The notes under the pieces: generated by a model | Database searches by the model: none | What the model saw: only the letters and a program-made list of their open reading frames with translations | What the model was told of the DNA's origin: nothing | NCBI GenBank assembly: GCA_046563655.1 | Contig: CM102285.1 | Location: 1,240,001 to 1,304,000, forward strand | Length of the DNA: 64,000 nt | Source: Yuukianura sp. NJ FZ-2021 | Taxonomy: Eukaryota | Direction: 5' to 3' | In this document: piece after piece, positions 1 to 64,000 of the stretch | Position numbering within the stretch: the stretch's first letter is position 1 | Layout of the letters: every line of letters begins with the position of its first letter | Translations under genes and position numbers: made by a program

Positions 1-350
1 AGCCCCAGCACACATGCGTAGCATTCTTGTAAATAATAAAACCTATTATTAGTACAACCGATTACTATTTAGATCAGTAATTACAAGCATGCTGCACATG
101 CTTGCTGGAGCTTCGCCCCGGACTCGTACAATCTTCCTCAATTAACTTACAATAATATAAGTGTATTTTAATAAAAAGTGAAAAGACAATTTTTTTTGAA
201 AAATACAAAAGAAGTTTTGCGTCCAGAAAACAAGTCAAACTTTCAACAAAAAAATACTTTCTTCGGCTCATTCATTTCATTACACGTTTCATTGTATAAC
301 AATAAGGTTTACGCATGTTTTGAAAAAAAAAATGTTCCAAATTTTTGAAT
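1..350. repeat. Left arm of a ~350-bp inverted repeat (partner 1752-2103; third copy ~15770-16160)
   Basis: 1-350 is the near-exact reverse complement of 1752-2103 (agccccagcacacatgcgtagc... / ...gctacgcatgtgtgctggggct). It probably extends left of the window. Confidence 0.9.
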
Positions 351-399
351 TATTTCAGGTCGGGCAGGGTCCGTCTTTTTCATTTCAACGCCTGTAGGT

Positions 400-1585
400 G
401 GATTCAATAGAGAATGGAGTTTGGCTTGAGCTTGTCTTCAAACCGGATTGCTAGCCGAAACCTATGCAATCCAAAAATTTTTTGCTCAAGCCAACCCCAA
501 GCCAACCAGAAAGTGAGAGGAAACCGAGCCAAACAGGAGAAAACTCGAGGTCTATTGAATCGGGTTATTCAATAGACTTTTGGAGTAAGCTAAAAGGTGG
601 CCGAAACCAAGCTTTTTGCAATCCAGGTCCGGACCAGGCTTGGAACGGGTTTACCCATTACTTCGGCATTACTAATTACTAATTATCACTGTTTGGACTA
701 CTGTCAGCGCCGTAATAAGTGGTCAGCGCAGTAGTCCGATAGATTACAAAGGTTGTAAAGTCTAACACCATACCCAACAACACTAATTGTGCAGTGATTG
801 TGACATTAAAGTCATGGCGTGAGCTCCCAGTTCGGAATAGAGAAACACCCTAGTTTTATGCAGTGGAGGGAGTAACTATACTATTAAAATGAGATCTGCA
901 TTAACCTAATCATGTTATTTGAACATTACGCTTAGATTTCTGCTAACAGTAAGTCGTTTTATGTCTTAAGCGTTCTCCGGGTATGCCAAATGATGTGGAC
1001 TCACCGGAGGCGCTGACCGGCTCTGACCATCCGGTGGTTCTTTAACTGATTCCCAGAATAAACATTTAACGTAATTGCCCTTAACAAACTTAACTGGTAT
1101 AATTGGGATGGAATGGAATGAAAGTTAATTAATAACTGGTAACATTCGTTATAATATAAGCAAATTCATACGAGGCGGGTACAATTAATCGAATCCATCA
1201 CATAAAGCAAGGAATAGGTCAGCGCCTTAGTGGTCAGTGCCTATTCCTTGTCTGAAAAGTTGAAAGTAGTGAGATGGGAACTAATTGACTTGATATGGAA
1301 TGTAAAAAAGTTATAAAGTTTAATTTTGTAAAAGTCAGCTGATTAGGTAAACACAATTTCAATTTGAAATTGCAATTCAAAATTTTTCCCGCCCCAACTT
1401 GCTTTTGTAAGGAAGTATAGGTTTGAGACGATCGGCTCAGTTTCAGCTTGGAAACCCAAACCGAGAGAAGCTGAACTCAAGTTTCCAATTGAATCCGAGC
1501 TTCAACTTCTGTTTAGCTTTGGGTTGGTTTTAGTTTTTCGAGGTTTGTGGTTGGTTTCGGTTTTTTCCCATTCTCTATTGAATCC
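400..1585. mobile_element. Non-autonomous TIR element (18-bp TIR GGATTCAATAGAGAATGG)
   Basis: TIRs at 400-417 and 1568-1585. The paralogous site near 16200-16230 (cgtctttttcattc/tgaacttcagtcacgg) lacks the ~1.2-kb insert. No transposase ORF. Confidence 0.7.
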
Positions 1586-2369
1586 CTCTCCTGAACTTTC
1601 AGTCACGGTTTTCTGCAACCAAAAAGCATGTAAGAAGATGTTGTGCTGCAGTTTCTGGAAACACTGTCGCCTGTGAGGGGAGATCCACTGCTTTTCAATA
1701 CGATTTGCTGCAAGATTTTTAAAAATTCGCTTGTACACTTACTTTTTGAGGATTCAAAAATTTGGAACATTTTTTTTTTCAAAACATGCGTAAACCTTAT
1801 TGTTATACAATGAAACGTGTAATGAAATGAATGAGCCGAAGAAAGTATTTTTTTGTTGAAAGTTTGACTTGTTTTCTGGACGCAAAACTTCTTTTGTATT
1901 TTTCAAAAAAAAAATTGTCTTTTCACTTTTTATTAAAATACACTTATATTATTGTAAGTTAATTGAGGAAGATTGTACGAGTCCGGGGCGAAGCTCCAGC
2001 AAGCATGTGCAGCATGCTTGTAATTACTGATCTAAATAGTAATCGGTTGTACTAATAATAGGTTTTATTATTTACAAGAATGCTACGCATGTGTGCTGGG
2101 GCTTCGCCCCATGGACGCTCAAGGCTCTGTACCTACCAACTCCAATACCATTTTCTTTCAACAACATCGACATTTAAACATGGACTTTAAATTAAATTTA
2201 AAAAAATTCCATTAAATCCTTTCAAAATAGCCACCGCTTGCTTCCGGAGTTTCTTTGAAATTGAATTTATAGCCTTTCGATCGCACGAGGTTAAAATTTT
2301 CCTTCTACTTCTCTACACTGAAACAAAAAAAAATTATTCTAAGGCCCAAAAAAGTTAACTTTATTTTAC

Positions 2370-2620
2370 AGCGTCCCAGTTCCATCAAAGTTTCCGAATT
2401 AGAGGTCCTACTGTACTAATACCGAATTTCAGTACTTTCTAGCCCCATCCTTGCACGAAGGGTCCCTTAAGGGTCTCCGCCACCAAAAAAAAACTTGTAA
2501 AGGGGAAACATGATTCTATTTTGTTCAATAGCCTATGCTGCAGTCTCAGCTGATCGACCCCCTTCTAGAAAGTCCAGCCTCCGCCTTCTATGTAGTCTCA
2601 ATTTATTGATCCACTATAAA
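2370..2620 (+). pseudogene. Decayed remnant of BTB-gene constant exon 2
   Basis: cagtctcagctgatcgacccccttctagaa (QSQLIDPLL) matches exon-2 cagtctcagatgatcgatccactgcttgat (QSQMIDPLL). No long open frame. Confidence 0.55.
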
Positions 2621-3065
2621 GTTGCCCCAACGTAAAGTACTTCCAGTGGCTTTCACTAAAATCTACCAAAATTCATTGACAACGAGTTACATTTTCTCTA
2701 ATAGGTTTTAGTCAATGACTCGAGTTTGAAAAATCCCGTGTTGTTACAATTCCATGATCCTATTTCACCACTTTCTTACTTTTTTCTCGTGAATTTCCAA
2801 TTTTTAAAGAAAATGTTTAGCAGATTTTATGGTGTAACTTTTGCAAATTTGCAAATTAAGAGTAGTTACTATTGAAAACAGAAGATTTTAAAGTGGTGAA
2901 GTACTACTCTCGTCTCTTTCAATTCTAAAATTAAATTTACCTTACCTTACTTATGGTGAATAATTCTATTTTAAAATTTTGTTCAAAAAAATTAAAAACT
3001 CGAGTTATTGCGTGACATTGTCAAGAAAAAGTTTTTATGATTAACTGGCGTTTACACATCTCGGA

Positions 3066-4091
3066 ATGGTTGAAGACGCTTTCGGAATTCCAACAGACAT
3101 GGTAAAGTAGCCATAGCAATTGAGCTGGTTTTTATGAATGACTTTATTTCAAAATATTTAAAAATTTATAAATGTTTTGTTTTAGTTGAGATTGGGAGTT
3201 ACTGGTCCTATCAAAATTGATCTCCAACAAGAAAACTCCATAAGCCAATCCAGTAATTGTCAAACCAACTTTTGAATTATGATTTTTCAACTTTTTTTGA
3301 AAACTGAGAAAAATTTTGTGTGTGTGTCTGTGGTGGTTAGATTTTACGGAACCTTGGCCAATGGGGGACAGTGACAGCAGGGCCGTTGAAGTTCCTTTTC
3401 CTTTCGTTTCCAAACGAAAACGAAAGCGGGACAGGAACAAAAAGCGTTTCAACAGAAATGGTAAACTGGTAAAAGACTAAACGGAAGAAAAATTGCAGTT
3501 CTCGATTTTCAAGATTATCCTGAAATTAGAGTTTTCCAACATTAATTTTTTAAATTTCTTTTATAGTTTAATTAGGATTTCAAAATGTAAGTTTTTGCAT
3601 AACGATTTTTAGGAAATCGCTTCTACTGCCCAACTCCAAGCTGTAGCCGCTCCTTCAACAAAAACAAGTTTTTGACATTCCACTTGAAGTAAGTTTAATG
3701 TGTACTAAAATTTAGAATCAAGGGCTGTGATTTGTGATAAGCTGAAGAAGGCTATTTATATGACTTTGTCTGTCTGTCTGTTCGTCTGTCTGTTACCTCT
3801 TCATCGCAAGGAGACCTTCATTACAAAAGCTGGTGCAGACCGACGGACACAGTCGTATCAATATTCTTTTGCAAAACTAAGTTTTTGAGTTTTTATTAAC
3901 ACTTAATTTGTAACATTAGAAAAAATTAAAAATTTGGAAAAGTTTATGTTTTTTCCTTTCGATTGTGTAGGCATGAGTGTAACAAAGAGCCTCGCTTCCA
4001 CTGTTTTCAATGTGGCTACAAAACTCATTGGAAGGTCAATCTAGGTCGCCACCAAGAAAAAGATCACGGTAAAAAGGTCGTCGCAGACTAA
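3066..4091 (+). CDS. BTB-less zinc-finger mini-paralog, ~139 aa; exons 3066-3101, 3186-3252, 3341-3460, 3613-3688, 3971-4091
   Basis: GT-AG junctions join in frame: MVEDAFGIPTDM-LRLGVTGPIKIDL..-FTEPWPMGDSD..KRKRKRDRNKKRF..-CPTPSCSRSFNKNKFLTFHLK-HECNKEPRFHCFQCGYKTHWKVNLGRHQEKDH. Exon sizes of 67 and 120 nt equal constant exons 3 and 4 of copy 2. The start codon is inferred. Confidence 0.7.
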
Positions 4092-5662
4092 AACTTTCTA
4101 AATTATTAATATAATGTAAATTATAATATAATCTATAAGCGACAACTATTAAAAGCGAAGTTTCTTATTTCGGCATTAAATTTTCCAGTTTATGTTGCAA
4201 GTTGTAGAAAACTTAAACTTTTATCAGCGGCTGAAGCTTCGCTAACGTTAATGGATGCGTACATCAGTTTTGCTAGGTTGTGTTAAAATTAGTTTAATTT
4301 AAATACGCGTGAATGCCTGAAATGCTTGTTTAATGTTTATATTTGGTAGTTTAGCTTATCTTAAAACCTAACGTAACTGTTTAAAGGGACTTTAATCTTC
4401 CCTCTGTATATTTTTTATTATTAATATAATTACTTAAATATATTAATTAAATAAACTCATAAATGGGATTATGTGTCCATCTTTATGATGGGGTGGTAGC
4501 ACCCCGTGTGGTGTCCTTTGAACAGATCCGGGTTGAAGTAAGGATTCCGCAGCCAACTGTGATACCAAGTTTAGCCATGTTCCGGTGCGTGATTACGGTA
4601 CCCTGCGACGAGGCAGTGAGTGCATACATGATGTGACAACCAATGTTGCCACTACGGGTTACTTTTCTTGTTAATCGGAAAAGAGTTCAGATGGCAACAA
4701 AGTGGAAGTAACATGTTGTCACTCTTCATCACCTCACCCCGTAGAATCTTGGTGGCGTGTAGGTTGGCGTAACATTACATTGCATCGCTTGAACCCTTTG
4801 TGCAACCATCCATTGTCACATTTTCCCATCCATTTGTCACCATTCATTAAAATATCTTTTTATATCAACTTTTGGGCGTAAATTCCGAATCTGAAATCTG
4901 TTTTTAAAGGAGAAATAGTTAAATAAATTTATTCTCCTAAACAAAATTTAAAAAAATGATTAATTTTAATTAATTAATTAGTCTGACCAAGAAGGGGGTA
5001 TGACCGTCAAAAACAAATTTCAGATTCGGAATCTACGCCCAAAAGGTGGTAGAAAACGATATTTTAATGTAGGTATAGTTAACTATGTGGTTACAACCGG
5101 AACAGTTGGGTATACTTCAGCCCTTCCTTCTTCATCGCTCCCACTTTCCACCCTTTTCCCTCCTTGTCCTCTCCCTCCTTCCTCCATATCTTTTCTTGCC
5201 TCCATCGGCGTTGGTTGTTGTTTTGTGTCGTTTTGCTCTGTTTTCTTGCCGTTCCCTCCCTTGCGAGTTCAGTCTTCAGTGGAATTGTAACTTAATTAAC
5301 TAAGATTGATTAACTTTACTTTTACTCGCTGTCAACGTAAACTTGATGACAGTCTTCTGCAGGATCGGTTCGAATTTCGGGATTGACTGCGGTTCCAGTA
5401 GTATCACTACAGGCCATTAAACGCTCGCATCCCCAGGAAAGGAAGTGAGTTCAGTCGGTGAGCCATTGATTTTTTCTGAGGTAATCGATATCCGTATTGG
5501 ACCTTGAGTCGTTAGTTTCGACTTCTAGTGTTGGTGGAACTGTTGACGGTTTAGTTTTAGTTTTAACTCCATTTAACAACTTATCATTTTTTTTTGTATT
5601 ATAGGACATTGATAACGTATTGCATACTGTAAGAGCGGGTGGAAGGAAACCGTTTCGCAACG

Positions 5663-7006
5663 ATGGACAGCCAGGTTATTCGGCTGCGTTGGACCAGTCA
5701 TCAAGGCACTGTTTTGTCAGTATTCGATGCCCTGCTATCCAGTGAGTCCCTGGTGGATGTCACTCTTGCCTGTGATGGGCAATATATCCGAGCCCACAAA
5801 GTTATACTTTCGGCATGCAGTCCTTACTTCCAGGTACTTACTTACACTTTTTACTAACAATTCTGATTACGATACAAATATGGAGCTTATTGTTGCTTAT
5901 GTGTGTTGTTTGCTACACTAGGATCTTATCAATATCGACCCCAACAAACATCCAATCTTCTTCCTCAAGGATGTCAAGTACACTGAACTGAAGGCGCTTA
6001 TTCAATACATGTACCGTGGAGAGGTCAACATTCCTCAGGATGATCTCCCCTCTCTTCTGGCAGTTGCACAAGCACTCAAAATTCGGGGTCTCGCCGATGT
6101 TGAAACTGCCAATAACAGTATTGCCTCAGATACAATTATCCTTCCAGATCTTTCTAACAAAAGTCGAGTCACAAAGCAACCACCAGCTCCAGCTCCACCA
6201 GTTGTTCCTGTGGCTCCACCATCACCAGTTCCAGCACCAACTTCGGCCGCCTCATCTTTCAATATGGGTGCCCCACGAAACTTTCCAGAGCATTCATTCA
6301 CTCAGAATTCAGTTCCTCCGAGCCCCATTGGGGTACCCATTGCTGCAACTGGCCCTCCGACTCCAAAGAAGCCTAGGACTGAAACACGCTCTTCTACTCA
6401 AGCCGCCGCTGCTGCTGCTGCGGCATTACAAAAACAGTCTCAGATGATCGATCCACTGCTTGATGTTCAGTCTGCTCCTATCAAATCTCAATTGACCGAT
6501 CCTCTACAAGCTGCCTCTACTTCAAGTACCTCCAGTCATTACGATTCACCTGGTTACTCTGGACACTCCCGCGACAGGGACTACGGACAGAGCGGAATGG
6601 TGGAAGACACTGAGCCTTTCGAAATCGGAGTTGACGTGGTCAGTTTAATAATACAAAATGTAGTTTAACCAAAACGAATGTAGTTCCAGTGCTTACGTTT
6701 TTGTTTCCGTTTTCTAATATTTTTAGATGAAATTGGAGGCTACTGGTCCTATCGATATCGAATTGGAGGAGGAAGAAAACTCCATGAGCCAATCAAGTAA
6801 TCACCAAACTATGATCAACTAAACTTTTGAGCTATTAATAAGTTATGAATTGAATAATAACATAATTCCATTGATTTATTTTCCAGGTTTTTCTGAGCCT
6901 TGGCAAATGGGCGACGGTGACGGTGACAATTCTCAAATGCCTGACGACGACGGAGAGATGCCTGGCGGATCCGGAAACAACGACGGTGGTGCTGAAGGCG
7001 GCGAAG
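5663..7006 (+). CDS. Tramtrack-group BTB/POZ transcription factor, copy 1, constant exons 5663-5833, 5922-6638, 6727-6796, 6887-7006 (lola/mod(mdg4)-like)
   Basis: BTB motifs LRWTSHQ..LVDVTLACDGQYIRAHKVILSACSPYF..HPIFFLKDV..LIQYMYRGEVNI..LKIRGL. Intron phases 0,0,1. Ends in a phase-1 donor GAAG|gtaagc with no stop codon. Confidence 0.93.
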
Positions 7007-7013
7007 GTAAGCC

Positions 7014-7073
7014 CCGAACTTCTTTTGCCTTTGAGTTTATATGCCATGGCGACCTTGAGAGGTTCACCACGTT
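7014..7073 (+). promoter_or_regulatory. Putative RNA docking site, copy 1
   Basis: ccgaacttcttttgcctttgagtttatatgccatggcgaccttgagaggttcaccacgtt, identical to 19816-19875. Its reverse complement recurs upstream of the variable exons. Confidence 0.85.
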
Positions 7074-7475
7074 AAAACAAAGTCGTAAAGTTAACGATTT
7101 ACAAAAGATCACAACTGATCAGACATAACGTTTTTAAAGATGTCTTTCCTTATTTATAACGTTTTCTGTCTCGAAAGTTTCAAATTGAAACTGCTTGAAT
7201 CTTTGGAATCTTTCCGAATGCTTTCGCTTCGGAATACTTCATTTCAAAATTGGATTACTAAACTAAACTGGTTAAGTCGTATTCATGTTCCAGTATCATT
7301 GCCACTTATCCGAACATAGGCAAATTCCGCTTGAATTTGAAATAACATAACGGTGCTTTGCTTATTCTTGTTGCTGAGTTTATTGATTCGATGATCAGCT
7401 GATTTCGTGAGATCATGACCAAGTATTGGTGGATACCGAGCTCTCTTTTACTCTGACACTCTTTTGGAAAAAAAA

Positions 7476-7498
7476 CTTAAGTTCGCCATGGCATTCAA
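7476..7498 (+). promoter_or_regulatory. Proximal selector-like element
   Basis: cttaagttcgccatggcattcaa, identical at 20353-20375, and 19/23 identical to the docking-site reverse complement. Confidence 0.7.
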
Positions 7499-7841
7499 TC
7501 GAGTCGGATCGATTGTCTCTAAGCAACGATCGTCGATTTGTCGCTTCTTCAGCTAAAAACTGTTACGGTGTGACAGTTTTGCTACTGCAAAAGGCTTGCT
7601 CCACTAGCAAGCCCAGTCATTTTAGCAGAAATGCGCCAATGGCAATTGCAATTAATGAAATCTGCAATTTTGGTGACGTGATTTGTGAAAGTACTATTTA
7701 CTTTCAGTAAACTGCTCTGCTTTATCTCTGCTAGCAGTCATGAATTAACAAAAACATTGAATAGGTATAATGTGTTACTCGCTTGAACTGAAATGTTAGC
7801 CATATTTTGTTGGTCACAAGCGGGTATTTGTGTTGATTAAG

Positions 7842-8041
7842 GTTGCGTTAACACATGGAAGTGTCACGGTTGTGGAAATACTTACCCTGACAAAGGGTTA
7901 TTGGATCATCTTCGTCACGCAGCAAATGACTGTGAGTTTCAGTCCAAATTGGCTGATCTGCGATGTCCCTTAAGGTGTACTTTTGTGGCGAAAAAGAAAC
8001 ATCACTTATTGGCTCACATGAAAAAGAAAGATCACATGTAG
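7842..8041 (+). CDS. Copy-1 alternative terminal exon, double zinc finger
   Basis: Phase-1 acceptor; CHGC..HAANDC..CPLRC..HMKKKDH*. Confidence 0.75.
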
Positions 8042-8293
8042 GATCCGAAGACTGTTTACTTTTTTACCATACTCAAAAATTTCGGTTTTTGTGAGTAAAA
8101 TTTCGGTGGTTCTGTGAAACATCAGTTTTGAGTTGTGAAGTTGTCGTTTGTGCGTAAACGTACTAACGTTAACGTTGTGGTGTGCCAATCAGGGCCGTCT
8201 GGTGTTGACTTGAAGTTGAAAGTTTTGGAATTTGGAATTGAGAGTAGTTTCTGGCGTAATCGGTGGCTCATGATTTTTTGTGGTTTGATTCAG

Positions 8294-8592
8294 GTGGAAT
8301 TATGTGTCGTGCTTGTCGTAAATTTGTGACGCAGAAGAGTCGCAAAATGCATTTACTGTATGATTGTCCAGCAATTCCACCTAGATTCAGTTGTACTCTG
8401 TGTCCGTTTAAGGCAAAACGCAATACACATCTCACTAATCATATGAATCGGGTACACGCCAAAGTTCCGGAAGTTCAAATCCACCAAGATGTAGATAATC
8501 TCGGTTTTGAGTCTCTGAAACACGGATTGTTTGAGGTATTGTGCGACACGACTGCTAGTTTGGGTGCTTCGTCAATTGACGGAAATAGTTAA
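8294..8592 (+). CDS. Copy-1 alternative terminal exon, CCHC+C2H2
   Basis: tcag|GT GGA; CRAC..HLLYDC..CTLC..HMNRVH. Confidence 0.85.
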
Positions 8593-8970
8593 TGTGTTAG
8601 GTCATGGTTAGGTTACGGGGTTTGATTTTGCTTAGATTAGAAACCAGAGTCAGTTTTGGACAATCAAGTCATATTTTTTCAGTTGATTTTTATTATTTTG
8701 GAAGCTACTAACCTTGATTTACTAAAGCAATATCTGTCGTTTTGTATGTGTTTGTGTGTGTGGATTTCTTGTTTAATTTTTATGAATTTTTGCAATTTTC
8801 AACGTTATAGTTGACAAATTTTCTTCAGTTTTTTCAAAATCGTTTTGAATTAATTTTTACTTTTGCCATATTTCGGCCGTTCTTTTTTTTATTTTACCTT
8901 TCATTTTTCTGAAGATCTCTCTCATTGTCGTCTGTGGTGAATTTTCTTTAAACTAAGATTTCTGTTTTAG

Positions 8971-9074
8971 AAGAAATACTGGAAGCAAACGTGGTTTCGA
9001 ATTCTGGAGAGCCGGAAGCAGGGAATGGGTTATACAGATACAGTGAACATTTTTTCTTGAGCCGACGGTTCTGA
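8971..9074 (+). CDS. Candidate finger-less alternative terminal exon
   Basis: Phase-1 acceptor ttttag|AA GAA, open to TGA (EILEANVVSNSGEPEAGNG..). Selector-like tctctctcattgtcgtc at ~8916. Confidence 0.35.
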
Positions 9075-9383
9075 AATTACAGTTTTTGGTGCGAGAACAG
9101 AATTTGATTAATCCCGGTAATAGAAAGCTTTACACTTGTGCTTATGTGCTGAATATAATTTTTAGTAACTTTTAAATAGTTTTTTTTTAAATAAAGACCA
9201 AGTTCTGAATCGGAAGAAATTTTGTAGAATTCGTAAAAGTTGGATATTTCTGTGCCTGAAGAAAAATTTGTTTAACTTTTCTGATTTGTGTTTCCACTCA
9301 AAGTCGTCATTTTTTTGCCTCGATTTTTTTTGTACAACGAAAAAGAAAAATCGATGCGAAAGGATTTTTTTTTGGTGGTTTAG

Positions 9384-9684
9384 AATGTCGGTATCGTTGT
9401 CCAAATTTTGGTTGTAAACGGCGTTACCGGACACGAGGAGGTTTGAGGAACCATATTCGGTGAGAATAGTCAAAAATTTTGAAGAGTGCAAAATTATTTT
9501 TAAAAAAAATCTATGTTCATTTTTCTGAAATATTCATTTCGTTTTTAGAGATAATTGTCAAAAAGATCCGAAGTTTTATTGCCAATGTGGTTTCAAGAGT
9601 CATCGAAAAGGAAATTTAAAAGCACATTTGAACAGGAGTGGCCACTCTCCCCTATCTAACGTAACTTGTTCAAAAAGGCGGTAA
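9384..9684 (+). CDS. Copy-1 split zinc-finger cassette (9384-9459 + 9549-9684)
   Basis: CPNFGC..HIR|DNCQKDPKFYCQC..HLNRSGH. Selector ccactcaaagtcgtcat at ~9294. Confidence 0.8.
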
Positions 9685-9940
9685 AAAAAAAAAACAACTT
9701 AAAATTTGAATTTTGTCAATTTTTCAAAATTTTGGATTAAAACCGAGAATATGTTTTTAGCAAGTTGGGGTCTAGAAAAAGGCACTGTAAGGGAGAAAGT
9801 TCCTTTAATGTTTTAAAAAGTTTCTCTAGAATCTGGAAAATTGTCGTTTAACTTTTTTGAATTTGAATTGGAGTGAACTTCTCAAGCGTCAAAGATGTTT
9901 CAAAATTTTGGTTTTGTGAGATTCTTGTTGGTATTTTAGG

Positions 9941-10218
9941 GATTTTTAAAACGAAGCGGTTTTATTGCCCCACTCCACTCTCTCGAACCATCTTCGGTAG
10001 GTTGTTTTTGAAATTTTGAACAGTTTTAGTTTTTGAGTTCATTTTCTGAAAAAAATGTTTTTGGAGTTTTGCATTTGTTACAGAGATGAATGTCAAAAAG
10101 CTCCGAGGTTTCATTGCAAATGTGGCTACAAGAGTCATCGCAAGGGAAATTTAAAATCACATTTGCTGAGAAGAGGGCATTCCCCACTGTCTAGTGGCCT
10201 TTTCAAAAAGAGGTCGTA
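9941..10218 (+). pseudogene. Copy-1 cassette with an internally deleted, frameshifted first half
   Basis: CPTP is followed by a deletion relative to the paralog at 11095. The second half (DECQKAPRFHCKC) is intact. Selector gtgaacttctcaagcgtc at ~9873. Confidence 0.65.
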
Positions 10219-10597
10219 GTGTATGAAATCATAATGTGCGTTTAAAACGGTTTTGAATTGTGTAAAATTTTGAAATTTTGAATTGTAAAATTCGGGTCTA
10301 GAAATGTACTCCTTAAATATTTTAAGAAGTTTCTTTGAATTTAGATTTTTAAAGGTTTACTTTTTTTCAGTAGGCAAAGGCCAAAGCTGTTTAAGTTTTA
10401 AGTTTTCAATTTTGTTTAGATTTTCGATTTTTTACTTGAATGAAATTTTTTGTAAATTATTGATTTGTCAAGATTACTCTCCTCAAAGTCGCCATTGTTG
10501 TAAATTAACAATTTTTTTTACTCATTTACTCAAACTAGGCTTTCATCGTTTTTTGATTTTTTTTGACGTTATTGACTTTTTTGCTTGGGGCAAATAG

Positions 10598-10899
10598 AGA
10601 CACGATTCCGTTGTCACAATGTTGGCTGTAGTCGTTGGTACTTGACAAAAGGAGGTTTGGGGAAGCATTTGCGGTGAGGAATCGAAATTTGGAACTTGAT
10701 TTTTTTTAAATTTCTTGAAGTAAAATCTAAATGAATTTCTTCTAGATTGTACTGCCAGAAAGACCCCAGTTTTCATTGTGCTTGTGGGTCCAGGTTTTTT
10801 CAAAAAGAACACTTATTAAAAAGGCATTTGCAAAAAACTGGGCATTCTCCTCCTACTCAGTCAGTTTTTATGACAAAACGAAAACATACTGGAAAATAG
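10598..10899 (+). CDS. Copy-1 split zinc-finger cassette
   Basis: CHNVGC..HLR|LYCQKDPSFHCAC..HLQKTGH. Selector ctcaaagtcgccat at 10482-10495. Confidence 0.8.
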
Positions 10900-11094
10900 G
10901 CTTTTGCCATTTCAAATTTTTGAAATCCTGGTGTGAAATTTTGTTGAACGGTTTATTAAAAAAAAAAGTCTCCCTTTGGAATCTATGTTTTGGAAATTGT
11001 TGATGAATTAAATTTTAAATTTTAAATTGTAGTGAACTTCTCAAAGGTCGAAGATTTGTTTCGGATTTTTTTAGATTCTTGTTGGTTGTTTTAG

Positions 11095-11412
11095 TGATTT
11101 TTAAAAACAATCGGTTTTATTGTCTAACTCCAAATTGCGGTCGTTCTTATCGTCACAAAGGTCATCTCGCTGACCATCTTCGGTAGGTTCGTTTTCAAAA
11201 CATGAAAAGGTTTAGATTTTTAGTCTTTTTCCGAAAAATGTTTTAAAAACTTTATGGTTTGCGTTTGTTTTTAGAAATGAGTGTCAAAAGGATCCGAAGT
11301 TTCATTGCAAATGTGGTTACAAGACTATCCGAAAAAGAAATTTAATATCACATTTGCAGAGGATGGGGCACTCTCCACTGTCTAGTATCGTTTGTCGAAA
11401 AAAAGGCGGTAG
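11095..11412 (+). CDS. Copy-1 split zinc-finger cassette
   Basis: CLTPNC..HLR|NECQKDPKFHCKC..HLQRMGH. Selector gtgaacttctcaaaggtcg at 11032-11050. Confidence 0.8.
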
Positions 11413-11588
11413 ATTATGAACAAAGATGTTAGTTTCCGTTTCAATTGTGTGAAATGGAAGTTGAAATTTTTTTTTCTACTTTCCTCAAACTCGCCATCGG
11501 TGAAAATCGACTTTTACATTTTTTTTTGTTCATTTAAAAAAAAGAAACATACTCTCGTGTAACTTCTTGTTTTTTTTTTCGCAAATAG

Positions 11589-12464
11589 AGATTCAGTATC
11601 ATTGTCCGAATTTTGGCTGTAATCGTGGTAGAGGTGAGCGCCCGCTCATATTTTAAATTCCCGCCCGGACAACGCCCGCTCTGATTTTCGCCCGACCGCG
11701 CCCGCGCCCGATGGGCAAGTGAAAAAAAAATCCCGACCGCCCATCGGGCACCCGAAAATCCCCGATGCCCGAAACATAAAATGACGCATTGCCAACTCTT
11801 ATGGTTTTATTGTAATTTCCGGGGCTTCCTTTTTTACTAAATAAATACTCATATCAATAGCTAGATATTATTTAATGTTGGAGTGGATAAACGTTAATTC
11901 TTTTGATAAACTACTTTAATATAAAAGATAATTTGTCTTCTATGTTTGGAATTCTCAGTTCAACCGGGTTTTAGGGGGCTTTAAGAGTTCCGCGCGTGGA
12001 AAGTGGCGATGCAGATCTGGAAAAATTATTTTACCCTTTGATTTTCACGTGTACCTTTGCACTTCGGGACTATTTCGGGCGCCCGATTCCCGCTCATGCC
12101 TGTGGCCGCCCGCGCCCGTCCCGCCCGAAAAACCAAACTGCACCGCCCGCCCGTCCCGAGACCATGGGAATCCCGAAACTTCGGGAGTATTTCCGGGAAT
12201 CCCGGTCGGGCGCTCACCTCTAAATCGTGGGTACTTCACAGTAGGAAGTTTGTGGCGTCATTTGTGGTGAGGATATAATTCGCATCTAAATTTTGAAGTT
12301 GAGCTTTTTTATGTACTAAATTGTGGGAAACTAAATTTATTTTTAGGTATTACTGCCACTGCCAGAAAGATCTTACTTTTCATTGCGAATGTGGTTTCAA
12401 GTTTTATCAAAAAAGATTCTTAACCAAACACGTGAAAACTAGTGGGCATTCTCCAATTTTTTGA
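11589..12464 (+). pseudogene. Copy-1 split cassette disrupted by a MITE
   Basis: HCPNFGCNR[insert]GYFTVGSLWRHLW|YYCHCQKD..; the frame is restored if the MITE plus one TSD copy is removed. Confidence 0.8.
11629..12222. mobile_element. hAT-like MITE
   Basis: TIR TAGAGGTGAGCGCCCG / CGGGCGCTCACCTCTA; 8-bp TSD aatcgtgg (11621-11628, 12223-12230); GC-rich subterminal cccg repeats. Confidence 0.9.
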
Positions 12465-12558
12465 AAATGCGAAATCGTTGTCCAGAGTTTTTTTTTAAGT
12501 TCATTTCAAGTAATAAAATCGCTCTTGGTTTTGACCTAACTCCGCTCAAAGTCGCCAT

Positions 12559-13172
12559 TAGAGCTTGACTATTCGAACACGTATTCTAATATTCGAATAA
12601 CGAAGTTTTTTTCGAATATCAAAATCAACTATTCGAAGTTCCGAATAATTCATTCCGCAGTATTCGTTGAACAAAAAAATGATTTAGTGTATAATCCCTA
12701 ACGATTAATTTTGGTCTAAATGTAAATGTTTGTAATTGTCGCTCATACTCTACCAAGTTTAGGGAACAAAAAATCTAATGTGAAAAAACGACCGAAGTAG
12801 GAATAAACTATCCAATGTTTCGTCACTCATTGGACGAAACATTGGACGCATGCATGAGCGTTCAAATTCAGTCGTTGCAACTTTTTTGCATTTTGATCTT
12901 TGGTTTAATTTGATTTTTGGTTCTTTTAATTTTGAACCGACAGAGCACTGTCTACACCCCAGTGGTCTTTTTATTACAAAATGAAACGAAAAAAACACGC
13001 AAAAGACGTGCACTGGAGGACAGATCTCAAAAGCTTATTAGGGTTTAAATTGGGCTGGTTTTCCTCCTAGGTATTCGAATACTTTCCTAAGATATTCGAA
13101 TAACGAACACCGCTAAAAACCGGTATTCGTATTCGAATATTCGAATAGCATTATTCGAATAGTCAAGCTCTA
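12559..13172. mobile_element. hAT-like MITE at the inversion breakpoint
   Basis: 19-bp TIR TAGAGCTTGACTATTCGAA / TTCGAATAGTCAAGCTCTA; subterminal TATTCGAATA repeats; the two flanks differ (no TSD). Confidence 0.85.
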
Positions 13173-16160
13173 CAATGGATGGTTACACAAAGGGTTCAAG
13201 CGATGCAATGTATTGTTACGCCAACCAGCACGTCACCAAGATTCTACGGGGTGAGGTACTGAAGAGTGACAGACTACATATTACTTCCACTTTGTTGCCA
13301 TCTGAACTCTTTTCCGATTAACAGGAAAAGTGACCCGAAGTGGCAACATTGGTTGTCGCATCATGTATGCACTCACTGCCTCGTCGCAGGGTACCGTAAT
13401 CACGCACCGGAACATGGCTAAACTTGGTATCCCAATTGGCTACGCAATCCTTAGTTCAACCCGGATCTGTTCAAAGGACACCACACGGGGTCCTACCACC
13501 CCATCATAAAAATGGGCACATAATCCCATTTAACATATACTAATAGGAGTTTATTTAATTTATATTTAAGTAATTATATTAATAATAAAAAATATACAGA
13601 AGGAAGATTAAAGTCCCTTTAAACAGTTACGTTAGGTTTTAAGTTAAGTCAAACCACCAAATATAAACAAGCATTTCAAGCATTCAAGCGTATTTAAATT
13701 AAACTAATTTTAACTCAACCTAACAGAACTAATGTACGTTTAAGGTACGCTTCCGCATTATCCATTAACGTTAGCGACGTTTCCGCAGCTGATAAAGGTT
13801 TAACTTTTCTGCAACTTACCACTTAAATTGGAAAAAATGCCGAATTAAGAAACTTTGCTTTTAATAGTTGTCGCTTATAGATTATATTATAATTTACATT
13901 ATATTAATAATTTACATAGTTTTAGTCTGCGACGACCTTTTTACCGTGATCTTTCTCTTGGTGACGACCTAGATTGACTTTCCAATGAGTTTTGTAGCCA
14001 CATTGGAAGCAGTGGAAGCGAGGCTCTTTGTTACACTCATGCCTACAGAAACAAAAATACAAAAAAGTCAAACTTTTCGAAATTTTAATTTTTTCTAATG
14101 TTGCAAATTAAAGTGTTATAAATAAAAACTCAAAAATTTAGTTTTGCAGAAGGATATTGATACGACTGTGTCCGTCGGTCTGCACCAGCTTTTGTAATGA
14201 AGGTCTCCTTGTGATGAAGAGATAACAGATAGACGAACAGACAGACAGACAAAGTCATATAAATAGCCTTCTTTAGCTTATCGGTATCACAGCTTCACAG
14301 CCCGTGTTTCTAATTTTAGTGCACGTTAAACTTACTTCAAATGGAATGTCAAAAACTTGTTTTTGTTGAAGGAGCGACTACAGCTTGGAGTTGGGCAGTA
14401 GAACCGATTTCCTAAAAATCGTTATGCAAAAACTTACATTTTGAAATCCTAATTAAACGATAAAAGAAATTTCCAAAATTAATGTTAGAAAACTTTAATT
14501 TCAGGACAATTTTGAAAATCAAGATCTGCAATTTTTCTTCCGTTTAGTTTTTTTTACCAGTTCCATTTCTGTTGAAACGTTTTTGGTTCCTGTCCCGTTT
14601 TCGTTTTCGTTTAGAAACGAAAGGAAACGGAACTTCAACCGCCCTACTGTCACTGTCCTCCATTGGCCAAGGTTCCGCAAAATCTAGCCACCACACACAC
14701 ACAAAATTTTTCTCTTTGTTCTTAGAGTTTAGAAAAAAAAAGTTGAAAAATCAAAATTCAAAAGTTTTGGTTTGAAAATTACTAGATTGGCTTAAGGAGT
14801 TTTCTTGTTGTAGATCAATTTTGATAGGACCAGTAGCTCCCAACCTCAACTAAAAAAAAACATTTTTAAATTTTGAAATATTTCGGAGTAAAGTCATCCA
14901 TAAAAACCAGCTTAATTGCTATGGCTACTTCACCATGTCTGTTGGAATTCCGAAAGCGTCTTCAACCATTCCGAGATGTGTAAACGGTGCAGTTAATACT
15001 AAAAACTTTTTCTTGACAATGTCACGCAATAACTCGAGTTTTAATTTTTTTTGGACAAAATTTTAAAATAGAATTATTCACAATAAGTAAGGTAAGGTAA
15101 ATTTAATTTTAGAATTGAAAGAGAGACGAGTAATACTTCACCACTTTAAAATCTTCTGTTTTCAATAGTAAGTACTCCTAATTTGCAAATTTGCAAAAGT
15201 TACACCATAAAATCTGCTCAACATTTTCTTCAAAAATTGGAAATTGAGGAGAAAAAAGTAAGAAAGTGGTGAAATAAGATAATGGAATTGTAACAACACG
15301 GGATTTTTCACACTCGAGTCATTGACTAAAACCTATCAAAGAAAATCTAACTCGTTGTCAATGAATTTTGGTAGATTTTAGTGAAAGCGAATGGAAGTAC
15401 TTTACGTTGGGACAACTTTATAGTGGATCAATAAATTCAGACTTTATAGAAAGCGGAGGCTGAACTTTCTACTAGAAGAGGGTCGATCAGCTGAGACTGT
15501 TTTTGAACTGCAGCATAGGCTACTTGAACAAAATAGAACATGTTTCCCCTTCACGAGTTTTTTTTTGGTGGCGGAGACCCTTAAGGGATTCTTCGTGCAC
15601 GGATGGGGCTAGAAAGTACTGAAATTCGGTATTAGTACAGTAGGACCTCTAATTCAGAAACTTTGTTGGAACTGGGACGCTGTAAAAGTGAACTTTTTAG
15701 GGCCTTTTAGATCATTTTTTTTTGTTTCAGTGTAGAAGTAGAAGGAAAAGGAGGAGCGTCCATGGGGCGAAGCCCCAGCACGCATGCGTAGCATCCGGGG
15801 AAATAATAAAACCTATTATTAGTTCAACCGATTACTAATTAAGATCAGCAATTACAAGCATGCTGCGCTTGCTTGCTGGAGCTTCGCCCTAGACCCGTAG
15901 AATCTTCCTCAATTAACTTACATTTAAGTGTTATTTTAAAAAAACAAAAATTCTCTACACCCAAGAGATTTAGCAAGGCCTCGTTTCGAGTAAATATTTG
16001 TTAATAAAAAGTGAAAAGACAATTTTTTTTTGAAAAATACAAAAGATGTTTTGGGTCCAGAAAATAAGTCCAACTTTCAAAAAAATACTTTGTTTGGCTC
16101 ATTCATTTCATTACACGTTTCATAGTTAATAACAATAAGGTTTACGCATGTTTTTGTCCA
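13173..16160. repeat. Arm B of the inverted segmental duplication
   Basis: Reverse complement of ~1780-4815. Confidence 0.9.
13922..14969 (-). CDS. Second (inverted) copy of the BTB-less zinc-finger mini-paralog
   Basis: Same five exons with intact splice sites. The two finger exons differ from the + copy only at synonymous sites. Confidence 0.7.
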
Positions 16161-16289
16161 AAAAAAAATGGTCGAGAATTATTCCAGTGCGGGCAGGGTC
16201 CGTCTTTTTCATTCGTCTGAACTTCAGTCACGGTTTTCTGCAACCAAAAAACATAGAAGATGTTGTGCATTAACATTTTCTGGAAACAC

Positions 16290-16531
16290 CAAGGTTCGTA
16301 AACCAAAATAAAAAAAACAATTTTTCTACATCAGGTTGTCCAGTAACTGGAACTTTTAAAATTTGTTTGAACAAAAAATTTTGACTTTCCATGGTAATTT
16401 TTTGCATGTGATGCAAATGGGATTGGTGCAGAATTGGTGCAGAAATTTGTTTGGAGTAAGATTTTTGGAAACCATGAGGTACTGGATAACCTCTTGTAGA
16501 CTGGTTGTAGATTGGTTGCTATAGCAACCTT
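16290..16531. mobile_element. Small MITE-like repeat (related copy ~47874-48093)
   Basis: Shared aaggttcgtaaac..ttttctacaYcaggttgtccaRtaact..aaatgggattggtgc..aaccttg; AAGGTT/AACCTT ends. Confidence 0.6.
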
Positions 16532-18453
16532 GGGATTGGGAAACACTTTCTCCGGCTCAATTTGCTACAAGGTAACTAAACAAAATAATACACCGCATTC
16601 CTCATTAGAAAGCTCGTGTGTCTTTTTGTTTAGTTGCCTTGATTTGCTACAAGAAATTTCTGGTTGTTTTTTTAATAGCTTGCTGCAAATCGTGTTGACA
16701 GGGAGTTTCCCGTCATAAACTTCCCTCATTCTTTTTTTATGTTTAATTCTACCACATGCTTTTACAATGCAGCGGGTAGGCTATGGGAAACCCCCCCCCC
16801 CTCTAGACCCCCCAGCAAAGTTTTCTTTAGTGTTTAGTGGGGGAAAATTTTGATGTAACTTCCCCAACCCAAATGTATCAAAGAACATACAGCATCGGGG
16901 TACGGAAGCCATTTTAAGTACATGTAGTACATGTAATTTGTGCTGTGCATAAGTGCGTGATATTGCGCAGCATACATAGAAGAAACCACCAAACCCTCCG
17001 CCTTCATGCATCACCACCCAGGTCCTGCCCTTCACAACCCACGCTGAACCGTTGAGCGTCGGCAAGCGTCTCTTCCCCGTTTTTGTTGCCACCTTGGGTT
17101 GGGCTTCTAATGTTAACCCAGAGTGCATAGTGGAAGATGTGGCTACACTGTGAAGCTGAATTGCGGTTGCCATGCCTCACCTACCCAGATAATTTTGATG
17201 GCGTTCTGGTTGGCGAACACAGGAATTACATCCCTTGTATCCGATGGGGTAACCACTCACTGTAACCACGGCGGAGTTACTTTGAAACAGTGTTGCTGGA
17301 TATCCACTTTTTCAACATTTCGTCCACGGCGAGATATCTAGTGGACAAAATGGATGAATCCAAAGGGCCGGAGCTTTGCGCGCGAGGTGTGAATTAATTG
17401 AATACAAACCGCTTAAACAAGTCAAAATACCGTACAAAAAACGAGGGAAATATCGTTTTTGTATGATTTTTAAAAAAACAGTTAGTTTTAACAATGAAAG
17501 AAACACTTGATATTATTCTGTAATTTTAAGATTGATTTTTTTAAATTTCGCGCTAAGTTCTTAATTTCTTCCATCCACTAAAAGTTTCATCCATTTCGGG
17601 GTGCATTTCTTCCAGTGGATATCCAGTGCAAGCGGCAATTATAAGTCATCGGTCGTGTAAACGTCTGGTAACAATGCTTTCAAGGTTATCTGAATTGCTT
17701 GATTCTTTTTTGAGACGTTTTTCAAATTTTTTTTAAAGCTTGAGGCTTGCCTGAAGCATTTTTGAAAGTTGAAAAAAACGTTCGCGATTGTAATGTACCC
17801 GTATGAACCAAGTTACGCTTATAGTTTGGTGCGGGGTGCGGAAAGTAAAAATTCCGTTGTAGCCAACGAGTTGTTGGAAATACACGTGACCGGTATGGTT
17901 ACAATGCGTACAATTTGATTTACTTCAACCTTCCCTTCCTCCTCACTTACTCCCTTCATCGTCTCCCTCCTTGTCCCCTCCTTCCTCCTTCCTCCATATC
18001 CTTTCTTGACTCCATCAGTGTTGGTTCTCTAGTGCCATTTTCTTGTCGTTTCCCGTACGCGACTCTTTCTTTCCGTTGAATTCTAACTTAAATTAACTTA
18101 ATTTAACTTAATTAACTTACCTTTACTCGCTGTCGACGTAAATCTACTGAAAGTTTCCATCAGGGGTCACGATCGGTTCGAATATCGGGATTGACTGCCG
18201 TTCCAGTGTCGCAAATAGGCACGACACCCCCAAGAGCACAGTGGAGTCCATGAGCTATTGATTTTTCTGAGGTAGTAATCGATATCCATATTCTCCCTGT
18301 TTCGTTAGTTTCTACTTCTTGGTAATGGTGGAACTGATGGCTACTTAGTTTAAACTGCATTTAACATCTCATTTTTGTTTGTATTTAGTACATTGCTTTA
18401 GATCCGTACGGCATACTGTATTAGAGCGGTTGGCAGGAAACGATTACGCAACG

Positions 18454-19808
18454 ATGGACGGCCAGGTTATTCGGCTGCGCTGGACCAGCCATCAAGGCAC
18501 TGTTTTGTCAGTATTCGATGCCCTGTTATCCAGTGAGTCCCTGGTGGATGTCACTCTTGCCTGTGATGGGCAATATATCCGAGCCCACAAAGTTATACTG
18601 TCGGCATGCAGTCCTTACTTCCAGGTACTTATCATACTTTTTACTAACAATTTTGATTACGATACAAATATGGAGCTTCTTGTTGCTTATGTGTGTTGTT
18701 TGCTACACTAGGATCTTATCAATATCGACCCAAACAAACATCCAATCTTCTTCCTCAAGGATGTCAAGTACACTGAACTGAAGGCGCTTATTCAATACAT
18801 GTACCGTGGAGAGGTCAACATTCCTCAGGATGATCTCCCCTCTCTTCTGGCAGTTGCACAAGCACTCAAAATTCGGGGTCTCGCTGATGTCGAAACTGCC
18901 AACAACAGTATTGCCTCGGATACAATTATCCTTCCAGATCTTTCTAACAAAAGTCGAGTCACAAAGCAACCACCAGCTCCTGCTCCACCAGTTGTTCCCG
19001 TGGCTCCACCATCACCAGTTCCTGCACCAACTTCAGCCGCCTCATCTTTCAATATGGGTGCCCCACGAAACTTTCCAGAGCATTCATTCACTCAGAATTC
19101 AGTTCCTCCGAGCCCCGTCGTGGTACCGATTGCTACTACTGGCCCTCCGTCTACCAAGAAAGCTAGGACCGAAACACGCTCTTCCACTCAAGCCGCCGCT
19201 GCTGCTGCTGCTTCAGTACAAAAACAGTCTCAGATGATCGATCCTCTGCTTGATGTTCAGTCTGCTCCTATCAAATCTCAATTGACCGATCCACTACAAG
19301 CTGCCTCTACTTCAAGTACCTCCAGTCACTCTCATTACGATTCACCGGGTTACTCTGGACACTCTCGCGACAGGGATTATGGTCAACGCGGAGCTGTTGA
19401 AGATACTGAACCGTTCGGGATTCCAATTCCAACCGACGTGGTAAGCCTAATGGTCAATAGATTACTCCTTTTTTCGTTTTTAATGTCATGTCTTATGAAA
19501 ACTTTCTGAAATTATTTTTCAGTTGAAACTGGAAGCGACTGGACCTATCGAAATTGATCTGGATGAAGAAAACTCCATGAGCCAATCTAGTTAATCACAA
19601 ATTAATCAATCTAACATTACTTGAGCTGTGCTAATAACTTATGCATTGGAGGATAAACCTAATTCCATTCCATTGTCTTATTTTCCAGGTTTTTCTGAGC
19701 CTTGGCAAATGGGCGACGGTGACGGTGACAATTCTCAAATGCCTGACGACGACGGAGAGATGCCTGGTGGATCCGGAAACAACGATGGTGGTGCTGAAGG
19801 CGGCGAAG
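18454..19808 (+). CDS. Tramtrack-group BTB/POZ transcription factor, copy 2, constant exons 18454-18624, 18712-19440, 19523-19589, 19689-19808 (lola/mod(mdg4)-like)
   Basis: BTB domain essentially identical to copy 1; same intron phases; ends GAAG|gtaagc in phase 1, matching the downstream cassettes. Confidence 0.95.
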
Positions 19809-19815
19809 GTAAGCC

Positions 19816-19875
19816 CCGAACTTCTTTTGCCTTTGAGTTTATATGCCATGGCGACCTTGAGAGGTTCACCACGTT
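19816..19875 (+). promoter_or_regulatory. Putative RNA docking site, copy 2
   Basis: Reverse complement aacgtggtgaacctctcaaggtcgccatggcatataaactcaaaggcaaaagaagttcgg matches motifs upstream of most cassettes. Confidence 0.88.
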
Positions 19876-20352
19876 AAAACAGAATCTTTAATTTTTTAAA
19901 CAACTTTTTTAACTTTCCAAAAAGATCACAACTGATCTGACATTTGATAACGCTCATATCTCATTTACTCAAATTGAATAACGTTTTCTGTCAACAAGCT
20001 TTCTTTGTTACATACGGAAAAGACGCGGAGCTTTTTTTATATCCATTTTCTGTGAAATCAGAGTTTTAGACGGTCAGTTTCTCCTTTTGACAGTTTCGAG
20101 TTTGTCACTGAGCTTTTTAGTACTTTAGGCAGAGGAGTTTAGTTCAGGGCCGGAAATTTTTAAAAGTTTTTCCAGAAGAAAAAAGTTTTTCAGAAAAAAA
20201 CTTCTGTTTTTAAAACTAGTTCAGTGAAATCTAGTGAAAAGAGAGACACGACATGAATGCAAGAGAGGAGCCCTTTGAAATTGTGAAGAATTTTTTGAAA
20301 AATTTTCAAGTCGTGGTTAGTGGAGCCTTTGGAACATGAAAAAACGAAGATG

Positions 20353-20375
20353 CTTAAGTTCGCCATGGCATTCAA
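20353..20375 (+). promoter_or_regulatory. Proximal selector-like element
   Basis: Identical to 7476-7498 within otherwise unalignable intron sequence. Confidence 0.7.
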
Positions 20376-21371
20376 CCGAGCCCTTTTCCACTACTACTGC
20401 TGTGCTGTGCAATCGGTTCAAGTGCTCCCCCCTTCTTCGCTTTGTCTTGTTAAAACTATGTTGAAAATCATGCAATTTCCCGCTCTCACGAACATTGAAA
20501 TCGTGTTTGGGGAATGAACAATGACGGAGGAAAAAAGAGTGGGAAAAAGTTTGAACAACGAAGTTTAAAAAATTTATTCAAAAAGCCCCTCTGTACTTCC
20601 TCTTTTTAAAAAGTAGAAAGGGCTCGGACCCAACTTTTGTTCAACTGTTCAAAAACAGAACAGAAAAATTAAAAATGTGTGTTGGCAAATGTCCAACTAA
20701 CAAAAAACATGAGGCATACCAAATGTGGACATGTATGGTTTCATGCCAGACTGTTCAAACGAACAATGAGATACACATGCCGTAGCATTAGCATTATCTA
20801 TACCTAAGTTGGGCATGGGCGGGGAATTTGAATTTTTTTGGAAATTCATAAGAAGCGGGAAGTGCAAAACTTGCATACTATAGGTTTAGAATTAACTGCG
20901 ATTTTTTAAAGAATGTCTGTCCAACTAGTTAAAGTTGAACTGAACTGCATACTATCTTTTCAATTTTGAAAGATTTTCAAAAATTTTAATTTTGAAAAAT
21001 TTGAAGACTTTTACTAAAGTTTAGTATTTACTACACTGACTGTCAATGGATTGATTTTCTCGGTGAGAATTGCGATTGTAGCAAATTGAATGTCGAATTA
21101 CTTTCTTGCTTTGCTCTAACCTGTTTGCTGTTTTCGAAATTGAAGGTTTGGTTTGTTTTTGAAAAAGTGGAAATTTTTGAAAAGTGAAATGAGTGACTGT
21201 GTCACTCGGATTGTAAAATGCGGAATTCAGTTTGGAATGTTAAAGTTAAAAATGAGTTGGTGGTCCATGGTCTTCTTGGGAAAGTATAAACTCAATGGCG
21301 ATGGAGTTTTGCAAAATGTTTTTTTTTTTTTTGAAAAGCGGGTAATTTGAGTTTTGTTTTTGTCTTTGTAG

Positions 21372-21595
21372 TAATTCGAGTGAATGGGCAGAGGAGGTTT
21401 AGTTGTAGAAGATGTAAGAAGAGTTACGCTCAAAACGTATCACTCACGCGACATATTCGTTACCAATGTGGTGTTGAAATTGGAGAATTTGAATGTCGAT
21501 ACTGTGGCAGAAGAAGTAAATTACTTCAGAATTTGAGGTCACATGAAATGACATGCAGAAAGAAATTGGCCAAGTTGAAAAAACTAAAAAATTAA
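21372..21595 (+). CDS. Alternative terminal exon, CCHC+C2HC fingers
   Basis: CRRC..HIRYQC..CRYC..HEMTC. Selector tataaactcaatggcga at 21285-21301. Confidence 0.85.
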
Positions 21596-21912
21596 GAAAA
21601 AAAATTTCTACTAAAAAAATTGTAAATTTTAGTTTGAATTTTAGTCTTAAATTTTACTTGTTTTTTGTACACTTTGTTCAAAGTTGGTCCTAATGTTTTT
21701 GAATTAAGAAATTAAAAATTCGTAGATTAAAATTTTTTAGTGTTAATTGGAAAATGTGGGATTCAGATTGCAAAATGTGGCTTTTGAAGACGTGTGAGTA
21801 AAGTCAAGGTCGCTCTGATTGATTGGCATGTTTGCTTGGAGGCAAAAAGTTTCAAAATTTCTTTTGAGATTCAAAATTTTCGTGTTCAGGGTTTTGGTTT
21901 TTGAGTTATGAC

Positions 21913-22419
21913 CAGGGCTGCAAAAAATATTTACTAAAAACCCCCAAAATATTTATTGAAATATTTACTGAAAAACGGCACTATATTTAAGAACATATTT
22001 ACTAACCAAGTCAATATTTACAAAATTTTACCTTGAAATCACATAAATTCAGTTGGCATTTGTTAATTTGTCACTGATGCGTTCAACGCAACCGGGATTT
22101 TGAGTATTGCTAACCTGAACTATATTTTCTTTCTTGGGTTTAGAAGTCAACAGGATATCGAATTTGATTAAGGATGGCTTTGCTGTGTCTTTATCGGTTG
22201 AAAAAGCAAAAATTGTTAACCGAGGATGACAAATGTCATCAATATACCGAAATTTTGGTCCGAAAAACACTGAAACGGCTAAAAATTTACAAAAAATATT
22301 GATTATTTTTCAAAAACAGTCAGAAATTTAGAAAAATATTTATATTTTTTAAAATGGCAGAATATTTTTTTTAAATATAAAAATATTTAATATTTAAGAA
22401 AATATTTTTTGCAGCCCTG
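21913..22419. mobile_element. hAT-like MITE
   Basis: TIR CAGGGCTGCAAAAAATAT; 8-bp TSD gttatgac (21905-21912, 22420-22427). Confidence 0.9.
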
Positions 22420-22452
22420 GTTATGACGGAAGGTTTTAATTTTTTGCCGTAG

Positions 22453-22724
22453 ATATTTGGATTTTGACTGATTCGGAATGGGAGCCTTATACAAGGACGC
22501 TGTCAATGGGTGCAGGGCGGCTAAAGTGTCGTTACTGCGGAATGATGTTTAGGCAGGGAAGTGCGTTGTGTCGACATCGCAAGTACAGTTGTCCTAACTT
22601 GCAATATGAATTGACAACTTGTGACTTATGCGGAGCTCGTATGAAACCGAGGTCACTCATGGACCATAAAAGAGCCACTTGTAGAGTTGTCAGGGCCAGA
22701 CATAATGCAGAACCTGGAAGTTAG
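22453..22724 (+). CDS. Alternative terminal exon, double finger
   Basis: CRYC..HRKYSC..CDLC..HKRATC. Selector tcaaggtcgc at ~21804. Confidence 0.85.
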
Positions 22725-23018
22725 AAGTTACCTTAGGAATTTTGCAATTTACTGAAGTATAGGTTGGATTTTTTGGTTTTGAGTAATTGTGAGATTTATG
22801 TATAATTAAACTGTAATTTTGGTGAAAACAAACATTAGTTTTGAAATAGTTTTTTAATGTTTTGAAAACCGGATATTTTTAGTTGAGTTTGTTTGATATT
22901 GAGAGAACTTCACAAGGTCGCTATTCCGTTGAATTTGAGTCAGAAATTTCTCTTTTTATGTCTGTTTGTTTAGTTTTTTTTTGTTAACTATTTTTGAATC
23001 GAAATTTTGAAATTTTAG

Positions 23019-23263
23019 TTTTGGATTGGAATAATTGCGGTGGTTCGGGGATTGGGGAGAGGATTTTTCTGAAACCTGTTTTGAAAATGACCGGAAGTAG
23101 TGGAACAGCGAAGCCACATAAGTGCTTATGTGGATACGGATCAGAACGAAACTATAATCTGAAGAGACACCAAGAAATTTGTCAGCAGTATCGCTATTTG
23201 AGAGCGAAATCTGAGCATACGCATAGCGCGAATCAGGAGAAATCTCGACGAGGGCGCCACTGA
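23019..23263 (+). CDS. Alternative terminal exon, single C2HC finger
   Basis: CLC..LKRHQEIC. Selector gaacttcacaaggtcgctat at 22905-22924. AATAAA at 23406. Confidence 0.75.
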
Positions 23264-23726
23264 ATTTGTTTCATACGATTTTGCTATAAATGTTAAGTAT
23301 AAGTGGTACAATTTTTGCTAATTTCAGGAATTTCCGACGCTGATTAATTGCATTTAAAAGGCATATATGTATGCTAAGGAACTTAATTAATATATACTGT
23401 AGCATAATAAATTTATTGAATAACCTAACCTAAGTTTATATTGAAGAGAGACTTTTTTCTCGAAATTTGAATTATAAACTGTCTTTCGGACTTCAAGTTT
23501 TGGATTCTTGGTTGAAGAAATTTCGCAAATTGGGTCGAGTAGGTTTAAATTGAAGTACAATTTTGTGAGTAGTAAATTTCTATGTTGGCGGTGAATTTTG
23601 AGTTTGAAGTGTGTTTGGGCTGTTTGGCGTTGGTGTGTTTGGTGGCAATTTCAAGAGCCGCTATGGCATATTGTTGGACTGTGCAAATATTTTTTTGCAA
23701 TGTTGCAAATGATTGATTGTTGTAAG

Positions 23727-23947
23727 GGTTTTTGGGACGTGGGTTGTGCTGTCCGAGATGTGGAAAACGGTATCATGCCCAGCAGAAGTCAGCATTTGAC
23801 AAGCACATCATGTACGACTGTGCAAAAATTCCGCCAAAATTTAAATGTGGACTTTGCGATTATGTGGCACGAAGAACGACTTACTTTGAAGCTCATTTCA
23901 AACGGTATCATCCGCAGAACGAAGTTTCGTATTTCAAATACTACTAA
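23727..23947 (+). CDS. Alternative terminal exon, YDC-type CCHC+C2H2
   Basis: CPRC..HIMYDC..CGLC..HFKRYH. Selector cgctatggcatat at ~23659. Confidence 0.85.
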
Positions 23948-24223
23948 TTGGTGGATTTGGAATTTTTATTACGTAGTTTAAGAAAAAATGTAGGTGCTAA
24001 CGATATGTGCAGAACCGTCTAAATCGATGGATTTTGAATTTTTTAGATGATTTTAAAACCGATAGAAAATATTTCATTTTAGCACGTCAATTACGCAAAT
24101 TTTCCGTTTTCCAAAAGCGGCAATTTTTTTTAAAGTACAAAACCATTTCTCAACACGCCATGGTGTATAATAAACCGAAATTTGGAAAATTTCTTAGTGA
24201 AACGTAGGTTTTTTTTTTCTTAG

Positions 24224-24411
24224 GAAAGTTGAAATGTACGCGTTGTGGAAAACGGTACTCGGCTGAGCAGAAGTCAGCTTTTGCGAATCACGTAACTTAC
24301 GATTGTCCGTTCGTTGAGCCAAAGTACAAATGCATCAAGTGCAAATACTTGTCCAGAAGGAAGAAACCGCTCATGCAGCATTTGGCAAAGTTCCATAAGG
24401 ACATTTTTTGA
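24224..24411 (+). CDS. Alternative terminal exon, YDC-type
   Basis: CTRC..HVTYDC..CIKC..HLAKFH. Selector ttctcaacacgccatggtgtata at ~24147. Confidence 0.85.
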
Positions 24412-24591
24412 AAATTTTGAAATTTGTAATTTTTGGAAATTTATATCTATGAGATTTGTTTTGGAACCTGTAGAAGGAGCCATGGCGTATACATGCTTTA
24501 TAGATTAGATTTTGCTTCTTTATGGAAATGTTAGGCTAATCCTGGTTTCTGATTGGTAAGTTAGGTTAATTCTCGTTTTTGATTGGCTTAG

Positions 24592-24785
24592 GCTGCGTAA
24601 CATGTGGCCTATGTGGAAAACGGTATTTGGCAAGAGAGAAGCGGGCAATTCGAAACCATTTTCTGTATGACTGTCGACAAATTGAACCGAAATTTAAGTG
24701 TGAGTTTTGCCCGTATTCGGCTAGGAGAAAGAAAGGACTGATGGTACATCATGCTCGATTTCATTCCAACAGTGTTCCAATATGA
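24592..24785 (+). CDS. Alternative terminal exon, YDC-type
   Basis: CGLC..HFLYDC..CEFC..HHARFH. Selector gccatggcgtata at 24479. Confidence 0.85.
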
Positions 24786-25077
24786 AACGTTTGAATTTGT
24801 GTAGTTTTTATATGGAATTTTGGCTTTAAAGATTACGTTAAATGAATGTGTTTTTAACATTTTAAACTATGCAAAAATAAATTTTACGAAAAGTAATTGC
24901 GATTTTGTCTGATCCTGGAACCAAAGGTGGTGCAATTCTATTTTTGTATTGGTTCTAAATGTGGTTGAATTTTTTAAATTTTTACAATGGTGAAGCCAAG
25001 GGTTTTTGAGGGATTTTTGAAAATTTGATTTTAACATTTGGTGTTCTTTTTTTCTCCATTTTTATTTTCTCGAATAG

Positions 25078-25265
25078 CCTCGGGCTATGCATGGCTTACA
25101 TGGCATGCACCACCGCCTTTTCGTCGTGTTTCGTTTGGTCAAGTTGTTGGCAAGAATTTTAAATGTAAGATATGTGGTCATGAGCAACCGGACTGACGTA
25201 GGCGCCGAGCACATGAAGATAGACATCGAATGGCGTTGCTGAAGAAAAAATTGGTGTCTAGGTAA
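25078..25265 (+). pseudogene. Decayed cassette
   Basis: FKCKICGHEQPD* has an in-frame TGA before HEDRH; the first finger is lost. Confidence 0.6.
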
Positions 25266-25490
25266 TTTCTGTGTAGGAAATGTCCATAGTTATATTTGGT
25301 GCACGTAGAACTGATAAAAGTTCACAGACACACAAGTGTAAGCGACTCCTTCAGTTAAATTAAATTTAGCGGTAAAATATTTTGTGTTGTAGTGTACTTT
25401 GCATTTAAAAAAAAATCAAAAAAAAAAAAAATCTTATTTCGGTAACTTTTGATGTGCGCCATGCCATGGAATTTTCATTTTATTTTAAAG

Positions 25491-25714
25491 CTTCTTGTTT
25501 TGTTTGTGCAATAGACGAAGCAGGATTACGCTGTAGATGGTCAAGGCGCGGAAATTTGTATCTAACTGATTCAAGTACTCGTCGAAGTCACGATTCTGCT
25601 GAGGTTTATCCGAAGCTTAAATGTAACATTTGTGGTCGTTGGGGATTTGCTGGTCGTCAACTCAGAAGACACTATTATTATCGCCATCCTGATGAATATA
25701 GAAGGAAATATTAG
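25491..25714 (+). CDS. Alternative terminal exon, degenerate first finger plus C2H2
   Basis: CNIC..HYYYRH. Selector gccatgg at ~25463. Acceptor uncertain (25491 or 25515). Confidence 0.65.
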
Positions 25715-26012
25715 TGTTGAGGTAATCTTTGTGTAGGGAATGAGATATTTTAAAAGTTTTGTACCAAATTTGAGATTTCTGAGCTAGAACAATATTGTAC
25801 ACACTCACTTACGACTTTCTTTGTGTTTGTACTGGTTAAGTTGAATAAAAGTTTGGAAAAGATTGTTCTAAAGTTTCCCCGACAGATATTGTTTATGTTG
25901 CAACTTTTCAAGTGAGCCATGGTGTACGAAGTACAAAGTGTATCATTGGGATATTTGATTTCGAGTTTATATTGGTTTTAATTGCCGGTTTTTTTTCCTT
26001 TTTTTTTATTAG

Positions 26013-26218
26013 ACTTGTGCTGTACATTATGTGGAAAGTGTTATCCACTACGTAAGAAAGATTCGTATAACCACCATGTTCTTTACGATTGTCGAAAACT
26101 TGATCCGAGGTTCAAGTGCGACGTATGTGGTCATGTGACACGAAGAGGTTGTGCACTCAAAAAGCACTACCTAAGTCATCATCCGATAGAGTATAGAAAA
26201 AAATATTTTTATGTCTAG
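26013..26218 (+). CDS. Alternative terminal exon, YDC-type
   Basis: CTLC..HVLYDC..CDVC..HYLSHH. Selector tcaagtgagccatggtgta at ~25908. Confidence 0.85.
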
Positions 26219-27017
26219 GAAATCGTCTTTTAACTTTTGTACTTACGCCTACAGCCTAGAAGGATATTTGTATATTGCTGGCCGAACATCTTGTTGTAAT
26301 GTTGAAAAACTTGCAATAAATTTTAGACTTTTTAACAACCCGGAGAAAATTTTAACTTTTTCGTCCGGTTGAGTTTAAAGACAAATATTTCTGGTGAGGT
26401 AATCTGTTGAGGCAATTGCTGTTGAGGGAATCCTGTTGTTAAATGTTTGTCCACGTCTTGTACAAAATGGTTGTGTACTTAAACTCTGGGTTATTTTATG
26501 TGAGGCAAAAGAAATTTTTTAAACAATTCGGTTTTTTTTTCGACACTTCATAAAGAAATTTTTTTAAACTTTTTTTGTGGTACTTTTCAGTGTATTTGGG
26601 TGATTTTAAATCGGGTTTTGGAAGTTGTGACGATGGTTTCTGTTATCATGTAACGCACGAGTCAAATGCACGGTTTAGGTTAGGTTGACCGTGTGAAAAA
26701 ACAACTGTTTGAGTGCAAATTTTGTGCGTATAAGTCAACCTGTTACTTTAATCTTCAACAACATCATAAGACGCTACATGAGGGGTTTCCATTTGAGTAA
26801 AATAAGGTAGTTTTTGAAAAAATTTGGTTAGGTTTTCAAAACCTAATGTTATGGTGTTGTTTTTTTCGTTTAGAGTCTTTCTGTGTGCAATTTTTGTTGA
26901 TCTCAACAATAACATTGTTGAGGCGCCATGGCTTGTAAGCTCTGTGAAAAGCTGAAGTTTTTGGTCGAAATAAATTTGGTGTTTAATTCTTTTTTCTGTA
27001 TTTTGAAACATTTGTAG

Positions 27018-27226
27018 AGGAACTTCTAAATGGTAAATACGTCTGTAGAAGATGTGGCAAACGGTTTGCTCATCACCAAGGAGCTACGTATTTCTCACAT
27101 ACGAATTATGACTGTTCGAAAATTGAACCAAAATTTGAGTGCGAATTCTGTGGCTTCAAGACAAGACGCCAATATAATCTCAAATCACATGTCGCGAGAC
27201 TTCATGGAGGATTTCCGATTCAGTAA
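27018..27226 (+). CDS. Alternative terminal exon, YDC-type
   Basis: CRRC..HTNYDC..CEFC..HVARLH. Selector gaggcgccatggcttgtaagctc at ~26920. Confidence 0.85.
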
Positions 27227-27410
27227 CATAGGAGCAGATTTTAAATTTTTGAAGTTTTTCTACTAATTTTTGTTTGTAAAGTTCGGACCTTGTTTTGAAA
27301 AAAAATTCTCTTCTCTTAATTTTGTAAGGCGCCATGGCTAGTAAGCTCTTTCTCGTTTTAAATAACGTTTCTGGTGTAATTTTTTGTCGTTTTTTTTTAA
27401 ACGTTTGTAG

Positions 27411-27607
27411 TGAAAAATTTGTATTGCCCATACTGTCCTAGGGCGTTTCCGCGCCACCGAAGGTCAGCGTGGAGGAAACACCGAAATTTTGACTGTTTAA
27501 ATATTCCGCCAAGGTATCCATGTAAATTTTGCACCTACAAATCCAGACGTCTTTACAATCTGCAAACACATCACGCGAGACGCCATCCGGGCTTAGACTT
27601 TGAATGA
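27411..27607 (+). CDS. Alternative terminal exon, YDC-type
   Basis: CPYC..HRNFDC..CKFC..HHARRH. Selector aaggcgccatggc at ~27326. Confidence 0.85.
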
Positions 27608-27741
27608 ATTAAATTGGCGCCAACAAATTTTTAATGTTTTTTATAAGTTCCGTTGATTAAGTTATTGAGGAAGCCATGGCGTATAAATAATAAATTTTGA
27701 AAGTTTTTCGGTTTTTAAAAATTTGGAATTTTGTGTTTCAG

Positions 27742-27977
27742 TTGTCAATAAGTGTAACCTTTGTGGGAAATGTTTCTATGCATATCAGAGGTCAGCTATC
27801 AAGAGTCACAGGTTGTATGATTGTTTGAAAATGCAGCCACAATTTAAATGTCGTTATTGCAACTATAGCGCGAGACGGAAAACTGGACTTCAAAAACATC
27901 ATGTTCGACGGCATCCGACTTTCAAATTTGTTTTTGAACAACTTCAAAAACCTAAGTGTGATATCGAAGAAATTTAA
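27742..27977 (+). CDS. Alternative terminal exon, YDC-type
   Basis: CNLC..HRLYDC..CRYC..HHVRRH. Selector gccatggcgtataaa at 27673-27687. Confidence 0.85.
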
Positions 27978-28145
27978 TTTGTAACAATTTTTATGAATTC
28001 GTTCCGAATTTTGCCCTATTTCAGTATTTTTTTAAAACTTGTAAACTGCTGAAGGAAGCCGTGGTGTATAAAATTTTCATAAAAGAAAGTGAAATTTGTA
28101 GTTTCAAGTTTGGAGAACTTGGTTTTCTTTTGTTGTGTGTTTCAG

Positions 28146-28396
28146 CTTTCTTCAAATCTTGTCATCTCTGTGGCAAAGGTTTTCTGCGTCGTCAGAGTTC
28201 GACGTATTCTAATCATATGTTGTACGACTGTTTAAGTATTGCACCGCAGTATAAATGTCCATACTGTGACTTTGCTGCAAGACGTAACTGTGGACTCACG
28301 AGGCATCATGTTAGGGTACACCCTGATTTGCAGTTTGTTTACAGAAAACGTAGAAATGCTGTTCCTACTTTAGAAGATTTTCCTCCTGACTACTAA
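28146..28396 (+). CDS. Alternative terminal exon, YDC-type
   Basis: CHLC..HMLYDC..CPYC..HHVRVH. Selector gccgtggtgtataaa at ~28058. Confidence 0.85.
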
Positions 28397-28689
28397 TTTA
28401 TTTTCTTGTTTTTTCAAAATTTTGATTCCAAATTGTTCCTTTTGGTTTGGATTTTTATATGTTTTAAAATTTCTTAAGGCGCCATGGTTTGAAATTCTTA
28501 ACGTTTGAAAGTAAAGCGGTCGAACTTTTTAGAGTGGAAATTTAACCTGCGTGTAATATATTTCTTTTAAATCAATGCATACATGTGCCATGTGCCATGC
28601 CAACAAATTGGAAAAAGGGCGCCATGGTATATACTAATACTAAGGTGTTGGGAGAATCTAATGTTAATGTAAAGTGTTGGTGTTTTTAG

Positions 28690-28898
28690 CCAGTAGGGAG
28701 AGGATAAGGTGCTCGCGATGTGGAAAAGTGTATTTTCGGCATCAGAAAAGCGCCATGGCTTTGCACAATTGGTACGACTGCCCGGAATTGGCGCCAAGAT
28801 ACAAGTGTAAAATTTGTGGTACTCTGGCTAGGCGAATGGAGCGATTGAGAAAACATCATGAAAAATATCATCCAAACGTCCCATTTGAATCACGATGA
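28690..28898 (+). CDS. Alternative terminal exon, YDC-type
   Basis: CSRC..HNWYDC..CKIC..HHEKYH. Selectors cgccatggtatata at ~28620 and ttaaggcgccatggt at ~28474. Confidence 0.85.
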
Positions 28899-29031
28899 TA
28901 CTTTAAAAGTTGTCAAGTGATGATAGATTTGATAAAAATTCACGAATTTGAGAAATTTAGAAATTTTTTTCCGGTGTAGTTTTCAATAAAGTTTTCTTCT
29001 TTTTCGGGATATATGAATTTAAAACTTGAGT

Positions 29032-29070
29032 GCCATGGCATATAAATCAAAGCGGCAAAAAGAATCTCGG
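29032..29070 (+). promoter_or_regulatory. Longest selector seen (pairs with the 5' half of the docking site)
   Basis: gccatggcatataaatcaaagcggcaaaaagaatctcgg vs docking reverse complement gccatggcatataaactcaaaggcaaaagaagttcgg. Confidence 0.85.
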
Positions 29071-29148
29071 ATCTCGTTTTTGGGAAATTTTCCTCAAGTC
29101 AAAAAATTTGGTTTTGAAAACACGGGTGTGTCTTGTGCCTGTTTTTAG

Positions 29149-29360
29149 TATTCGTGTATTCATGCCCGCGTTGTGGCAAGTCATATCATCGGCGTCAAAG
29201 ACCAGCTTTTGAAAATCATGTTCGGTATGATTGTTTGAAAATTCCGCCAAAATTTCAGTGTGGTGAATGCGACTTTGTCGTCAGAAGGAATCACGCTCTC
29301 AAAGCCCATTATCTTAAGTTTCATCCAACCAAAAGTATTCCGCCTTTTGCATTCACTTGA
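29149..29360 (+). CDS. Alternative terminal exon, YDC-type
   Basis: CPRC..HVRYDC..CGEC..HYLKFH. Confidence 0.85.
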
Positions 29361-29769
29361 TTGAGTTAGCCTAATAGAGTTATCTTAACATCTAACATGG
29401 TTCAGGTTATGATTAAAGTTTAATTTTTAGCATGGTGAGCTTAATAAACGATGGCAGTTTTTAAATCGACGTGAAACCACGAAAATGGGCTTTCGGATGT
29501 TGGAATTTCCAATTCCACAACAACATCGTTTTTTTTTTCGCGCTCAGGGCGCATCTTTGCCAGCTTTTTTCTGCTAATAGACATATTGAACAATTGAACA
29601 GAGTTTTGTTAATTTTTGGGATTTTTAAAATTGTGTTTGTGTTTTTGGGAAATAAAGTTATTTGGCTGTTATAGATTTTGTTGTGAAGGGAGAAGTGGAA
29701 GCCATGGCATATGAATTTTCTGTTTAAGAAATTGTAAATTTCGTAATGTTTGTGTCCGTTTGGGTGCAG

Positions 29770-29987
29770 GAGTGCAGTGCATCTATTGTGGAAAGAAGTA
29801 TCGAGCACGGACGGCAGCGTACCGCAGTAAAGCGCTTGAGAATCATATGACCTACGACTGTAAACTCATCCCGCCAAGATTTAAATGCGGACTATGTGGA
29901 TTCGTTGCTAGGAGAACAACTAGGTTTCATTATCATTTTCAAAAGTCTCATCCGCTGATGGTAGTTTCCTACAAAAAGTTGTATTGA
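29770..29987 (+). CDS. Alternative terminal exon, YDC-type
   Basis: CIYC..HMTYDC..CGLC..HFQKSH. Selector gccatggcatat at 29701-29712. Confidence 0.85.
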
Positions 29988-30208
29988 GCTGGTCACAAAA
30001 TTTCGAAAGTTTACGGTACCGAGTACCGGTTTTCAGTTCGGTGAATTCAGATTATTAGTATGGTGCTTGTTGGATCTTTCGTTTGTAAGGTGTCATGGCA
30101 TATGTTTTCTTTGGATTGAGAAGCATGCTAAATTTTGTAGTAAGGTAAAAAAAAACGTAGAATTTTAGAGTTTTTTGAATTTGTTTTTCGGATTTTTGAA
30201 ATGTGCAG

Positions 30209-30397
30209 AAGTTGATAGGTGTGACCGTTGTGGGAAGACGTATCGCGGTAAAACGAGATCTCGCTACATGCCGTTCTACAATCACGTGAACTACGATTGT
30301 CCCATGATTCCCGCCAAGTATAAGTGTAAACTATGCCCATATTCTGTACGTACGTAGGCACTACATGCTAAAAGTACACTACACTCGATATCATTAA
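30209..30397 (+). pseudogene. YDC-type cassette frameshifted by a 4-bp duplication
   Basis: gtacgtacgtagg gives SVRT*; removing one tacg restores SVRRHYMLKVHYTRYH*. Confidence 0.7.
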
Positions 30398-30739
30398 GTA
30401 CTACGTTCACCACCTTACCGCCACTTAACATGAAGATTACCACCTAACTTGAGGATTACGTTAGATCTAACCTGTAACGATAAACGTAAACTTCAGACGC
30501 ATGTCTTGGTTTAAGTTTGTACTGAAATGGATTTTTCAACCTTGTTTTTTTTTCTGGAACATCGTAGGTTTTAAATCTAGCTCTGATTTTGAACTTTAAT
30601 ACCGTTTTCAAAATGGGTTGATGCGTATGAAACGTACTCTGCAAAATTTTAATTTTGAGATCAATGACCGCGATTACTGTTTTTCTTGAAATCTGTAAAT
30701 TCGGTTTGCTAGTGGTAGAATTTTCCTGAAATCTGAGAG

Positions 30740-30878
30740 CTACTTGCGAATTTTGTGGGAAGAAGTATTGAGGGGCGTTGCCTTTTAGGAGAGCTTTGCA
30801 ACCATGTGACATATGACTGCAAAAATATTCCGCCAAAATTTAAATGTAAACTTTGTCAGTACATGACGTTATGGTGAA
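30740..30878 (+). pseudogene. Decayed YDC-type cassette
   Basis: CEFCGKKY* ... HVTYDCKNIPPKFKCKLC, truncated; no clear selector. Confidence 0.7.
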
Positions 30879-31230
30879 TGCAGTGTACTATGTTAGCTTA
30901 TGTTAGGCGATGTTTTCGAACTGAGTATTTTGATTAATAATAATATTAATTGTAGTATATTAATTTTTGCAAATTATGTGTAATTATTTTACTCTGGAAT
31001 ACATTTCTGGTTTGTTGGAATTCTTGCTGTTCGTTTTGGTGGTACAGATTCTCAATCCGTATTTCGCACGGTTTTAATAGAATTGGGAGAGGGATTTTTG
31101 AAATTTTGGGGAATTTTGGAATTGAAATTCTGGGTTGATGCTTTTCCTGTTTTTTGAAATGCCTGTTTCATATAAATGCTTTTGGCGGGAGGTTTTTTGA
31201 TTTAAATTTTTTGTAAATTGTTTTTTCCAG

Positions 31231-31466
31231 AGAGGCTTGTCTGTAGCCTGTGTGTAATCAGTTACGACTCTTCAAGGGTGTCAGCATTCCATGGTCATGT
31301 GTACTATTACTGTCCTAAAATCGAACCTCGATTCAAATGCGAGTACTGCCCATACGTTGCTAGGAAACGCCTTGACCTAGTAGTTCATTACAAACGGAAA
31401 CACCCTGGTAGAGAGGCTGTTGTCAAAATTAGCAAAAGAAAAACTGTCACTAATTCTAATTTCTAA
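31231..31466 (+). CDS. Alternative terminal exon, CCHC+C2H2
   Basis: CSLC..HVYYYC..CEYC..HYKRKH. Confidence 0.85.
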
Positions 31467-31704
31467 AAATGAAAGGTTGGAATTTCTAAAACATTTTTGG
31501 AGAGAAAAGTGAGAGGAATAAATTTGAAAAGAATTGAAATTGAGAAGACGGGAAATTTTTCTCAAATTTAATCAAATATAATTAATTATGTCTGCTTCTT
31601 TTCTCGTTTTTTTTTTGGACTTTCTCAAGGTTTTGCCATGGTTTAGGTTAGAAATTGGCGGTAGAATTTGAATTTTTTGTTTTTGGCGCTCTTTTTCTTT
31701 GTAG

Positions 31705-31931
31705 ATGGGGTGGTAATTGCTTGTGGTAGCTGTGGAAAAGAGTTTAGAAAGAGAGTGCCACCTATGCATGCAGCCTACGACTGTCCAGGGGTTCCACCTA
31801 GGTTTGTGTGTCCAGTGCCAGACTGTCGTATGCCAGCACGTCGCAAGAAGCAACTGGAGACGCATTTTACTAAAGTCCATCCCACTCTCTGTGTCTACCG
31901 ATCATCATCTGCAACGCGCATGAGAAAATAA
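31705..31931 (+). CDS. Alternative terminal exon, YDC-type
   Basis: CGSC..HAAYDC..CPVPDC..HFTKVH. Selector ttctcaaggttttgccatggt at ~31622. Confidence 0.85.
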
Positions 31932-32495
31932 GGTCATTTAACTCTTGACATTTGAGGTCATTGGCCTCGATATGACCTTTGGTCCTGTGTTTGGTCCAAC
32001 GCTTCTCACGCCTAATGGTTAGAAACTAACGTATGGTGGATTTGCTTAACGTAATAATATGAGAGATATTCTTAAATTTTCGAGGTCAAAGGTCAGATCA
32101 CGGATTGACCTGAGATCAAATCGTGTTCGTTTGTAAAGGAAATGCGTGAAGAAAGTGGAAATTGGTTTTTTTAACTAAAGAATTTAGTGTATGAGTTTAA
32201 TGCTTTCCTGATGCATTTGTTTTTCTTGTTACATGTTTGAAATATTTTGGGTTTTAGTTTTTAGGCTTTTAAATTCATTTCTAAAATTCATATAAAGTAT
32301 AATATTTGAAGTTTCGTTTAATTATGTTTGAATTTTTTAACTTTTGGAATAAGTATAAAGTTTTAATGGAAAGTAGGGTAGTTTGTTTAATTGCGGTGAA
32401 CCTCACTGTGTGGCGTGGTTTTTTGGTTTAGTTCAATTTTACTTATGTTTTAGTTATTTTATGGTTTTATTTTGTTGCTTTCTTTTCTTTTTTAG

Positions 32496-33083
32496 GATTT
32501 GCATGCGTTTATTGCAAAAAGAAATACTCTGGGTAAAATAAATTGTGCTAAATTCAAAACAGAGGCAAAACAAAGGTTTCAAGTCAGTATTTTTTTACAT
32601 TTCAGAGTTCAATGCCCTTGTAGTACTACTAGGAAAATTTTGAATGAACTGGAAAATTTAGGGAAACTTTTGAAAAGTTTTAACTACTCGAGTTCTTGAA
32701 TATGAAACCTTTGTTTTCTTTTTTTTTCATCATTCACCTGATTTATTTTATTTTCATTTTTTTTCCTGTTTTCTCCAAAAGCAAGCCCTCACTTCTGAGG
32801 CATCTCAGGTACGCTGTGAGGGTTCACGTTTTTGTTTTTATTTGAATTTTCAAAATTCAGAATTTTTTTTAAAGTGTTTTGAATTGGTTTAAGGTTTGAG
32901 TGCAACACGATGCCGAAGTTTGCTTGTCCGCATGACCGGTGTCACTACGTTTCAAAGCGGAGCGATAATTTGAAGGTTCACATTCGTCGTGTTCATGGAG
33001 GTGTTGGGCTCGAATATGTCAGAAGTGCCAAAAGTGAAGATTTGTTTCTCAAAGTTGAGACTTTGTTGGAAGATTCGTATTGA
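32496..33083 (+). CDS. Three-exon cassette (32496-32532, 32782-32808, 32894-33083)
   Basis: Spliced product CVYCKKKYSGKPSLLRHLR-FECNTMPKFACPHDRC..HIRRVH. Selector gcggtgaacctc at ~32393. Confidence 0.7.
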
Positions 33084-33302
33084 GATGTTGAAATGGCTCG
33101 AATTTCAAATTTTGAAAAATATTCGTTGATGTGCTGAACTATTCAAGTCAAACGTATTTTCAATGTGCTGCCCTACTCAAATCAAAATATTTTCAGTGTG
33201 CTACCCTCTTAAGTCGCCATGTGCTAAAAACCAAACTGCGTTGAAGCTTAGTTATTATAATGTACTAAAATTAAATTATTTTTTTTAAATATTTTTTTGA
33301 AG

Positions 33303-33508
33303 GTGCCTTAGGTTCCGATTCCAAATTGGTGTTGGAAGTTCGAGGCGGAAGATTGTGTCACTTTAGGTGCAAAAAATGTTCAGTAATTTGTACTAGAAGG
33401 GATAATTTAAGAAGACATTTTATGCGGTTTCATCAAAGCCTCTTCAGTGCGCCAAATTTTGAAATTGATTCTTGGGCGGAGCGTGTTTTCGTAAACCCTC
33501 AGTTATAA
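33303..33508 (+). CDS. Alternative terminal exon, single C2H2
   Basis: CKKC..HFMRFH. Selector cctcttaagtcgccatg at ~33205. Confidence 0.8.
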
Positions 33509-34018
33509 TTTTAAGTGTAGTTTTAAGAAATTGTGCAAAAGTGGTTAGTTTTCTTTTGGAGCACAAAGCACTACTAAAATTGAAAACGAGAATTTCAAAA
33601 AAAACTGTATTTTCAAAAAAAAATTCATTAGAATCTTGATTCTTGTGAGAACACATAATTTGAAGGCACTTAATTTCTAAAATGTGTAAGGTTTTTTCTT
33701 TTTTCTTAAACGTGTATACAATAATTTTGATGAAATAAATTTAAACTCCTTTCAAATTTTTCGTTTTTGATTCAACTTTTACGACGTTAAAATTTTGGAT
33801 TTTGAATTTGTTTTGAATTGGATTTTTTTTCTACTTTGGATTTGATTTATAAATTTCTAACCTTGAATTCAAATTCGTTTTTGATTTTTGCATTAAGGTC
33901 AGTGACCTCCTCAATGTCGCCATTGGTGTTTCAGAGTTAATCTTAATTTTTTGAATTTTGAATCTGGCGGTTGAACTATTTATGTTTATGGTGGTTTTTG
34001 TTTTGTTTTGAAATCAAG

Positions 34019-35469
34019 TTGGATTTCGATGTCGGAATAGAAATTGTGGTCGAGTTTATTCAAATTTGGGAAGTCTCAATCGCCATCTACGGTACTTATC
34101 AAATTTTTAAAACTTTCAAACATTCCGATGTTCGTTTATTTTTTTAAACGATTTATAAGTATTTGGTGGTTGAACAAAGATCTAATTCTTTTTGAATTTT
34201 TTTTTCAAGGTACGAGTGCATTGTTTTACCAAAATTTAAATGTGTCTGTGGGCACATGGCAAAGCATAAGTGGAATATGGAAGTACACAAGAGGAAGTGC
34301 CAAGTATTTCGTAGTACTGTTTCTTCATAACATAATCATTGTGTGTGGGAGGGAAATTTAAAATTTCGAAATTTTTGAACTTCAAAATTTTGAACCGTGC
34401 GATGTGTAACGGATCACTCTTAACTGAAGTTTATTGGATTTGTCAATAGCTTTCTTTCTTCAATCTTTTTTAAACTTTAAGTATAATTGGTGGGTTTAAA
34501 TTATTGTCAATTTTTTAAAGTAATTTTTGATTGAAAAACATGCTTGTTGCTGTTGATTTGAATAGTAAATGACGTTTGGAATCTTTTCGAAAGTCGGCAT
34601 GGCTCAAAAACTCTTTTTAATGTCTAGTTTTTAAATTTGTGATTTTTGGATCATACTGTAGATTTAGACAGACGGTATCCTTGCTCTAATAAGGACTGTA
34701 AACGGGCGTATAAAACTAAAATCTCATTGGACCGCCATTTACGGTAGAGAAACAGAAACTTTTTTGTTCGTTTTTGAAATTTGTAGTACAAATTTTGTAC
34801 AAGGTTTTTGGAATTTTGTTTCAAATTTTTGTTCAAGGTACGAGTGCATTGTTGTACCGAAATTTAAATGTGTCTGCGGTCACATGTCAAAACATAAATG
34901 GAACATGGAAGTACATAAGAGGACGTGCCAAGTATTTCGTAGCACTACTTCGTCGAAGCCTAATCGTTGTGAGAGAAGGGGCAAAATTTCGAAATTTTGA
35001 AACTTCGAAATTTTGAACCTTACGCTGTTATGTTGTATAAAAACGGTTTGTTGTTGTTGGTTTGATTAAAAATCACGTTTTGAATCTTCCGGAAAGTCGT
35101 CATGGCTCAAAAACTCTATTTTTCAAAATTTGGTTAGGTTTTTTAGATTTGTGATTTTTGGATCATACTGTATACATTTAGATCGACGGTATCCTTGCCC
35201 TAATAAGGACTGCAAGCGGGCGTATAAGACAAAAGACTCATTGTATCGCCATTTACGGTAAAGAAACAGAATCTTGTTAGTTCTTAGAAGGTTTTTGAAA
35301 TTTTGACGAGGTTTTTGGAATTTTGTTTCAAATTTTTAGTAATGAGTGCAACAGAAGCCCACGATTTGGTTGTCCTTGTGGATTAAGAACAAAATACAGA
35401 TGGTATTTAACTGCTCACCAAAAGAAGTGCAAGGAGTACGAAAATTTTCTTGGCGGGAATTTTAAGTAG
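34019..35469 (+). CDS. Three split cassettes: 34019-34330, 34662-35000, 35182-35469
   Basis: Each is C-x4-C..HLR|(Y/N)EC..CxC..HxxxC with a phase-2 intron. Selectors at 33902, ~34579 and ~35081. Confidence 0.8.
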
Positions 35470-35710
35470 ACGAGAGTTTTTCGTTCTTTGAAAAGAATAT
35501 GTGAAATTTTGAAACTTTGGTTTTTTTTTCACAAACTTTGGTTGTATAGGTTACTGTACAGGATTCTCTTAAAATTGTGTTGAACCTTCTCTTGCTTGTA
35601 TGTCGCCGTAATAAAGTAGTTTTGAAAAATCACTCAAACTTTTGTAAAACCAAAAATTGATTTGCTAAAAATCTAAGGACGCTAAATTTTTGAAATTTTT
35701 GATGACGAAG

Positions 35711-37668
35711 GATGTAGAAGGAAACGGTTTCAGTGTCGTACTGTCGGATGTGGCAAAATGTATTCTAATAAGGAATCGTTAACTCGTCACATTCGGTAAG
35801 AAGCACCTTTTTACAAAAAAAAATGTTTTTCTTTTTGTATTTTGAAATTGATTTTCTGAAATGTAGATATGAATGTAACAAGGAGCCGAGGTTTTGTTGC
35901 ATTTGTGGATTCAAGTCCAAATACAAATGGAACTTGACTATGCATCTGAGACGGTGCCAACAGCAAAGAGCGAGAGGGGATCAGATTAATTAGTTCTTTG
36001 GCAACGAAGAAAATGAAATTTTGAAAAGTTGAAGGAAAGAGTTGTTTTTGAAATTGTAAATTGTGACTTGTGAAAATTTGTGAAGGATTCTGCTTAGAAG
36101 TGTGTTGAACCTTGTCTTGAGTTCGCCCAACCTAACCTTAGTAAAACACATTTCTAAAACCATATGAAAAATGTTTTAAAGCATAAACAAAATCTAAGTT
36201 TTCCAATTTTTTTTCCAAACACTAATTTTTTCATGATGAATTAGGGAAACGGTTTCAGTGTCCGACTCCTGGATGTGGAAAAATGTATATGCAGAAGAAG
36301 AATTTGTATCGTCACATTCAGTAACATACTTAAAAGCTGAAACCTTACGTTTTTTTTTCTTTTTCGAATTTCGAAATTTGTTTTTTTTATGTAGAGACGA
36401 ATGCAACAAGGAACCGCGCTTTTGTTGCATTTGTGGAGTTAAGGCCAAACATAAATGGAACTTGATTGCTCATCAGAAACGGTGCAAAAAATACGGAGGT
36501 TTTCTCTGCCAGGAGTGAAACGACACGAGATTTTCACTGTTTTTCGTTTTTTTTTAACGAAAATTATTTTGACTGAATTTTTGAAGTTTGGGAAAGTTTT
36601 GTGAGTTATGTGAATTTCAGTTTTGAAGTTTGTAGAAGATTCTGCTTAAGATTGTGTTGAACCTTCTCATGTGTGTTTGACGTCGTAATAAACCAGTTTC
36701 CTAAACCGACTAAAGTTTTTTTTATGAAGGACACATTAATTTTTGTGGATGTTTCGAAATTTTAAATTTTTCGAAATTTTTTGATGATGGTGAAGCACAT
36801 GTAGGAAAGCCGTATCGGTGTCCCACTCCTGGATGTGGAAAAACGTATGCGAGGAAGGACACGTTACATCGCCATGTTCAGTAAAATTTTAACAAAAGCA
36901 AAAGCAAATTAAGGTTATTGTTTTTTCCCTGTTTTTTTTTGAATTTGTCTTTTATGAAATGTAGACATGAATGTAACAAGAAGCCGCGCTACAAGTGCGT
37001 TTGTGGACTTAAGGCAAAGCACAAATGGAATTTGACCTCGCATCAAAAGATTTGCAGGATCTATGAAACTCATCTTGTGGCGAAGTGGAAATAGATAGAA
37101 TTGATTTGGCATCTATTAGTGTGGCGTCTATTGTTCATTTTCTAAAAGCTTTTTTGAAAATGTTTTTTTTTGGTCAAAAACGTGGTCTTGTTTTTTGATT
37201 TCTACTGGCAACTGTGTGCTAGGGAATGTTTTCGCTTTTTCCATTCCGAAAGTTTTTTGAAGTGCGTTGAACCTTTCTCTTATGTCGCCATAGAATTTTG
37301 TCTGGAATTCAAAATTTTGAAACTTGTCGAATCTCAAAATTTTGAACTAGTTTTTAAAGCTGTTTGAATTTTGGCATTGGCAGGGCGGTTTAAGTGTCCA
37401 ACTGTTGGCTGTATGAAGGCGTACAAGAGGAAGGACACGTTAGGTCGGCATTTGCGGTAACAAAAAATAGTTTTAAAAAAGTTGCTTTTTATACAATTGT
37501 TACCTTTTTTTAAATAATTTTTGAAATTGTAGATTCGAATGTAACGTAAGTCCAAAATATGGTTGCATCTGTGAGTACAAGGCAAAACATCAATGGGTGT
37601 TGAATAGTCACCAGAAGGCGTGTCAAGTATTCTTGAAATATGGCGGACAGTTGTCGAAATTGGTGTAG
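35711..37668 (+). CDS. Four split cassettes: 35711-35993, 36245-36518, 36805-37094, 37384-37668
   Basis: C(P/R)T(P/V)GC..RH..|xECN..C(I/V)C..H..C. Selectors g(t/c)gttgaacctt at ~35577, ~36102, ~36654 and ~37264. Confidence 0.8.
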
Positions 37669-37889
37669 CCGGTTTTGCTATTTTTAATTTTCTTAAGTTA
37701 CATAGGAAATTCTGATAATTTAAGCAAGATTTTAAAATGAAAGAATTTCATTTTTCTTTAAAACTCGAATTTGTTAAATTAGAAACGTGGCGAACCTTCT
37801 CTAGTTGCCGTTTCGAAAATTCATTGATTAAATGGTACTTTTTTTTAATTCTTTGAAAACTTGTTTGAATTTTGAATACTTTTGTTTAG

Positions 37890-40272
37890 CCGTGTTTATG
37901 TGTCAGACTGTTGGTTGTGGCAGAGTGTACAAGAGGAAGGATACGTTAGTTCGGCATATTCGGTAAAATGAAATTTTGTATGAAAAAAAAAACTTTTGTT
38001 TAGAAATTTTCATTTCAATTTTTGAAAAATATTTCAAAATTTTAGATATGAGTGTAACAAACCTCCAAAGTTTAGTTGCGTCTGTGGGTATATGACAAAA
38101 CATAGATGGGATTTGAATACTCACCATAAGACTTGCAAAATTCATCAAACTTTTTTGGAGCAGAAAGGAATTTAGCCGATTTTGCCGTTGCGAGTTTTGC
38201 TGCTGCCAGTTTTGTTGTCGTCATTGTTTTCTTTTTACTTATACGACGAGAAATCCTAAGAAACTGTTTAAATTTATACAAAGTTTATTTCTGTTGAAGA
38301 GATTAAATGTTTTTTTTTCGTGGCGAACCTTCTCTGCAGCTACTACTATTTTGAAAATTCAGTGCTAAACAGCTTTTATTCTTTTTTATATTTTTTGAAA
38401 ACCATTTGAAGTTGAATACTCTTTGTTTAGCAGTGGTGTTTATGTGTCAAACCGCCGGTTGTGGCAAGGTATACAAGAAAAAGGATTCATTAGCTCGGCA
38501 TATACGGTAAAAATTATATTTATCAAATTCGGAAAGCGAGATTTTGTTTCAATTAATTTCGTTTTTGGAAATTTAAATTTTAGACATGAGTGTAACAAAC
38601 CTCGAAAATTTGGTTGCATTTGTGGGTACAAGGCAAAGTGGATATGGGATTTGAATACTCACTACAAGACATGCAAAAAGTATCGAGCTTTTTTGTAGCC
38701 ACTTTTGCTGTAGCCAGTTTTGCTGTTGAATTTTATAGAACTTACGAAGTGAAATGTTAAGAAAATATTCTATTTCTGTTCAACATTTCTTTCTTTGCAA
38801 AAATATGAAACTTTTCGAATATTAAAATCGTGGCGAACCTCCTCTTAGCTGCCTTTTTGAAAATTCAGTTAAATGAAACTTTTGAAACTTTTGAATTTTG
38901 GAAACTTTTCTTTAGCAGTGTGGTTTAAGTGTGAAATGGCTGGTTGTGGCAAGGTGTACATGAAGAAGGACTCATTAGCTCGACATTTACGGTAAAAGCG
39001 AAATTTCTTAAATCAATAAGCCAATTTTCTTAAAATGTCGTTTCACCTTTTGGGAAAATTATTTTGTTTTTAAAAATTGAAATTTTAGATACGAGTGTAA
39101 CAAACCTCGGCGGTTTGGTTGCATTTGTGGGTACAACGCAAAGTGGACTTGGCACCTTACTAAGCATCAAAAGACGTGCAGGTTACATAAAGCCTCTTTG
39201 AGGCAAAATGGAATGTAGACGATTTTGCTGTAGCCAGTTTTTGTGTTGACTTTCTTAGCCCTACCAATTAAAATCTAAATGTGTAAATTTTAAAGTTCAG
39301 ACTCTCTTTATTGTTGTCGGAAATTTGAAACTTCTGGATTTTAAAATCGTGGCGAACCTTCTCTGTAGTTGCCGTTTTTGAAAATTGAGTAAATAAAACT
39401 GTAAAAGCTTTGGAACTTGTTAAAAACCAATTCAATTTTGAAACTTTGTCTTTAGCTTTAGCAGTGGGGTTTAGGTGTCAAACGCCTGGTTGTGGGAAGG
39501 TGTACGTGAGGAAGGAGTCGTTATGTCGACATACACGGTAAAAGCCAAATTTGCAAAATTAGGAAACCAATTTTCGTAAAATATTTTTTGAAGATTATTT
39601 TGTTTTTGAAAATGGAAATTTTAGACATGAGTGTAACAAACCTCGAAAGTTTGGTTGCATTTGTGGGTACAATGCGAGGTGGATTTGGCACCTTAATGAT
39701 CATCATAAGAAGTGCAGGATGCATCAAGCCTCTTTGCAGCTGGAAGGGGAGTAGCCGATTTTGTTGTGGTCAGTTTTCCTGTTGATTTTTTTTTCAAATT
39801 TAGGAAATGAAATCGTAACAATATGCTTAAGTTTTGACCTTAAAAGTTCTTTTTGAAAATAGGAAGAATTTTTAATATTGAAGTCGTGGCGAACCTTCTC
39901 TGTAGTTGCCTTTATAGCTTTTCGAAAATTCTGGAAATAAAACGTTTCAAAATTTTCAACTTTGAAAACTTTTCTTTAGCAGCGGTGTTTAAGTGTCAAA
40001 CGCCTGGTTGTGGCAAGGTGTACATGAAGAAGGATTCATTATCTCGGCATATACGGTAAAAGTCAAATTTGCAAAATCAGGAAACCAATTTTCGTAAAAT
40101 ATTTTTTGAAAATTATTTTGTTTTTGAAAATGGAAATTTTAGACATGAGTGTAACAAACCTCGAAAGTTTGGTTGCATTTGTGGGTACAAGGCAAGGTGG
40201 ATTTGGCACCTCAATGATCACCATAAGAAGTGCAGGATGCATCAAGCCTCGTTGCAGCTGAAAGGGGAGTAG
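37890..40272 (+). CDS. Five recently duplicated split cassettes: 37890-38175, 38431-38698, 38916-39218, 39462-39754, 39980-40272
   Basis: CQTxGCGKVY..RHIR|HECNKPRKFGCICGY..W..HHKxC family. Each is preceded by cgtggcgaacct (~37786, ~38319, ~38829, ~39348, ~39885). Confidence 0.85.
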
Positions 40273-40501
40273 CCGATTTTGTTATGGCCAGTTTTGCTGT
40301 TGATTTTTTTTTTCAAACTTACGAAATGAAATCGTAACAATATGTTTAAGTTTTGACCTTAAAATTTTTTGTTTTTGAGAACAGGAAGAATTTGTAATAT
40401 GGAAATCGTGGCGAACCTTCTCTGTAGTTGCCTTTTTACGTTTTGGAAAATTCAGAAAATAAAACGTTTCAAAATTTTCAATTTTGAAAACTTTTCTTTA
40501 G

Positions 40502-40815
40502 CATCGGTGTTTAAGTGTCAAACGTCTGGTAGTGGGAAGTTGTCCATGAAGAAAGTCTCCTTAACTCGACACTTACGATAAAAGCGAAATTCGTAAATTG
40601 AGAGACTAAAAGCAATTTAGCTAAAACGTTGTTTCACTTTTTTGGAAATGATTTCTTTCCTTTTTTGAAAATTTAAATTTAAACACGAGTGTAACAACCC
40701 TCGAAAGTTTGGTTGCGTAGTTTGTGGGTACAAGGCAAAGTGGATTTGGCACCTTACTGAGCATCATAAGACATGCAGGACACATAAAGCTTCTTTGTAG
40801 CAAAAGGGGGTGTAG
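40502..40815 (+). pseudogene. Decayed member of the NKPRKF family
   Basis: Cys to Ser (TSGSGK); donor GGTAAA changed to GATAAA; second-exon acceptor AG lost; in-frame TAG. Confidence 0.8.
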
Positions 40816-41068
40816 CCGATTTGGCTGTGGGCAGTTTTGCTGTTGTAAATTTGTTTTGTGTATAAAGTGAATCATAACAAATGTTTAAATTTTCAAAGAA
40901 ATGTCTCGTTTTTGGAAATCATTAGCATTTTTTAGTATTTAAATCGTGGTGAATCTTCTCTATTGTGGCTGTTAAACGAGCTTGAATTAAATTAAAACGG
41001 GTATTTAAAGTATAATTTGTAATATATTTTATAATATGATAAATACTTTTGTTGTAACTCTTTATCAG

Positions 41069-41340
41069 TGATTCTTCCGTACCCTACTAGCGGTGGTGTT
41101 AGGCCGTACAAGAGGGGGCGTTTAGTTCCGTATGTGCGGTAAAACGACAATAATGTTTTCCTAAACAAGTTTTTTGTAAACAAGGTTTTGAATATTATTT
41201 TGTGTTTTGACTTTCTTAGGTGTGAAATTAACACTAGTGGGGGGTTTACATGTATTTGCAGTTTTAGAACTTCTACCAGGAGTGGTATGAACATTCACCA
41301 GCGCATGTGTACGGTCTATCAGAAGCAAAGAAAAATGTAG
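41069..41340 (+). CDS. Split cassette with first-finger ligands lost and second finger intact
   Basis: YPTSGGVRPYKRGRLVPYVR|CEINTSGGFTCICSFRTSTRSGMNIHQRMC. Selector cgtggtgaatcttctc at ~40945. Confidence 0.6.
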
Positions 41341-41606
41341 GCGAAATTGTTTTGGCTAGTTTTGATATTCCAGTTTTGTTCGGCTATATAGTAGGAAGTG
41401 GAATTTTTAAAAAATCGGCTGTAAAATTTGTTAAATTTTGTGTAAAGTTTTATTTGTGGTAGAACCAAATTTTGGAAAGGTTGAAATCGTGTTGAACCTG
41501 CTCTGGGGTCGCAGTTTTTAAAAATTATTAAATCTTTTGCTTTTATTAAATTTTGTTCTGTACAGCTTTGTTCAAAACTTGAGCGTTTTTTAAATTTGGA
41601 TTTTAG

Positions 41607-42894
41607 TACTACGGTTTTGGTGCGTGAACAGAAATTGTTGGAGGAGTTATGCCAGTAAAGGAAATTTGATGAGACACTTACGGTAATTTTTGATTTAGTT
41701 GACCTCTGAGGTCATTTATAAAGTAGAGGTCAATGACCTTGAAATTTTGTTTTAGATATGAATGTAATCAGGAGCCGAGATTTCAATGTCCATGTGGATA
41801 TAAAGCGAAACAAAAAGTGAACTTGGAGGCACACTATGTACATTGTTCAGTTGCAACTGCCGCAACAACTAGGAACCTGAGACCTTAGACCTCTCAAGAT
41901 CGTCGGGGCAAAGTTTTTCAATTTCTAAACTAGTTTTTTTTTAATTTCTCCTAAAATAAATTAAGGTTTCCTTTACAAACGGATTCACGGCGGTTTTGCT
42001 TGTCCAAATTCAGGATGTGAACGAATTTACAATTACAAGTGTAAGGGATCAGTGAATCGGCATTTTCGGTATTTGAAAAATGTTTTTTGAATTTTTGGTT
42101 AAGAAATTTTGAAACTTGGAGTTTTTTCAATTTCGAAGTTTCTGGTAACTTGTTAGGTATGAGTGTAACAGGGCTCCAGTATTCCAGTGCGTCTGTGCAT
42201 ATCGGACAAAACGAAAGGATTCCTTGAAATTCCACCAAAAAAGATGTGCGGACTACCAGAGTTTTGTTGGTGATAAAAATCAATAAAATATATAAATAAA
42301 TAAGTAAACTTTAAATAAAAACAAATATAAAAAGTTAGGTTTCTCCACGACTTTTCTTTCTCTTTTTCTTTGTTTTTCGAAGATTTTTTGATTTAAAAAA
42401 TTGTGGTTTAATCTCTTGGTCGCCTGGTTTTGTTGTTTGAATTTAATTTACTGTAAATTTAAAATTTATCAGGACATTTTTATGAAATTTCATTTTTTTT
42501 TTAAATAGCAGTAATTTTGTTTTATTTTGAAGAAAGTCTAATTGGAGTAGGAAAAAAGGGTAAAGTGGGATACTTGTGTCCAAATGCTGGATGTCACTGT
42601 GTTTACAAAAACAAGACGCATTGGATTCGGCATGTCAGGTAATCCAAATTTTGATTTTGAAAAAAAAAATATTTTTTTGAAAACTTGTTAATAAGTTCCA
42701 AAATTTTTAAAGACTTGTCAAATCCATGTTTTAGACACCAATGCAAGGTGGCGCCACAATTCATTTGTTTATGTGGCCACATATCTAAAATGAAGAAGCA
42801 GTTTTTCGCCCATCAACTCAAATGCGCAGCTTACCATGCTGAAAGCCAGTCTTGGGGACCTAACGAACCTAAATTTAACATATTTACTGACTAA
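41607..42894 (+). CDS. Three split cassettes: 41607-41888, 41966-42286, 42533-42894
   Basis: CVNRNC / CPNSGC / CPNAGC first halves with YEC/HQC second halves. Selectors at 41488-41512, ~41888 (gacctctcaagatcg) and ~42403. Confidence 0.8.
41727..41739. promoter_or_regulatory. Perfect IR1 nuclear-receptor palindrome (EcRE-like) AGGTCAaTGACCT
   Basis: Sequence match only. An everted pair TGACCTctgAGGTCA lies next to it at 41700-41714. Confidence 0.35.
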
Positions 42895-43103
42895 ATCTAG
42901 CGAAAACCTAATCTAGCCTAAAATTAGGTTAACCTATTTCATCTTTAATAACTAAATAAGGTTTTTAGTTTTCAATATTAGTGTTCTAGTTTTTCGGAAA
43001 AATCAACGTGGTGTTCTCTCATCAGTGTCGCTAGTTTTGTTTTTTTTTGAAATTCTAAAGTTATTTGTGAGATTCGATTTTCAAAATTTTGAATTTTTGA
43101 AAG

Positions 43104-46100
43104 GAATCAGTGCACTGAAAAACCGTTCATTTGTGTACGCTTGTCCGAATGAAGGGTGTGCTCGGGTGTATGGGCTTAGAACCAATCTAAATCGACACGT
43201 TCGGTAAATGAAAATTCAATTCTTCAATTGTAATTTTTGAATTTCGAGTTTGAATTTTGAAGAATGATTTTGAAATTGGACTTTTAGTTTTGAGTGCAAC
43301 ATTGCACGGCAGTTTCCTTGTTTGTGTGGAGCCAAATTCAAAAGGAAAGACACTTTACTTACGCATCAGACCAAATGTGTTGCGATGGAACAAGCTTTGG
43401 GCAGAATTTAATAACTAAATTTAAATAATTAATCTAAATTTATAATGAATAACTTACTGAAGTTTCTAGTTTTCACGGTCGTTAAATGTTTTCTTTTTGG
43501 TTTTGAAGGAATTAAATTTGTAAGCGTGGTTTGCTCTCGAAGTCGCTGGGCTCAAAATATTTTTTAAATTGCAACTTTGAAAAAAAATTGACTTGAATTT
43601 TGAAAGGGATTGGATTATGGAAAAACTGTTCATTTGGTTTTACCTGTCCTAATACTGGGTGTGGTCGTGCATACATCGTCAAAAGAAGTTTAACTAGACA
43701 TGTTAGGTAAAAAAAAATAATCGAATTCGATGTTCCAACATTTTGATTTGAGTTTCTGAAGTTGTTGGATTCCCAATTTTCAGATTCGAGTGCAACAAAT
43801 CAGCACAGTTTGGTTGTAAATGTGGTGCGAAATTTAAAAGGAATGACACTTTACTGGCTCATCAGGTCAAATGTCGAACGAGTCTTGCAGAATTAAGAAA
43901 TTTGAAAACCTAAGTACTTAATCCAACTTTTTAAGCAGGTTTTCTAGGTTTCACTGTTTTTCAGTTTGCAGTTTTTTCCCGATTTCTAATTTTGTTTTCT
44001 AATTAAATACGTGGTTTAACTCTCGGAGTCGCTTGGTTCTAAATTATTTTTGAATTTATCAAAGTCAAAATTTTTTTGAATTTAATTTTGAAAGGAATTG
44101 GAGCATTGGAAAACTGTTCGTTTGTTTTTACTTGCCCTCATACTGGGTGTGGTCGTTGGTTCAATTCCCAAAGCAGTCTAAGTCGTCATGTGAGGTAAAA
44201 AACACGATTTTAGGAGCTTTTGAATGTTTTCTTTTTGGAAATCAGTTTTTTAAGTCCGTGGATTTGGAATTTTTCAGATTGGAGTGCAAAAGAGATATAC
44301 AGTATCCTTGTGTGTGTGGAATGAAAACGAAAAGAAAATTCAATTTGTGGCGGCATCAGGCTAAGTGTAGAGTGTTCAACGAGCAGAAATTGAAGAAAGT
44401 TTAACTTGAGTTGCTTTCGAAATTTTCATAAAAGAGCGGGAAAAATTTCTCATTTAATATACAATTCCTATGGAGTTGACAATTTAAATTCATTCAAATA
44501 AAGATCAGGTTTACAATTACTTGTGAAACTGCATTTTGCCAAAGTCGCTTTTGGGCGGAAAAAAGGTTTTGGAATTAAGTGTTTTCAATGTTATCTTTTC
44601 CGTTTTCTAATTGAATCTAACGTGGTTTGCCTTTGGAGTCGCTGGGTTCTAAATTATTTTGAAATTATCAAAGTTACAATTTTTTGGATTTAATTTTGAA
44701 AGGAATTGGATTATCGTTTGGTTTTACTTGTCCTAATACTTGGTGTGGTCGCGTGTTCAACGCCCAAAGCAGTCTAAGTCGGCACATGAGGTAAAAAAAA
44801 ATCGAATCCAAGATTTTTGACTTTTTTTTTTTTTGGAGAATCAGTTTTTTAGGTTGTTGGATTTGGAATTTTTCAGATTGGAGTGCAAGAGAGAAGTACC
44901 GTTTACTTGTGTTTGTGGGAAGAAAACGAAACAAAGATACAGTTTGCGTCGGCATCAGGTCAAGTGTGCACTGTACAACGAGCAGAAATTTAAGATATTT
45001 TAACGCGGTTTGTTTTCAAAATTTCTGGAAATGCAAAAATTTCTACCTTAAAATACAATTTCTATGGAATTGACAATTTAAATTAATTAAAATAGAGATA
45101 AGGTTTACAGTCATTTCTAAAATTGCATTTGATAGGCCTCTCAAAGTCGCTTTTTGGCTCCACCTTATAGGGTTCTAAATGATTTTGAATTTATCAAAGT
45201 TGCAATTTTTTGGATTTAATTGTGCAAGGAATTGGATTATGGAAAGAGTGTTCGACTGGTTTTACTTGTCCTAATGCTGGGTGTGGTCGTATGTACAGCG
45301 TCCAAAGAAGTCTAAGTCGTCATGTGAGGTAATAAAATCGAGTTCGATTTTTGGAGATTTTGAATTTTTTGGGGGAATCAGTTTTTAAGTCAATTAATCA
45401 GTTGTTGTTGGATTTGGAATTTTTTAGATTCGAGTGCAACAGAGCTGCACAGTTTGCTTGTGTGTGTGGAACGAAAATTAAAAGAAAAGACAATTTGTTG
45501 CAGCATCAGGCCAAATGTCGTGTGTACAATGAGCAGAAATGTTGAGAAGTTTCAATGTGTTTTTTTTTTGTTTTGTTTTGTTTTTTTTTTTGTTTTGTTT
45601 TTTTTTTTGTTTTGTTTTTTTTGAAAATTTTCCGAAGAGTGGGAAAAAATTCTAATTTAAAATAGAATTTCTGTGTATTTAACGATTTAAATTAATTAAA
45701 ATAAAAATCAGCTTTACAGTTATTTCTGAAGGTTCATCTTCCAAGCCTCTCAACGTCGCTTTAGGGCAGAAACAAAATTTTGGAATTCGAGTAACTAGAG
45801 TTTGCCGCTAGGCAATTCGTCGAATTTCGACCAATTGACTTTCGGTGAATTGTATGTCGACGTAATCAAGTACTTTGTTTGGGTTGCTTAGGAGGGTTAA
45901 AAAGGCGGGCATGTGATCGATTTCTTTGCCCGAATCCTGGCTGTACAGGAGTATACTCCAATCCTGGTAACTTGAACAGGCACCTTCGGTAGGTTATACA
46001 CTTTTTTTTTTTAAAGTTTGAGTTTTTTCGAAATTTGAAATTTTAGATTTTTGGTTTGATTCTCCCCAATTTGTAGGTACGAGTGTAATATACCACCGCA

Positions 46101-46200
46101 ATTCTATTGTGTCTGTGGCTTCGGTAGTAAGAGAAAGCAGAATCTTGAGGTTCACCAGCGGCGATGCCAAATTTTTCAAAATGAGTTGCAGCGTCGTTGA
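43104..46200 (+). CDS. Six split cassettes: 43104-43411, 43607-43913, 44095-44404, 44703-45003, 45229-45545, 45892-46200
   Basis: CP(N/H)xxC..RH(V/M/L)R|xEC..CxCG..HQxxC. Selectors at ~43006, ~43525, ~44010, ~44619, ~45137 and ~45746. Confidence 0.82.
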
Positions 46201-46440
46201 ATCTTTTTGAATTTTTTTCTTTAAATTTCTAAAAAAAAACGTGTTTCAAAAAACTTTGCTCAAAGTCATGTTGCTGTCCTAGTTGAAAATTTTTTAGGAC
46301 GTGTTTTTTTTTTAAATAAAGACTTGTCATTTGTGAGTCCGCGAGGATTTGAAAAGTTGAAACCGTTTTTTACCTCTCAATGTCGCCGTGGTTAATTTTT
46401 GTATGAAAGAATTTTTTGAAAGTTTGAAACTGACCAATAG

Positions 46441-47000
46441 GAACGCGTTTCCCTTGTCCGAATGCTGGTTGCCATCGAACTTATGGTTCAAAGTCCAATT
46501 TGTCGCGACATTTGAGGTTGGTTTGTTTTTTGCGCCAAAGTTCAAGTAAATTTTCAAAATTTGGGTTTAAGTTTTGAACACTTTCAGTACTTTTTTTTAG
46601 AGCTGAATGCGGAAATAAGAACCCCGTGTCTCGCTTATACTGTGAGCAATGTGGCTACAGGACTTGCCGATCCGATAACCTCAAGCGACATATTTCAGTT
46701 ACACATCGGTCAGTGTTCAAAGAGCAAATAAGTTTTCTTTAATAATGATTTTTTCTATAAGTTTGTACAAAGTCATAACAGTTTTCACAACTTACCAAAT
46801 TTTTAAAAATTACTTGAAATTCAAGATAAACAAATTGTTATAACTCTTTTTCGAGGGAATAAAGGTAACATTTTGAATTTGAATTTGCCAGGCATGAGTG
46901 TAAGGCGCAACCGCAACATGTCTGTGTCAACTGCGGATATAAAACGTACTGGAAGGCGAATTTGTGTCGTCATCAAGTCAACTGTTTCGCTCCTCGATAA
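46441..47000 (+). CDS. Split cassette with two alternative second halves (46441-46516 + 46601-46742 or 46892-47000)
   Basis: CPNAGC..RHLR joined to AECG..CEQC..HISVTH or HECK..CVNC..HQVNC. Selector acctctcaatgtcgccgtgg at 46372-46391. Confidence 0.75.
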
Positions 47001-47373
47001 CCTAACTAACCTAATGTACTTCTCCTTAACCTAACCAACCTAATGTACTTCCTAATTTACTAACCTAATCGAATACCCCTGTTTCTAAAACTTAAGTTGT
47101 GTATTTGACGAATTGTGTACAAATGGCAATGTTGATACTAATGTCAGTTACAGTAGGCAATGTACAGAATCGAAAGTATTAAGGAGAAAGCATGTTAACA
47201 ATTAAAAAAAAACGAAGTTTCGATCTTTCGATCTTGGTGGGGTTTTTTGTCTGTGAATTTTTTTCCTGGAATTTTGCTTTAGTTTAATTTTCGAATGTGG
47301 TAAACCTCTCTTGGACTCCATACGTTCGTAACTAATAAAAATTTTAAGCGTGTCATAATTTTTGTGGGGTTAG

Positions 47374-47645
47374 TGTTTCCTTGTCCAAACGCAAACTGTA
47401 CGAAAGTATTTATGTCAAGAGGGGGATTGAGCAACCATTTTCGGTACGTTTTCAGAATCTAAAGTTTTGGAAATTTTGGAATTTCAAATTTTGAAAGTTG
47501 TATTGATTTTTGAAGCTATAAGTGTAACAAGGAGCCTGGATTTCACTGTATTTGTTGTGGTCAAGCCTTCTACCACAAGGGAAGTTACAAGCGGCATCTC
47601 CTTAATTCCTCACGCTGTGCAGTAGTTGTAAATAGGCGACAGTAA
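47374..47645 (+). CDS. Split cassette
   Basis: CPNANC..HFR|YKCNKEPGFHCICC..HLLNSSRC. Selector gtggtaaacctctc at ~47297. Confidence 0.8.
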
Positions 47646-47873
47646 ATTCAAAATTTTGAATTTCGCGGTTCTCAAAAAAACCTTGCCACTTTTTTGGTAC
47701 TTTTTTCTATTTTACGTTATCACGATTCCGTGGTGTTGATTCTTGTTTAAAAATGTAATTTTTCTTTTCTTTAATTTTTTTTTATTAAAATTTACTTTCC
47801 CGTTGAAGTACATTTTTCATCTCACAAAAGATTTTTTTTTACTTGAAAAACTTCTTATTGAAGATCTTTTTAA

Positions 47874-48093
47874 AGGTTCGTAAACAAACAGAAAACTTTT
47901 TCTACACCAGGTTGTCCAATAACTCGAAGTTTTAAAATTTGTTTGAAAGTAGCAAATCTGCCTATCTAGGGTAATCGTTTGCATGTAATCTAAATGGGAT
48001 TGGTGCTAAATGTTGCTTGAATCAAGATTTTTGAAAACTCTGAGTTATTGGACAACATGTTTTAGGAAATAGAATTCGGTTGTCAAGGAACCT
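47874..48093. mobile_element. Small MITE-like repeat (related to 16290-16531)
   Basis: Shared blocks as for 16290-16531; internal inverted repeat ttgtccaataactc / gagttattggacaa. Confidence 0.6.
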
Positions 48094-48222
48094 TGAATTT
48101 TTTGGTGAAAGTAGAAGTGGAAATCTCTCAAGCGCTGTGGCGTGGTCATTGGCATTAGCTTTTCCTGTTCTTTTTGAATTCTTTTGTTTTAATAGTTTTT
48201 TTTTAACTGAACTATTTTGTAG

Positions 48223-48518
48223 TTGAGTTTTTTAACTTTGGGCATGGAACTGGGGCATTGTCCTTTGGCTGTTCCGTTCGTGGGAGACCATTGGCTTACT
48301 ATGAGAACAGGAAGTTCAATTTCCAACATTTGAAGAGTGGCGGGCCAGACGGGATTTCAAGATGGCGCTGCTCCAATTGGTACTCGAGGAAGTGCAACGC
48401 AATGCTTAAGACGAAGGGCGAGGAATTCATTAGTATCGGTCGACATGTCCAAAATTGTCCACCTTTTGGCAAGAGAGGTGCTAGAAGAGCAACACGCGCT
48501 CGAGGCAGAAGGCAGTAG
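48223..48518 (+). CDS. Alternative terminal exon, FLYWCH-like
   Basis: SVRGRPLAYYENRKF..RWRC..CNAMLKT..H. Selector gtggaaatctctcaagcgc at ~48117. Confidence 0.75.
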
Positions 48519-49002
48519 TCGCTTACTAGGTTAGTAACGTAACTCTAACCTAGTTGGAATTTGTAAAAAAAATGTTTTTTTTGGAAAACTACTTGGGATT
48601 TTTGTTTTAGAATATTGGGAGCAAAATTTGTCTCCAATTTTATCAAATTTATCTCTATAATGCTACCTTGCCGCATAGAAAGTAATGTTACACAAAGCTG
48701 AACTTTTTTTGGAGGGAATTTTGAATGGTGAAAAAAATCGCATTTGGCAGAATTGGTATAAACTCAACTTGAAATTTTTAAATTTCACAAAATTTTGTTT
48801 CAGTAGTGCAACATTGTACTAAAAATATATTATAATACTATATATTTACTGTATTTATAAGTGTACATTGGTATTGTTTGGGATTAAAGTTGCAAAATCT
48901 GCAAATCTTCAAAATCTCTCAAGGTCGTTGGCTCGCAGTGAATGACATGAAGGTCAAGGTTGTTTTTTAAGTGATTGACGTAAGATTTCTACTTTTGAAT
49001 AG

Positions 49003-49307
49003 ATTTCAGTAGTAAATTGAGCGTTTACCGCTGTCCCAACGCAAATTGTGATCGTTACTACCATGTCAAACAAAGTCTGTGGCGGCATTTGCGGTATGTT
49101 TAAGAAATATATGTAAAAGAATACTATGAATTTAACTTTGAAAAATATATTCCGAAATCGTGTTTCTCAAATTTCGAAAAAATTGACCTTCGTCCATTTT
49201 GCTGTAGGTACGAGTGTAATAAGGAACCGCAATTCACTTGCAGTGACTGCGGTCACAGAACTCACCACAAGAGCAACTACTTGAAACATTTGAAGATACA
49301 TAGATAA
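49003..49307 (+). CDS. Split cassette
   Basis: CPNANC..RHLR|YECNKEPQFTCSDC..HLKIH. Selector ctctcaaggtcg at 48916-48927. Confidence 0.85.
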
Positions 49308-49512
49308 ACTAATATTTTTGTATTTCTATTACAGAAAACTCTGTAACTTATGAAATGGGCAAAATACAAAACCAATGGCAATTGCACAAATGGGGGTTAG
49401 AAAATTTCATTATTCTGAGGTCCTATTGTCATTGCAAAATCCACCCATTTGCCATTTCATTTTGTCTGTCTACTGGTAACTTCCGTGTTAGAGTGAGGGA
49501 GGGGTTTTGTCT

Positions 49513-49635
49513 TTGAATTGCCATTTGTTTTGTATTCTGAATTGCCATTTGTTTTGTATTCTGAATTGCCATTTGTTTTGTATTCTGAATTGCCATTTGT
49601 TTTGTATTCTGAATTGCCATTTGTTTTGTATTCTG
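49513..49635. repeat. Minisatellite, 24-nt unit x5
   Basis: (tgaattgccatttgttttgtattc)5. Confidence 0.95.
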
Positions 49636-49844
49636 ATGTGCCCATTTCATAAATTACACAGTCTTCTGTATTTACATCAAAGATTTCTAAAATTTTCAAA
49701 AAATGTTCTTAAAATTCAAATTCATGTCGTTATGAGAACTATTGTTTTACTCTCAATGATTCGCCATGGTATTTTACGTCAGAAAAATCTTACTTGATTT
49801 TTTTTGTTCGGTATTTTGTGTTTCTTGATCCGTATTGCTCATAG

Positions 49845-50128
49845 GTGCGACTGGACCGGTGACCTTTGGCCTGTCAATGCGTGGAACTCGCGTTGCTTTC
49901 CACCAAGGTCGAGTGTTATATTTGAAGCGCGTCGTTCCCGGGACGCTTGGAAAACCTCCAGTGTTGACTTGGCGCTGCGGAAACTACGAGCGCCTGCGCT
50001 GCGTTGCTTCGATTAAAACAACAGATGACAAATTAATATCGGTTTTCAATTATCATACTTGCCCTCTAGGCTTTGGACGACCGCGCAAATTCAAAGATGT
50101 TCCGAAAATGAAAAGTGGAAATTTTTAA
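49845..50128 (+). CDS. Alternative terminal exon, FLYWCH-like
   Basis: SMRGTRVAFHQGRVLY..TWRC..CVASIKT..YHTC. Selector ctctcaatgattcgccatggtat at ~49750. Confidence 0.75.
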
Positions 50129-50300
50129 ATGTTCTGGAAAACTTCAAATTCTCTCTTCTCTTTTTCAACTTCCTATTCAATACTTCAACTCTTACACTAA
50201 AAGTTTAGTTTAGTTTAGTTTGATTATGTGGTGAACCTCTGAAAGTCCTGTTAGTAGAAATATATGAAATTTTGAAAATTAGCGCCATTTTGTCATACAG

Positions 50301-53300
50301 GAAAACGTTTTCGTTGTTCAATTCCAAACTGTACGAAGTTATATTCCTCTAGAGGAGCTTTGGTACGACATATGCGGTACGTTTTCTAAAAAAAAAATTC
50401 TAAAGAGAGTCTATGGATACAAACATAATTTTGTTTTTGTTTTTTGAAAAAAAAAGGTTTGATTTAAGAGTTACACAAAATTTTGAAAACTTTTGTGCTT
50501 ATTAGTTACGAATGCAACAAGGATCCACGGTTCAACTGTAACCTTTGCGGACATAAGACCAAACGGATGTCGGATTTGCGACGACATACGCAGATTTGTA
50601 AAGGTTATCCGTCTCGTCAATCCCTGGCGTTCAGACGATAAGTTAGTTTAAGTCAAGGTCAATGATAGGGTCAAGGTCATCTGGTTAAGGTCAAAGTAGT
50701 TTTAGTAAGGTCAAGGTCAAAAGTTCTGTTGGCTGGGTGATTATTAGCTTAAAGTGATCGTTTTGTTTTGAATTTTGAAAGTTGGAGTTATAAATAATAA
50801 ATATCGCTTTATTCATTCCATCTTAAACCTCTGTTTTTTTTAACTAAATTGTTAAAATTTTAATGTTTTTGAACTAACATGAGCAGGACCCGGAAACGTT
50901 CCTTGATTTTTTTAAATGTTCACTTCTGTGTTTTTCATTGTTGTTTAAACCATTTTATGGACTTTTACTGTATTTGTGGTGAACCTCTTAAAAAAACTTG
51001 GCGGAAATTCAAAGTTTAAAAAAATTTGGCCGGCCATTTTTGTCTTTAGGAAAACGATTTCGTTGTCCCAATCCCGATTGTCGTCGGAGTTATTCACGTA
51101 AGGGAAGTTTGGCTCGTCATTTGCGGTACGTTTTCAAAAAAAAAAAAGTATTGAAAACTTCATACATGATTTCTAAAATTTCTCTTTAGTTTGAAAAGTA
51201 ACTTTTTGAAATTCTTTGTGCTTACGCTTATTAGTCATGAATGCAACAAAGATCCACAGTTGAAGTGCAATCTTTGCGGACATATAACCCTGCGGAAGGC
51301 GGATTTGCAACGACATGCGCAGACTTGCAAAGGTGTTCCGTCACGCCAATCTCTTGCGAGACGACGACGGCTTGGACTAGATTAAGTTAAGGGCATGTTG
51401 AATACCTTTGGTCAGGTCAAGGTCAGTTTCGTAAGGTTGTTTAGATGAGGTAGTGTTTGTTAAGGAGTTCATTTGGATTAGTGTACAGTAATTTTTTTGT
51501 GTTCTTCGACGCCACCAATTTAAGACTATTTTATAATTGGAACAATTTTGCAACATTTCGTATGAAAAGCGTTGGTTTTTTAAATTGTAGAACTGTTTTG
51601 CGAACCACTCAAGGTTGCTTAGCTTTTTGTTTTGAAATGTTAACGATTTTGTAAAATCTGAACAGGAAAAAAAATGGAGAGATTGTACATATGCGTCTGT
51701 GGTCGTTTCTATGCAGTCAAAGCAAGTTTGACAAGACATATGAGGTGTGTTGAGTTAACAACAAAAACAATCCTCTTTTTTCGGTTTTTGAATTTTTTGA
51801 AAGAATAATAAAATCTGTGAAACCTTTTTTCAGATTCGAGTGTAACAAAGAACCGCAATTTCAGTGTCGTCGAGGTCACAAGTTTGCACACAAAAGCAGT
51901 TTGCGTAGACATTTACACATGTCACCCGAATGTATTTGAATTTGAACAAAGTCAAGTTTCGTAAAAGCTTCAAATTTTAAAATTTTTCGAAACATTAAAT
52001 TGGAAAGATTTTTAGCTTTGTTCTTTTCTCTGAAAGATTTACAAGTTTTGACGTGGTGAATTTCTCAGTCGTGGCAGAAGCAATTTTTTTTCTTTTATGT
52101 TTTTGAAATTTTGAAATTTAGGGAAATACTTTCCGTGTCCCAACCTCCTTTGTCCAAAAGTCTACACTCACAGAAGCAGTCTTTGGCGTCACGTCAAGTA
52201 AATACATATTTGCCCATACTAAATTTTTGTCTGCGACCTTACAGTAAACTAAACTTTGTTTTGTTTAGATTCGAATGTGGAAAACCTCCACAATTCCGTT
52301 GCCGCCTGGGTCACGTTTTCACTCGCAAGTCAAATTTGATGAAACACTTACAAACTTCGTTTGACTGCAATTAATGCAATTCCCAATCCCAATGCCGGGA
52401 TTTTTCAAGTTTTTCAAAACAAAATTTTTTTTCAAAATTCGGATTTAGTGTTTACCCAATGAGCAACTTTTGTCGTATTGTAACAATTCATCTGCCACCT
52501 TCAAGAATATAGTTGTAAATTAGAATATTTTTTTGTGTGTTTCATTTTTTTTGAACAAGGAGTAAAGTTGTTTTATTGTGTTGAATAATATTTCAATGGT
52601 GAACCACTCAAACTCGCCCAACTCATAGACAAAAAATTTGGTTTCTAAACCAAAGACTATAAAGACTATTTTTGGTTTTAAAACGTTTTGAATTTTTAAT
52701 TTTAGAAAAACGACCAAGGCATAAATGTCCGAAATGCCCAAGTTCTTATGCTACCAGAAAGTCCTGGAGACGTCATGTGAAGTACGCGATGTAAACTAAC
52801 CCAAAAAATTTACCGTAAAACTTCTACCAAGTCCCCGAGCTATATGTAAAGTCTCAGCCTTTAACATTCATAAGTGGCCAGCGTCTATGTCTGTTTCGAA
52901 ACTCGGGATTTGTTAAAAACTGGGAATTATTAGAAGTTTTACGGTATACTTTTTATTTGTTGCTGTTTAGTTTTTCGTAATATTTTTTGATTTGTAGACT
53001 CGAGTGTGGTCGGGAGGGAACATTTCAATGTGAATATTGTGATTTGAAATTCAAACGAAAGTACAGACTTCAGCGGCATCAAAGGCAGAAACATTGTACG
53101 CTTCATGCACCAGTTCATGTTGTTGTTCCAGAAAAGAAAGCAGTTTAAAGTTGTTTCAAAAGAACCTCGAAAAGACAACGAATTTGAAAAAAATTTCGTA
53201 ACCGAAACATAATTTCAATTCTACTATTTTGTACTTGAGGTTCTGTTTTCAGTCTTTTTCTGAAATTATAGTTTTATGTTTTGGATTTCTGTTTAATGTG

Positions 53301-53733
53301 GTAAACCTTTTGAACTGTGTCATACGTCAACTGGAAATGTGTTGACTATTTTGCTGTTGATGTGATTGACGTTCATGTAATGTATTGATGCTGCTAAGTT
53401 TCAATAAATGTTGACGTTCTGTATTATAGTTGTAGTCCGTCGGAAGGTTTTCACTTGTCCTACTCCGAACTGCAATCGTAAATACACCAACGAACAGAAA
53501 CTGATTCGACATTTTAGGTAAACATGATTTCTCAAAATTTCAAACAAATTTCAAAATTTCAGAATTCAAATCTACGGAGCCTTTTGAAATTGTGTAGATA
53601 CGTTTGCGGCAAGCCGAAAATATTCAGTTGTGAATGTGGCTACAAAGCCTTCCAAATGTCAGATTTGAAGAAACACCAACAACGAGTCAATAGTTGCCGT
53701 GCATTTTCAATGCCTTCTCGTTGGAAGAAATGA
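50301..53733 (+). CDS. Six split cassettes: 50301-50641, 51050-51385, 51666-51939, 52122-52374, 52706-53148, 53430-53733
   Basis: lola-like C..C..RHx(R/K)|xEC(N/G)KxP.F.C..H. Selectors gtggtgaacctct at 50228 and 50976; others at ~51600, 52051, ~52597 and ~53298. Confidence 0.82.
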
Positions 53734-54003
53734 ACAAGATTGCTAATTGAGTTGCTTCTTGAAAAAATTAACAGGACTCAAATTTCTGTTTTCAAAATAA
53801 ATTTTTCTGAAGTTTTTTTTTCGTTTTGTAACTCGCGATGATCAGTTTTTTGATGATTGGAGAAAAATTTGGAAAAGTTGAATTGACCTTTGAAGTGTAA
53901 TTAAAAAAGTAAACTGTTTGTGGTGACCTCTCATGCTTTTTTGAAAAGTTTTTCTACCTCTAATGAGTTTTGGAACTATGTTGAGCTATGTAATTTTGCA
54001 TAG

Positions 54004-54368
54004 GGACTGTGAGGCCTGTGCGCATGCGCAGTAGCTATGCAGAATCTCCAGAGTACTTGCCTACTGTTTTAGATGGAAGATTCTTTACTCCTTTGCCGTC
54101 AGTTCCATTTGTAGGAAATCTCACCGATAGACCAGCAATCAAACGCAGAGCAATCTGTCTCTCCTGTGGAAAGATGATCTGTGGGGTCATGACCTCCAAT
54201 TTTATTACTCATTTGAAGGTAAGGGCACCACACTTAATTAACTCAACTCGTTTAAGAACTGATTATGTTGATGAAGTAACTGTTGAACTTTTTTAGCGAG
54301 TGCACCAGGCAGCTTACATCGAATACAAGGCTCACGCTCAGGCACAAAGAAGGTCTCTTCCAGTTTAA
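54004..54368 (+). CDS. Split cassette, BED-finger-like (54004-54218 + 54297-54368)
   Basis: RFF..AICLSCGKMI..TSNFITHLK|RVH with a phase-0 intron. Selector gtggtgacctctca at ~53920. Confidence 0.8.
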
Positions 54369-55044
54369 ATATTGTACTGAAATGTTCCTAAAGGTCAAAG
54401 GTCAACTAAGATTCCACTTTGGTTATGCTGCGGCGCAATAAGATAGTTTCATTTAGAATTTTTCATAGTTGCAACCGACGGCTTACTAATTTGAATTACG
54501 TAAACAGCAAACACGTAGGCAAACAACAACAAATACTAAAATCGGCATGTTTACTTAAGAACAAAAAGTATTCAAAGCTACATATCTCGACGTTATGGAA
54601 AACCGTGTGCAAGTAGTGTTTATGTATTTGGTGTGTACGTAATTGTAGAACTTGGTGGATCATGTTTGTGGATAATAAAAAATTGGTTTTTGGGGAAAAA
54701 AACTATAAAATTCAAATTACGTGGATCCGATTCGAAATCGAATGTTAGTTTTTGCAACAACTTGCGATCTTTTAAATTTTCAACCGTTTCAAATTTGAAG
54801 TTTCACAACATATTTTGTCAAAAATTGGAATTTTTGAAAAAGTTTTATCAACTAGCTAAGAAATTCAGTATGGATGATGGAGATAGTCTCAAATTATTTT
54901 GGAATCTTGCCTACTACATTTGTTCTTACCGTTTTCCTTTTCCATTGTGACTTTCTACCGATACCAAGCAGCACAGCCAGTAAATTGTTAATATTTGTAG
55001 TGATAATTAATACATTATGCTATTATAAATCTTTCTAACCATAG

Positions 55045-55325
55045 GATCAAAGCATCTGGAGTTTGTCAAAAGTTCTTGGGGCGGGAACTTGTTGATTTGG
55101 AAAGGCTTTATGTTTTCGAGAATTAAAGCGATTGGCGGTAGTCAGTACTGGAGATGCACTCGCTACAGAGATCGCCACTGCACTGCCAAGTGCATCACAC
55201 GTTTTGGCAAATTTAAGTCTGAATCTGGAGGGCACAATCATGAAGTAGAGCCAGAAGAAATTGAAAAGCGACGGAAGTTGAGTTTTTGGAGAGACAGTGT
55301 CCGAAATGAGGAAATTTTACCATAA
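55045..55325 (+). CDS. Alternative terminal exon, FLYWCH (mod(mdg4)-type)
   Basis: FVKSSWGGNLLIWKGFMF..YWRC..CTAKCIT..HNH. Confidence 0.85.
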
Positions 55326-55740
55326 ACTGACTTGAAAGCATGCTGTATGCTGTTTCTTTATCAATTTAACTACATGTAATTACACTAAATTTTAAGGGCA
55401 GTTTTATGAAGTGTAAGAATAGTTCATATGCAGTAATAGCATTTTTTGTATCTCAGTTTAACAAATTTTGGGATTAACAAATTTTGTGGACATGTGTGAG
55501 AAATTTCTCTTAAAATAAAATTTGGTAGCGTTGAAATTTTTGAGATCGTTTTTCTCTTCAATTTTTTTTCTGAAAGACTTTCTTATGGTGGAGTTTTTTT
55601 CTGAAACTGCGGTAGGAATGTTTGGTTTATGAGAAATGGCGCTGATTTAAAAAGTTTTTTGATTTGGTAATCTCTCAAGGTGTGAAATTTTGTTAGTTTT
55701 TCTACTTAAAATGTTTCCATATGTTTTGTTTTTGATTAAG

Positions 55741-57375
55741 AACTGAATTTGCGATACAATTGCACAACTTGTTGGCGAAGCTACTTGCACCACACAAGCC
55801 TCAATCGTCATCGAAAGTAAATCAAAACATGTTTCAATTTTAAGAAGTAATTCAAAAAATTTCAAATTCTGGAAATTTCAAAAATTGCCGTTTCGTTCTA
55901 GATATGAATGTGGAAAGGAGCCGAAATTTAGTTGTGAGCATTGTGGTAAAAGATTTCACCAGAAAAGTAACCTAGCACAGCATCTCGTCAACTGCAATAC
56001 CAAGAAAGCTAAACACCGAATAAACCAACACTAAAGAAGTTCAAATTTTTCATTTTGTTTGTAAAAAGTTTCAAAATGTTTTCTTTTTGAATTTTTTTTA
56101 AACATAGGTCTTTGAGTTTATCAATTTTGCTGAGAGCTGCTAATTTCTTTCACTCTTTTTTCGTTTTTGAATAAAATATGTTCAATACTGTGAAGTTGCC
56201 GGTGGTAACTAGGCTGAATTGAAAAAAAAAATCACTTCAGTTTTTAAAATTTTCGTTGTTCAAAAACCTGAAAAAAATTTTCCATTTTGAAATTGAACGT
56301 GGAGAATCTCTCGAGGTTGCATTGGAAAGAAATTGTTTTTCTCAACAGTTTTTTTTAGAAATTCATTTGTTTAATTTAGTGGATTACGACGACGGCCGTC
56401 ATAAATGTCCAAATTGTTGGAGAACTTATAAGCACAGGAAACATCTCCAGCGTCACGTAAAGTATAGCATCCATATTAAATTCAAAAAAAAAAATTAAAT
56501 TTCTTAAAAATTTAGGGATTTTTGACTTTTGTATAATAGATATGATTGTGGAAAAGAACCTCAATTCATGTGCGTAGAATGTCATCATAGATTTCGTCGA
56601 AACGACCAACTCGAAAAACATCTTCTTAAAATGCACGGTTACATATTGTAAACCGACTTTACGTCCACTTTTTTAAGTGAAAATATTTTGAAAAAAAAAT
56701 TTGCTCCAAAAATGTTCCGGAGCTTTCTGAACCGGTTATACAAAATGTTAATTTGAAGCGGTGAACCTTTGAATAAAATTCGAAACAGTTTTCTGTTTAA
56801 GTGTTTTTCTTTTGTAAAAGTTTTACATTCCGGAAATTTCTTAGGTAATTTCATATCTAAATTTCCCCCATGTATCAAGAAGTTTTTAAAATTTCGAAAG
56901 TGGAGCCACATTTTCATGTTTTTTTTGTGGATTACGTTGGCTCAAAGCTGTTGATGTATTTCAAATCATAAATTCACTTTAAGTTTCAAAAATTTTTCGA
57001 AAAGTATTTCATTTTGAATTGGAACGTGAAGAATCTCTCAAGGTTACAATGGAAAGAAACTATTTTGCTGTGGAGTGTTTCTTTAAAATTTATTTAATTT
57101 AGTGGATTACGACGGTCGTTATAAATGTCCAAAGTGTTGGCGAAGTTATCAGCACAAGAGAAACCTTCATCGTCACTTAAAGTATAACATCCATATCAAA
57201 TTCAAAAAATTTCTTCTTTGAAATTTCTTTAAAATTTGTGAAATGTTGACTTTTGTATTATAGGGATGAATGTGGAAAGGAACCTCAATTTGTGTGTATC
57301 GAATGTCATCATAGATTTCGTCAAAACAACCAACTCAGAAAACATATTATAAAAATGCACGGTTACTTGTTGTGA
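55741..57375 (+). CDS. Three lola-like split cassettes: 55741-56034, 56380-56651, 57103-57375
   Basis: CxxCWRxYxH..L.RH.K|x(E/D)CGKEP.F.C..C..H. Selectors at ~55666, 56296-56320 and ~57023. A gutted cassette remnant lies at ~56758-56950. Confidence 0.85.
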
Positions 57376-58292
57376 ATCAACTTAAAGTAAGAAACGTCCA
57401 ACTTTTTTATGTATATAAATTTTTGAAGAAAAAAAATTGCTCTAAAATGTTTCGGAGCCTTCTGAACCGATTATACAAAATTTTAATTTGAAGTGTGGTG
57501 AACCTGTCAATAAAATTTAGAACTGTATTCTATTAGTGTTTTTCTTTGTAAAAAGTTTTACATTACGGAAATTTATTAGGTAAAAGGTACGCATGCCCAA
57601 CATGCTCCAGAACGTATGGTACTAAGGGCGCTCACAGCAGACATATCAAGTATGTACGCATGTAAATTTCCGTCATGTATTCAGAATTCTTTAAAATTTC
57701 AAAATTTGGAACATATTTTGATGTTTCTTTCTTGAATTAGATATGAATGTCAGCAGGAACCAAAATTTGTTTGTGAAACTTGCGGTTACAGAGCCAAGCG
57801 AAGTGATTTGCTGCTCAAACATTTCAGATACTTGTTGTGAATCAACTTAAAGAAGAAACGTCCAACTTTTTTATGTATATAAATTTTTGGGAAAAAAAAT
57901 TGCTCTAAAATGTTTCAGAGCCTTTTGGACCACCGATACAAAATTTTAATTTAGAGTGTGGTGAACCTGTCAATAAAATTTAGAACTGTATTCTATTAGT
58001 GTTTTTCTTTGTAAAAAAGTTTTACATTACGGAAATTTATTAGGTAAAAGGTACGCATGCCCAACATGCTCCAGAACGTATGGTACTAAGGGCGCTCACA
58101 GCAGACATATCAAGTATGTACGCATGTAAATTTCCGTCATGTATTCAGAATTTTTTAAAATTTCAAAATTTGGAACATATTTTGATGTTTCTTTCTTGAA
58201 TTAGATATGAATGTCAGCAGGAACCAAAATTTGTTTGTGAAACTTGCGGTTACAGAGCCAAGCGAAGTGATTTGCTGCTCAAACATTTCAGA
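57364..58292 (+). repeat. Very recent ~465-bp tandem duplication (57364-57828 / 57829-58292)
   Basis: Near-identical units, each containing a selector and a cassette. Confidence 0.92.
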
Positions 58293-59533
58293 AATTCTAA
58301 AAAAGGATGCGGACTTACTTTCTAGTGGCGAAAAATCAAACTATCAACCTAACTATTCAACTAAACTATCGTAAATGCTTCGTATAGATATTTACCATGG
58401 CTGTTCAAAATTCTAATTCTGTTGGAGACTTGTTTTTAAAAAATTTTTAAATTTGGACGTAATCTTGACAATGTCTGAGGAAAACTTTGAACTTCCAATA
58501 AATTTTAAGTAAAAATTCATTTAGTTGTGTGAACCTTTCAATCTCCTCTTTGATTGATATGATCAGAGCTTAAACGTTGGTTGTTATATAAATATTTTTG
58601 AATCGTTAACTGTTAAATTGGTTGTTCAAATTTGTTTAGATGGGAGATACCCATGTGCAACATGTGGAAGATCTTATGGCGCTTTGCAAAATTTGAGGAG
58701 ACATATTCAGTAAATGATAGACACGAGTTTTCATTTTTTTTTCAAAATTTTTTCATTCAATTTTTTTCAATTAATTTTTACTTTACTTTGTTTTTGTTGC
58801 ATTAGGTATGAATGTCAAGTGGAACCGAAATTTGTTTGTAAAACTTGCGGTGGCAGATACAAGCGAAACGATGCGCTCCTCAGGCATTTTAGAGTTTCCA
58901 AACATCGGTGTTGACATGGCCAAGCTACCACAATTTCACAGATAATTTTCTGAATCGATTACTTTAACGTTTAAGATTTCATGCGATTACTTTGTTGGTG
59001 GTATCCAATAAAATTGAACTCTATTGCCTGTTAAACTGGATTGTAAGGTTGCTAGGTTAGGCGGGAGTCTGAACCGATTAGCAATTTTGCACTCACTTCA
59101 GTAATAGATTGCGTTCTTTTTAAAGAATTTTGCAACGGGGTTAGTCTTACTTGGGTGACTTGTTATCTTTAACCCCGATTGGCAATGCACAAACTTTTCC
59201 ACTTTTTGCCACACCGTTTTTTCTATTTTTGGTACTTTGGAATTATTTTAGGCAGGCAATACCAATGCCCCACATGCCCACGCGTTTATGCTCATGTGGA
59301 TTCGTGGAGAAGACATACCAAGTAATTACTTGTAATTTCAAGTTGCTTTTTCAAAATTTTTAAATCTCAAACAGGGTTATTAATTTTTTTTCCATAGGCA
59401 TGAGTGCCAGAAGGAACCCAAATTTGTGTGTCAATTTTGCGGCTCCAAATTCAAACGACGGGATAGTCTTCTTAAACACCGGAGATTACCAAATAGGTGT
59501 AGCCGCAAAGTCGATCCGCTGCAGTCTCTGTAA
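57580..59533 (+). CDS. Four lola-like split cassettes: 57580-57840, 58044-58325, 58640-58914, 59252-59533
   Basis: Y.C(P/A)TC.R.Y..RH..|(Y/H)ECQ.EPKFVC..C. Selectors gtggtgaacctgtca at ~57495 and ~57958, and gtgaacctttcaa at ~58529. Confidence 0.82.
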
Positions 59534-59860
59534 TTTAATTACAATTGAATAGCCTAACATTAGGTCAAACTAATCTTATCCTAACAATTGGTCCACAAAT
59601 TAATAAAAAGATTCAATTCGAATAACAACAATCGAATCGAAATAATCAAATCTACATAAATACAAGTAAAAAATACTAACTAAAATAAGGCAGCCTCAAT
59701 TTATGCTTATTTTTCCTTCGTCGTTTACGAAATTCACTTCATTCTGATTTGGTGAACCTCTCAAAACGTCTAACGTAATTCATGGCTCAAAAAATTGTTG
59801 TTGCATATTTGTTTTGTAGAATCAAATTCGGGTTGGTGTTTTTTTTTTCAACTTTCTTAG

Positions 59861-61992
59861 CAGGAAACATATACATGCAACTGGATGGGAAAACGTCTAC
59901 GATTCTACCCATCTTTGACGGTAGATATTTCACTCCTGTCGCACCGATTCGGTCTAACAAGCCAAATAGTACTGGATCCAAGATGTGGAAACGCAGAGGG
60001 CGTTGTCAGTCTTGTGGGAAAATTATTAAAGGGGTCATGACCTCCAACTTCTACATGCACTTGAAGGTAATGATCTCCTTACCACGCGGATTTTCTTAAA
60101 GCGAAACTACTTTAAGAATTTTTTTAAAAAATCGGCTTTTGACAGAGAATACATCCGGAGGCATATGAAATGTGCAACAGGGAGCGATGGAGAAGTCGGG
60201 GAATAGAGCTGGATTGAAAAAAAGGCGCAACAAATCTTCAACTTTGCCAAATGTTTTGTAGATTTTAAAAAAATTGAATCCTTTATTGAATCGATTTACT
60301 CTTGTTTACTATTGGTATTGTACTGAATCGACTCATTTTGTTCCTGTAATACCCAATACAGATTTTGAAGTAACTCGAAGTTTGTGGATTTGTACTATCG
60401 TTTGTACTTTCAAATTATAATGAACGTTTGAAATTGATGGTTGTGTCTTGTAATCTCATCTTGATTTTGTAAAAAGCAATTCAAAAATTATTGATTACGT
60501 TGGTGTAAATAAAAACTTTAGTGGAAATAGAAGAAAAATTAACCCGTTTTAGTTGTAATTTTCTATTTACACCTTCGCATACTAAAATCGGAATGATTTC
60601 GGAATTTTCATTTCAAATTTTTATGTTTTTGATGGTTTTATGGTGAACCTCTCATGGCTGATCGTTTTTGGAATTCTTAGAATTTTGGATTTCCTTGAAT
60701 TTTTTTGTTTTCGAATTTTTAGTTAGCGTACTTGGACCTAGAATTTTTAATTGGAAGTATTTCCAAGTGGTCGCAAGAACTGATGTTCATGTGCGTGGAT
60801 TTCGAGAGTTCAAGTACCAAGCAGTTTGCAGTGCTTGTGGAACTACAATCACTGCATACATGACTTCTAATTTTCTTCGTCACTTGAAGGTTTTTGTCTA
60901 CAAAAAAAAATCGCGTCATTTTTGTTTAAAAAAGTATTTGGAGAAGTTTTTAAACTGAAGTTGTGGTTGAAATTTTTAGAAAATGCATCCGGAGCTGTAC
61001 TTGGAGTACGAGTCTGAGAACAAAGGAATGAATTAACGTTGGACTTCTACTACGTTGGAAACGATTTTTTTTATGTTTCTCTATACATATTCAAAATCTT
61101 TTAAATAAAGTGGATCCAAAACAAAGCTTTTCAAATTTAAACGTACCTTGCGTTGCTGCGTCCCCCGCCTGCATGAAATTGTGAACCGAAAAGCACCACC
61201 TCTGCATGAAATCCTTGGTTGAACCGAGAATGTCGTACCGCTGCCGGATTTTTTTGGATTGCTTGTTTACATTTTTTTATGTCTTTTTTTTTGCAATAAT
61301 AGTACAATGTGGACTTGGGACACAGAAAGGACGAAATCGAATTTTGCAGGATCGGTTTTACAAAATCATTTCAGCGGTTCGTCAAACCACGTCAAGGAAT
61401 AATCGGGTCAAAGTTCAAGCAGAGTGTGTCAAATGTGGCTACCTGGTTTCATCCAATGTCACATCAAACTTCATCAGACACTACAAGGTAAGTTACATCA
61501 TGGCAGTGTTAGGTTTACATCATAATACGACTTACGGCGTTAGAGAATTAGATGCTGCAAATTAGAACTTACCATGATAATTGTTACGATAAGTATTTAA
61601 AACAGCGCCCTAAAAATGTTTGATTTCTTCAAGCTATAGTTTATCTATTTTCAGAATGTCATTTTTCCGCTGTTTTTTTTTTTCGTTTTCACTCCAAATC
61701 TTAGGAAAAACTTAAGCTTTTGGAAAGCACGTTCTACATAATGTCTGTACAGAATTTCAAAAACTTCTAATTTCTAGGTTAACAGTACATAACTCAACGA
61801 TTTTTTTTTCAAAGTTGAAATGTCATTACGAAAAAAAAAAGCAGGCAAAGCTGTAAAATTTGACAAAGTTAAATTAAGTTTTGTTGAAAATACTTTTTAT
61901 TTGCTTTGTTACAGAATCATCATCCGGACATTTATCAAGATTTTAGCAAAACCTCAACTAATCGCAGTAGGAAAAGATCCCACCAGCGATGA
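59861..61992 (+). CDS. Three BED-finger-like split cassettes: 59861-60217, 60723-61036, 61303-61992
   Basis: (R/K)(Y/F)(F/Y)..CxxCG..TSNFxxH(L/Y)K|xxHP. Selectors tggtgaacctctcaa at 59750-59764 and tggtgaacctctca at 60641-60654. Confidence 0.8.
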
Positions 61993-62130
61993 TTTATTAT
62001 TTATTTTAATAATATACATAAGTTGTAGTTCAAATTCTTAACAGTATTTTTTTGTAAACTAATACTTATATTTAGACATAACTTCGATATACATCCAACA
62101 TGCATATAACCATTTTACATTCTAGTGAGT

Positions 62131-64000
62131 TTATTTACTAAATTGAAATTCCCTTAACTCAAAATCTTTTGGAAGGTCAGCGAAAAGTTTGTATGGTTTA
62201 GCCTTAAATTTGGTTTCAAGATTCAATACCTTTAGTTTTTCCTTGCACCAGCTATTACAATTGTGATTCCTCAAGATGTACTCCCATTGTGAGTTATACG
62301 TATCGACCCAAATATTTCTCAACAACTTCATTCCCTTTTCGGGGTTTACCTCAAGTTGCTTTCCTTCATATTTCTCAATAATTTTTACATACTCAGATTT
62401 TCCTCTATACGATTCACATTTGATTACTACGTTGTCTGGTTGTGTCAGTTCCGCTTTAATCACAAAGTGGCCCCCATGTAAAATTCCTTCAATAATTAGT
62501 GCTGCATGCTGTTTAAATTTATTCTTTTTAGAAATAACTGTCACTGTCCACTTTTTAGTCAAGTCCGTTGGTTGTGCATTTCCAGAAGTTATTAGAATTG
62601 AATGTTGGTAGTCTGTTACCGGTATAAACAAATTGCAAAATGGTTTATACTCATATGTCTTTGACGGAGACCCTAGTGAACCATGAAATTGAAACAGTGA
62701 CATAAATTGGTTGTCCATAAGTCGTGAGCTGGATATGTCAACTTGACTCAACGAAAGACTAGAACTTGGAACGCTACTTTTATCAACTTTCCAGTCTTTG
62801 AATTCGTTTAGTTTGCCTTGTTCATAATGTTTTCTTAGAGAAGCCGCATCTATACTCAGCCAAACCAACTCCCCAGCAGCATCTTTCACAAGTGCAATTC
62901 GAACTTGCTGCGGAGATTTACGTGTTAGTTGAAATTTAAGCCCAGGTTGGAATGCAGAAAAGAAGAACAATGTTACTAACTTTCGTGAGTCTAAAATAAC
63001 TAAATCCCCATTAACAAACTGAGCTACAATCCAACCTAATTCAGGACGTGATGAAACATTTATAGGCATCTCTGGGTGCAATGCGCTATATTCAATAACA
63101 CACTTTATGTAAAAATAGTCTTTCTTGTAGTAGCCTTGCATGATTCTTTCTTTGAATAGAACAGTACAGAAACTTGTATTAGGTGGTACAAATTTTTTAC
63201 GTTTACTTGTATTAGGTGGTACAAATTGGTTACGTTTGACGCCGAATGTTCTGTACGTATTGCTTTGTAGATTCCAAACACCGATACAGTCAAAATTATC
63301 TATGTGTTTGGAGAAAATGTAGGAACGCGTTTCGTTTGGATCAAAAGCAATACGCGGATGCACGAAATTATTTGTAAAAGTGACGTCATGAACCAACTCT
63401 AAACGAATTTCGTCACCATGGTCAATTTCAGTCACACTGTAACAAGCAAACTCCTTAACATTTTTTACAACAATTTTCTGAAAATTTTGAAACATCAAAA
63501 TTTCAGTTTCAGAAAACATTGCCGGTATACCTTTTAGCGGAAACACTTGCCTACGTTCAGTATCACAGCCGCGTAGCTGAGGTCCAACGAAAGAAGGAGG
63601 AGGATCCTTGAGGCAAAAATAAAACACCACCAAGTTGCGTGGAGTTATTAGAACTCCCTGCTTGTCTGTATTAAATTTTTCCTTCGGTAAATTTGAGTCC
63701 TGAATACGCCAGTCAAAGCTTTCCTTCCATGCGTTACCACTAGCCTCACTCTGAAATTTCCAAACATCCAAAGTCACACCTCGGTGGGAAAAGGGGAAAA
63801 CTATGCCCAGACTACCATCTTCTGAAAAATATTTTTCAACAGCATTCTTATTCGTATGCGTGTTCAGTTTGGGCACAACCTCAATCACTTCAAATTTTTC
63901 AAAATGTAAGGAGCTATTAAAAACATACACCAAATAAGTCCCACTTGAAACTTCAAAACTAGCAGGCGTTTGGTAATCTTTAAGAACAGTTCGCGATAGT
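62131..64000 (-). CDS. Uncharacterised >600-aa protein, 5'-truncated by the window; C-terminal permuted papain-like (PPPDE/LRAT-like) motif
   Basis: The frame is open to the window edge and uninterrupted. HAALIIEG...EYILRNHNCNSWC resembles the His / YxLxxxNCN motifs. Internal FVPPNTS duplication. Confidence 0.7.
   Translation of the reverse strand, partial: LSRTVLKDYQTPASFEVSSGTYLVYVFNSSLHFEKFEVIEVVPKLNTHTNKNAVEKYFSEDGSLGIVFPFSHRGVTLDVWKFQSEASGNAWKESFDWRIQDSNLPKEKFNTDKQGVLITPRNLVVFYFCLKDPPPSFVGPQLRGCDTERRQVFPLKGIPAMFSETEILMFQNFQKIVVKNVKEFACYSVTEIDHGDEIRLELVHDVTFTNNFVHPRIAFDPNETRSYIFSKHIDNFDCIGVWNLQSNTYRTFGVKRNQFVPPNTSKRKKFVPPNTSFCTVLFKERIMQGYYKKDYFYIKCVIEYSALHPEMPINVSSRPELGWIVAQFVNGDLVILDSRKLVTLFFFSAFQPGLKFQLTRKSPQQVRIALVKDAAGELVWLSIDAASLRKHYEQGKLNEFKDWKVDKSSVPSSSLSLSQVDISSSRLMDNQFMSLFQFHGSLGSPSKTYEYKPFCNLFIPVTDYQHSILITSGNAQPTDLTKKWTVTVISKKNKFKQHAALIIEGILHGGHFVIKAELTQPDNVVIKCESYRGKSEYVKIIEKYEGKQLEVNPEKGMKLLRNIWVDTYNSQWEYILRNHNCNSWCKEKLKVLNLETKFKAKPYKLFADLPKDFELREFQFSK

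What the first reader, a model, noticed from the sequence alone, without database searches (positions are those of the whole stretch)
5663..19881. Twin BTB genes keep an identical docking site, allowing possible cross-gene or trans use of arrays
The intron starts at 7007-7079 and 19809-19881 are identical, while the preceding short introns and the sequence further downstream diverge and exon 3 has several amino-acid changes. Copy 1 has its own small selector-tagged array (7.8-12.5 kb). Inference: with identical docking sites on the same strand, copy-1 constant exons could reach copy-2 cassettes by read-through or trans-splicing, which is established for mod(mdg4) and lola. The GCCATGGC core is self-complementary, so two pre-mRNAs could also pair with each other.
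Basis: partly seen in the sequence, partly recalled or inferred. Interest (0 to 1): 0.72.

Follow-up and report, generated by a model that had tools for sequence, protein, structure and literature searches.

The report
Twin lola-like genes share docking site
Two neighbouring copies of an arthropod lola-like transcription-factor gene keep a letter-identical RNA "docking" sequence that matches short tags placed before nearly every one of about 60 alternative zinc-finger endings, which probably picks one ending per mRNA; whether the two genes also borrow each other's endings is untested.

Summary
A 95-nt block (6985-7079 = 19787-19881) is identical in two tandem BTB genes, while introns 2 and 3 are 45% and 65% alike and the sequence diverges sharply from 7080 on. 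Both copies have intact constant exons with GT/AG borders and dN/dS of 0.14.

Intron nt ~20-73 behave as a docking site. The + strand of 7.1-62.5 kb holds 54 complementary sites, against 4.5±2.6 for shuffled docks and 3 on the - strand. In 57 of 59 zinc-finger units the best upstream duplex beats its reverse-complement control. These selectors lie 50-100 nt before the acceptors examined. Copy 1's small array is also tagged (8 sites against 1.25 expected).

A 28-nt proximal selector survives in both copies (27 of 28 identical) inside otherwise unalignable sequence. This points to selection, not only gene conversion.

Cross-gene or trans use is permitted by the shared docking site but is not needed to explain it, and it is not shown. 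The only RNA data were short metatranscriptome contigs. Their single copy-1/copy-2 joint can be a k-mer assembly chimera. The GCCATGGC palindrome is not unusual in itself.

Four literature searches found no docking/selector system described for lola.

The parts
5663..7006 (+). Copy 1 constant region: exon 1 5663-5833, exon 2 5922-6638, exon 3 6727-6796, exon 4 6887-7006. It ends in phase 1.
   Evidence: All borders are AG/GT and the frame is open. BTB Pfam hit of 34.4 bits against a cutoff of 20.5 in exon 2. An exact contig in run X1 joins 6796 to 6887 (GT..AG, side 29 nt).
7007..7079 (+). Docking site of copy 1. The first 73 nt of the last constant intron are identical to copy 2. Selector pairing uses nt ~20-73, most heavily nt 40-60. 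There is an internal hairpin, nt 10-23 with nt 42-59.
7103..7125 (+). Conserved intronic island (the same in copy 2 at 19925-19947 except for one letter) holding a small inverted repeat. Role unknown.
   Evidence: Pairwise alignment.
7476..7503 (+). Proximal selector S0 of copy 1. 27 of 28 nt are identical to 20353-20380, within unalignable flanks. It pairs with dock nt 21-54 (-33.4 kcal/mol).
7841..12558 (+). Array 1: 7 zinc-finger cassette units, with the first fingers of the units at 7862, 8392, 9580, 10115, 10777, 11306 and 12384. Selectors at 7476, 8176, 9294, 9873, 10482, 11028 and 12542.
   Evidence: In 6 of the 7 units the upstream duplex is stronger than the reverse-complement control.
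13172..15749 (-). Partial lola-like copy B, the inverted twin of 2297-4816. It has exon 2 tail-, exon 3- and exon 4-like pieces plus one two-exon finger cassette. No docking site was seen. It lies between array 1 and copy 2.
   Evidence: Self-BLAST gives 89.5% over 2605 nt; sequence reading of the twin.
18454..19808 (+). Copy 2 constant region: exon 1 18454-18624, exon 2 18712-19440, exon 3 19523-19589, exon 4 19689-19808.
   Evidence: Borders and frame. Exact X1 contigs cover exons 1, 2 and 4.
19809..19881 (+). Docking site of copy 2, identical to 7007-7079.
20353..20380 (+). Proximal selector S0 of copy 2 (-34.5 kcal/mol with the dock).
21284..60657 (+). Array 2: 52 zinc-finger units as clustered (three of them merge 2-4 cassettes), each preceded by a selector. 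Proximal selectors (20-31 kb) pair with dock nt ~30-45 and distal ones (45-62 kb) with nt ~45-65.

Best explanation
These are two tandem paralogues of a lola-like BTB/zinc-finger gene.

How it most likely works:
- In each copy, the intron after the last constant exon begins with a docking site.
- A selector sits 50-100 nt upstream of the 3' splice site of nearly every zinc-finger cassette and can form a 25-36 bp duplex with that dock.
- Pairing loops out the cassettes in between and brings one acceptor next to the exon 4 donor.
- All selectors overlap the same dock nucleotides, so only one can be bound at a time. This gives one cassette per mRNA.
- A hairpin inside the dock and a conserved proximal selector (S0) probably form a default closed state.

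Why the docks stay identical: any change would weaken many pairings at once (a multi-partner constraint), and gene conversion between the copies helps.

What follows for cross-use: because the docks are identical, the pairing code cannot distinguish the two donors. Cross-gene splicing is allowed, but it is neither required by the data nor shown.

Shown: the sequence anatomy, the statistics of complementarity, and the integrity of both copies. Inferred: that the duplexes form in vivo and steer splicing, whether in cis or in trans.
For: - Identical block with sharp borders.
- Complementary sites on the + strand of 7131-62500 at score >=30: 54, against 4.5±2.6 (maximum 15) for 200 dinucleotide-shuffled docks and 3 on the - strand, one of which is the dock's own complement. 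At score >=36: 28 against 0.3.
- By region: array 1 has 8 against 1.25 and array 2 has 57 against 8.3. In both, 0 of 300 shuffles reach the observed count. The spacer at 12.7-17.9 kb and the left flank are at background.
- In 57 of 59 finger units the best upstream duplex beats the reverse-complement control. Means are -35.1 against -23.6 kcal/mol.
- In the 17 selector regions printed, the selector lies just upstream of a pyrimidine tract and AG. The one acceptor I checked by hand is in phase with exon 4.
- Duplexes have 25-36 pairs.
- S0 is 27 of 28 identical between the copies, in flanks that do not otherwise align.
- Both copies are intact, with dN/dS 0.14.
- Exact RNA-library contigs exist for both copies.
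- Cassettes of array 1 are only 27-57% identical in protein to any cassette of array 2, so the arrays are not redundant.
Against: - No RNA read shows an exon 4-to-cassette joint, so the use of these acceptors is inferred from sequence.
- There is no related genome for covariation, and no genome is held for this window. The dock does not vary, so compensatory changes cannot be counted.
- Gene conversion clearly acts in this pair. Intron 1 is 95% identical. Synonymous divergence is mosaic, from 0.09 in the BTB part and exon 4 to 0.34-0.95 in the exon 2 tail and exon 3. Conversion alone could therefore produce a ~200-nt tract with two changes.
- Two of 59 units lack a better-than-control duplex.
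- Enrichment of poly(A) signals after cassettes is modest: 46 of 59 against 33 of 59 on the opposite strand.
Confidence: 0.72

Rival explanations
1. The two genes really share their arrays. Copy-1 donors reach copy-2 cassettes by read-through, or donors of either copy are trans-spliced to cassettes of the other, guided by the shared dock.
For: - The docks are identical and both arrays carry selectors for them.
- Both genes are on the same strand. Copy-1 exon 4 lies 14 kb from the first copy-2 cassette, which is less than the 40 kb that copy 2 itself must span.
- In Drosophila, lola is trans-spliced, and lola and mod(mdg4) form chimeric mRNAs (Gao 2015, PMC4387717, passages read).
- Cross-cluster trans-splicing helped by RNA pairing is shown for mite sDscam (PMC9258826, abstract read).
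- One X1 contig joins copy-1 exon 1 to copy-2 exon 2.
Against: - That contig has a 27-nt side and a single discriminating SNP. The SNPs lie 45 nt apart in the spliced form, which is more than k = 31, so it can be a graph chimera. The same sample also holds a third variant.
- No exon 4-to-cassette joint was seen at all.
- All cassettes are on the + strand, so nothing in the structure demands trans-splicing.
- There is no strong U1-binding pseudo-5' splice site of the Drosophila TSA kind.
- A minus-strand gene fragment and copy 2's own upstream region lie in the read-through path.
- Identity of the docks is explained without cross-use.
Confidence: 0.2
2. The identity is only a recent gene-conversion tract covering exon 4 and the intron start. 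It carries no information about function.
For: - Divergence is mosaic.
- Intron 1 is 95% identical, and synonymous divergence in exon 4 is 0.09.
- There are two changes in ~200 nt, and both falling in the exon part is not improbable (about 0.33 by my arithmetic).
Against: - The tract borders coincide with the exon 4 acceptor tract and with the end of the region that the selectors use.
- The isolated 28-nt S0 island and two further islands are kept within unalignable sequence, where a conversion tract is unlikely.
- The excess of complementary selectors exists whatever the cause of the identity.
Confidence: 0.1
3. The block is conserved for a reason other than RNA-RNA pairing. It could be a protein-binding splicing element, or coding sequence of an intron-retaining short isoform, since the frame stays open through it in both copies.
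For: The open frame runs from exon 4 through the block to 7128 in copy 1 and to 19891 in copy 2. The Drosophila mod(mdg4) intron works through protein-binding motifs rather than pairing (PMC13490949, abstract and passages read).
Against: All 24 codons are also identical at silent positions. A coding or protein-binding role does not explain 54 strand-specific complementary sites placed before the cassettes.
Confidence: 0.05
4. The two copies are mis-assembled haplotypes of a single gene.
For: The coding parts are very similar (BTB part: 1 amino-acid difference in the first 190 residues).
Against: - Introns 2 and 3 and everything beyond 7130 do not align. Synonymous divergence in exon 3 is 0.95.
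- The arrays hold different cassettes. Both copies lie 12.8 kb apart in one stretch without N.
- Exact contigs of both forms occur in one RNA sample. That is expected of paralogues, though it would also be seen for alleles.
Confidence: 0.02

Closest known systems
Docking site / selector sequences of insect Dscam1 exon 6 (Graveley 2005; cited from the reference lists and Discussion text of PMC6191721)
   Same: One conserved docking site sits in the intron after the constant exon. One selector lies upstream of each of dozens of variable exons. All selectors compete for the same dock, so one variant is chosen.
   Different: Here the variable units are 3'-terminal coding cassettes, each with its own stop codon, not internal mutually exclusive exons. 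The gene is a BTB/zinc-finger factor. The dock exists in two paralogous genes. No experiment has been done.
Competing RNA pairings in 3' variable regions: Drosophila PGRP-LC, CG42235 and Pip (Pan et al. 2018, PMC6191721; abstract and section 17 read)
   Same: The dock lies next to a common 5' splice site, and selectors lie before alternative 3' cassettes that carry their own 3' ends.
   Different: PGRP-LC has three major 3' isoforms by the abstract; cassette numbers for CG42235 and Pip are not in what I read. Here there are at least 59 units in two arrays. That paper's Discussion suggests such pairings 'might be less common' in 3' variable regions.
Drosophila lola and mod(mdg4) trans-splicing (Horiuchi 2003, cited; Gao 2015, PMC4387717, passages; NAR 2026, PMC13490949, abstract and passages)
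   Same: A TTK-group-like BTB constant region is joined to one of many alternative C-terminal cassettes. For lola these are C2H2 finger pairs.
   Different: In Drosophila no donor/acceptor complementarity was found, and a U1-binding pseudo-5' splice site and protein-binding motifs are implicated. Here there is a clear dock with selectors, no strong pseudo-5' splice site, all cassettes lie on one strand, and trans-splicing is untested.
Cross-cluster trans-splicing of mite sDscam-beta helped by RNA pairing (Hou et al. 2022, PMC9258826; abstract read)
   Same: Tandem clusters share pairing elements, so exons of one cluster can be joined to constant exons of another.
   Different: There the variable exons are 5' and the constant exons 3', and chimeras were measured. 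Here the topology is the reverse and no chimera has been shown.

Membership tests
Docking-site/selector competing RNA pairing | A single docking sequence lies in the intron next to the common splice site. | tested here: met
   Dock at intron nt ~20-73 directly after exon 4 in both copies.
Docking-site/selector competing RNA pairing | A selector complementary to the dock lies upstream of each variable unit, on the transcribed strand only. | tested here: met
   54 sites against 4.5±2.6 for shuffled docks and 3 on the - strand. 57 of 59 units beat the reverse-complement control. In the 17 regions printed, the selector sits 50-100 nt before a pyrimidine tract and AG.
Docking-site/selector competing RNA pairing | Selectors overlap on the dock, so pairings are mutually exclusive. 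| tested here: met
   Dock nt 42-58 are each covered by 26-38 of the 53 selectors with score >=30 (6 in array 1, 47 in array 2). Exclusivity in vivo is inferred.
Docking-site/selector competing RNA pairing | Conservation or covariation across species. | not testable with these tools
   No genome is held for this window, and no close relative was found in the protein search. Paralogue comparison is the only substitute: dock 73 of 73 and S0 27 of 28.
Docking-site/selector competing RNA pairing | Disrupting and restoring the pairing changes exon choice. | not testable with these tools
   This needs minigenes or genome editing.
lola (longitudinals lacking) orthologue | N-terminal BTB domain of the arthropod TTK group. 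| tested here: inconclusive
   Pfam BTB is met (34.4 bits against a cutoff of 20.5). The Atlas neighbours are arthropod BTB proteins. The TTK-specific motif was not scored.
lola (longitudinals lacking) orthologue | Common exons are followed by many alternative 3' cassettes encoding pairs of C2H2-type fingers. | tested here: met
   59 finger units, all on the + strand, each ending in a stop a median of 12 codons after the last finger. The splice joints themselves were not seen in RNA.
lola (longitudinals lacking) orthologue | Sequence orthology to Drosophila lola. | tested here: inconclusive
   21 of the 31 hits are named 'longitudinals lacking'. The aligned part is only the BTB half (22-35% of the query, mostly 51-62% identity; range 33-62%). 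bric-a-brac, broad and abrupt score nearly as well.
Drosophila-type lola/mod(mdg4) trans-splicing | A strong U1-binding pseudo-5' splice site (TSA core-like) in the last common intron. | tested here: not met
   No site with 8 or more of 11 matches to the 5' splice-site consensus between the dock and the first cassette in either copy. Only one 8-mer of that consensus occurs in the whole window, at 61486. The consensus was typed from the paper's motif and from recall.
Drosophila-type lola/mod(mdg4) trans-splicing | Chimeric mRNAs formed from separate transcripts. | tested here: inconclusive
   A single contig joins 5831 to 18710 with a 27-nt side. It is compatible with a k-mer chimera or with allelic variation.

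The most novel reading that the evidence does not exclude
One RNA pairing code serves two adjacent genes. Exon 4 donors of either lola-like paralogue pair with selectors of both arrays, in cis by read-through or in trans. Two constant regions would then combine with about 60 zinc-finger endings. Base-pairing-guided trans-splicing would then exist in a lola-type locus. This is the mechanism that was looked for and not found in Drosophila lola and mod(mdg4).
Probability: 0.2. Interest if true: 0.85.

Novelty: new member of a known kind. Interest (0 to 1): 0.6.

Why it matters
How lola and mod(mdg4) join one constant region to dozens of alternative endings is called 'still unclear' in print (PMC11426971, passage read). 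For Drosophila mod(mdg4), RNA pairing has been argued against (PMC13490949).

This locus shows a lola-like gene with a plain docking/selector layout, on a scale of at least 59 units. That scale is comparable to Dscam1 exon 6, for which I recall 48 variants.

The locus also comes in two diverged copies that act as a natural replicate. The dock and the proximal selector were kept while the surrounding introns decayed. This makes pairing-guided choice of 3' cassettes, and possibly pairing-guided trans-splicing between genes, directly testable with copy-specific primers.

If only the ordinary reading holds, it is still a new and very large example of competing RNA pairing in a 3' variable region.

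Four full-text searches found no paper that combines lola with docking site, selector sequences or competing RNA. Subscription journals and supplementary files were not visible to me.

Tried and rejected
- RNAduplex of the whole 73-nt dock against 50-nt windows did not discriminate (919 against 425 windows at -25 kcal/mol). I replaced it with an ungapped scored scan and a per-unit comparison.
- Public RNA: only three weak holders were found (shares 0.20, 0.07 and 0.05; all contigs). When laid, they gave no cover of any cassette junction. Parts without cover say nothing.
- The 5831-to-18710 joint was rejected as evidence (27-nt side, one SNP, SNPs 45 nt apart).
- The loose ends at 9346 and 22323 lie in A/T-rich low-complexity sequence with no acceptor, and were not pursued.
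- No genome is held for the window. No earlier notes of this scan exist.
- The protein search found no close relative, so no cross-species comparison of the dock was possible.
- The Atlas only says 'arthropod BTB'.
- The idea that copy 1's own selectors use only dock nt 35-65, which would leave the rest of the identity unexplained, was dropped. Gapped duplexes span nt 21-72.
- The palindromic core as a special dimerisation signal was rejected as not significant.
- Duplex strength does not rise with distance along array 2 (Spearman 0.07, p = 0.63).
- My first exon coordinates were off by 1-3 nt and were corrected.
Full report
**What is there.** The window holds a very large arthropod BTB/zinc-finger locus of the lola type.

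Two sets of constant exons lie on the + strand:
- Copy 1: exon 1 5663-5833, exon 2 5922-6638, exon 3 6727-6796, exon 4 6887-7006.
- Copy 2: exon 1 18454-18624, exon 2 18712-19440, exon 3 19523-19589, exon 4 19689-19808.

All borders are AG/GT, and both copies end in phase 1. Exon 2 carries a Pfam BTB match (34.4 bits against a cutoff of 20.5). Most of the named relatives (21 of 31) are called 'longitudinals lacking'. Only the BTB half aligns, mostly at 51-62% identity (range 33-62%), and bric-a-brac, broad and abrupt score nearly as well. I therefore call the locus lola-like and do not claim orthology.

Downstream of each constant region lie open frames with C2H2-type fingers, all on the + strand. 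Clustering gives 7 units at 7.8-12.5 kb and 52 units at 21.3-59.5 kb. Three of the 52 merge several cassettes. A stop codon follows the last finger by a median of 12 codons.

**The observation.** 7007-7079 equals 19809-19881, and the exact match runs for 95 nt (6985-7079 = 19787-19881).

Identity by segment:

| Segment | Identity |
|---|---|
| Upstream region | 74% |
| Exon 1 | 97% |
| Intron 1 | 95% |
| Exon 2 | 93% |
| Intron 2 | 45% |
| Exon 3 | 85% |
| Intron 3 | 65% |
| Exon 4 | 98% |
| Dock | 100% |
| 7080-7130 | 75% |
| Beyond 7130 | none |

Between 6878 and 7079 only 6966 and 6984 differ. Directly after 7079, 9 of 17 positions differ.

Synonymous divergence is mosaic:

| Part | dS |
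|---|---|
| BTB part | 0.087 |
| Middle of exon 2 | 0.154 |
| Exon 2 tail | 0.34 |
| Exon 3 | 0.95 |
| Exon 4 | 0.09 |

Overall dN/dS is 0.14. Both copies are therefore under purifying selection, the duplication is old, and parts of the pair have been homogenised.

**What the block is.** I scored ungapped antiparallel pairing to the 73-nt block (GC 3, AU 2, GU 1, mismatch -4). Complementary sites in 7131-62500:

| Score threshold | + strand | - strand | 200 shuffled docks |
|---|---|---|---|
| >=30 | 54 | 3 (one is the dock's own complement) | 4.5±2.6, maximum 15 |
| >=36 | 28 | 1 | 0.3 |

By region at score >=28:
- Array 1 has 8 sites against 1.25 expected.
- Array 2 has 57 against 8.3. In both arrays, 0 of 300 shuffles reach the observed count.
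- The spacer at 12.7-17.9 kb and the left flank are at background.

Twelve other 73-mers from the window, mostly intronic or intergenic, gave 1-32 sites at >=30 and 0-3 at >=36.

The sites alternate with the finger units in the order selector, cassette, selector, cassette. For each of the 59 units I took the best RNAduplex in the interval upstream. It is more stable than in the reverse complement of that interval in 57 of 59 units, with means of -35.1 against -23.6 kcal/mol.

I printed 17 selector regions. In these, the selector lies 50-100 nt before a pyrimidine tract and AG. The one acceptor I checked by hand completes the codon left open by exon 4. Gapped duplexes have 25-36 pairs.

Selectors cover dock nt ~27-72, most densely nt 40-60. 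Their footprint moves along the dock with position in the array, from median nt 30-45 at 20-31 kb to nt 45-65 at 45-62 kb (Spearman 0.65, p = 7e-7, n = 47).

This is the anatomy of a docking-site/selector system. It is known from Dscam1 exon 6 and, for 3' variable regions, from PGRP-LC, CG42235 and Pip (PMC6191721).

**The twin aspect.** Three things bear on why the docks are identical.
- First, copy 1's own selectors pair with dock nt 21-72. Each copy is therefore constrained by its own array.
- Second, a 28-nt island (7476-7503 and 20353-20380, 27 of 28 identical) survives about 470 and 545 nt downstream of the two docks, in sequence that otherwise does not align. It pairs with the dock at -33.4 and -34.5 kcal/mol. 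Two further small islands are kept as well. Isolated islands of this kind point to selection rather than a conversion tract.
- Third, conversion does act in this pair, as intron 1 and the mosaic dS show. It could by itself give a ~200-nt tract with two changes.

I conclude that the identity is due to a multi-partner constraint, probably helped by conversion. It does not by itself say anything about cross-use.

Array 1 holds different cassettes from array 2 (27-57% protein identity to the best match). The families appear in the same order: single-exon double-finger type first, split type later. This fits duplication of a whole ancestral locus followed by separate expansion.

**Cross-gene or trans use.** The shared dock means the pairing code cannot tell the donors apart, and Drosophila lola does trans-splice (passages). 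Nothing here shows that it happens.

Only three weak RNA holders were found, and all are kept as contigs. Laid on 5600-25599, run X1 gave exact contigs of both copies:
- copy 1 exon 3 joined to exon 4 (6796 to 6887, GT..AG, side 29 nt);
- copy 2 exons 1, 2 and 4;
- one contig joining 5831 to 18710, that is, copy-1 exon 1 to copy-2 exon 2.

That last joint rests on 27 nt with one discriminating letter (5809 T against 18600 G). The next diagnostic letter (5942/18732) is 45 nt away in the spliced form, which is further than the 31-mers the contigs are built from. A path through the graph can therefore create the joint. The sample also holds a third variant that differs from both copies. I do not count it. 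No exon 4-to-cassette joint was seen.

Structural points against easy cross-use:
- All cassettes are on one strand, so trans-splicing is not forced.
- A minus-strand partial lola-like copy (13172-15749) and copy 2's own upstream region lie in the read-through path.
- No strong U1-type pseudo-5' splice site is present.

**The palindrome.** GCCATGGC is self-complementary, but about 0.47 eight-letter palindromes are expected per 73 nt in this window. The dock as a whole folds better than shuffles (-17.7 kcal/mol; 4 of 300 shuffles reach it) and self-pairs strongly (-40.8 kcal/mol; 3 of 300). This is because nt 10-23 complement nt 42-59. It is an imperfect hairpin that would close on itself before it dimerises. 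I read it as a possible closed state with which the selectors must compete (inference).

**Novelty.** Four full-text searches found no paper linking lola with docking or selector sequences or with competing RNA. For Drosophila mod(mdg4), a 2026 study reports that complementary sequences do not drive trans-splicing. I could not see subscription journals or supplementary files. The locus is a new, very large member of the docking/selector kind, in a gene family whose isoform-joining mechanism is still called unclear. The cross-gene idea remains a testable hypothesis, to which I give about 0.2.

Noticed in passing
2297-4816 (+) and 13172-15749 (-): An inverted pair (89.5% over 2605 nt) of partial lola-like copies brackets copy 1 and its array. 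Each has an exon 2 tail, exon 3- and exon 4-like pieces and one two-exon finger cassette, with no BTB exons and no dock. They may be pseudogenes, or may mark how the duplication arose. An exact X1 contig covers 14108-14293.
   Followed up: partly
1-350 and 1752-2103; related copy at 15754-16289: A 350-nt inverted repeat (99.4% identical) encloses about 1.4 kb, like a foldback or terminal-inverted-repeat element. An 86-89% identical copy sits next to the minus-strand partial copy, so element and fragment were duplicated together.
   Followed up: no
7016-7065 and 19818-19867: The dock is itself an imperfect hairpin (intron nt 10-23 with nt 42-59; -17.7 kcal/mol; 4 of 300 shuffles reach this). 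This may be a closed state with which the selectors must compete.
   Followed up: partly
7103-7125 / 19925-19947 and 7156-7170 / 19978-19992: Two further short islands are conserved between the copies, in otherwise diverged intron. The first contains a 5-bp inverted repeat. Role unknown.
   Followed up: no
19950-62500: Selector footprints shift along the dock with array position: 5' half of the dock for proximal cassettes, 3' half for distal ones (Spearman 0.65, n = 47). This fits expansion of sub-families together with their selectors.
   Followed up: partly
6887-7128 and 19689-19891: The reading frame of exon 4 stays open through the dock in both copies, ending at 7128 and 19891. An intron-retaining transcript would encode a short finger-less isoform.
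   Followed up: no
49492-49794: A tandem repeat gives a repeated NCHLFCIL peptide in one frame. It interrupts the regular cassette spacing and was excluded from the unit count.
   Followed up: no
18596-18786: Run X1 holds an intron-containing contig that differs from both copies at 7 letters and 3 gaps. It could be a third allele, a further paralogue or a related species in that sample.
   Followed up: partly
5088-5603 and 17896-18394: Both copies keep a similar upstream region (74% identity) with what looks like a short 5' UTR exon and intron. Each copy therefore probably has its own promoter.
   Followed up: no

What the first reader, a model, noticed from the sequence alone, without database searches (positions are those of the whole stretch)
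19809..61992. Docking-site/selector RNA-pairing system choosing among ~70 DNA-binding C-termini of one BTB transcription factor
Seen: 8 nt after the last constant donor lies a 60-nt element (19816-19875) whose reverse complement is aacgtggtgaacctctcaaggtcgccatggcatataaactcaaaggcaaaagaagttcgg. Degenerate pieces of this string sit typically ~50-150 nt upstream of the acceptor of nearly every cassette. Examples: 29032-29070 (nearly the whole 3' half), 29701 gccatggcatat (12/12), 46372 acctctcaatgtcgccgtgg (18/20), 48916 ctctcaaggtcg (12/12), 50228 and 50976 gtggtgaacctct (13/13), 59750 tggtgaacctctcaa (15/15), 60641 (14/14). Cassettes with unrelated folds (C2H2/CCHC, FLYWCH, BED) share the motif, so co-duplication alone does not explain it. 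Established: competing docking-site/selector pairing governs mutually exclusive splicing of the Dscam1 exon 6 cluster, and lola and mod(mdg4) are BTB genes with many alternative 3' exons. Inference: one docking site beside the donor pairs with one selector per transcript and loops out up to 42 kb. I do not recall this mechanism being described for a BTB-ZF locus of this size, but I cannot check the literature here.
Basis: partly seen in the sequence, partly recalled or inferred. Interest (0 to 1): 0.97.

Follow-up and report, generated by a model that had tools for sequence, protein, structure and literature searches.

The report
Docking-selector RNA pairing in lola-like gene
An arthropod lola-like transcription-factor gene with about 67 alternative zinc-finger endings carries one deeply conserved intron element, just after its last shared exon, that is complementary to a short sequence in front of most of those endings, which suggests RNA pairing helps choose the ending.

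Summary
The 72 nt after donor 19808 (19809-19880) are complementary to same-strand sites in front of most 3' cassettes. Ungapped pairing score >=30 gave 54 plus-strand sites, against 5.2+-2.8 for 100 shuffled docks and 4 on the minus strand, 2 of them the docks themselves. Of 67 curated cassettes, 51 beat 80 shuffled docks at p<=0.05. Selectors lie about 30-150 nt before acceptors in the phase the donor needs: 34 of 44, against 12 and 13 of 44 in the control phases. An exact 25-mer search found 8 metagenome or assembly loci with a homologous exon, donor and dock. One has 15 selectors in 11.3 kb, against 0.78 for shuffles, although third codon positions are only 43% identical. The window holds two constant-region copies with identical docks. 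Not shown: no RNA junction leaves the donor, and wobble and covariation tests were negative. Cis looping and trans-splicing cannot be told apart. Six literature searches found this mechanism for Dscam1 and three 3' clusters but not for lola or mod(mdg4). Verdict: new member of a known kind, confidence 0.75.

The parts
18439..19808 (+). Constant region, copy 2: BTB exon 18439-18622, further constant exons, last constant exon 19689-19808.
   Evidence: Pfam BTB at 47 bits. RNA contigs show GT..AG introns 18623-18709 and 19590-19688 and cover 19689-19777. The best protein hits are insect lola, over the BTB part only.
19809..19880 (+). Docking element. It starts at the GTAAG donor of the last constant exon.
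   Evidence: It is identical 72/72 to 7007-7078 although the two copies are only about 87% identical overall.
19839..19874 (+). Dock core, invariant in all related loci and used by most selectors.
   Evidence: The alignment of 10 docks shows 34 of 35 core positions invariant (25 forced by the search, 9 not) plus the next base, T, in all 10. Selector footprints peak at 19840-19875, while at most 4 of 46 use 19816-19834.
19948..19983 (+). Two TAACG motifs, part of a conserved motif cluster downstream of the dock.
   Evidence: 20 TAACG in the 220 nt after the dock over 9 loci, against 0.10-0.14 per 220 nt background.
20353..20375 (+). First selector. It pairs with dock 19843-19861 and has no recognisable cassette close behind it in copy 2.
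   Evidence: Score 40. It is a conserved island matching L004 881-903 (95.7%), L005 (26/26), L008 (20/20) and copy 1 at 7476-7503.
21252..21313 (+). Selector of cassette 1.
   Evidence: RNAduplex -50.9 across dock 19812-19877; ungapped score 40.
21372..21592 (+). Cassette 1 (two C2H2 fingers). The acceptor is predicted only.
   Evidence: Pfam zf-C2H2 at 30.5 bits. Orthologues in L004, L002 and L007 at 47-51% amino-acid identity.
21788..21853 (+). Strong selector lying 600 nt before the next recognisable cassette (22453).
   Evidence: RNAduplex -59.4. 21794-21817 is conserved in L004 1803-1826 at 91.7%. In L002 the matching selector lies about 55 nt before the orthologous cassette.
21252..61562 (+). 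Array of about 67 alternative 3' cassettes (C2HC-C2H2 single exons, two-exon zinc-finger pairs, FLYWCH, BED-like), most of them preceded by a selector.
   Evidence: 51 of 67 cassettes have p<=0.05 against shuffled docks; 39 of 67 have an ungapped selector scoring >=30.
29031..29070 (+). Selector of cassette 29149, pairing with the dock centre and 5' half.
   Evidence: RNAduplex -53.9; upstream-window energy -55.0, which no shuffled dock reached.
46372..46392 (+). Selector of cassette 46441.
   Evidence: Score 45, dock 19845-19865; 49 nt before the acceptor.
48116..48171 (+). Selector of the FLYWCH cassette.
   Evidence: RNAduplex -50.2.
48223..48515 (+). FLYWCH cassette.
   Evidence: Pfam FLYWCH at 30.5 bits, above the cut-off.
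52045..52068 (+). Selector of cassette 52122: 24 nt of continuous pairing, all Watson-Crick or G-U.
   Evidence: Score 52, dock 19857-19880; 54 nt before the acceptor.
56296..56320 (+). Selector of cassette 56359.
   Evidence: Score 53; 39 nt before the acceptor.
57023..57052 (+). Selector of cassette 57103.
   Evidence: Score 46.
59745..59764 (+). Selector of the BED-like cassette 59861.
   Evidence: Score 39; energy -48.1, which no shuffled dock reached.
60641..60657 (+). Most distal selector, in front of BED cassette 60723-60955.
   Evidence: Score 37; Pfam zf-BED at 23.4 bits.
55029..55322 (+). FLYWCH cassette with no detectable selector (a counter-example).
   Evidence: Pfam FLYWCH at 53.5 bits; upstream energy -20.9, p 0.80.
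5633..7006 (+). Constant region, copy 1.
   Evidence: 86.6-88.5% identical to copy 2; ORFs.
7007..7078 (+). Docking element of copy 1.
   Evidence: Perfect complement hit on the - strand scan; alignment.
7476..12558 (+). Copy-1 array: about 7 selectors (7476, 8176, 9294, 9873, 10482, 11028, 12542) and zinc-finger cassettes (7842, 8294, 9384, 10598, 11095 and others).

Best explanation
The locus is an arthropod lola-like (Tramtrack-group BTB) gene. Its common 5' exons end at donor 19808 and are joined to one of about 67 alternative 3' cassettes that encode different DNA-binding ends.

The intron begins with a docking element whose core is 19839-19874. In the pre-mRNA this element base-pairs with one selector at a time. 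Each selector lies about 30-150 nt upstream of a cassette's acceptor. The duplex brings that acceptor next to the common donor, so a cassette up to about 41 kb away can compete with nearer ones. Because most selectors cover overlapping parts of the dock, only one can be bound per molecule.

Shown here: the complementarity, its strand and position specificity, the match in reading phase, and deep conservation of dock and selectors.

Inferred: that the duplex forms in vivo, that it drives cassette choice, and that it acts within one transcript.
For: - Complementarity is far above chance, on the transcribed strand only: 54 sites against 5.2+-2.8 for shuffled docks and 2 non-self sites on the - strand.
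- 51 of 67 cassettes beat shuffled docks. Upstream windows beat both their own reverse complements and other array windows.
- Selectors sit just upstream of acceptors (34 of 44, against 13.2+-3.0 for random positions). Those acceptors are in the phase required by donor 19808 (34 of 44, against 12 and 13 of 44 in the other two phases).
- Dock footprints overlap for 755 of 1035 selector pairs. They coincide with the part of the dock that is invariant across loci.
- Conservation within the window: the two copies are about 87% identical, yet the dock is 72/72 identical and the first selector is an island in otherwise unalignable intron.
- Conservation across loci: eight other loci have a homologous exon, the same GAAG|GTAAG junction and the same dock core. 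L007 has 15 selectors scoring >=30 in 11.3 kb, 0 on the other strand, and 0.78+-0.86 for shuffles. Against the window it shows only 30 of 69 identical third codon positions and about 50% identical cassette proteins. Apart from the dock, only selector islands align within the introns, and BLAST recovered these in L004, L005 and L008.
- Selectors are absent from the constant region. A partial paralogue whose single cassette lies about 140 nt after its donor has no dock.
- The same architecture is experimentally established for Dscam1 exon 6 and for the 3' clusters of PGRP-LC, CG42235 and Pip (PMC6191721, passages read).
Against: - No RNA contig joins donor 19808 to a cassette, and no cassette junction was seen. 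Only three runs of assembled contigs were available, with thin cover.
- Changes that keep G-U pairing are not enriched over those that break pairing. Single internal mismatches were 5 G-U, 6 A-C and 6 transversions of 17. Flank rates equalled chance.
- The species-specific 5' part of the dock does not fit its own selectors better than foreign ones. The own dock was best for 2 of 4 cassette-1 selectors, for 5 of 19 window tails and for 1 of 7 L007 tails.
- 13 of 67 cassettes lack a detectable selector, among them the best FLYWCH cassette.
- Three of my 67 acceptor positions (23070, 43600, 51700) were placed after orphan selectors. Real zinc-finger exons were later seen at 43600 and 51700 and a zinc-finger ORF at 22988-23260.
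- Base composition gives a non-trivial background: other array windows have a median of -33.3 kcal/mol, against a mean of -29.3 for shuffled docks on the upstream windows.
- The related loci were found by an exact 25-mer, so relatives with a changed dock could not be seen.
- In Drosophila mod(mdg4), complementarity was sought and not found, and an engineered complement did not restore trans-splicing (PMC13490949, PMC4387717, passages read).
Confidence: 0.75

Rival explanations
1. The pairing is the same but it acts between molecules. The dock-bearing donor transcript, from either constant-region copy, is tethered by selector pairing to cassette transcripts made from their own promoters. The two are then joined by trans-splicing, as for lola and mod(mdg4) in flies.
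For: - Fly lola and mod(mdg4) isoforms are made by trans-splicing from independent cassette promoters (PMC4387717, PMC13490949, PMC11426971, passages read).
- Pairing-assisted trans-splicing is documented for spider-mite sDscam (PMC9258826, passages read).
- Two diverged constant-region copies keep a 72/72 identical dock. This would be expected if both draw on one pool of selectors.
- Each cassette should end in its own stop and 3' end, which makes 40 kb of read-through costly.
Against: - All 67 cassettes and their selectors are on the donor's strand and downstream of it, so cis splicing is possible throughout.
- The only minus-strand cassette (14421 to 13922) belongs to an inverted partial paralogue with its own constant-like exons.
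- L006 has no cassettes upstream of its BTB exons.
- No promoter or transcript-start data exist.
Confidence: 0.25
2. The repeated element is a protein-binding site, either on RNA or as an orientation-dependent DNA site at cassette promoters that loops to an inverted copy near the constant exons. On this reading the complementarity to the dock is a by-product.
For: - The wobble and covariation tests gave no RNA-specific signal.
- A second conserved motif cluster (TAACG) next to the dock shows that protein-type motifs are also conserved here.
- In fly mod(mdg4), clusters of RNA-binding-protein motifs rather than pairing drive the reaction (PMC13490949, passages read).
Against: - Different selectors keep different, sometimes non-overlapping, parts of the dock complement. 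280 of 1035 pairs share fewer than 4 dock positions (examples 29701-29718 and 59745-59764). One protein motif cannot explain this.
- An RNA-binding protein would not recognise both a motif and its complement.
- Orientation is strict: the selector-sense sequence occurs at cassettes only and the complement at docks only.
Confidence: 0.08
3. The selectors are neutral relics copied along with each cassette during tandem duplication, and they have no present function.
For: - Neighbouring cassette families share selector types: the dock centre for cassettes at 23-31 kb and the 3' part for those at 33-60 kb.
- Tandem duplications are evident.
- A duplication origin of selectors is the published model (PMC6071210, abstract seen).
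Against: - Dock and selectors stay identical or complementary between loci whose third codon positions are 43% identical and whose introns do not align.
- They also stay so between the two window copies.
- Neutral relics would have decayed.
Confidence: 0.03

Closest known systems
Dscam1 exon 6 docking site and selector sequences (insects)
   Same: One docking site sits in the intron after the constant exon, with one selector upstream of each of many variable exons. The selectors compete for overlapping parts of the dock, and the dock is among the most conserved sequences of the locus. (From my own knowledge, plus the listings and abstracts of PMC3535345 and PMC8791459 and the introduction of PMC6191721.)
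   Different: Dscam1 exon 6 variants are internal, mutually exclusive exons of a surface receptor. Here the variants are terminal 3' cassettes, often of two exons, in a transcription factor. No downstream constant exon exists, so no repressor is needed to prevent double inclusion. The window also has two docks on two gene copies.
Competing RNA pairings at 3' variable regions: Drosophila PGRP-LC, CG42235 and Pip (PMC6191721)
   Same: Docking/selector pairing chooses among tandem 3' cassettes joined to a common donor. It was validated there by disruptive and compensatory mutations (passages read).
   Different: Those clusters have 3, 5-7 and 10 cassettes over at most about 12 kb, and two of them are restricted to Drosophila lineages. 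Here there are about 67 cassettes over 41 kb with several domain types. The system is conserved between relatives with near-saturated synonymous sites. No experiments exist.
Drosophila lola and mod(mdg4) loci
   Same: A Tramtrack-group BTB constant region is joined to many alternative C-terminal zinc-finger (lola) or FLYWCH (mod(mdg4)) cassettes. There are conserved elements in the last common intron (PMC4387717, PMC13490949, PMC11426971, passages read).
   Different: In flies, no donor-acceptor complementarity was found by BLASTN or RNAcofold, and trans-splicing depends on a U1-binding motif and redundant RNA-binding-protein motifs. Here a long complementarity is the dominant conserved feature. 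C2H2, FLYWCH and BED-like cassettes share one array, and all cassettes are on the donor's strand.
Pairing-facilitated trans-splicing of sDscam-beta in Tetranychus urticae (PMC9258826)
   Same: Intronic complementary elements described in docking/selector terms bring a donor and acceptors together in a chelicerate cluster (abstract and passages read).
   Different: That case joins transcripts of different clusters of a cell-adhesion gene with alternative promoters. Trans action is not shown here.

Membership tests
Docking-site/selector competing RNA pairing system | A single docking sequence in the intron adjacent to the common splice site. | tested here: met
   19809-19880 starts at the donor, with its core at 19839-19874. 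One dock per constant-region copy.
Docking-site/selector competing RNA pairing system | A selector complementary to the dock upstream of each variable unit, on the transcribed strand. | tested here: met
   51 of 67 cassettes have p<=0.05 against shuffled docks and 39 of 67 have an ungapped score >=30. 13 of 67 have none detected. The strand bias is 54 to 2.
Docking-site/selector competing RNA pairing system | Selectors compete for overlapping parts of the dock. | tested here: met
   755 of 1035 selector pairs overlap by >=4 nt on the dock.
Docking-site/selector competing RNA pairing system | Evolutionary conservation of the dock and of complementarity. | tested here: met
   The dock core is invariant in 10 docks. 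Selectors are present in L007, L004, L002, L005 and L008, and introns are otherwise unalignable. Caveat: the loci were found with an exact 25-mer.
Docking-site/selector competing RNA pairing system | Compensatory (covarying) changes between dock and selectors. | tested here: inconclusive
   The core never varies. The variable 5' part showed no advantage for a locus's own dock. There is one anecdotal compensatory pair: dock position 19838 is T with selector A in the window, and C with G in L004.
Docking-site/selector competing RNA pairing system | Disruptive and compensatory mutations change and restore exon choice. | not testable with these tools
   This needs minigenes or genome editing.
Docking-site/selector competing RNA pairing system | Variable units are spliced to the common donor. 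| tested here: inconclusive
   No junction from 19808 appears in the RNA contigs. Indirect support comes from the acceptor phase match, 34 of 44 against 12 and 13 of 44, and from the conserved exon end GAAG|GTAAG.
lola/mod(mdg4)-type Tramtrack-group BTB locus | An N-terminal BTB domain of the arthropod Tramtrack group. | tested here: met
   Pfam BTB at 47 bits. The best hits are insect lola at 55-63% identity over the BTB part. That the N-terminal motif is of the Tramtrack type is judged by eye and from recall.
lola/mod(mdg4)-type Tramtrack-group BTB locus | Many alternative 3' cassettes encoding C2H2 pairs or FLYWCH domains. | tested here: met
   zf-C2H2, FLYWCH (2 above the cut-off) and zf-BED (1 above the cut-off).
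lola/mod(mdg4)-type Tramtrack-group BTB locus | Isoforms are made by trans-splicing from independent promoters. | not testable with these tools
   No whole genome is held. Only thin contig-level RNA was available.

The most novel reading that the evidence does not exclude
Dock-selector pairing is the ancestral tether of lola/mod(mdg4)-type trans-splicing. Donor transcripts from either of the two constant-region copies carry the same frozen dock and are joined in trans to separately transcribed cassettes that carry selectors. One array serves C2H2, FLYWCH and BED ends. Diptera later lost the complementarity and replaced it with U1- and protein-binding motifs. The universally conserved first selector (20353-20375), which has no exon behind it in copy 2, would then be a default partner that keeps the dock closed until a cassette transcript displaces it.
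Probability: 0.2. Interest if true: 0.85.

Novelty: new member of a known kind. Interest (0 to 1): 0.68.

Why it matters
How flies join the common exons of lola and mod(mdg4) to dozens of alternative ends is still called unclear (PMC11426971, PMC13490949). Complementarity was looked for there and not found. This relative shows strong and deeply conserved complementarity in the same kind of gene.

If the pairing is functional, three things follow:
- It is the largest docking/selector system at a 3' variable region, with about 67 cassettes against 10 at most in the published cases.
- The mechanism would extend from surface receptors and immune genes to a family of transcription factors.
- It would give a tractable starting point for asking how the fly loci evolved away from pairing.

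It would also show that a single frozen intron element can organise the choice among unrelated DNA-binding domains.

Tried and rejected
- **Whole genome:** none is held for this window.
- **RNA evidence:** three runs, all assembled contigs, were laid on 18300-38299 only. They confirmed two constant introns but gave no junction from 19808 and no usable cover of cassettes. The absence of cover says nothing.
- **Protein-pattern scan of metagenome contigs:** it used the constant exon and found no relative. The DNA 25-mer scan then succeeded.
- **Wobble test:** no excess of G-U over A-C changes.
- **Own-dock versus foreign-dock covariation test:** not supported.
- **Minus-strand cassette 14421 to 13922 as evidence for trans-splicing:** rejected. 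It lies in an inverted duplicate (13172-15749 against 2297-4816, 90% identical) of a partial paralogue that has its own constant-like exons.
- **Rfam:** no family matched anywhere in the window at gathering score.
- **Earlier notes of this scan:** three look-ups returned nothing.
- **Neighbouring 622-residue ORF:** no homologue was found, so it gave no taxonomic anchor.
- **Shao et al. 2012 (Bombyx trans-splicing):** the paper is not held. Its proposal of intron pairing is known to me only through a passage of PMC4387717. Supplements of all papers were closed. Those of PMC6191721 and PMC4387717 might list further loci.
- **First RNAduplex scan with 60-nt windows:** background energies were high because of long loops and G/T-rich composition. 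I therefore relied on ungapped scores and shuffled-dock controls.

Full report
**What the locus is.** The window holds a lola-like gene. An ORF at 18349-18708 carries a BTB domain (Pfam 47 bits). The constant region's best database hits are insect 'longitudinals lacking' proteins, but only over the BTB part (55-63% identity, 20-25% of the query). No close relative is therefore in that collection. Tramtrack-group BTB factors are arthropod-specific according to PMC11426971 (passages read), so I take the organism to be an arthropod of unresolved lineage.

RNA contigs from three public runs confirm two constant-region introns with GT..AG ends (18623-18709 and 19590-19688). They also cover 19689-19777 of the last constant exon. 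That exon ends at 19808 after the first base of a codon, followed by GTAAG.

Downstream, on the same strand, lie many short ORFs with zinc-finger motifs:
- single-exon C2HC-C2H2 pairs at 23-31 kb;
- two-exon zinc-finger pairs from 33 kb on;
- FLYWCH cassettes: 48207-48515 (30.5 bits) and 55029-55322 (53.5 bits), with 49829-50125 below the cut-off;
- BED-like cassettes: 60662-60955 (23.4 bits), with 53994-54293 below the cut-off.

I curated 67 first exons between 21372 and 61303. All acceptors are predictions.

In an ungapped pairing scan, the 72 nt from the donor (19809-19880) find 54 sites of score >=30 on the + strand. One hundred dinucleotide-shuffled docks give 5.2+-2.8 (max 12). The - strand gives 4, of which 2 are the docks themselves. 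At score >=35 the counts are 29, 0.7 and 2.

- median -41.7 kcal/mol, against -26.7 for the reverse complements of the same windows and -33.3 for 157 other windows of the array;
- mean -40.9, against -29.3+-0.8 for 80 shuffled docks;
- 51 of 67 cassettes at p<=0.05, and 38 of 67 not reached by any shuffle.

Thirteen cassettes show nothing within 200-260 nt. For one of them (22453), a very strong and conserved selector lies 600 nt upstream (21788-21853).

**Position and phase.** Of 44 collapsed selectors in the copy-2 array, 34 are followed within 20-200 nt (median about 63) by an AG with a pyrimidine tract and a Cys-motif ORF. Random positions give 13.2+-3.0. That test required the reading phase donor 19808 needs. 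With the two other phases, only 12 and 13 of 44 qualify. This is indirect evidence that the cassettes are joined to this donor. No selector-like site lies inside the constant region.

**Footprints on the dock.** Early cassettes pair mainly with the dock centre (about 19835-19853) and later ones with 19848-19876. Usage peaks at 19840-19875, and at most 4 of 46 selectors touch 19816-19834. Footprints overlap by >=4 nt in 755 of 1035 selector pairs, so binding is largely mutually exclusive.

**Two gene copies.** The 72-nt dock is identical in both (7007-7078 and 19809-19880). Beyond it the introns no longer align, except for a 24-nt island and the first selector (7476-7503 against 20353-20380). 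Copy 1 has its own small array with about 7 selectors and zinc-finger cassettes up to about 12.6 kb.

Flanking copy 1 are inverted repeats (2297-4816 and 13172-15749, 90% identical). Each holds constant-like 3' exons plus one two-exon zinc-finger cassette only about 140 nt after its donor, and there is no dock. This explains the one minus-strand cassette, so it is no sign of trans-splicing.

**Relatives.** A protein-pattern scan of metagenome contigs found nothing. An exact search with the 25-mer at 19846-19870 returned 8 loci. Each has a homologous last constant exon with synonymous-type differences, the same exon end GAAG|GTAAG, and the dock. In the alignment of 10 docks, 34 of 35 core positions are invariant (25 forced by the search, 9 not). 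The 5' part varies and carries indels. The invariant part coincides with the part the selectors use.

L007 gives the clearest comparison:
- Its BTB exon is about 93% identical in protein (by eye) and 78-80% in DNA.
- Only 30 of 69 third codon positions are identical.
- It carries 15 selectors scoring >=30 in the 11.3 kb after its dock, none on the other strand, and 0.78+-0.86 (max 3) for 200 shuffles.
- Its cassettes are only about 50% identical in protein to the window's.

Between the window and these loci the introns do not align at all, except at the dock and at selector islands. Examples are 20353-20375 against L004 (95.7%), L005 (26/26) and L008 (20/20), and 21794-21817 against L004 (91.7%). 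This argues strongly against neutral relics.

One caveat applies. Because the loci were found with the dock itself, relatives whose dock has changed are invisible.

**Tests that failed.** If selection acts on RNA pairing, changes that keep G-U pairs should outnumber the mirror-image A-C changes. They do not:
- Single mismatches flanked by >=5 Watson-Crick pairs on each side were 5 G-U, 6 A-C and 6 transversions of 17.
- Flank rates (G-U 0.266 and A-C 0.207 per opportunity) equal those of random placements (0.269 and 0.219).

The variable 5' part of the dock does not fit its own locus's selectors better than foreign ones. The own dock was best for 2 of 4 cassette-1 selectors, for 5 of 19 window tails and for 1 of 7 L007 tails. 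There is one anecdotal compensatory pair: dock 19838 T with selector A in the window, C with G in L004.

With an invariant core, covariation is not expected, so these results leave the RNA-level claim unproven rather than refuted. What speaks for RNA is the geometry. The cassette-side copies are all in one orientation and the donor-side copies all in the complementary one, on the transcribed strand. Different selectors also keep different, sometimes non-overlapping, parts of the complement, which a single protein-binding motif would not explain.

**Mechanism.** The best reading (0.75) is a docking-site/selector system. The dock next to the common donor pairs with one selector and brings that cassette's acceptor to the donor. 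Whether this happens within one long transcript or between a donor transcript and separately made cassette transcripts cannot be decided here. All cassettes are downstream on the same strand, so cis is possible and I rate it more likely. The identical dock on two diverged gene copies and the fly precedent keep trans alive (0.25). A protein-site or DNA-looping explanation (0.08) and neutral co-duplication (0.03) fit the data poorly.

**Literature.** Six full-text searches found docking/selector pairing for:
- Dscam1;
- other mutually exclusive exons;
- the 3' clusters of PGRP-LC, CG42235 and Pip, with 3, 5-7 and 10 cassettes (PMC6191721, passages read);
- sDscam trans-splicing in a spider mite (PMC9258826, passages read).

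None of the searches linked it to lola, mod(mdg4) or any BTB zinc-finger locus. For fly mod(mdg4), BLASTN found no complementarity (PMC4387717, passages). RNAcofold plus an engineered complement argued against pairing (PMC13490949, passages). PMC11426971 calls the mechanism unclear. Shao et al. 2012 and all supplements could not be read.

I therefore file this as a new member of a known kind. The kind of mechanism is established. The gene family, the size of the array (about 67 cassettes over 41 kb), the mix of domain types and the duplicated dock are new as far as I could search.

Noticed in passing
window 5157-7079 and 17964-19881: The BTB constant region is present twice in tandem, at about 87% identity. 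Each copy has an identical 72-nt dock, and copy 1 has its own small cassette array (7.4-12.6 kb).
   Followed up: yes
window 2297-4816 and 13172-15749 (inverted): A 2.6-kb inverted repeat pair at 90% identity flanks copy 1. Each arm has constant-like 3' exons and one two-exon zinc-finger cassette about 140 nt after its donor, with no dock-like sequence. No BTB exon was seen in the arms.
   Followed up: partly
window 19948-19983 and 7070-7165; L001-L008, 25-110 nt after each dock: A cluster of TAACG motifs follows the dock: 20 in the 220 nt after it over 9 loci, and 8 of 9 loci have at least one. The background is 0.10-0.14 per 220 nt. It may be a protein-binding platform or a structure partner of the dock's 3' end.
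   Followed up: partly
window 20353-20375 (also 7476-7503; L004 881-903, L005 832-857, L007 3522-3537, L008 1200-1219): The first selector lies about 430-575 nt after the donor and is the best conserved of all. In copy 2 no recognisable cassette follows it before 21339. In copy 1, L004 and L007 a zinc-finger exon follows only after about 270-400 nt.
   Followed up: partly
window 19920-19943 and 7103-7126: A further 24-nt island (96% identical) is conserved between the two copies in otherwise diverged intron. It contains a short inverted repeat.
   Followed up: no
window 20000-46000: GC skew is strongly positive (0.13-0.25) and AT skew negative on the + strand across the proximal array. Skew is weaker from 46 kb on and reverses after 62 kb. 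This is compatible with transcription-linked strand asymmetry.
   Followed up: no
window 48207-48515, 55029-55322, 53994-54293, 59779-61562: C2H2, FLYWCH and BED-like cassettes sit in a single array. In Drosophila the C2H2 and FLYWCH types belong to two separate genes, lola and mod(mdg4).
   Followed up: partly
window 49492-49680: A short tandem repeat with a 24-nt period reads as repeated CHLFCILN in one frame, between cassettes.
   Followed up: no
window 62134-63999, minus strand: An open frame of 622 residues runs off the window end. No homologue was found in the near-length protein search.
   Followed up: partly
dock position 19856: Six selectors (10487, 12550, 33915, 45145, 45754, 46381) share a mismatch opposite dock C19856. 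This may be inherited from a common ancestor selector or reflect a past change of the dock.
   Followed up: no

Follow-up and report, generated by a model that had tools for sequence, protein, structure and literature searches.

Two families of alternative 3' exons are complementary to different, overlapping parts of one docking element in a lola-like BTB gene

Main

When a single splice donor is followed by dozens of alternative 3' exons, how might one of them be chosen, and do near and far exons use the same sequence for it? The window analysed here (the whole stretch of 64,000 nt from Yuukianura sp. NJ FZ-2021) contains a lola/mod(mdg4)-type BTB gene, encoded on the + strand, with two tandem constant modules (copies 1 and 2). 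In copy 2, the constant 5' module (donor at 19809) precedes about 68 alternative 3' zinc-finger cassettes at 21.3-61.5 kb, an array of more than 40 kb in which each cassette closes its own reading frame. A sequence-only reading had proposed that proximal and distal cassettes use different halves of a docking site. We find that the parts of the docking element paired by two exon families differ but overlap, and that the register shift is a step between these families, not a distance gradient. Most likely, each family inherited its register at duplication.

Gene architecture

Cassette and acceptor coordinates (Table 1) were annotated here on the basis of reading frames and motifs. A junction of 19589 with 19689, bounded by GT..AG, is seen in RNA contigs; over 18400-38399 the joints are 18622/18710 and 19589/19689 only, that is, the two constant introns, and no donor-to-cassette joint was found among the contigs placed on this interval. 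The last constant exon of copy 2 is 96-100% identical to that of copy 1. Pfam recognizes BTB on two exons of the constant module (E = 2e-6 and 3e-8), and the nearest Atlas clusters are arthropod BTB proteins, 'modifier of mdg4-like' among them; we take the constant BTB/POZ domain to belong to the arthropod TTK group.

The alternative 3' exons carry C2H2 pair motifs, and Pfam zf-C2H2 matches the cassette at 21335-21595. FLYWCH was matched in all three cassettes tested (two of the three above the curated cut-off), and zf-BED was matched as well; no YDC or split exon among those submitted was matched at E <= 0.01. In split cassettes an intron cuts finger 1 after RH.R, with a GT[AG] donor directly after RH.[RQK] in 36 of 38. 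Three FLYWCH cassettes and one BED-like cassette are scattered within the split block. The earlier description of the proximal cassettes as YDC type fits the 23649..31928 block but not the first three cassettes (21404, 22527 and 23123).

Docking element and selectors

Between copies 1 and 2, exons are 92-100% identical and other introns 40-65%; the docking block is 100% identical, falling to about 50% beyond it. Both motifs that the sequence-only reading had quoted sit on the - strand (19835-19852 and 19851-19873, and again in copy 1 at 7033-7050 and 7049-7071), so that the + strand RNA carries their complement, 26 nt after the donor G/GTAAGC at 19809. Taken as selector matches, they capture partial pairing, but literal matches are rare: the 18-mer has three + strand sites with at most three mismatches and the 23-mer none.

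Complementarity was scored by a pairing-aware local alignment against 19811-19890 (GC 3, AU 2, GU 1, mismatch -5, gap -8). The + strand yielded 59 sites with a score of at least 30 and the - strand 2, against an average of 3.6 in 10 block shuffles; raising the threshold to 34 left 40, 0 and 0.4, respectively. With a selector called at a score of at least 26 no more than 300 nt upstream of a cassette, 54 of the 68 cassettes had one and 14 had none above this threshold; nothing above background precedes the last BED-like cassette (61425). In 51 of 54 cases, an in-phase AG acceptor lies downstream of the selector, at a median of 65 nt (10th-90th percentile 48-100).

Among paralogous upstream introns, the selector is the sole conserved island, with flanks that have diverged beyond alignment. 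Relative to the docking block, the motif is a reverse complement rather than a copy, and it is nearly confined to the transcribed strand; its consensus is aagg.GCCATGGc.TATaa for YDC selectors and gTGgTgAACCT..cTcaA.gT..cgc for split selectors. Wobble-preserving transitions occurred at 70 of 645 sites and disruptive ones at 24 of 581 (alignment blind to G-U; Fisher p = 8e-6). The wobble-preserving share, 70/94, compares with 58% expected under a base-composition-corrected null (p = 8e-4).

Table 1. Coordinates of the docking elements, selectors and cassette blocks in the window
Feature	Position	Strand	Remarks
Docking block, copy 2	19811..19886	+	76 nt, 100% identical between copies; contains all selector pairing windows
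Docking block, copy 1	7009..7084	+	Identical to copy 2 block
Docking core	19842..19874	+	Invariant in both window copies and seven distinct related sequences (alignment)
Docking 5' arm	19835..19844	+	Mainly YDC-type selectors and first cassette; variable among relatives
Docking 3' arm	19867..19880	+	Split-type, BED and some other distal selectors
Last constant exon, gene copy 2	19689..19808	+	Ends in phase 1 at GGTAAG donor; frame visible
First-cassette selector (two-finger exon at 21404)	21284..21311	+	Pairs with 19817-19844, the 5'-most register
Proximal selector before cassette 23123	22905..22939	+	Spans both registers, 19832-19867
Selectors of two sister split cassettes (34583..35116)	34583-34613, 35096-35116	+	5' arm and centre; off-trend
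Strong 3'-register selector, example	52045..52068	+	Pairs with 19857-19880, alignment score 52
Last clear selector, before BED-like cassette 60827	60641..60657	+	Alignment
16 YDC-type single-exon two-finger cassettes and selectors	23649..31928	+	ORFs, motifs, selector alignment
About 42 split cassettes and selectors	33205..59530	+	ORFs, motifs, selector alignment
Cassette array of gene copy 1, small	7.8-12.5 kb	+	Own docking block 7009..7084
Array 1 selectors	7476, 8176, 9294, 9873, 10482, 11028, 12542	+	Alignment

Registers follow exon family

YDC-type selectors pair with about 19835-19866 and split selectors with about 19845-19880; the palindromic GCCATGGC together with the 5' arm forms the centre of the former register, and CCTTGAGAGGTTCACCAC that of the latter. 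Median docking midpoints were 19848.5 (n = 15) and 19862 (n = 32), respectively, with a Mann-Whitney p of 6e-7 that is inflated because paralogues are not independent; the p-values given here ignore the paralogues' shared ancestry. Positions in the 5' arm (19835-19844) take part in 40-80% of YDC duplexes (n = 15) and in 0-6% of split duplexes (n = 32). At the other end, 19867-19875 is paired in 37-68% of split duplexes; YDC pairing is 6-20% at 19867-19869 and 0% from 19870 on. Coverage peaks at 19845-19852 for YDC and at 19857-19866 for split selectors, with YDC coverage of 33-66% at 19855-19866 and split coverage of 28-62% at 19845-19852.

The proposal that proximal and distal cassettes use different docking parts was thus borne out by the midpoints, and equally by a check made independently of our cassette table. 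Along the array, the paired docking interval shows a positional trend: among 51 + strand matches scoring at least 30 in 20.5-61.6 kb, position and midpoint correlate with a Spearman coefficient of 0.68. The 5' arm (<=19841) is reached by 17 of the 19 matches that lie before 32 kb, and the 3' arm (>=19868) by 2. Of the 32 matches at or beyond 32 kb, 1 extends into the 5' arm, 23 into the 3' arm and 8 into neither arm.

The registers do overlap, as had been noted, but in a zone of about 19845-19866 (22 nt) rather than 10 nt, and 'halves' therefore overstates the split. Over 480 YDC x split pairs, a median of 9 docking nucleotides is shared, and 71 pairs share none. A bipartite site in the sense of two parts each favoured by its own family stands; two non-overlapping sub-sites were not found, since the windows share 19845-19866. 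Exceptions to the trend are the selectors at 34583-34613, 35096-35116 and 22905-22939 (Table 1), a distal FLYWCH selector in the central register (49761-49772) and the selector of the last YDC cassette, which is shifted 3' (31616-31642).

Position along the array did not hold up as the driver of the shift. In a two-term model, the family step was +9.8 nt (p = 0.0045) and the position slope a borderline 0.25 nt/kb (p = 0.08, also when permuted within families), and Spearman trends with position within families were not significant (YDC 0.18, p = 0.51; split 0.31, p = 0.086); the regression has little power, because family and position are almost fully confounded in the window. Neighbouring split cassettes are closer in register than in random order (5.6 versus 7.1 nt, p = 0.014). 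The suggestion that the site balances near against far cassettes fared no better: the RNAduplex energy of the 54 selector duplexes shows no trend with distance (Spearman -0.003, p = 0.98), and the families do not differ significantly in energy (medians -32.2 and -30.6, p = 0.86).

Related loci

Eight loci were found when metagenome contigs were scanned for the 22-nt core, with 19845-19866 required. The invariance of the docking core is partly due to how these loci were found, as the 22-nt core was the search requirement; the 3 nt before it and 8 nt after it are also invariant, though not demanded by the scan. The 5' arm differs in five loci (L003, L004, L005, L006 and L008). The relatives' last constant exon has clearly diverged (about 70% identity in L006, a by-eye estimate), and selectors lie downstream on the + strand (in L006, 15 on + and 2 on - at a score of at least 28). 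Orthologues of the first cassette in L002, L004 and L006 likewise have a selector in the 5' register, and docking changes in L004 and L006 (two changes) are mirrored in the locus's own first-cassette selector: the docking/selector pairs are GAGTTT/AAACTC in the window, GAGCTT/GCTC in L004 and GAGTTA/TAACTC in L006. When docking elements and first-cassette selectors were swapped among four species, own combinations were only slightly better on average (-30.0) than cross combinations (-28.0), with the own combination best in two of four columns.

Registers in L006 are interleaved among 18 cassettes within the first 10 kb (Spearman with position 0.28, p = 0.37, n = 12), and L002 has a 3'-register selector 1.5 kb from its docking site. 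The long-spacer YDC cassette of L006 uses the 5' register, like its best window match at 24235, and the short-spacer YDC cassettes use the central/3' register, like their best window match at 31722. Conservation of register is not uniform: across all 12 best-match pairs, the Spearman coefficient between window and L006 was 0.34 (p = 0.28), and one high-scoring pair is discordant (L006 13818 at 19868 versus window 27044 at 19847.5; the L006 selector is weak).

Discussion

Complementarity, strand specificity, position and conservation of the docking element and selectors are all observed directly, and the locus seems to be a docking-selector system in a lola/mod(mdg4)-type BTB gene. That the pairing forms in vivo and steers splicing is what we infer from them. 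We consider it probable that docking-selector pairing selects one 3' cassette and that register is inherited by each cassette lineage. One long docking element, 9-78 nt after the constant donor, would pair with a single short selector at a time, and this selector, about 65 nt upstream of the cassette acceptor, would draw that acceptor to the donor through the duplex, either by looping out the intervening RNA or by holding a separately transcribed cassette RNA. Selectors of separate lineages would use different, overlapping docking windows, with register a lineage trait that each tandem duplication copies together with the exon and that selection then maintains. Expansion of the two lineages as separate blocks would account for the apparent proximal-to-distal shift.

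The pairing might instead act in trans, which we regard as possible but clearly less probable. Cassettes would have their own promoters, and a selector in the 'outron' would tether the RNA to a constant-module docking site for trans-splicing, with either constant module as partner. Drosophila lola and mod(mdg4) are cited as established cases of trans-splicing (PMC9258826, PMC13490949), and in mites RNA pairing promotes sDscam trans-splicing (PMC9258826); the identical docking blocks of the two constant modules, the length of the array and the reading frame ended by every cassette would suit such a mechanism. However, neither cassette joints nor chimeric transcripts occur among the RNA contigs on 18400-38399, cis looping explains the same anatomy and, in Drosophila mod(mdg4), complementary pairing is reported not to drive trans-splicing when put to the test (PMC13490949).

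A further question is whether the two registers have a function of their own. The YDC and split families may be regulated separately, as the sequence-only reading had suggested, for instance through masking of one arm. A functionally bipartite site, with arms masked or exposed separately by a protein or local fold so that families are switched as groups or distance is compensated, appears unlikely. The distinct coverage peaks and the 71 of 480 pairs with no common docking nucleotide are consistent with it, and the centre and 3' arm are invariant among relatives whose 5' arm varies, which places the arms under different constraints; moreover, a candidate fold of the exon end and donor (19786-19812) onto 19845-19872 would leave the 5' arm free. 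Yet duplex energy has neither a distance trend nor a family difference, the two families' windows have a median of 9 nt in common, a distal split cassette pair uses the 5' arm, and the relatives have interleaved registers near the donor (L006) and a 3'-register selector at 1.5 kb (L002). The exon-end fold is without any compensatory pair, and single-sequence folds are not more stable than shuffles (z -1.55 to +1.16).

We give still less credence to a two-tier docking device, in which the invariant centre and 3' arm would serve old split-finger cassettes and a fast-evolving 5' arm would co-evolve with lineage-specific expansions (the YDC block and first cassette), a resting fold of 19786-19812 with 19845-19872 masking the donor and leaving the 5' arm as a free toehold. 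Were this true, YDC-type selectors would invade by a different route from split-type selectors, giving control at the level of exon families.

Least probable by our estimate is that the selectors have no role in splicing, being a tandem-duplicated motif or a sequence recognized by a protein that binds DNA or RNA, beside a docking block kept for another reason, for example as a splicing enhancer by the donor: common upstream motifs are expected of cassettes that arose by tandem duplication, the core GCCATGGC is palindromic and of a kind bound by some proteins, and the RNA contigs on 18400-38399 give no cassette joint, but the selectors have been kept where their flanks have not, they are reverse complements found nearly only on the transcribed strand, their substitutions favour G-U-compatible changes, two docking changes among the relatives have counterparts in the selectors of the same loci, and different windows of one 70-nt element are matched by different selectors, which a single protein site would not explain.

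Comparison with known systems

As at Dscam1 exon 6 of insects and crustaceans, the intron that follows a constant exon holds one conserved docking element, and dozens of variable exons are each preceded by a selector. For Dscam1, the near-versus-far problem is treated as an open topic (PMC12962786, PMC8791459). Dscam1 exons are internal and mutually exclusive, whereas the cassettes here are 3'-terminal and one donor can therefore meet only one acceptor; also unlike Dscam1, the gene here encodes a BTB transcription factor, its docking element begins 9-26 nt from the donor and its registers sort by exon family.

Drosophila PGRP-LC, CG42235 and Pip likewise join a common donor to one of several tandem 3' cassettes, and there docking-selector pairing activates the nearby acceptor, as described in PMC6191721; these arrays have 3, 5-7 and 10 cassettes, compared with about 68 here. 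The same paper judges pairings at 3' variable regions 'less common and conserved', whereas the docking core here is invariant across clearly diverged relatives; lola is named only among its references. In chelicerate sDscam, too, intron base pairing unites a donor with distant or separate acceptors across tens of tandem variable units, but there each variable unit is a 5' cassette that has its own promoter and is spliced to constant 3' exons (PMC9258826).

The gene itself resembles Drosophila lola and mod(mdg4), where a long series of alternative 3' exons comes after a TTK-type BTB constant module. The 3' exons of lola encode C2H2 finger pairs and those of mod(mdg4) FLYWCH domains, which Pfam also finds in cassettes here. 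In contrast to both Drosophila genes, complementarity is clear at this locus, C2H2, FLYWCH and BED-like cassettes are mixed in one array, and there are two tandem constant modules; the likeness is one of type.

A BTB gene with a large array of 3′ cassettes

The locus is a BTB gene on the + strand, with the Pfam BTB domain on two constant exons; in Atlas, its nearest clusters are arthropod BTB proteins, 'modifier of mdg4-like' among them. The constant module occurs twice in tandem, the copies being 92-100% identical in their exons and 40-65% in their introns, with identical docking blocks in the intron just past the last constant exon. That exon ends in phase 1 at the donor G|GTAAGC (19809). 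RNA contigs from three public runs in which part of the constant exon is present confirmed the constant introns 18622/18710 and 19589/19689. Among the contig sets X1-X4, aligned over 18400-38399, no joint to any cassette was found, and X4 had no match on this interval; one 244-nt contig, which matches 35202-35449 apart from 7 letters and 8 gaps, runs unspliced across a cassette intron and is uninformative.

Copy 1 and a small cassette array (7.8-12.5 kb) lie between the arms of an inverted repeat of about 2.4 kb. The arms are in several pieces, 91-96% complementary, and could stem from a mobile element or a rearrangement, or from an artefact of assembly. Near the other end of the window, a 622-codon reading frame on the − strand runs past the window end; it had no Pfam match at E≤0.01 and probably represents a neighbouring gene.

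Downstream of copy 2, we annotated about 68 cassettes, that is, alternative zinc-finger end-pieces, from reading frames and finger motifs (Table). The split cassettes have finger 1 interrupted by an intron after RH.R, a point at which 36 of 38 have a GT[AG] donor. A related locus, L006, carries a cassette of this type (at 12303) in unsplit form, with fingers 1 and 2 contiguous (..RHLRYECN..) in one exon; this would place the intron of the split family within finger 1. FLYWCH and BED-like cassettes share the array with C2H2 cassettes, and most of their selectors are central or in the 3′ register; Pfam gave no match for two of the four BED-like exons. In Drosophila, such cassette types belong to lola and to mod(mdg4), here combined in one locus. 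Between two cassettes, at 49450-49660, a short peptide unit is repeated head to tail in several frames and on both strands, indicating a tandem DNA repeat inside the array.

Table. Features of the locus; positions are in the window unless a related locus is named
Feature	Position	Strand	Remark
Constant module, copy 1	about 5.6-7.0 kb (5400-7100)	+	
Constant module, copy 2	about 18.4-19.8 kb (18200-19890)	+	
Docking block	19811-19886	+	copy-1 twin at 7009-7084
Inverted-repeat arms	2364-4720 / 13272-15687		
Three assorted cassettes	21404, 22527, 23123	+	own annotation
16 YDC cassettes	23.7-31.9 kb	+	single exon, two-finger; own annotation
About 42 split cassettes	32.9-59.5 kb	+	own annotation
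FLYWCH cassette	48207-48518		Pfam E 4e-7
FLYWCH cassette	49829-50128		Pfam E 1.5e-3
FLYWCH cassette	55029-55325		Pfam E 2.7e-14
Four BED-like cassettes	53994-54296, 59779-60099, 60662-60958, 61185-61565		two weak zf-BED matches
CTTAAGTTCGCCATGGCAT selector	7476-7494, 20353-20371; L004 881-899, L005 839-857, L006 10453-10468, L008 1200-1215		
Reading frame	62131-63999	−	

Selectors complementary to the docking block precede most cassettes

Two motifs quoted in the sequence-only reading proved to be the reverse complement of 19835-19873 in the docking block, and equally of the identical stretch 7033-7071 in copy 1. A pairing-aware local alignment against 19811-19890 found 59 sites with a score of at least 30 on the + strand and 2 on the − strand; ten block shuffles averaged 3.6. 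Its scoring is stricter than that of an earlier, lenient version (mismatch −3, gap −5), which over-extended matches and was replaced (63 sites on + and 6 on − at a score of at least 40). Sliding 60-nt windows past 75 nt in RNAduplex (mean energy −21.2 on + and −18.7 on −) returned long interrupted structures and was dropped as too permissive. RNAduplex energies, which are not known to include the duplex initiation penalty, serve comparison only.

A selector, scoring at least 26 within 300 nt upstream, was present at 54 of 68 cassettes, and in 51 of these 54 it was followed (median 65 nt) by an AG acceptor in the phase of the constant donor. In alignments of paralogous cassettes, the selector was the sole conserved island of the upstream introns in each family. 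Within selectors aligned blind to G-U pairing, wobble-keeping transitions numbered 70 of 645 and their mirror images 24 of 581; as a share, the wobble-preserving changes (70 of 94) lie above the 58% that base composition predicts, with p=8e-4, a value that is optimistic because paralogues are not independent. Judged from sequence, the anatomy of the locus is that of a docking-selector system, whose putative pairing could act in cis or in trans.

One further selector, CTTAAGTTCGCCATGGCAT, lies about 400-550 nt past the docking site and is conserved in four relatives as well as both copies in the window, every change among them being G-U-compatible; a motif search found no recognisable finger exon behind the copy-2 instance. 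The docking core also contains an 8-nt palindrome, GCCATGGC (19845-19852), which could allow mutual pairing between two YDC selectors or between the docking elements of two transcripts.

Pairing register follows cassette family

The part of the docking block that is predicted to pair, its register, shifts 3′ along the array: position correlated with docking midpoint at rho 0.71 using the cassette table and at rho 0.68 for 51 matches taken without it. Before 32 kb, 17 of 19 matches reached the 5′ arm (19835-19844) and 2 of 19 the 3′ arm (19867-19880), with cut-offs of ≤19841 and ≥19868; after 32 kb, the counts were 1 and 23 of 32, with 8 reaching neither. The shift noted in the sequence-only reading is therefore real, but its wording, that near and far cassettes use different halves of the docking site, is too strong, as the families share about 19845-19866. 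Pairing in the YDC duplexes is highest at 19845-19852 (86-93% paired) and reaches 5′ to 19835; in the split duplexes it is highest at 19857-19866 (75-96%) and reaches 3′ to about 19875. Over 480 YDC-split pairs, the median overlap was 9 nt, with none in 71.

Position and family could each account for this pattern. The variance explained was 41% for a single step and 35% for a straight line, and once the step was removed no residual trend was found (rho 0.16, p=0.28). In a two-term model, family contributed +9.8 nt (p=0.0045) and position 0.25 nt per kb (p=0.08), and neither within-family correlation was significant (rho 0.18 for YDC, 0.31 for split). Neighbouring split cassettes were more alike in register than when their order was randomised (p=0.014), a pattern expected from tandem copying. 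Exceptions to the shift comprise one proximal selector spanning both arms, a pair of sister split cassettes (34.6 and 35.1 kb) on the 5′ arm, and the last YDC cassette, of a short-spacer subtype, whose register is shifted 3′; they fit lineage, not distance. The register difference is most plausibly a trait of cassette lineages, passed on at each duplication. The proposal that two arms balance near against far cassettes is without support, as duplex energy was flat with distance (rho −0.003) and between families.

The docking core is invariant in diverged relatives

Scanning metagenome contigs for a 22-nt core of the docking site yielded eight loci, or seven distinct related sequences, as L006 and L007 are near-identical. 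These relatives show clear divergence in the last constant exon and have an unrelated intron spacer and downstream intron, yet 19842-19874 is invariant, including 3 + 8 nt outside the scan requirement. The 5′ arm differs in five of the seven. Orthologues of the first two-finger cassette occur in L002, L004 and L006, each behind a 5′-register selector, and two docking changes are mirrored in the selector of the same locus: the window has GAGTTT and AAACTC, L004 has GAGCTT and ..GCTC, and L006 has GAGTTA and TAACTC. When docking sites and first-cassette selectors were exchanged between four species, the energies gave no decisive outcome.

Locus L006 holds 18 cassettes in 10 kb, with interleaved registers (rho 0.28, p=0.37, n=12). 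Of its YDC cassettes, the long-spacer one uses the 5′ register and the short-spacer ones a central or 3′ register, in agreement with their best window matches, and one high-scoring pair disagrees. Over 12 best-match pairs, registers gave a Spearman correlation of 0.34 (p=0.28); several L006 cassettes lack a real counterpart in the cassette table of the window. L006 and L007 are separate contigs from the same assembly and have a near-identical constant exon, docking site and first 10 kb of cassettes. Their selectors are identical, with offsets drifting apart by a few bases, and the two may represent haplotypes or a recent duplication of the kind present in the window.

Local folding of the docking region

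The docking region alone was no more stable than shuffles (z −1.35), nor were single-sequence folds that included the exon end (z −1.55 to +1.16 in six sequences). The exon end and donor at 19786-19812 (GGTGGTGCTGAAGG..GAAGGTA) are themselves selector-like, and RNAalifold on nine sequences paired them with the docking centre and 3′ arm (19845-19872; 18 pairs, −15.1 kcal/mol), a consensus with zero compensatory pairs. This predicted fold may mask the donor or may have arisen by chance.

Docking and selectors in known systems

In lola/mod(mdg4)-type loci, one constant donor has to be matched to one of dozens of 3′ cassettes. The extent of this array, with about 68 cassettes, and the invariance of the core in clearly diverged relatives suggest that at least one arthropod lineage does this by RNA pairing. 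If each duplication copies the selector together with its exon, the docking element could gain arms while older cassettes stay undisturbed, and the family-specific registers show how such arrays grow. The two arms may also serve a function. The many selectors of the array form a natural series on which to study how register, strength and distance affect choice.

In the literature searched, with subscription journals mostly outside it, we found no account of docking and selector elements in a lola-like gene, and within it the gene family and the scale of this array are new. In PGRP-LC, CG42235 and Pip, docking-selector anatomy also occurs at the 3′ variable regions (PMC6191721). For Drosophila mod(mdg4), RNA complementarity was sought and rejected in recent work (PMC13490949), whereas the present locus has complementary docking and selector elements.

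What the first reader, a model, noticed from the sequence alone, without database searches (positions are those of the whole stretch)
21372..61992. One BTB constant region joined to three unrelated DNA-binding fold families
Every cassette examined opens in phase 1, matching the donor, has its own stop, and many have a downstream AATAAA (e.g. 23406, 25844, 26315, 28985, 61104). The repertoire mixes lola-like CCHC+C2H2/C2HC pairs (the majority), FLYWCH-like exons (48223, 49845, 55045) and BED-like exons (54004, 59861, 60723, 61303). About 65-70 cassettes is well above the roughly 20-30 isoform scale known for Drosophila lola and mod(mdg4). Likely DNA-contacting residues differ strongly between neighbours.
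Basis: partly seen in the sequence, partly recalled or inferred. Interest (0 to 1): 0.8.

Follow-up and report, generated by a model that had tools for sequence, protein, structure and literature searches.

The report
Lola-like gene, RNA-paired ending array
An arthropod transcription-factor gene has one shared front half followed by about 70 alternative DNA-binding endings; that layout is known from insect lola genes, but here most endings are preceded by a short sequence that can base-pair with one highly conserved intron element, which probably picks the ending used.

Summary
The array is real. A BTB constant region (18454-19808) precedes 69 first-exon acceptors up to 61992: 53 lola-type finger pairs, 3 FLYWCH, 4 BED-like, 5 degenerate or unclear, 4 broken. 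Nasonia lola has over 180 endings (PMC5000498), and planthopper lola already joins one constant region to FLYWCH and to C2H2. BED and FLYWCH are proposed C2H2 derivatives (PMC1702500).

Its core occurs four times in the genome, always after a BTB donor. It is unchanged in relatives at 38-51% protein identity and absent from five paralogs with one or two endings.

Best reading: Dscam-like competing RNA pairing chooses one terminal cassette, unlike fly mod(mdg4), where pairing was excluded. No compensatory change or donor-to-cassette RNA junction was found; lola orthology is unresolved. This scan noted the same element before, here and elsewhere in this genome.

The parts
18454..18624 (+). Constant exon 1 (ATG, N-terminal half of BTB), gene B
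   Evidence: Pfam BTB 45.1 bits; junction to exon 2 in an RNA contig
18712..19440 (+). Constant exon 2 (C-terminal half of BTB, Pro/Ser linker)
   Evidence: Pfam BTB 34.4 bits; open frame
19523..19589 (+). Constant exon 3 (acidic linker)
   Evidence: RNA contig junction 19589 to 19689, GT..AG
19689..19808 (+). Last constant (hub) exon; phase-1 donor GT at 19809
   Evidence: 362-aa constant region
19844..19880 (+). Docking site, starting 35 nt into the hub intron; reverse complement of the selector consensus
   Evidence: 26-nt core found 4 times in 98.7 Mb, each after a BTB hub donor; conserved in C7 paralog, L037, L043, variant in L040
20357..20372 (+). Second conserved intron element, complementary to the 5' half of the dock (-31 kcal/mol), about 1 kb before the first cassette; possible decoy, timer or selector of cassette 1
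   Evidence: also at 7480, in gene C and in L037; absent in C7 paralog, L040, L043
21372..61992 (+). Array of 69 alternative terminal cassettes (plus orphan second exon at 46892), each with own stop; selector typically ending 50-105 nt before the acceptor (median 69.5, n=58)
21372..31931 (+). Proximal single-exon cassettes: 15 intact CCHC + C2H2/C2HC pairs, 3 degenerate or unclear, 3 broken; selectors pair mainly with the 5' half of the dock
32496..59533 (+). Mostly two-exon lola-type pairs (37, plus one three-exon at 32496, one degenerate at 41069, one broken at 40502, one single finger at 33303); selectors pair more with the 3' half of the dock
48223..48518 (+). FLYWCH cassette; selector 48116-48143 (-36.3)
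49845..50128 (+). FLYWCH-like cassette (below Pfam cut-off); selector 49723-49772 (-29.3)
55045..55325 (+). FLYWCH cassette; no selector found (-18.6)
54004..54368 (+). BED-like two-exon cassette; selector 53919-53938 (-26.8)
59861..60217 (+). BED-like two-exon cassette; selector 59744-59787 (-38.8)
60723..61036 (+). BED two-exon cassette; selector 60626-60672 (-38.5)
61303..61992 (+). Last BED-like two-exon cassette (second exon from 61915); weak or no selector (-20.6)
52044..52077 (+). Strongest selector (-48.1 kcal/mol), before cassette 52122
5663..7006 (+). Constant region of paralog gene A (recent inverted duplicate of gene C, which lies upstream of the window)
7042..7078 (+). Docking site of gene A, identical to that of gene B
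7841..11400 (+). Short cassette array of gene A (about six units, end approximate)

Best explanation
A lola-type BTB transcription-factor gene whose hub exon is spliced to one of about 65 usable terminal DNA-binding cassettes. Choice works like Dscam exon 6, but on last exons. The docking site 35 nt after the hub donor base-pairs with the selector upstream of one cassette. That loops out the intervening array and brings donor and acceptor to within roughly 100-150 nt. The activated acceptor defines a terminal exon, so the transcript is cut at that cassette's poly(A) site. One dock per transcript means one ending per mRNA. Shown: the anatomy, the complementarity and its position, strand and intron specificity, the conservation of the dock, and its presence only in multi-cassette paralogs. 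Inferred: that the duplex forms in vivo, that it drives choice, that it acts mainly in cis, and the coupling to 3'-end formation.
For: Dock versus 220 nt upstream of 69 acceptors: mean -31.1 kcal/mol; 100 shuffled docks -19.3 +/- 0.7, best -20.9. At <= -26: gene B 58 of 69, gene C 37 of 46, C7 paralog 6 of 6, L037 13 of 17; antisense 0, 0, 0, 1; outside windows 47 of 846. Internal introns 0 of 36 against 27 of 36 length-matched upstream windows. Selectors follow the transcribed strand on both strands of the cluster. They precede 5 of 7 FLYWCH/BED cassettes, which are not recent duplicates of the finger pairs. Different selectors use different halves of one contiguous dock (rho +0.46 and -0.50 with position). 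The dock core occurs only after the four hub donors, is unchanged in L037/L038 and L043, and is absent from L007, L012, L044, L046 and the second gene of L037, which show one or two endings. All array cassettes lie downstream of, and on the strand of, a dock-bearing gene. Precedents tested by mutation: PMC6191721, PMC9258826, PMC12962786 (passages).
Against: No donor-to-cassette junction in the two shallow RNA runs laid on 18400-38399; the one contig on a cassette (35202-35449) is unspliced. No compensatory change: in L040, the only variant dock, the gene-B dock pairs as well or better than its own at 4 of 5 cassettes. The G-U test is modest: 67% of mismatches at C are T against 45% for shuffled references, but pair-breaking transitions are also somewhat enriched, cassettes are related, and the introns are T/G skewed. 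11 of 69 acceptors lack a strong selector, including cassettes 1 and 2 and FLYWCH 55045. The half-dock gradient is not seen in gene C. Distal cassettes need read-through of many poly(A) signals. In fly mod(mdg4), pairing was tested and rejected (PMC13490949).
Confidence: 0.62

Rival explanations
1. Same pairing, mainly in trans: cassettes or groups of cassettes are transcribed from internal promoters, and selectors on those RNAs capture the dock of a separate hub transcript, including hubs of the three paralogs that carry an identical dock.
For: Four hubs carry a letter-identical dock core. Mite sDscam-beta genes trans-splice across clusters through shared dock/selector pairing (PMC9258826). 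Fly lola and mod(mdg4) trans-splice (PMC4387717). It avoids read-through of many poly(A) signals.
Against: No array cassette lies on the opposite strand or upstream of a hub. The apparent orphans (3614; 14400 minus) belong to a BTB-less gene with its own donor and have no selector (-17.6, -17.1). Gaps between cassettes average about 300 nt (20,936 nt over 68 gaps). Only scattered, unconserved U1-type pseudo-donors were seen in the hub intron in a simple motif scan.
Confidence: 0.2
2. The motif is not an RNA duplex. It is a protein-binding or promoter element copied along with cassette duplication, and choice is protein-driven as in fly mod(mdg4).
For: No covariation. Some selector positions are more invariant than pairing needs (T at position 18 in 109 of 112). 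A promoter element would also follow the transcribed strand. PMC13490949 favours RNA-binding-protein motifs in flies.
Against: It does not explain one inverted, ultraconserved composite of both selector types at a fixed place after every multi-cassette hub and after no single-cassette hub, nor selectors before unrelated FLYWCH/BED cassettes.
Confidence: 0.12
3. Most cassettes are independent mini-genes or a decaying duplication graveyard, and only a few are spliced to the hub.
For: Four cassettes are broken and five degenerate or unclear; the region is rich in recent duplications; no junction reads.
Against: 60 of 69 have intact finger-coding frames; phase 1 for 54 of 67 best acceptors; dN/dS 0.13-0.73 in 18 of 19 measurable pairs; same layout in L037; cassette frames open directly on acceptors.
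Confidence: 0.06

Closest known systems
Insect lola (Drosophila 20 proteins, bioRxiv 10.1101/132027; Nasonia over 180 and Apis 58 alternates, PMC5000498)
   Same: N-terminal BTB, one hub exon, many one- or two-exon 3' endings with CCHC + C2H2/C2HC pairs (47% identity of one second finger to Nilaparvata lola); FLYWCH endings also occur on Nilaparvata lola.
   Different: The BTB forms its own clade (100/99) outside named lola. The hub is multiplied into four dock-bearing paralogs. There is an explicit dock/selector complementarity, which eight literature searches did not find described for lola; the fly mechanism on record is a U1-binding motif (PMC4387717).
Drosophila mod(mdg4)
   Same: BTB hub with over 30 alternative 3' endings, including FLYWCH (PMC4667647).
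   Different: FLYWCH is 3 of 69 here against 26 of 31; no cassettes on the opposite strand; complementarity is strong here and was excluded there (PMC13490949).
Dscam1 exon 6 docking site and selector sequences (PMC12962786)
   Same: One highly conserved intronic dock near the constitutive donor, a complementary selector upstream of almost every variable exon, further conserved intron elements between dock and first exon.
   Different: Here the variable units are terminal, multi-exon, poly(A)-bearing DNA-binding cassettes of a transcription factor; the dock sequence has no other copy in this genome.
Competing pairings in 3' variable regions of Drosophila PGRP-LC, CG42235 and Pip (PMC6191721)
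   Same: Dock/selector choice among 3' terminal cassettes; the nearest architectural precedent.
   Different: Those have 2-7 cassettes and are of recent, fly-restricted origin; here about 70 per gene, about 130 in the genome, with a dock unchanged across 38-51% protein identity. That paper has no BTB passage.
Mite sDscam-beta clusters (PMC9258826)
   Same: Several paralogs with compatible docks and selectors, allowing cis and trans use.
   Different: Mirror image: there the variable parts are 5' with their own promoters; trans use is shown there and untested here.

Membership tests
lola | Tramtrack-type N-terminal BTB with FxLRWN motif (PMC11426971) | tested here: inconclusive
   BTB by Pfam; nearest named relatives are Tramtrack-group BTBs at 55-63%; the motif reads IRLRWT, a variant
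lola | One hub exon followed by many alternative 3' endings | tested here: met
   genomic anatomy; use in RNA not shown
lola | Endings with CCHC + C2H2/C2HC finger pair | tested here: met
   53 of 69 cassettes; second finger C2HC 26, C2H2 17 of 43
lola | BTB orthology with insect lola | tested here: inconclusive
   own clade 100/99, not inside the lola clades; grouping with the wider lola clade not rejected, p-AU 0.53; 88/84 grouping in the first tree
lola | Trans-splicing helped by a conserved U1-binding motif in the hub intron (PMC4387717) | tested here: inconclusive
   simple 5-letter scan found only scattered pseudo-donors, not shared by genes A and B; trans-splicing itself not testable
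mod(mdg4) | FLYWCH in most endings | tested here: not met
   3 of 69
mod(mdg4) | Some endings on the opposite strand (obligate trans-splicing) | tested here: not met
   none in the array
mod(mdg4) | BTB orthology | not tested
   no mod(mdg4) BTB was retrieved (one search found nothing), so none is in the trees
Dscam-type dock/selector system | Single conserved dock near the constitutive splice site | tested here: met
Dscam-type dock/selector system | Complementary selector upstream of most variable exons, above chance | tested here: met
   114 of 138 windows at <= -26 over four arrays; controls
Dscam-type dock/selector system | Selectors compete for one dock | tested here: inconclusive
   predicted duplexes overlap on the dock, but 5'-half and 3'-half users could in principle bind together
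Dscam-type dock/selector system | Compensatory changes across species | tested here: inconclusive
   dock nearly invariant; the one variant (L040) shows none among 5 cassettes, whose selectors use mostly the unchanged half
Dscam-type dock/selector system | Disruption and compensatory rescue of splicing | not testable with these tools
   needs minigenes or editing

The most novel reading that the evidence does not exclude
Four paralogous BTB hubs with one identical dock draw on a shared pool of about 130 DNA-binding endings by pairing-guided trans-splicing, giving a combinatorial transcription-factor repertoire. Pairing would then be the ancestral way lola-type hubs find their endings, later lost or replaced in flies.
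Probability: 0.2. Interest if true: 0.88.

Novelty: new variant of a known kind. Interest (0 to 1): 0.68.

Why it matters
How the hub of lola- and mod(mdg4)-type genes finds one of dozens of 3' endings is open. [quoted passage not shown] This locus offers a 37-nt element and about 110 predicted partners, so the question becomes a simple mutation-and-rescue experiment. It would extend dock/selector choice from 2-7 terminal cassettes to about 70, in a transcription factor, and tie splice choice to poly(A) choice.

Tried and rejected
Dock as a pre-miRNA or known RNA family: no conserved hairpin (z -2.2 in gene B; +0.3, +1.3, +0.4 in three relatives); Rfam on 19700-20500 gave five chance-level bacterial matches. 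Dock as target of a separate small-RNA gene: no fifth copy with up to 3 mismatches. Orphan cassettes as proof of trans-splicing: rejected, they belong to a BTB-less gene with its own phase-1 donor. The orphan dN/dS row was out of frame and was redone. Covariation: looked for in L040 (none), in paralogs L006, L007, L012 (no dock) and at C3:4.68 Mb (a decayed copy of the array tail, no hub). FLYWCH homolog search found nothing. PDB searches gave only distant BTBs. The ESM Atlas gave generic arthropod BTB clusters. Sequence look-up of earlier scan notes was empty. The class of arthropod was not determined. No structure or complex prediction was run. Literature searches for a dock/selector system in lola or BTB genes found none; the library lacks most subscription papers, and I read no supplements (supplements of PMC6191721 list further 3' cluster genes and could bear on this).
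Full report
Observation. The window (G000:C3:1240001-1304000) holds two BTB constant regions, gene A (5663-7006) and gene B (18454-19808). Gene B's four exons give 362 residues and end in a phase-1 donor. Two of its three internal junctions appear in RNA contigs. Downstream I curated 69 first-exon acceptors, plus an orphan second exon at 46892. They sort into 15 single-exon, 37 two-exon and 1 three-exon lola-type finger pairs, 3 FLYWCH, 4 BED-like, 5 degenerate or unclear, and 4 broken. One of the 37 (57580) has a second finger cut short by a 465-bp tandem duplication.

Checks against chance. I chose acceptors for phase 1, so I retested with a splice-site score blind to phase: 54 of 67 best acceptors are phase 1. 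AATAAA is in 36 of 68 gaps against 24.4 +/- 3.7 expected; with ATTAAA, 52 against 36.5. Of 23 sibling pairs, 19 gave a dN/dS: 18 lie at 0.13-0.73 and one at 1.3; three were saturated and one pair identical. Pfam supports C2H2, two FLYWCH and one BED above cut-off; the others are below cut-off or, for two BED first exons, unmatched. Putative DNA-contact positions are diverse, assuming the canonical register.

Scale: Nasonia lola has over 180 alternates and Apis 58 from one hub exon (PMC5000498, passages); lepidopteran mod(mdg4) has 40-41 (PMC4667647, passages); fly lola has 20 proteins (10.1101/132027, passages). Mixing: two annotated Nilaparvata lola isoforms have the same constant region and end in FLYWCH (47 bits) or a C2H2 pair. 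Relatedness: PMC1702500 (passages) derives BED and WRKY-GCM1/FLYWCH from C2H2. So the finding as titled is a large but known kind of locus.

The unusual feature. Reading the sequence (noted, before any look-up of earlier notes) I saw that 19844-19880, just inside the hub intron, is the reverse complement of a motif upstream of the cassettes. RNAduplex against 220 nt before each acceptor gave a mean of -31.1 kcal/mol; 100 shuffled docks gave -19.3 +/- 0.7. At a threshold of -26, set after seeing those energies, 58 of 69 windows pass, against 0 of 69 antisense windows and 47 of 846 outside windows. Internal introns of two-exon cassettes score 0 of 36, length-matched upstream windows 27 of 36. 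Selectors end a median 69.5 nt before the acceptor. Five of seven FLYWCH/BED cassettes have one. Proximal selectors favour the dock's 5' half and distal ones the 3' half; total strength rises weakly with distance (rho -0.25, p 0.04, cassettes not independent); gene C shows neither trend.

Other copies. The genome has a third hub, gene C, on the minus strand upstream of the window, with at least 46 lola-type and 2 BED-like cassettes, and a diverged paralog on C7 with 7-8 BED-like cassettes. The 26-nt dock core occurs exactly four times in 98.7 Mb, once after each hub donor. Selectors pass in 37 of 46 and 6 of 6 windows tested there, on the transcribed strand only. Among 27 metagenome loci I examined nine for this. 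L037 and its near-copy L038 (51% protein identity) have the same dock and an array with 13 of 17 selectors. L043 (38%) has the same dock. L040 has a variant dock and BED-like cassettes. L039, L041 and L058 end before the hub donor. L044, L046, the second gene of L037 and own-genome paralogs L007 and L012 show one or two endings and no dock. A second conserved element at 20357 is complementary to the dock's 5' half and is shared by genes A, B, C and L037.

Results against. No compensatory change was seen in L040. The wobble test is only modestly positive: C>T 128 of 769 against G>A 50 of 722; A>G 38 of 613 against T>C 25 of 621; shuffled references are also skewed, 0.167 against 0.099 (122 of 138 windows aligned). 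Eleven cassettes lack a strong selector. RNA gave no hub-to-cassette junction, at very low cover.

Mechanism. Most likely the dock pairs with one selector, the array between is looped out, donor and acceptor are brought close, and the chosen cassette becomes the terminal exon and sets the poly(A) site. Pairing in vivo, cis action and 3'-end coupling are inferred from the tested precedents: Dscam1 exon 6 (PMC12962786, passages), PGRP-LC/CG42235/Pip (PMC6191721, passages) and mite sDscam (PMC9258826, passages). Trans use is the main rival, because four hubs share a dock and fly lola and mod(mdg4) trans-splice (PMC4387717, passages). Nothing here requires it: no array cassette is inverted, and the apparent orphans belong to a BTB-less gene. 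Fly mod(mdg4) has no functional complementarity (PMC13490949, passages), which is the contrast that makes this locus useful.

Membership. The BTB is Tramtrack-like, a type confined to arthropods (PMC11426971, passages). It forms a 100/99 clade with the paralogs and metagenome relatives, outside the named lola clade (49 rows); holding it together with the wider lola group is not rejected (p-AU 0.53). No mod(mdg4) BTB was available. PMC5094011 (passages) found mod(mdg4) only in neopteran insects. I file the gene as lola-type in architecture and fingers, with orthology open, and as working like a Dscam-type dock/selector system, with covariation and mutation untested or inconclusive. I did not determine the arthropod class; 'springtail-like' is the wording of earlier scan notes.

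Novelty. Eight searches found no description of dock/selector pairing in a lola or BTB gene; the library is incomplete and I read no supplements. Earlier notes of this scan report the same element on this window, on gene C and on the C7 paralog; they are not independent support. Verdict: new variant of a known kind, interest 0.68.

Noticed in passing
window about 3066-4091 (+) and about 14970-13922 (-); further copies on the minus strand at G000:C3:1228500-1240000: A BTB-less, dock-less derivative gene (139-141 aa model: linker remnant, basic stretch, one lola-type finger pair). Its cassette differs by 8 synonymous and 0 non-synonymous codons between two copies; it sits in a 3.15-kb tandem repeat. 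Could compete for DNA sites without multimerising.
   Followed up: partly
window 4715-11457: Gene A is a 97-99.6% identical inverted duplicate of the 5' part of gene C, carrying only its first few cassettes; partly an assembly effect is not excluded.
   Followed up: partly
window 62131-63999 (-): Open frame of at least 622 aa with no Pfam match, duplicated together with the last BED cassettes just beyond the window (73%) and at G000:C3:4.68 Mb.
   Followed up: no
G000:C3:1308600-1310200: Two further BED-like cassettes, copies of 60723 and 61303, lie beyond the minus-strand gene; the first keeps a selector (-30.5) but its exon is interrupted.
   Followed up: partly
window 46892-47000; 9550, 10083, 10745: Second exons without their own first exon suggest nested alternative second fingers within some cassettes.
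   Followed up: no
window 20001-62000: Steady G>C and T>A skew across the array on the sense strand, as expected for one long transcribed unit.
   Followed up: no
window 19852-19866: The dock can fold into a small weak hairpin; the two internal changes in L040 fall in its loop and bulge.
   Followed up: partly
L044:1300-1900: A dock-less paralog in a relative ends in a homeodomain-like sequence instead of fingers (by eye; label recalled, not tested).
   Followed up: no
window 1-350 and 1752-2103; 49519-49640: A 352-bp 99% inverted repeat, possibly a mobile element, and a 24-bp tandem repeat between cassettes.
   Followed up: no

Follow-up and report, generated by a model that had tools for sequence, protein, structure and literature searches.

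A probable docking-selector system in a lola-like BTB zinc-finger locus of Yuukianura sp., with a selector mismatch spectrum mostly as mutation predicts

For Dscam1 exon 6, Graveley in 2005 reportedly described a docking site after the constant exon and a set of dozens of selectors in which every alternative exon has its own. A single docking site after a constant exon and many complementary selectors are also the features of the locus studied here, which lies in 64,000 nt of the forward strand of CM102285.1 (GCA_046563655.1, 1,240,001-1,304,000) from Yuukianura sp. NJ FZ-2021, hereafter the window. Dscam1 exons, however, are internal and mutually exclusive, whereas the cassettes here are terminal with their own ends, so that mutual exclusion needs no pairing, and the docking site is present in two copies. 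Docking-selector control of 3' variable regions has been validated for PGRP-LC, CG42235 and Pip, where pairing has been suggested to act by approximation, switching on the proximal 3' splice site (PMC6191721). As here, docking lies near a common 5' splice site and selectors lie upstream of tandem 3' cassettes, which number 3 to 10 in those genes (PMC6191721) compared with about 45-55 selectors in the present case. Our locus also differs in being a BTB zinc-finger gene and in being known from sequence alone.

In Drosophila lola and mod(mdg4) a BTB constant region is spliced to any one of many alternative 3' exons (PMC4387717, PMC13490949), a layout predicted for this locus as well, and the opposite-strand cassette of mod(mdg4) has a parallel here in one minus-strand zinc-finger ORF. 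Both accounts report that Drosophila mod(mdg4) lacks meaningful donor-acceptor complementarity (PMC4387717, PMC13490949), and lola trans-splicing is attributed to a U1-binding motif resembling that of mod(mdg4) (PMC4387717). In chelicerate sDscam, intronic complementarity is found as in the window, and there it is proposed to join separate RNAs of a clustered locus (PMC9258826); gene family and arrangement are different, and a trans action here is hypothetical. Unlike in Drosophila mod(mdg4), complementarity is the dominant feature in our case, and a search of the window for the Drosophila-type consensus U1-site motif, in its exact form only, gave 0 matches.

The constant exons encode a BTB domain (Pfam PF00651, E = 3.3e-12 and 3.1e-8 in two adjacent exon ORFs), and a finger pattern of the C2HC plus C2H2 pair type occurs in 40 plus-strand ORFs of the window. 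Pfam zf-C2H2 scored above its cut-off in one of the five cassettes tested and below it in the other four. In the search for lola orthology, named matches cover the BTB part only and are labelled bric-a-brac-like, while the best relatives are unnamed; a database search with cassette sequence returned no matches. The interval looks like the 3' variable part of a BTB zinc-finger gene of lola-like type. An RNA contig supports the GT..AG joint 6796->6887 of module A. Among the short metatranscriptome contigs, joints were seen only inside the constant modules and none led from 7007 or 19808 to any cassette. The framework of the locus is as follows.

6887..7007, plus strand, last constant exon of module A, with its 5' splice site GTAAG at 7008
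7033..7079, plus strand, docking site copy A, the 47-nt core used for all tallies
17964..19808, plus strand, constant module B, paralogous to 5157-7007 and made up of BTB and linker exons, with its 5' splice site at 19809
19835..19881, plus strand, docking site copy B, identical to copy A
21335..59530, plus strand, alternative 3' zinc-finger cassette array 3' of docking B, ORFs with C2HC/C2H2 patterns

In both of the tandem modules the docking element, 44-47 nt long, starts 26 nt 3' of the constant 5' splice site. Its only full-length direct-sense copies in the window are 7008-7079 and 19810-19881, which are identical at 72/72 nt. The intron 3' of docking has diverged between A and B except for a few islands, one of which is the first selector. 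Loci L001, L002 and L006 keep 35-38 nt of the docking core unchanged, with a linker exon that reaches only 38-51% protein identity, and such retention across species distinguishes our locus from PGRP-LC, CG42235 and Pip. The matches to docking in complementary sense, referred to as selectors, are listed below.

2886..2900, plus strand, selector-like match 5' of module A
7476..7494, plus strand, first selector after docking A, conserved island
9873..9886, plus strand, selector after docking A
10482..10495, plus strand, selector after docking A
11029..11044, plus strand, selector after docking A
12542..12558, plus strand, selector after docking A
15137..15151, minus strand, selector-sense match that duplicates 2886-2900 in inverted orientation and lies roughly 1 kb upstream of the minus-strand zinc-finger ORF 14107-13925
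20353..20371, plus strand, first selector after docking B, conserved island
21804..21813, plus strand, weak selector after docking B
22905..22924, plus strand, selector after docking B
23659..23671, plus strand, selector of the proximal family, which pairs with the docking 5' half
24156..24170, plus strand, proximal family
24479..24491, plus strand, proximal family
25916..25930, plus strand, proximal family, 3 mismatches
26924..26942, plus strand, proximal family
27673..27687, plus strand, proximal family, quoted in the preliminary description
28058..28072, plus strand, proximal family, likewise quoted, 3 wobble changes
28615..28633, plus strand, proximal family, likewise quoted
29032..29046, plus strand, proximal family, perfect 15-mer
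29701..29715, plus strand, proximal family
30094..30103, plus strand, weak selector
32384..32404, plus strand, selector after docking B
33902..33923, plus strand, selector after docking B
34590..34613, plus strand, selector after docking B
35093..35116, plus strand, duplicate of 34590
37784..40420, plus strand, six cassettes in tandem, repeating about every 520 nt
41889..41910, plus strand, selector after docking B
45137..45150, plus strand, selector after docking B
45746..45759, plus strand, selector after docking B
46372..46391, plus strand, selector after docking B
47294..47321, plus strand, selector after docking B
48913..48927, plus strand, selector after docking B
50228..50247, plus strand, selector of the distal family, which pairs with the docking 3' half
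50976..50991, plus strand, distal family
51602..51618, plus strand, selector after docking B
52045..52067, plus strand, selector quoted in the preliminary description
52597..52618, plus strand, selector after docking B
53292..53308, plus strand, selector after docking B
55669..55681, plus strand, selector after docking B
56293..56320, plus strand, selector quoted in the preliminary description
57023..57052, plus strand, selector after docking B
57495..57510, plus strand, selector after docking B
57958..57973, plus strand, duplicate of 57495
58529..58541, plus strand, selector after docking B
59750..59764, plus strand, selector beyond the interval first described
60641..60657, plus strand, selector beyond the interval first described

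The selectors of the tandem array start at 37787, 38320, 38830, 39349, 39886 and 40408, and each unit has its selector about 95-110 nt ahead of a predicted 3' splice site, followed by two exons, a and b, with a short intron between them. Selectors in general share one strand, and each precedes an alternative zinc-finger cassette by a distance that ranges from tens of nt to a few hundred. A selector is present at most 300 nt upstream of the first CxxC in 22 of 38 zinc-finger ORFs, compared with a mean of 9.7 and a maximum of 18 in 2000 null placements. Overall, 36-53 matches are complementary in sense and 1-5 direct, the latter at chance level; the counts are 45 vs 5, 36 vs 2 and 26 vs 1 for type-blind ungapped matches, 52 vs 4 with transition-lenient scoring and 51 vs 2 in gapped alignment. 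A 15-mer search gave 11 matches vs 0.91 expected, and at L001 15-18 complementary matches stand against 1-2 direct ones. The matched part of docking shifts from near its 5' end for proximal selectors to near its 3' end for distal selectors (Spearman 0.65, p = 6.6e-6, n = 39). The family cores, 29-44 for the proximal family (30-44 in 29032) and 10-25 for the distal family (10-25 in 50976), do not overlap, and coverage peaks on the central docking positions with 28-31 of 45 selectors. This use of different docking halves is a further difference from PGRP-LC, CG42235 and Pip, and strict one-at-a-time competition is therefore not guaranteed.

The locus resembles a docking-selector system within a lola-like BTB zinc-finger gene, and we consider it probable that it is one, with a selector mismatch spectrum mostly as mutation predicts. 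By analogy with the validated docking-selector systems, one selector at a time would pair with docking in the pre-mRNA, and this pairing would loop out the intervening cassettes and place the chosen 3' splice site beside the constant 5' splice site. The selectors probably spread through tandem cassette duplication, an origin proposed for such elements (PMC6071210), and then diverged through substitutions biased towards transitions, on a sense strand rich in T and poor in C. Duplication and biased substitution alone would give about 57% wobble-compatible transitions.

The preliminary description had proposed that selector mismatches are biased towards changes that retain G-U pairing, and had taken this asymmetry as a sign of an RNA duplex. 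Its examples are present in the sequence, at 56296 (T>A, C>T, A>G, C>T), 28058 (A>G, C>T, A>G), 27673 (A>G), 28620 (C>T) and 52051 (C>T, C>T), and 10 of their 11 changes are of the wobble-compatible kind. We tallied all mismatches exhaustively and type-blind against the reverse complement of docking 19835-19881, with W for A>G plus C>T, N for G>A plus T>C and tv for transversions. Ungapped type-blind W/N/tv counts were 48/30/50 at threshold 9, 36/20/36 at 10, 30/18/34 at 11 and 24/9/25 at 12. Symmetric transition-lenient scoring gave 73/38/66, with five variants spanning W:N of 64:33 to 91:46, and gapped alignment gave 37/18/42, 29/11/29, 90/42/79 and 63/35/63. Restricted to the interval first described, W:N is 29:17 and 63:32. 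The W share of transitions is 64-68% across the sets 36:20, 73:38 and 90:42. The quoted examples are far more extreme and not representative, as W makes up 39-41% of all mismatches vs 10/11 among them (Fisher p = 0.002).

Most of the W excess is accounted for by base composition. The sense strand contains 35.8% T, 14.5% C, 19.7% G and 30.0% A, from which a W share of 0.58 is expected; flanking positions on the same diagonals give 0.54-0.58 and the local paralogue substitution spectrum gives 0.566-0.572 (936 columns, 301 events). The three nulls agree on about 57% (0.54-0.585), compared with a W share of 0.62-0.73 over all alignment-based window tallies. The raw asymmetry of about 1.8-2.1 to 1 vs about 1.3-1.4 to 1 expected leaves a residual odds ratio of 1.3-1.55. 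A naive binomial test against 0.5 yields p = 0.056 to 0.00002. Once the expected share is taken into account, p ranges from 0.004 to 0.34, values that come from many tests and are uncorrected for multiplicity. The four type-blind sets with thresholds 10 and 11 have p of 0.12-0.34, and threshold 12 gives 0.04-0.06. A joint bootstrap over selector families and null returned P(excess<=0) of 0.18, 0.07 and 0.02, with the most permissive gapped set at p = 0.004 and bootstrap P = 0.02.

Could RNA-level selection keep selector mismatches G-U compatible, so that the excess would truly mark a duplex formed by the sense strand? W lies above expectation in every alignment-based window tally, the isolated single mismatches being the only exception in the window, and together with the p of the most permissive gapped set this makes some real G-U tolerance possible. 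C>T vs T>C is 56:14 in the gapped set (expected share 0.66, p = 0.008), and C>T is seen at 9 of 11 C positions and is not confined to CpG. However, there is no clear imbalance between A>G and G>A (10:13, 29:24 and 34:28; p = 0.62, 0.11 and 0.10; expected share 0.445-0.459), isolated single mismatches flanked by 4 or more matches comprise 9 W, 11 N and 11 tv, and L001, a locus of a related species, has no W excess either (8:9 and 19:17; p = 0.14 and 0.39 when pooled with the window). Pairing in sense is predicted to be stabler than pairing in antisense by 2.64 kcal/mol, compared with 1.91 for random intronic segments (Mann-Whitney p = 0.08). The selectors at 56293 (-47.0 vs -32.6 kcal/mol) and 26924 (-38.3 vs -25.2) favour sense, but several are stabler in antisense, such as 52597 (-33.2 vs -43.4). 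The residual W excess is thus small, limited to C>T and borderline; it may reflect G-U tolerance, and selection as its main cause seems doubtful to us. Compared with the flanks, N transitions too are over-represented against transversions (odds ratio 2.5-2.8, p = 0.0007-0.004), which suggests that duplicated selectors diverged in the ordinary, transition-biased way. Enrichment of both transition kinds, and the duplicate families formed by neighbouring selectors, would also suit selectors that are functionless remnants of tandem duplication. We regard this as highly improbable, since duplication leaves unexplained both the complementarity to a unique element at a 5' splice site and the presence of selector and docking islands within diverged introns, with docking identical across species.

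As the W excess is weak, and absent in L001 and among isolated mismatches, the asymmetry cannot prove an RNA duplex. A putative RNA duplex, as opposed to a motif in the DNA, is nevertheless well supported by orientation, tiling, placement and docking conservation. Were the repeats promoter or transcription-factor sites of separately transcribed cassettes, with docking merely one more, they would have a parallel in the alternative 3' exons of Drosophila mod(mdg4), which have their own promoters (PMC13490949), and the single orientation of all selectors would fit, though tandem duplication alone gives that too. Such sites would hardly form families that lack a common sequence and yet complement neighbouring stretches of a single element, nor would the sole two full-length elements be opposite in sense and placed 26 nt past a 5' splice site; together with the chance level of direct-sense copies, this makes the reading very hard to sustain. 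The duplex might instead act mainly in trans, with separate cassette RNAs reaching the constant-exon RNA through selector-docking pairing that guides trans-splicing of the lola/mod(mdg4) type. The zinc-finger cassette 13925-14107 and its selector-sense element 15137-15151, an inverted duplicate on the minus strand, would suit this, as would two identical docking sites for one cassette array, and in a mite sDscam trans-splicing is promoted by RNA pairing (PMC9258826, PMC13490949). All the other cassettes, however, run collinearly along the plus strand, and the absence of exact U1-site motifs also speaks against it. The unit on the minus strand could be a non-functional duplicate, in which retention of the 15-mer is not unlikely at 89.8% block identity. 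We therefore see pairing mainly in trans as unlikely.

Docking is invariant wherever selectors are numerous, and because of this no compensatory covariation is visible. In L004 docking differs at 6 positions and only 4 weak selector-like matches are present, the 2 strongest of which agree better with docking of the window type than with that of L004 itself.

A lola-type BTB zinc-finger gene lies on the plus strand. Pfam BTB matches fall into two adjacent exon ORFs, 18349-18711 (E=3.3e-12) and 18712-19509 (E=3.1e-8). The constant part is duplicated in tandem, with 86.6-88.5% identity between the two copies, termed module A and module B. Both modules close with the 5' splice site GTAAG, and the first 72 nt of intron behind it are identical (72/72 nt). 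The final 47 nt of this identical stretch, starting 26 nt past the splice site, were used as docking site for the analysis. Selectors are sequences complementary to it near the alternative zinc-finger cassettes.

Constant modules and elements behind them (plus strand)
5157-7079: module A
17964-19881: module B
7033-7079 and 19835-19881: docking sites A and B
7043-7050 and 19845-19852: perfect palindrome GCCATGGC inside the docking site
7107-7120 and 19924-19937: short conserved island, with a GATC...GATC inverted repeat inside
7156-7170 and 19978-19992: short conserved island
7476-7503 and 20353-20380: first selector, 440-515 nt downstream of docking sites A and B
7476-12558: selectors belonging to module A, ahead of module B
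7841-8589: finger ORFs belonging to module A, ahead of module B

Owing to the palindrome, pairing could occur between two docking sites and also between two proximal selectors. The introns behind docking sites A and B have diverged outside a few islands, and the first selector forms one of these. The two short islands were not found in L001, L002 and L006, three loci of related species. The linker-exon protein search returned relatives without a gene name, the cassette query gave no match among longer proteins, and in Rfam no family reached its gathering score.

Selectors were searched with the docking reverse complement, ungapped and blind to the type of mismatch (match +1, any mismatch -1.5), at several thresholds. 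Matches in complementary sense far outnumber those in direct sense, where the self matches of both docking sites were left out, and a search with a 15-mer pattern found 11 matches versus 0.91 expected.

Selector matches by sense
Threshold 10: 45 complementary, 5 direct
Threshold 11: 36 complementary, 2 direct
Threshold 12: 26 complementary, 1 direct

The selectors span 7476-60657, beyond the range of 23650-57050 described previously, and five of them lie behind docking site A. In 22 of 38 finger ORFs, a selector lies within the 300 nt preceding the first CxxC; over 2000 random placements this number averages 9.7 and never exceeds 18. No single motif is common to the selectors. Those of the proximal cluster (23.6-30.1 kb) match core positions 29-44 of the docking site and those of the distal cassettes core 4-31; selectors 29032 and 50976 have zero overlap on the docking site. 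The further along the gene a selector lies, the higher is its match position on the docking site (Spearman 0.65, p=6.6e-6, n=39), a trend that is inflated by neighbouring duplicates. Within 23659-60657, the docking site pairs through its 5' half with proximal and through its 3' half with distal selectors, so that one of each could in principle bind simultaneously.

The docking site is identical across 35-38 nt in L001, L002 and L006, where protein identity of the linker exon is just 38-51%. L001 shares the architecture, with 15-18 complementary matches versus 1-2 direct ones. The first selector has a counterpart there (11504-11519) that retains the same G>T mismatch. No finger ORF follows the first selector closely, and it may form a default hairpin masking the docking site. 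At L006, one short selector-like match was found. The docking site of L004 (1906-1958), a further related locus, carries 6 changes, and selector-like matches downstream are few (4, all weak); the two strongest suit the window-type docking site better in a covariation check. One of the L004 docking changes, A to G, would convert A-U into G-U pairs with the ancestral-type selectors retained there.

The preliminary description had concluded from five examples that selector mismatches are biased towards changes retaining G-U pairing, and hence that the selectors act in an RNA duplex. The five examples are present verbatim, with A>G or C>T accounting for 10 of 11 changes. We tallied wobble-compatible transitions (W, A>G plus C>T), the opposite transitions (N, G>A plus T>C) and transversions (tv) exhaustively.

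Mismatches of selectors relative to the docking reverse complement (W/N/tv)
Ungapped and type-blind: 48/30/50 (threshold 9), 36/20/36 (threshold 10), 30/18/34 (threshold 11), 24/9/25 (threshold 12)
Transition-lenient, both transition kinds scored alike: 73/38/66 (W:N in five variants, 64:33 to 91:46)
Gapped, four sets: 37/18/42, 29/11/29, 90/42/79, 63/35/63

A raw asymmetry of about 1.8-2.1 to 1 is thus real (29:17 and 63:32 when restricted to 23650-57050), and a naive binomial test on raw W:N gives p from 0.056 to 0.00002. The five examples are unrepresentative, however, as W makes up 39-41% of all mismatches versus the 10 of 11 among them (Fisher p=0.002), and most of the excess is explained by base composition. 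The sense strand at 20-60 kb contains 35.8% T, 30.0% A, 19.7% G and 14.5% C; in a T-rich and C-poor strand, changes to T and G are expected to be commoner than changes to C and A.

Three independent nulls agree on this expectation. Composition weighted by the aligned bases predicts a W share of 0.58. Positions on the same diagonal just outside the matches give W:N of 178:130, 132:108 and 88:76, a share of 0.54-0.58. The local substitution spectrum pools every paralogous column in the tandem cassette families, majority-polarised and with selectors masked (936 columns, 301 events); its rates per site (0.146 for A>G, 0.234 for C>T, 0.195 for G>A and 0.123 for T>C) predict 0.566-0.572. It replaced a spectrum from the six-copy cassette array alone, which is too small (77 non-coding events, C>T 2/9) and gave an expected W share of about 0.3-0.4. 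No inverted repeats usable for separating strand-specific rates occur in 20-62 kb.

The observed W share is 0.64-0.68, above expectation, with p of 0.004-0.34 relative to these nulls, uncorrected for the number of analyses. Without multiplicity correction, these are p=0.23, 0.34 and 0.056 for the type-blind ungapped thresholds 10, 11 and 12, p=0.063 for the transition-lenient set and p=0.12, 0.042, 0.010 and 0.11 for the four gapped sets. The empirical null from the 936 columns gives p=0.18, 0.036 and 0.004, and joint bootstrapping of selector families and null gives P(excess<=0) of 0.18, 0.07 and 0.02, again with no multiplicity correction. Residual odds ratios are 1.3-1.55. L001, which has the same docking core, shows W:N of 8:9 (strict) and 19:17 (lenient) at an expected share of 0.56-0.57, a small set compatible with a modest excess; pooled with the window, the ratios are 44:29 (p=0.39) and 92:55 (p=0.14). 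The G-U bias is a weak and mostly compositional effect.

Several results count against a wobble signature. A>G shows no clear excess over G>A (10:13, 29:24, 34:28; p=0.62, 0.11, 0.10 at an expected share of 0.445-0.459), and the asymmetry stems from C>T versus T>C (26:7, 44:14, 56:14). C>T is found at 9 of 11 C positions, beyond the two CpGs, and G>A is concentrated at the single position core 26. Internal mismatches that stand isolated (4 or more matches on either side, 10 or more in total) comprise 9 W, 11 N and 11 tv; six of these N are one T>C common to the six-copy array, and counting shared changes once gives about 8:6. N transitions are enriched over transversions relative to the flanks (odds ratio 2.5-2.8, p=0.0007-0.004). 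Pairing cannot explain this enrichment, but transition-biased divergence of duplicated selectors can account for it. Families of duplicate selectors are evident, and tandem duplication is proposed as the origin of selectors in PMC6071210. Predicted selector duplexes are more stable in sense than in antisense by 2.64 kcal/mol (Wilcoxon p=0.0005), but random intronic segments, a set that may include real selectors, already have a sense advantage of 1.91 kcal/mol (selectors versus random, Mann-Whitney p=0.08). For some selectors, the antisense duplex is the more stable one.

Being mostly compositional, the G-U bias is unusable as evidence for an RNA-level action of the repeats. The reading as an RNA duplex rather than a DNA motif stands on other grounds. 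The selectors lack a common motif and share complementarity to one continuous element, the docking match position rises along the gene, and the docking site is conserved between the modules and across the related loci, one of which repeats the architecture. The docking-selector arrangement is shown here in its complementarity, placement and conservation. By analogy with the validated systems of PMC6191721, a selector that pairs with the docking site would bring the 3' splice site of its own cassette to the constant 5' splice site. This might happen within one RNA (in cis) or between two (in trans). Usage may be tuned by pairing strength, G-U and A-C positions included. The full picture, an ultra-conserved docking element in a lola-like gene guiding by pairing the choice among about 50 zinc-finger cassettes, one of them on the opposite strand, with docking halves serving the proximal and distal groups, is a tentative one that we consider rather improbable in its entirety.

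Short metatranscriptome contigs confirm the module A intron 6796->6887 (GT..AG). In the short contigs of two metatranscriptome runs, which cover small shares of the constant region, no joints from the docking-adjacent 5' splice sites to cassettes were found. One RNA contig joins 5831->18710 (GT..AG), apparently linking module A, by its first coding exon, with the second coding exon of module B. This joint is ambiguous, as its short side has 27 nt and differs from module B by one base; it may be module B's own intron.

Docking-selector control as such is already known. PMC6191721 describes it for the 3' variable regions of PGRP-LC, CG42235 and Pip, where cassettes number up to 10, and also for Dscam1. 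The present architecture bears on an open question in genes of the lola/mod(mdg4) type, namely by what means the constant 5' part finds its partner among dozens of 3' cassettes. For Drosophila mod(mdg4), PMC4387717 and PMC13490949 report no useful donor-acceptor complementarity; in contrast, nothing about the locus here is as conspicuous as complementarity, which is kept across species. In Drosophila lola, trans-splicing is attributed to a U1-binding motif similar to that of mod(mdg4) in PMC4387717, whereas a search of the window for exact copies of the consensus U1-site motif of this kind gave no match. In the literature searched, which covered few subscription papers and no supplements, docking-selector pairing was not described for any lola-like gene, and within these bounds its occurrence there is new. 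Searches for docking 11-mers led to unrelated papers only.

The cassettes themselves appear as 40 plus-strand ORFs with a C2H2-like finger pattern (3.9-59.5 kb), many being a C2HC plus C2H2 pair. This count is an underestimate, since the pattern missed the units of the six-copy tandem array at 37.8-40.4 kb. In each unit there, the selector is followed after about 95-110 nt by a predicted 3' splice site, behind which come a short exon and, past a short intron, the terminal exon.

Duplications and repeats among the cassettes
37377-40969, 43083-45762 and 56273-58301, plus strand: tandem families of entire cassettes, period about 460-600 nt
57364-58292, plus strand: youngest cassette pair, 96-97% identity
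49504-49636: 24-nt tandem repeat in an intron between cassettes, 5.6 copies, 98% match
2297-4816 and 13172-15749: inverted duplication, 89.8% identity
13925-14107, minus strand: finger cassette, placed there by the inverted duplicate
15137-15151, minus strand: selector-sense element, likewise

The minus-strand cassette may be used by trans-splicing or may be a dead copy. In run X1, one RNA contig spans 14108-14293.
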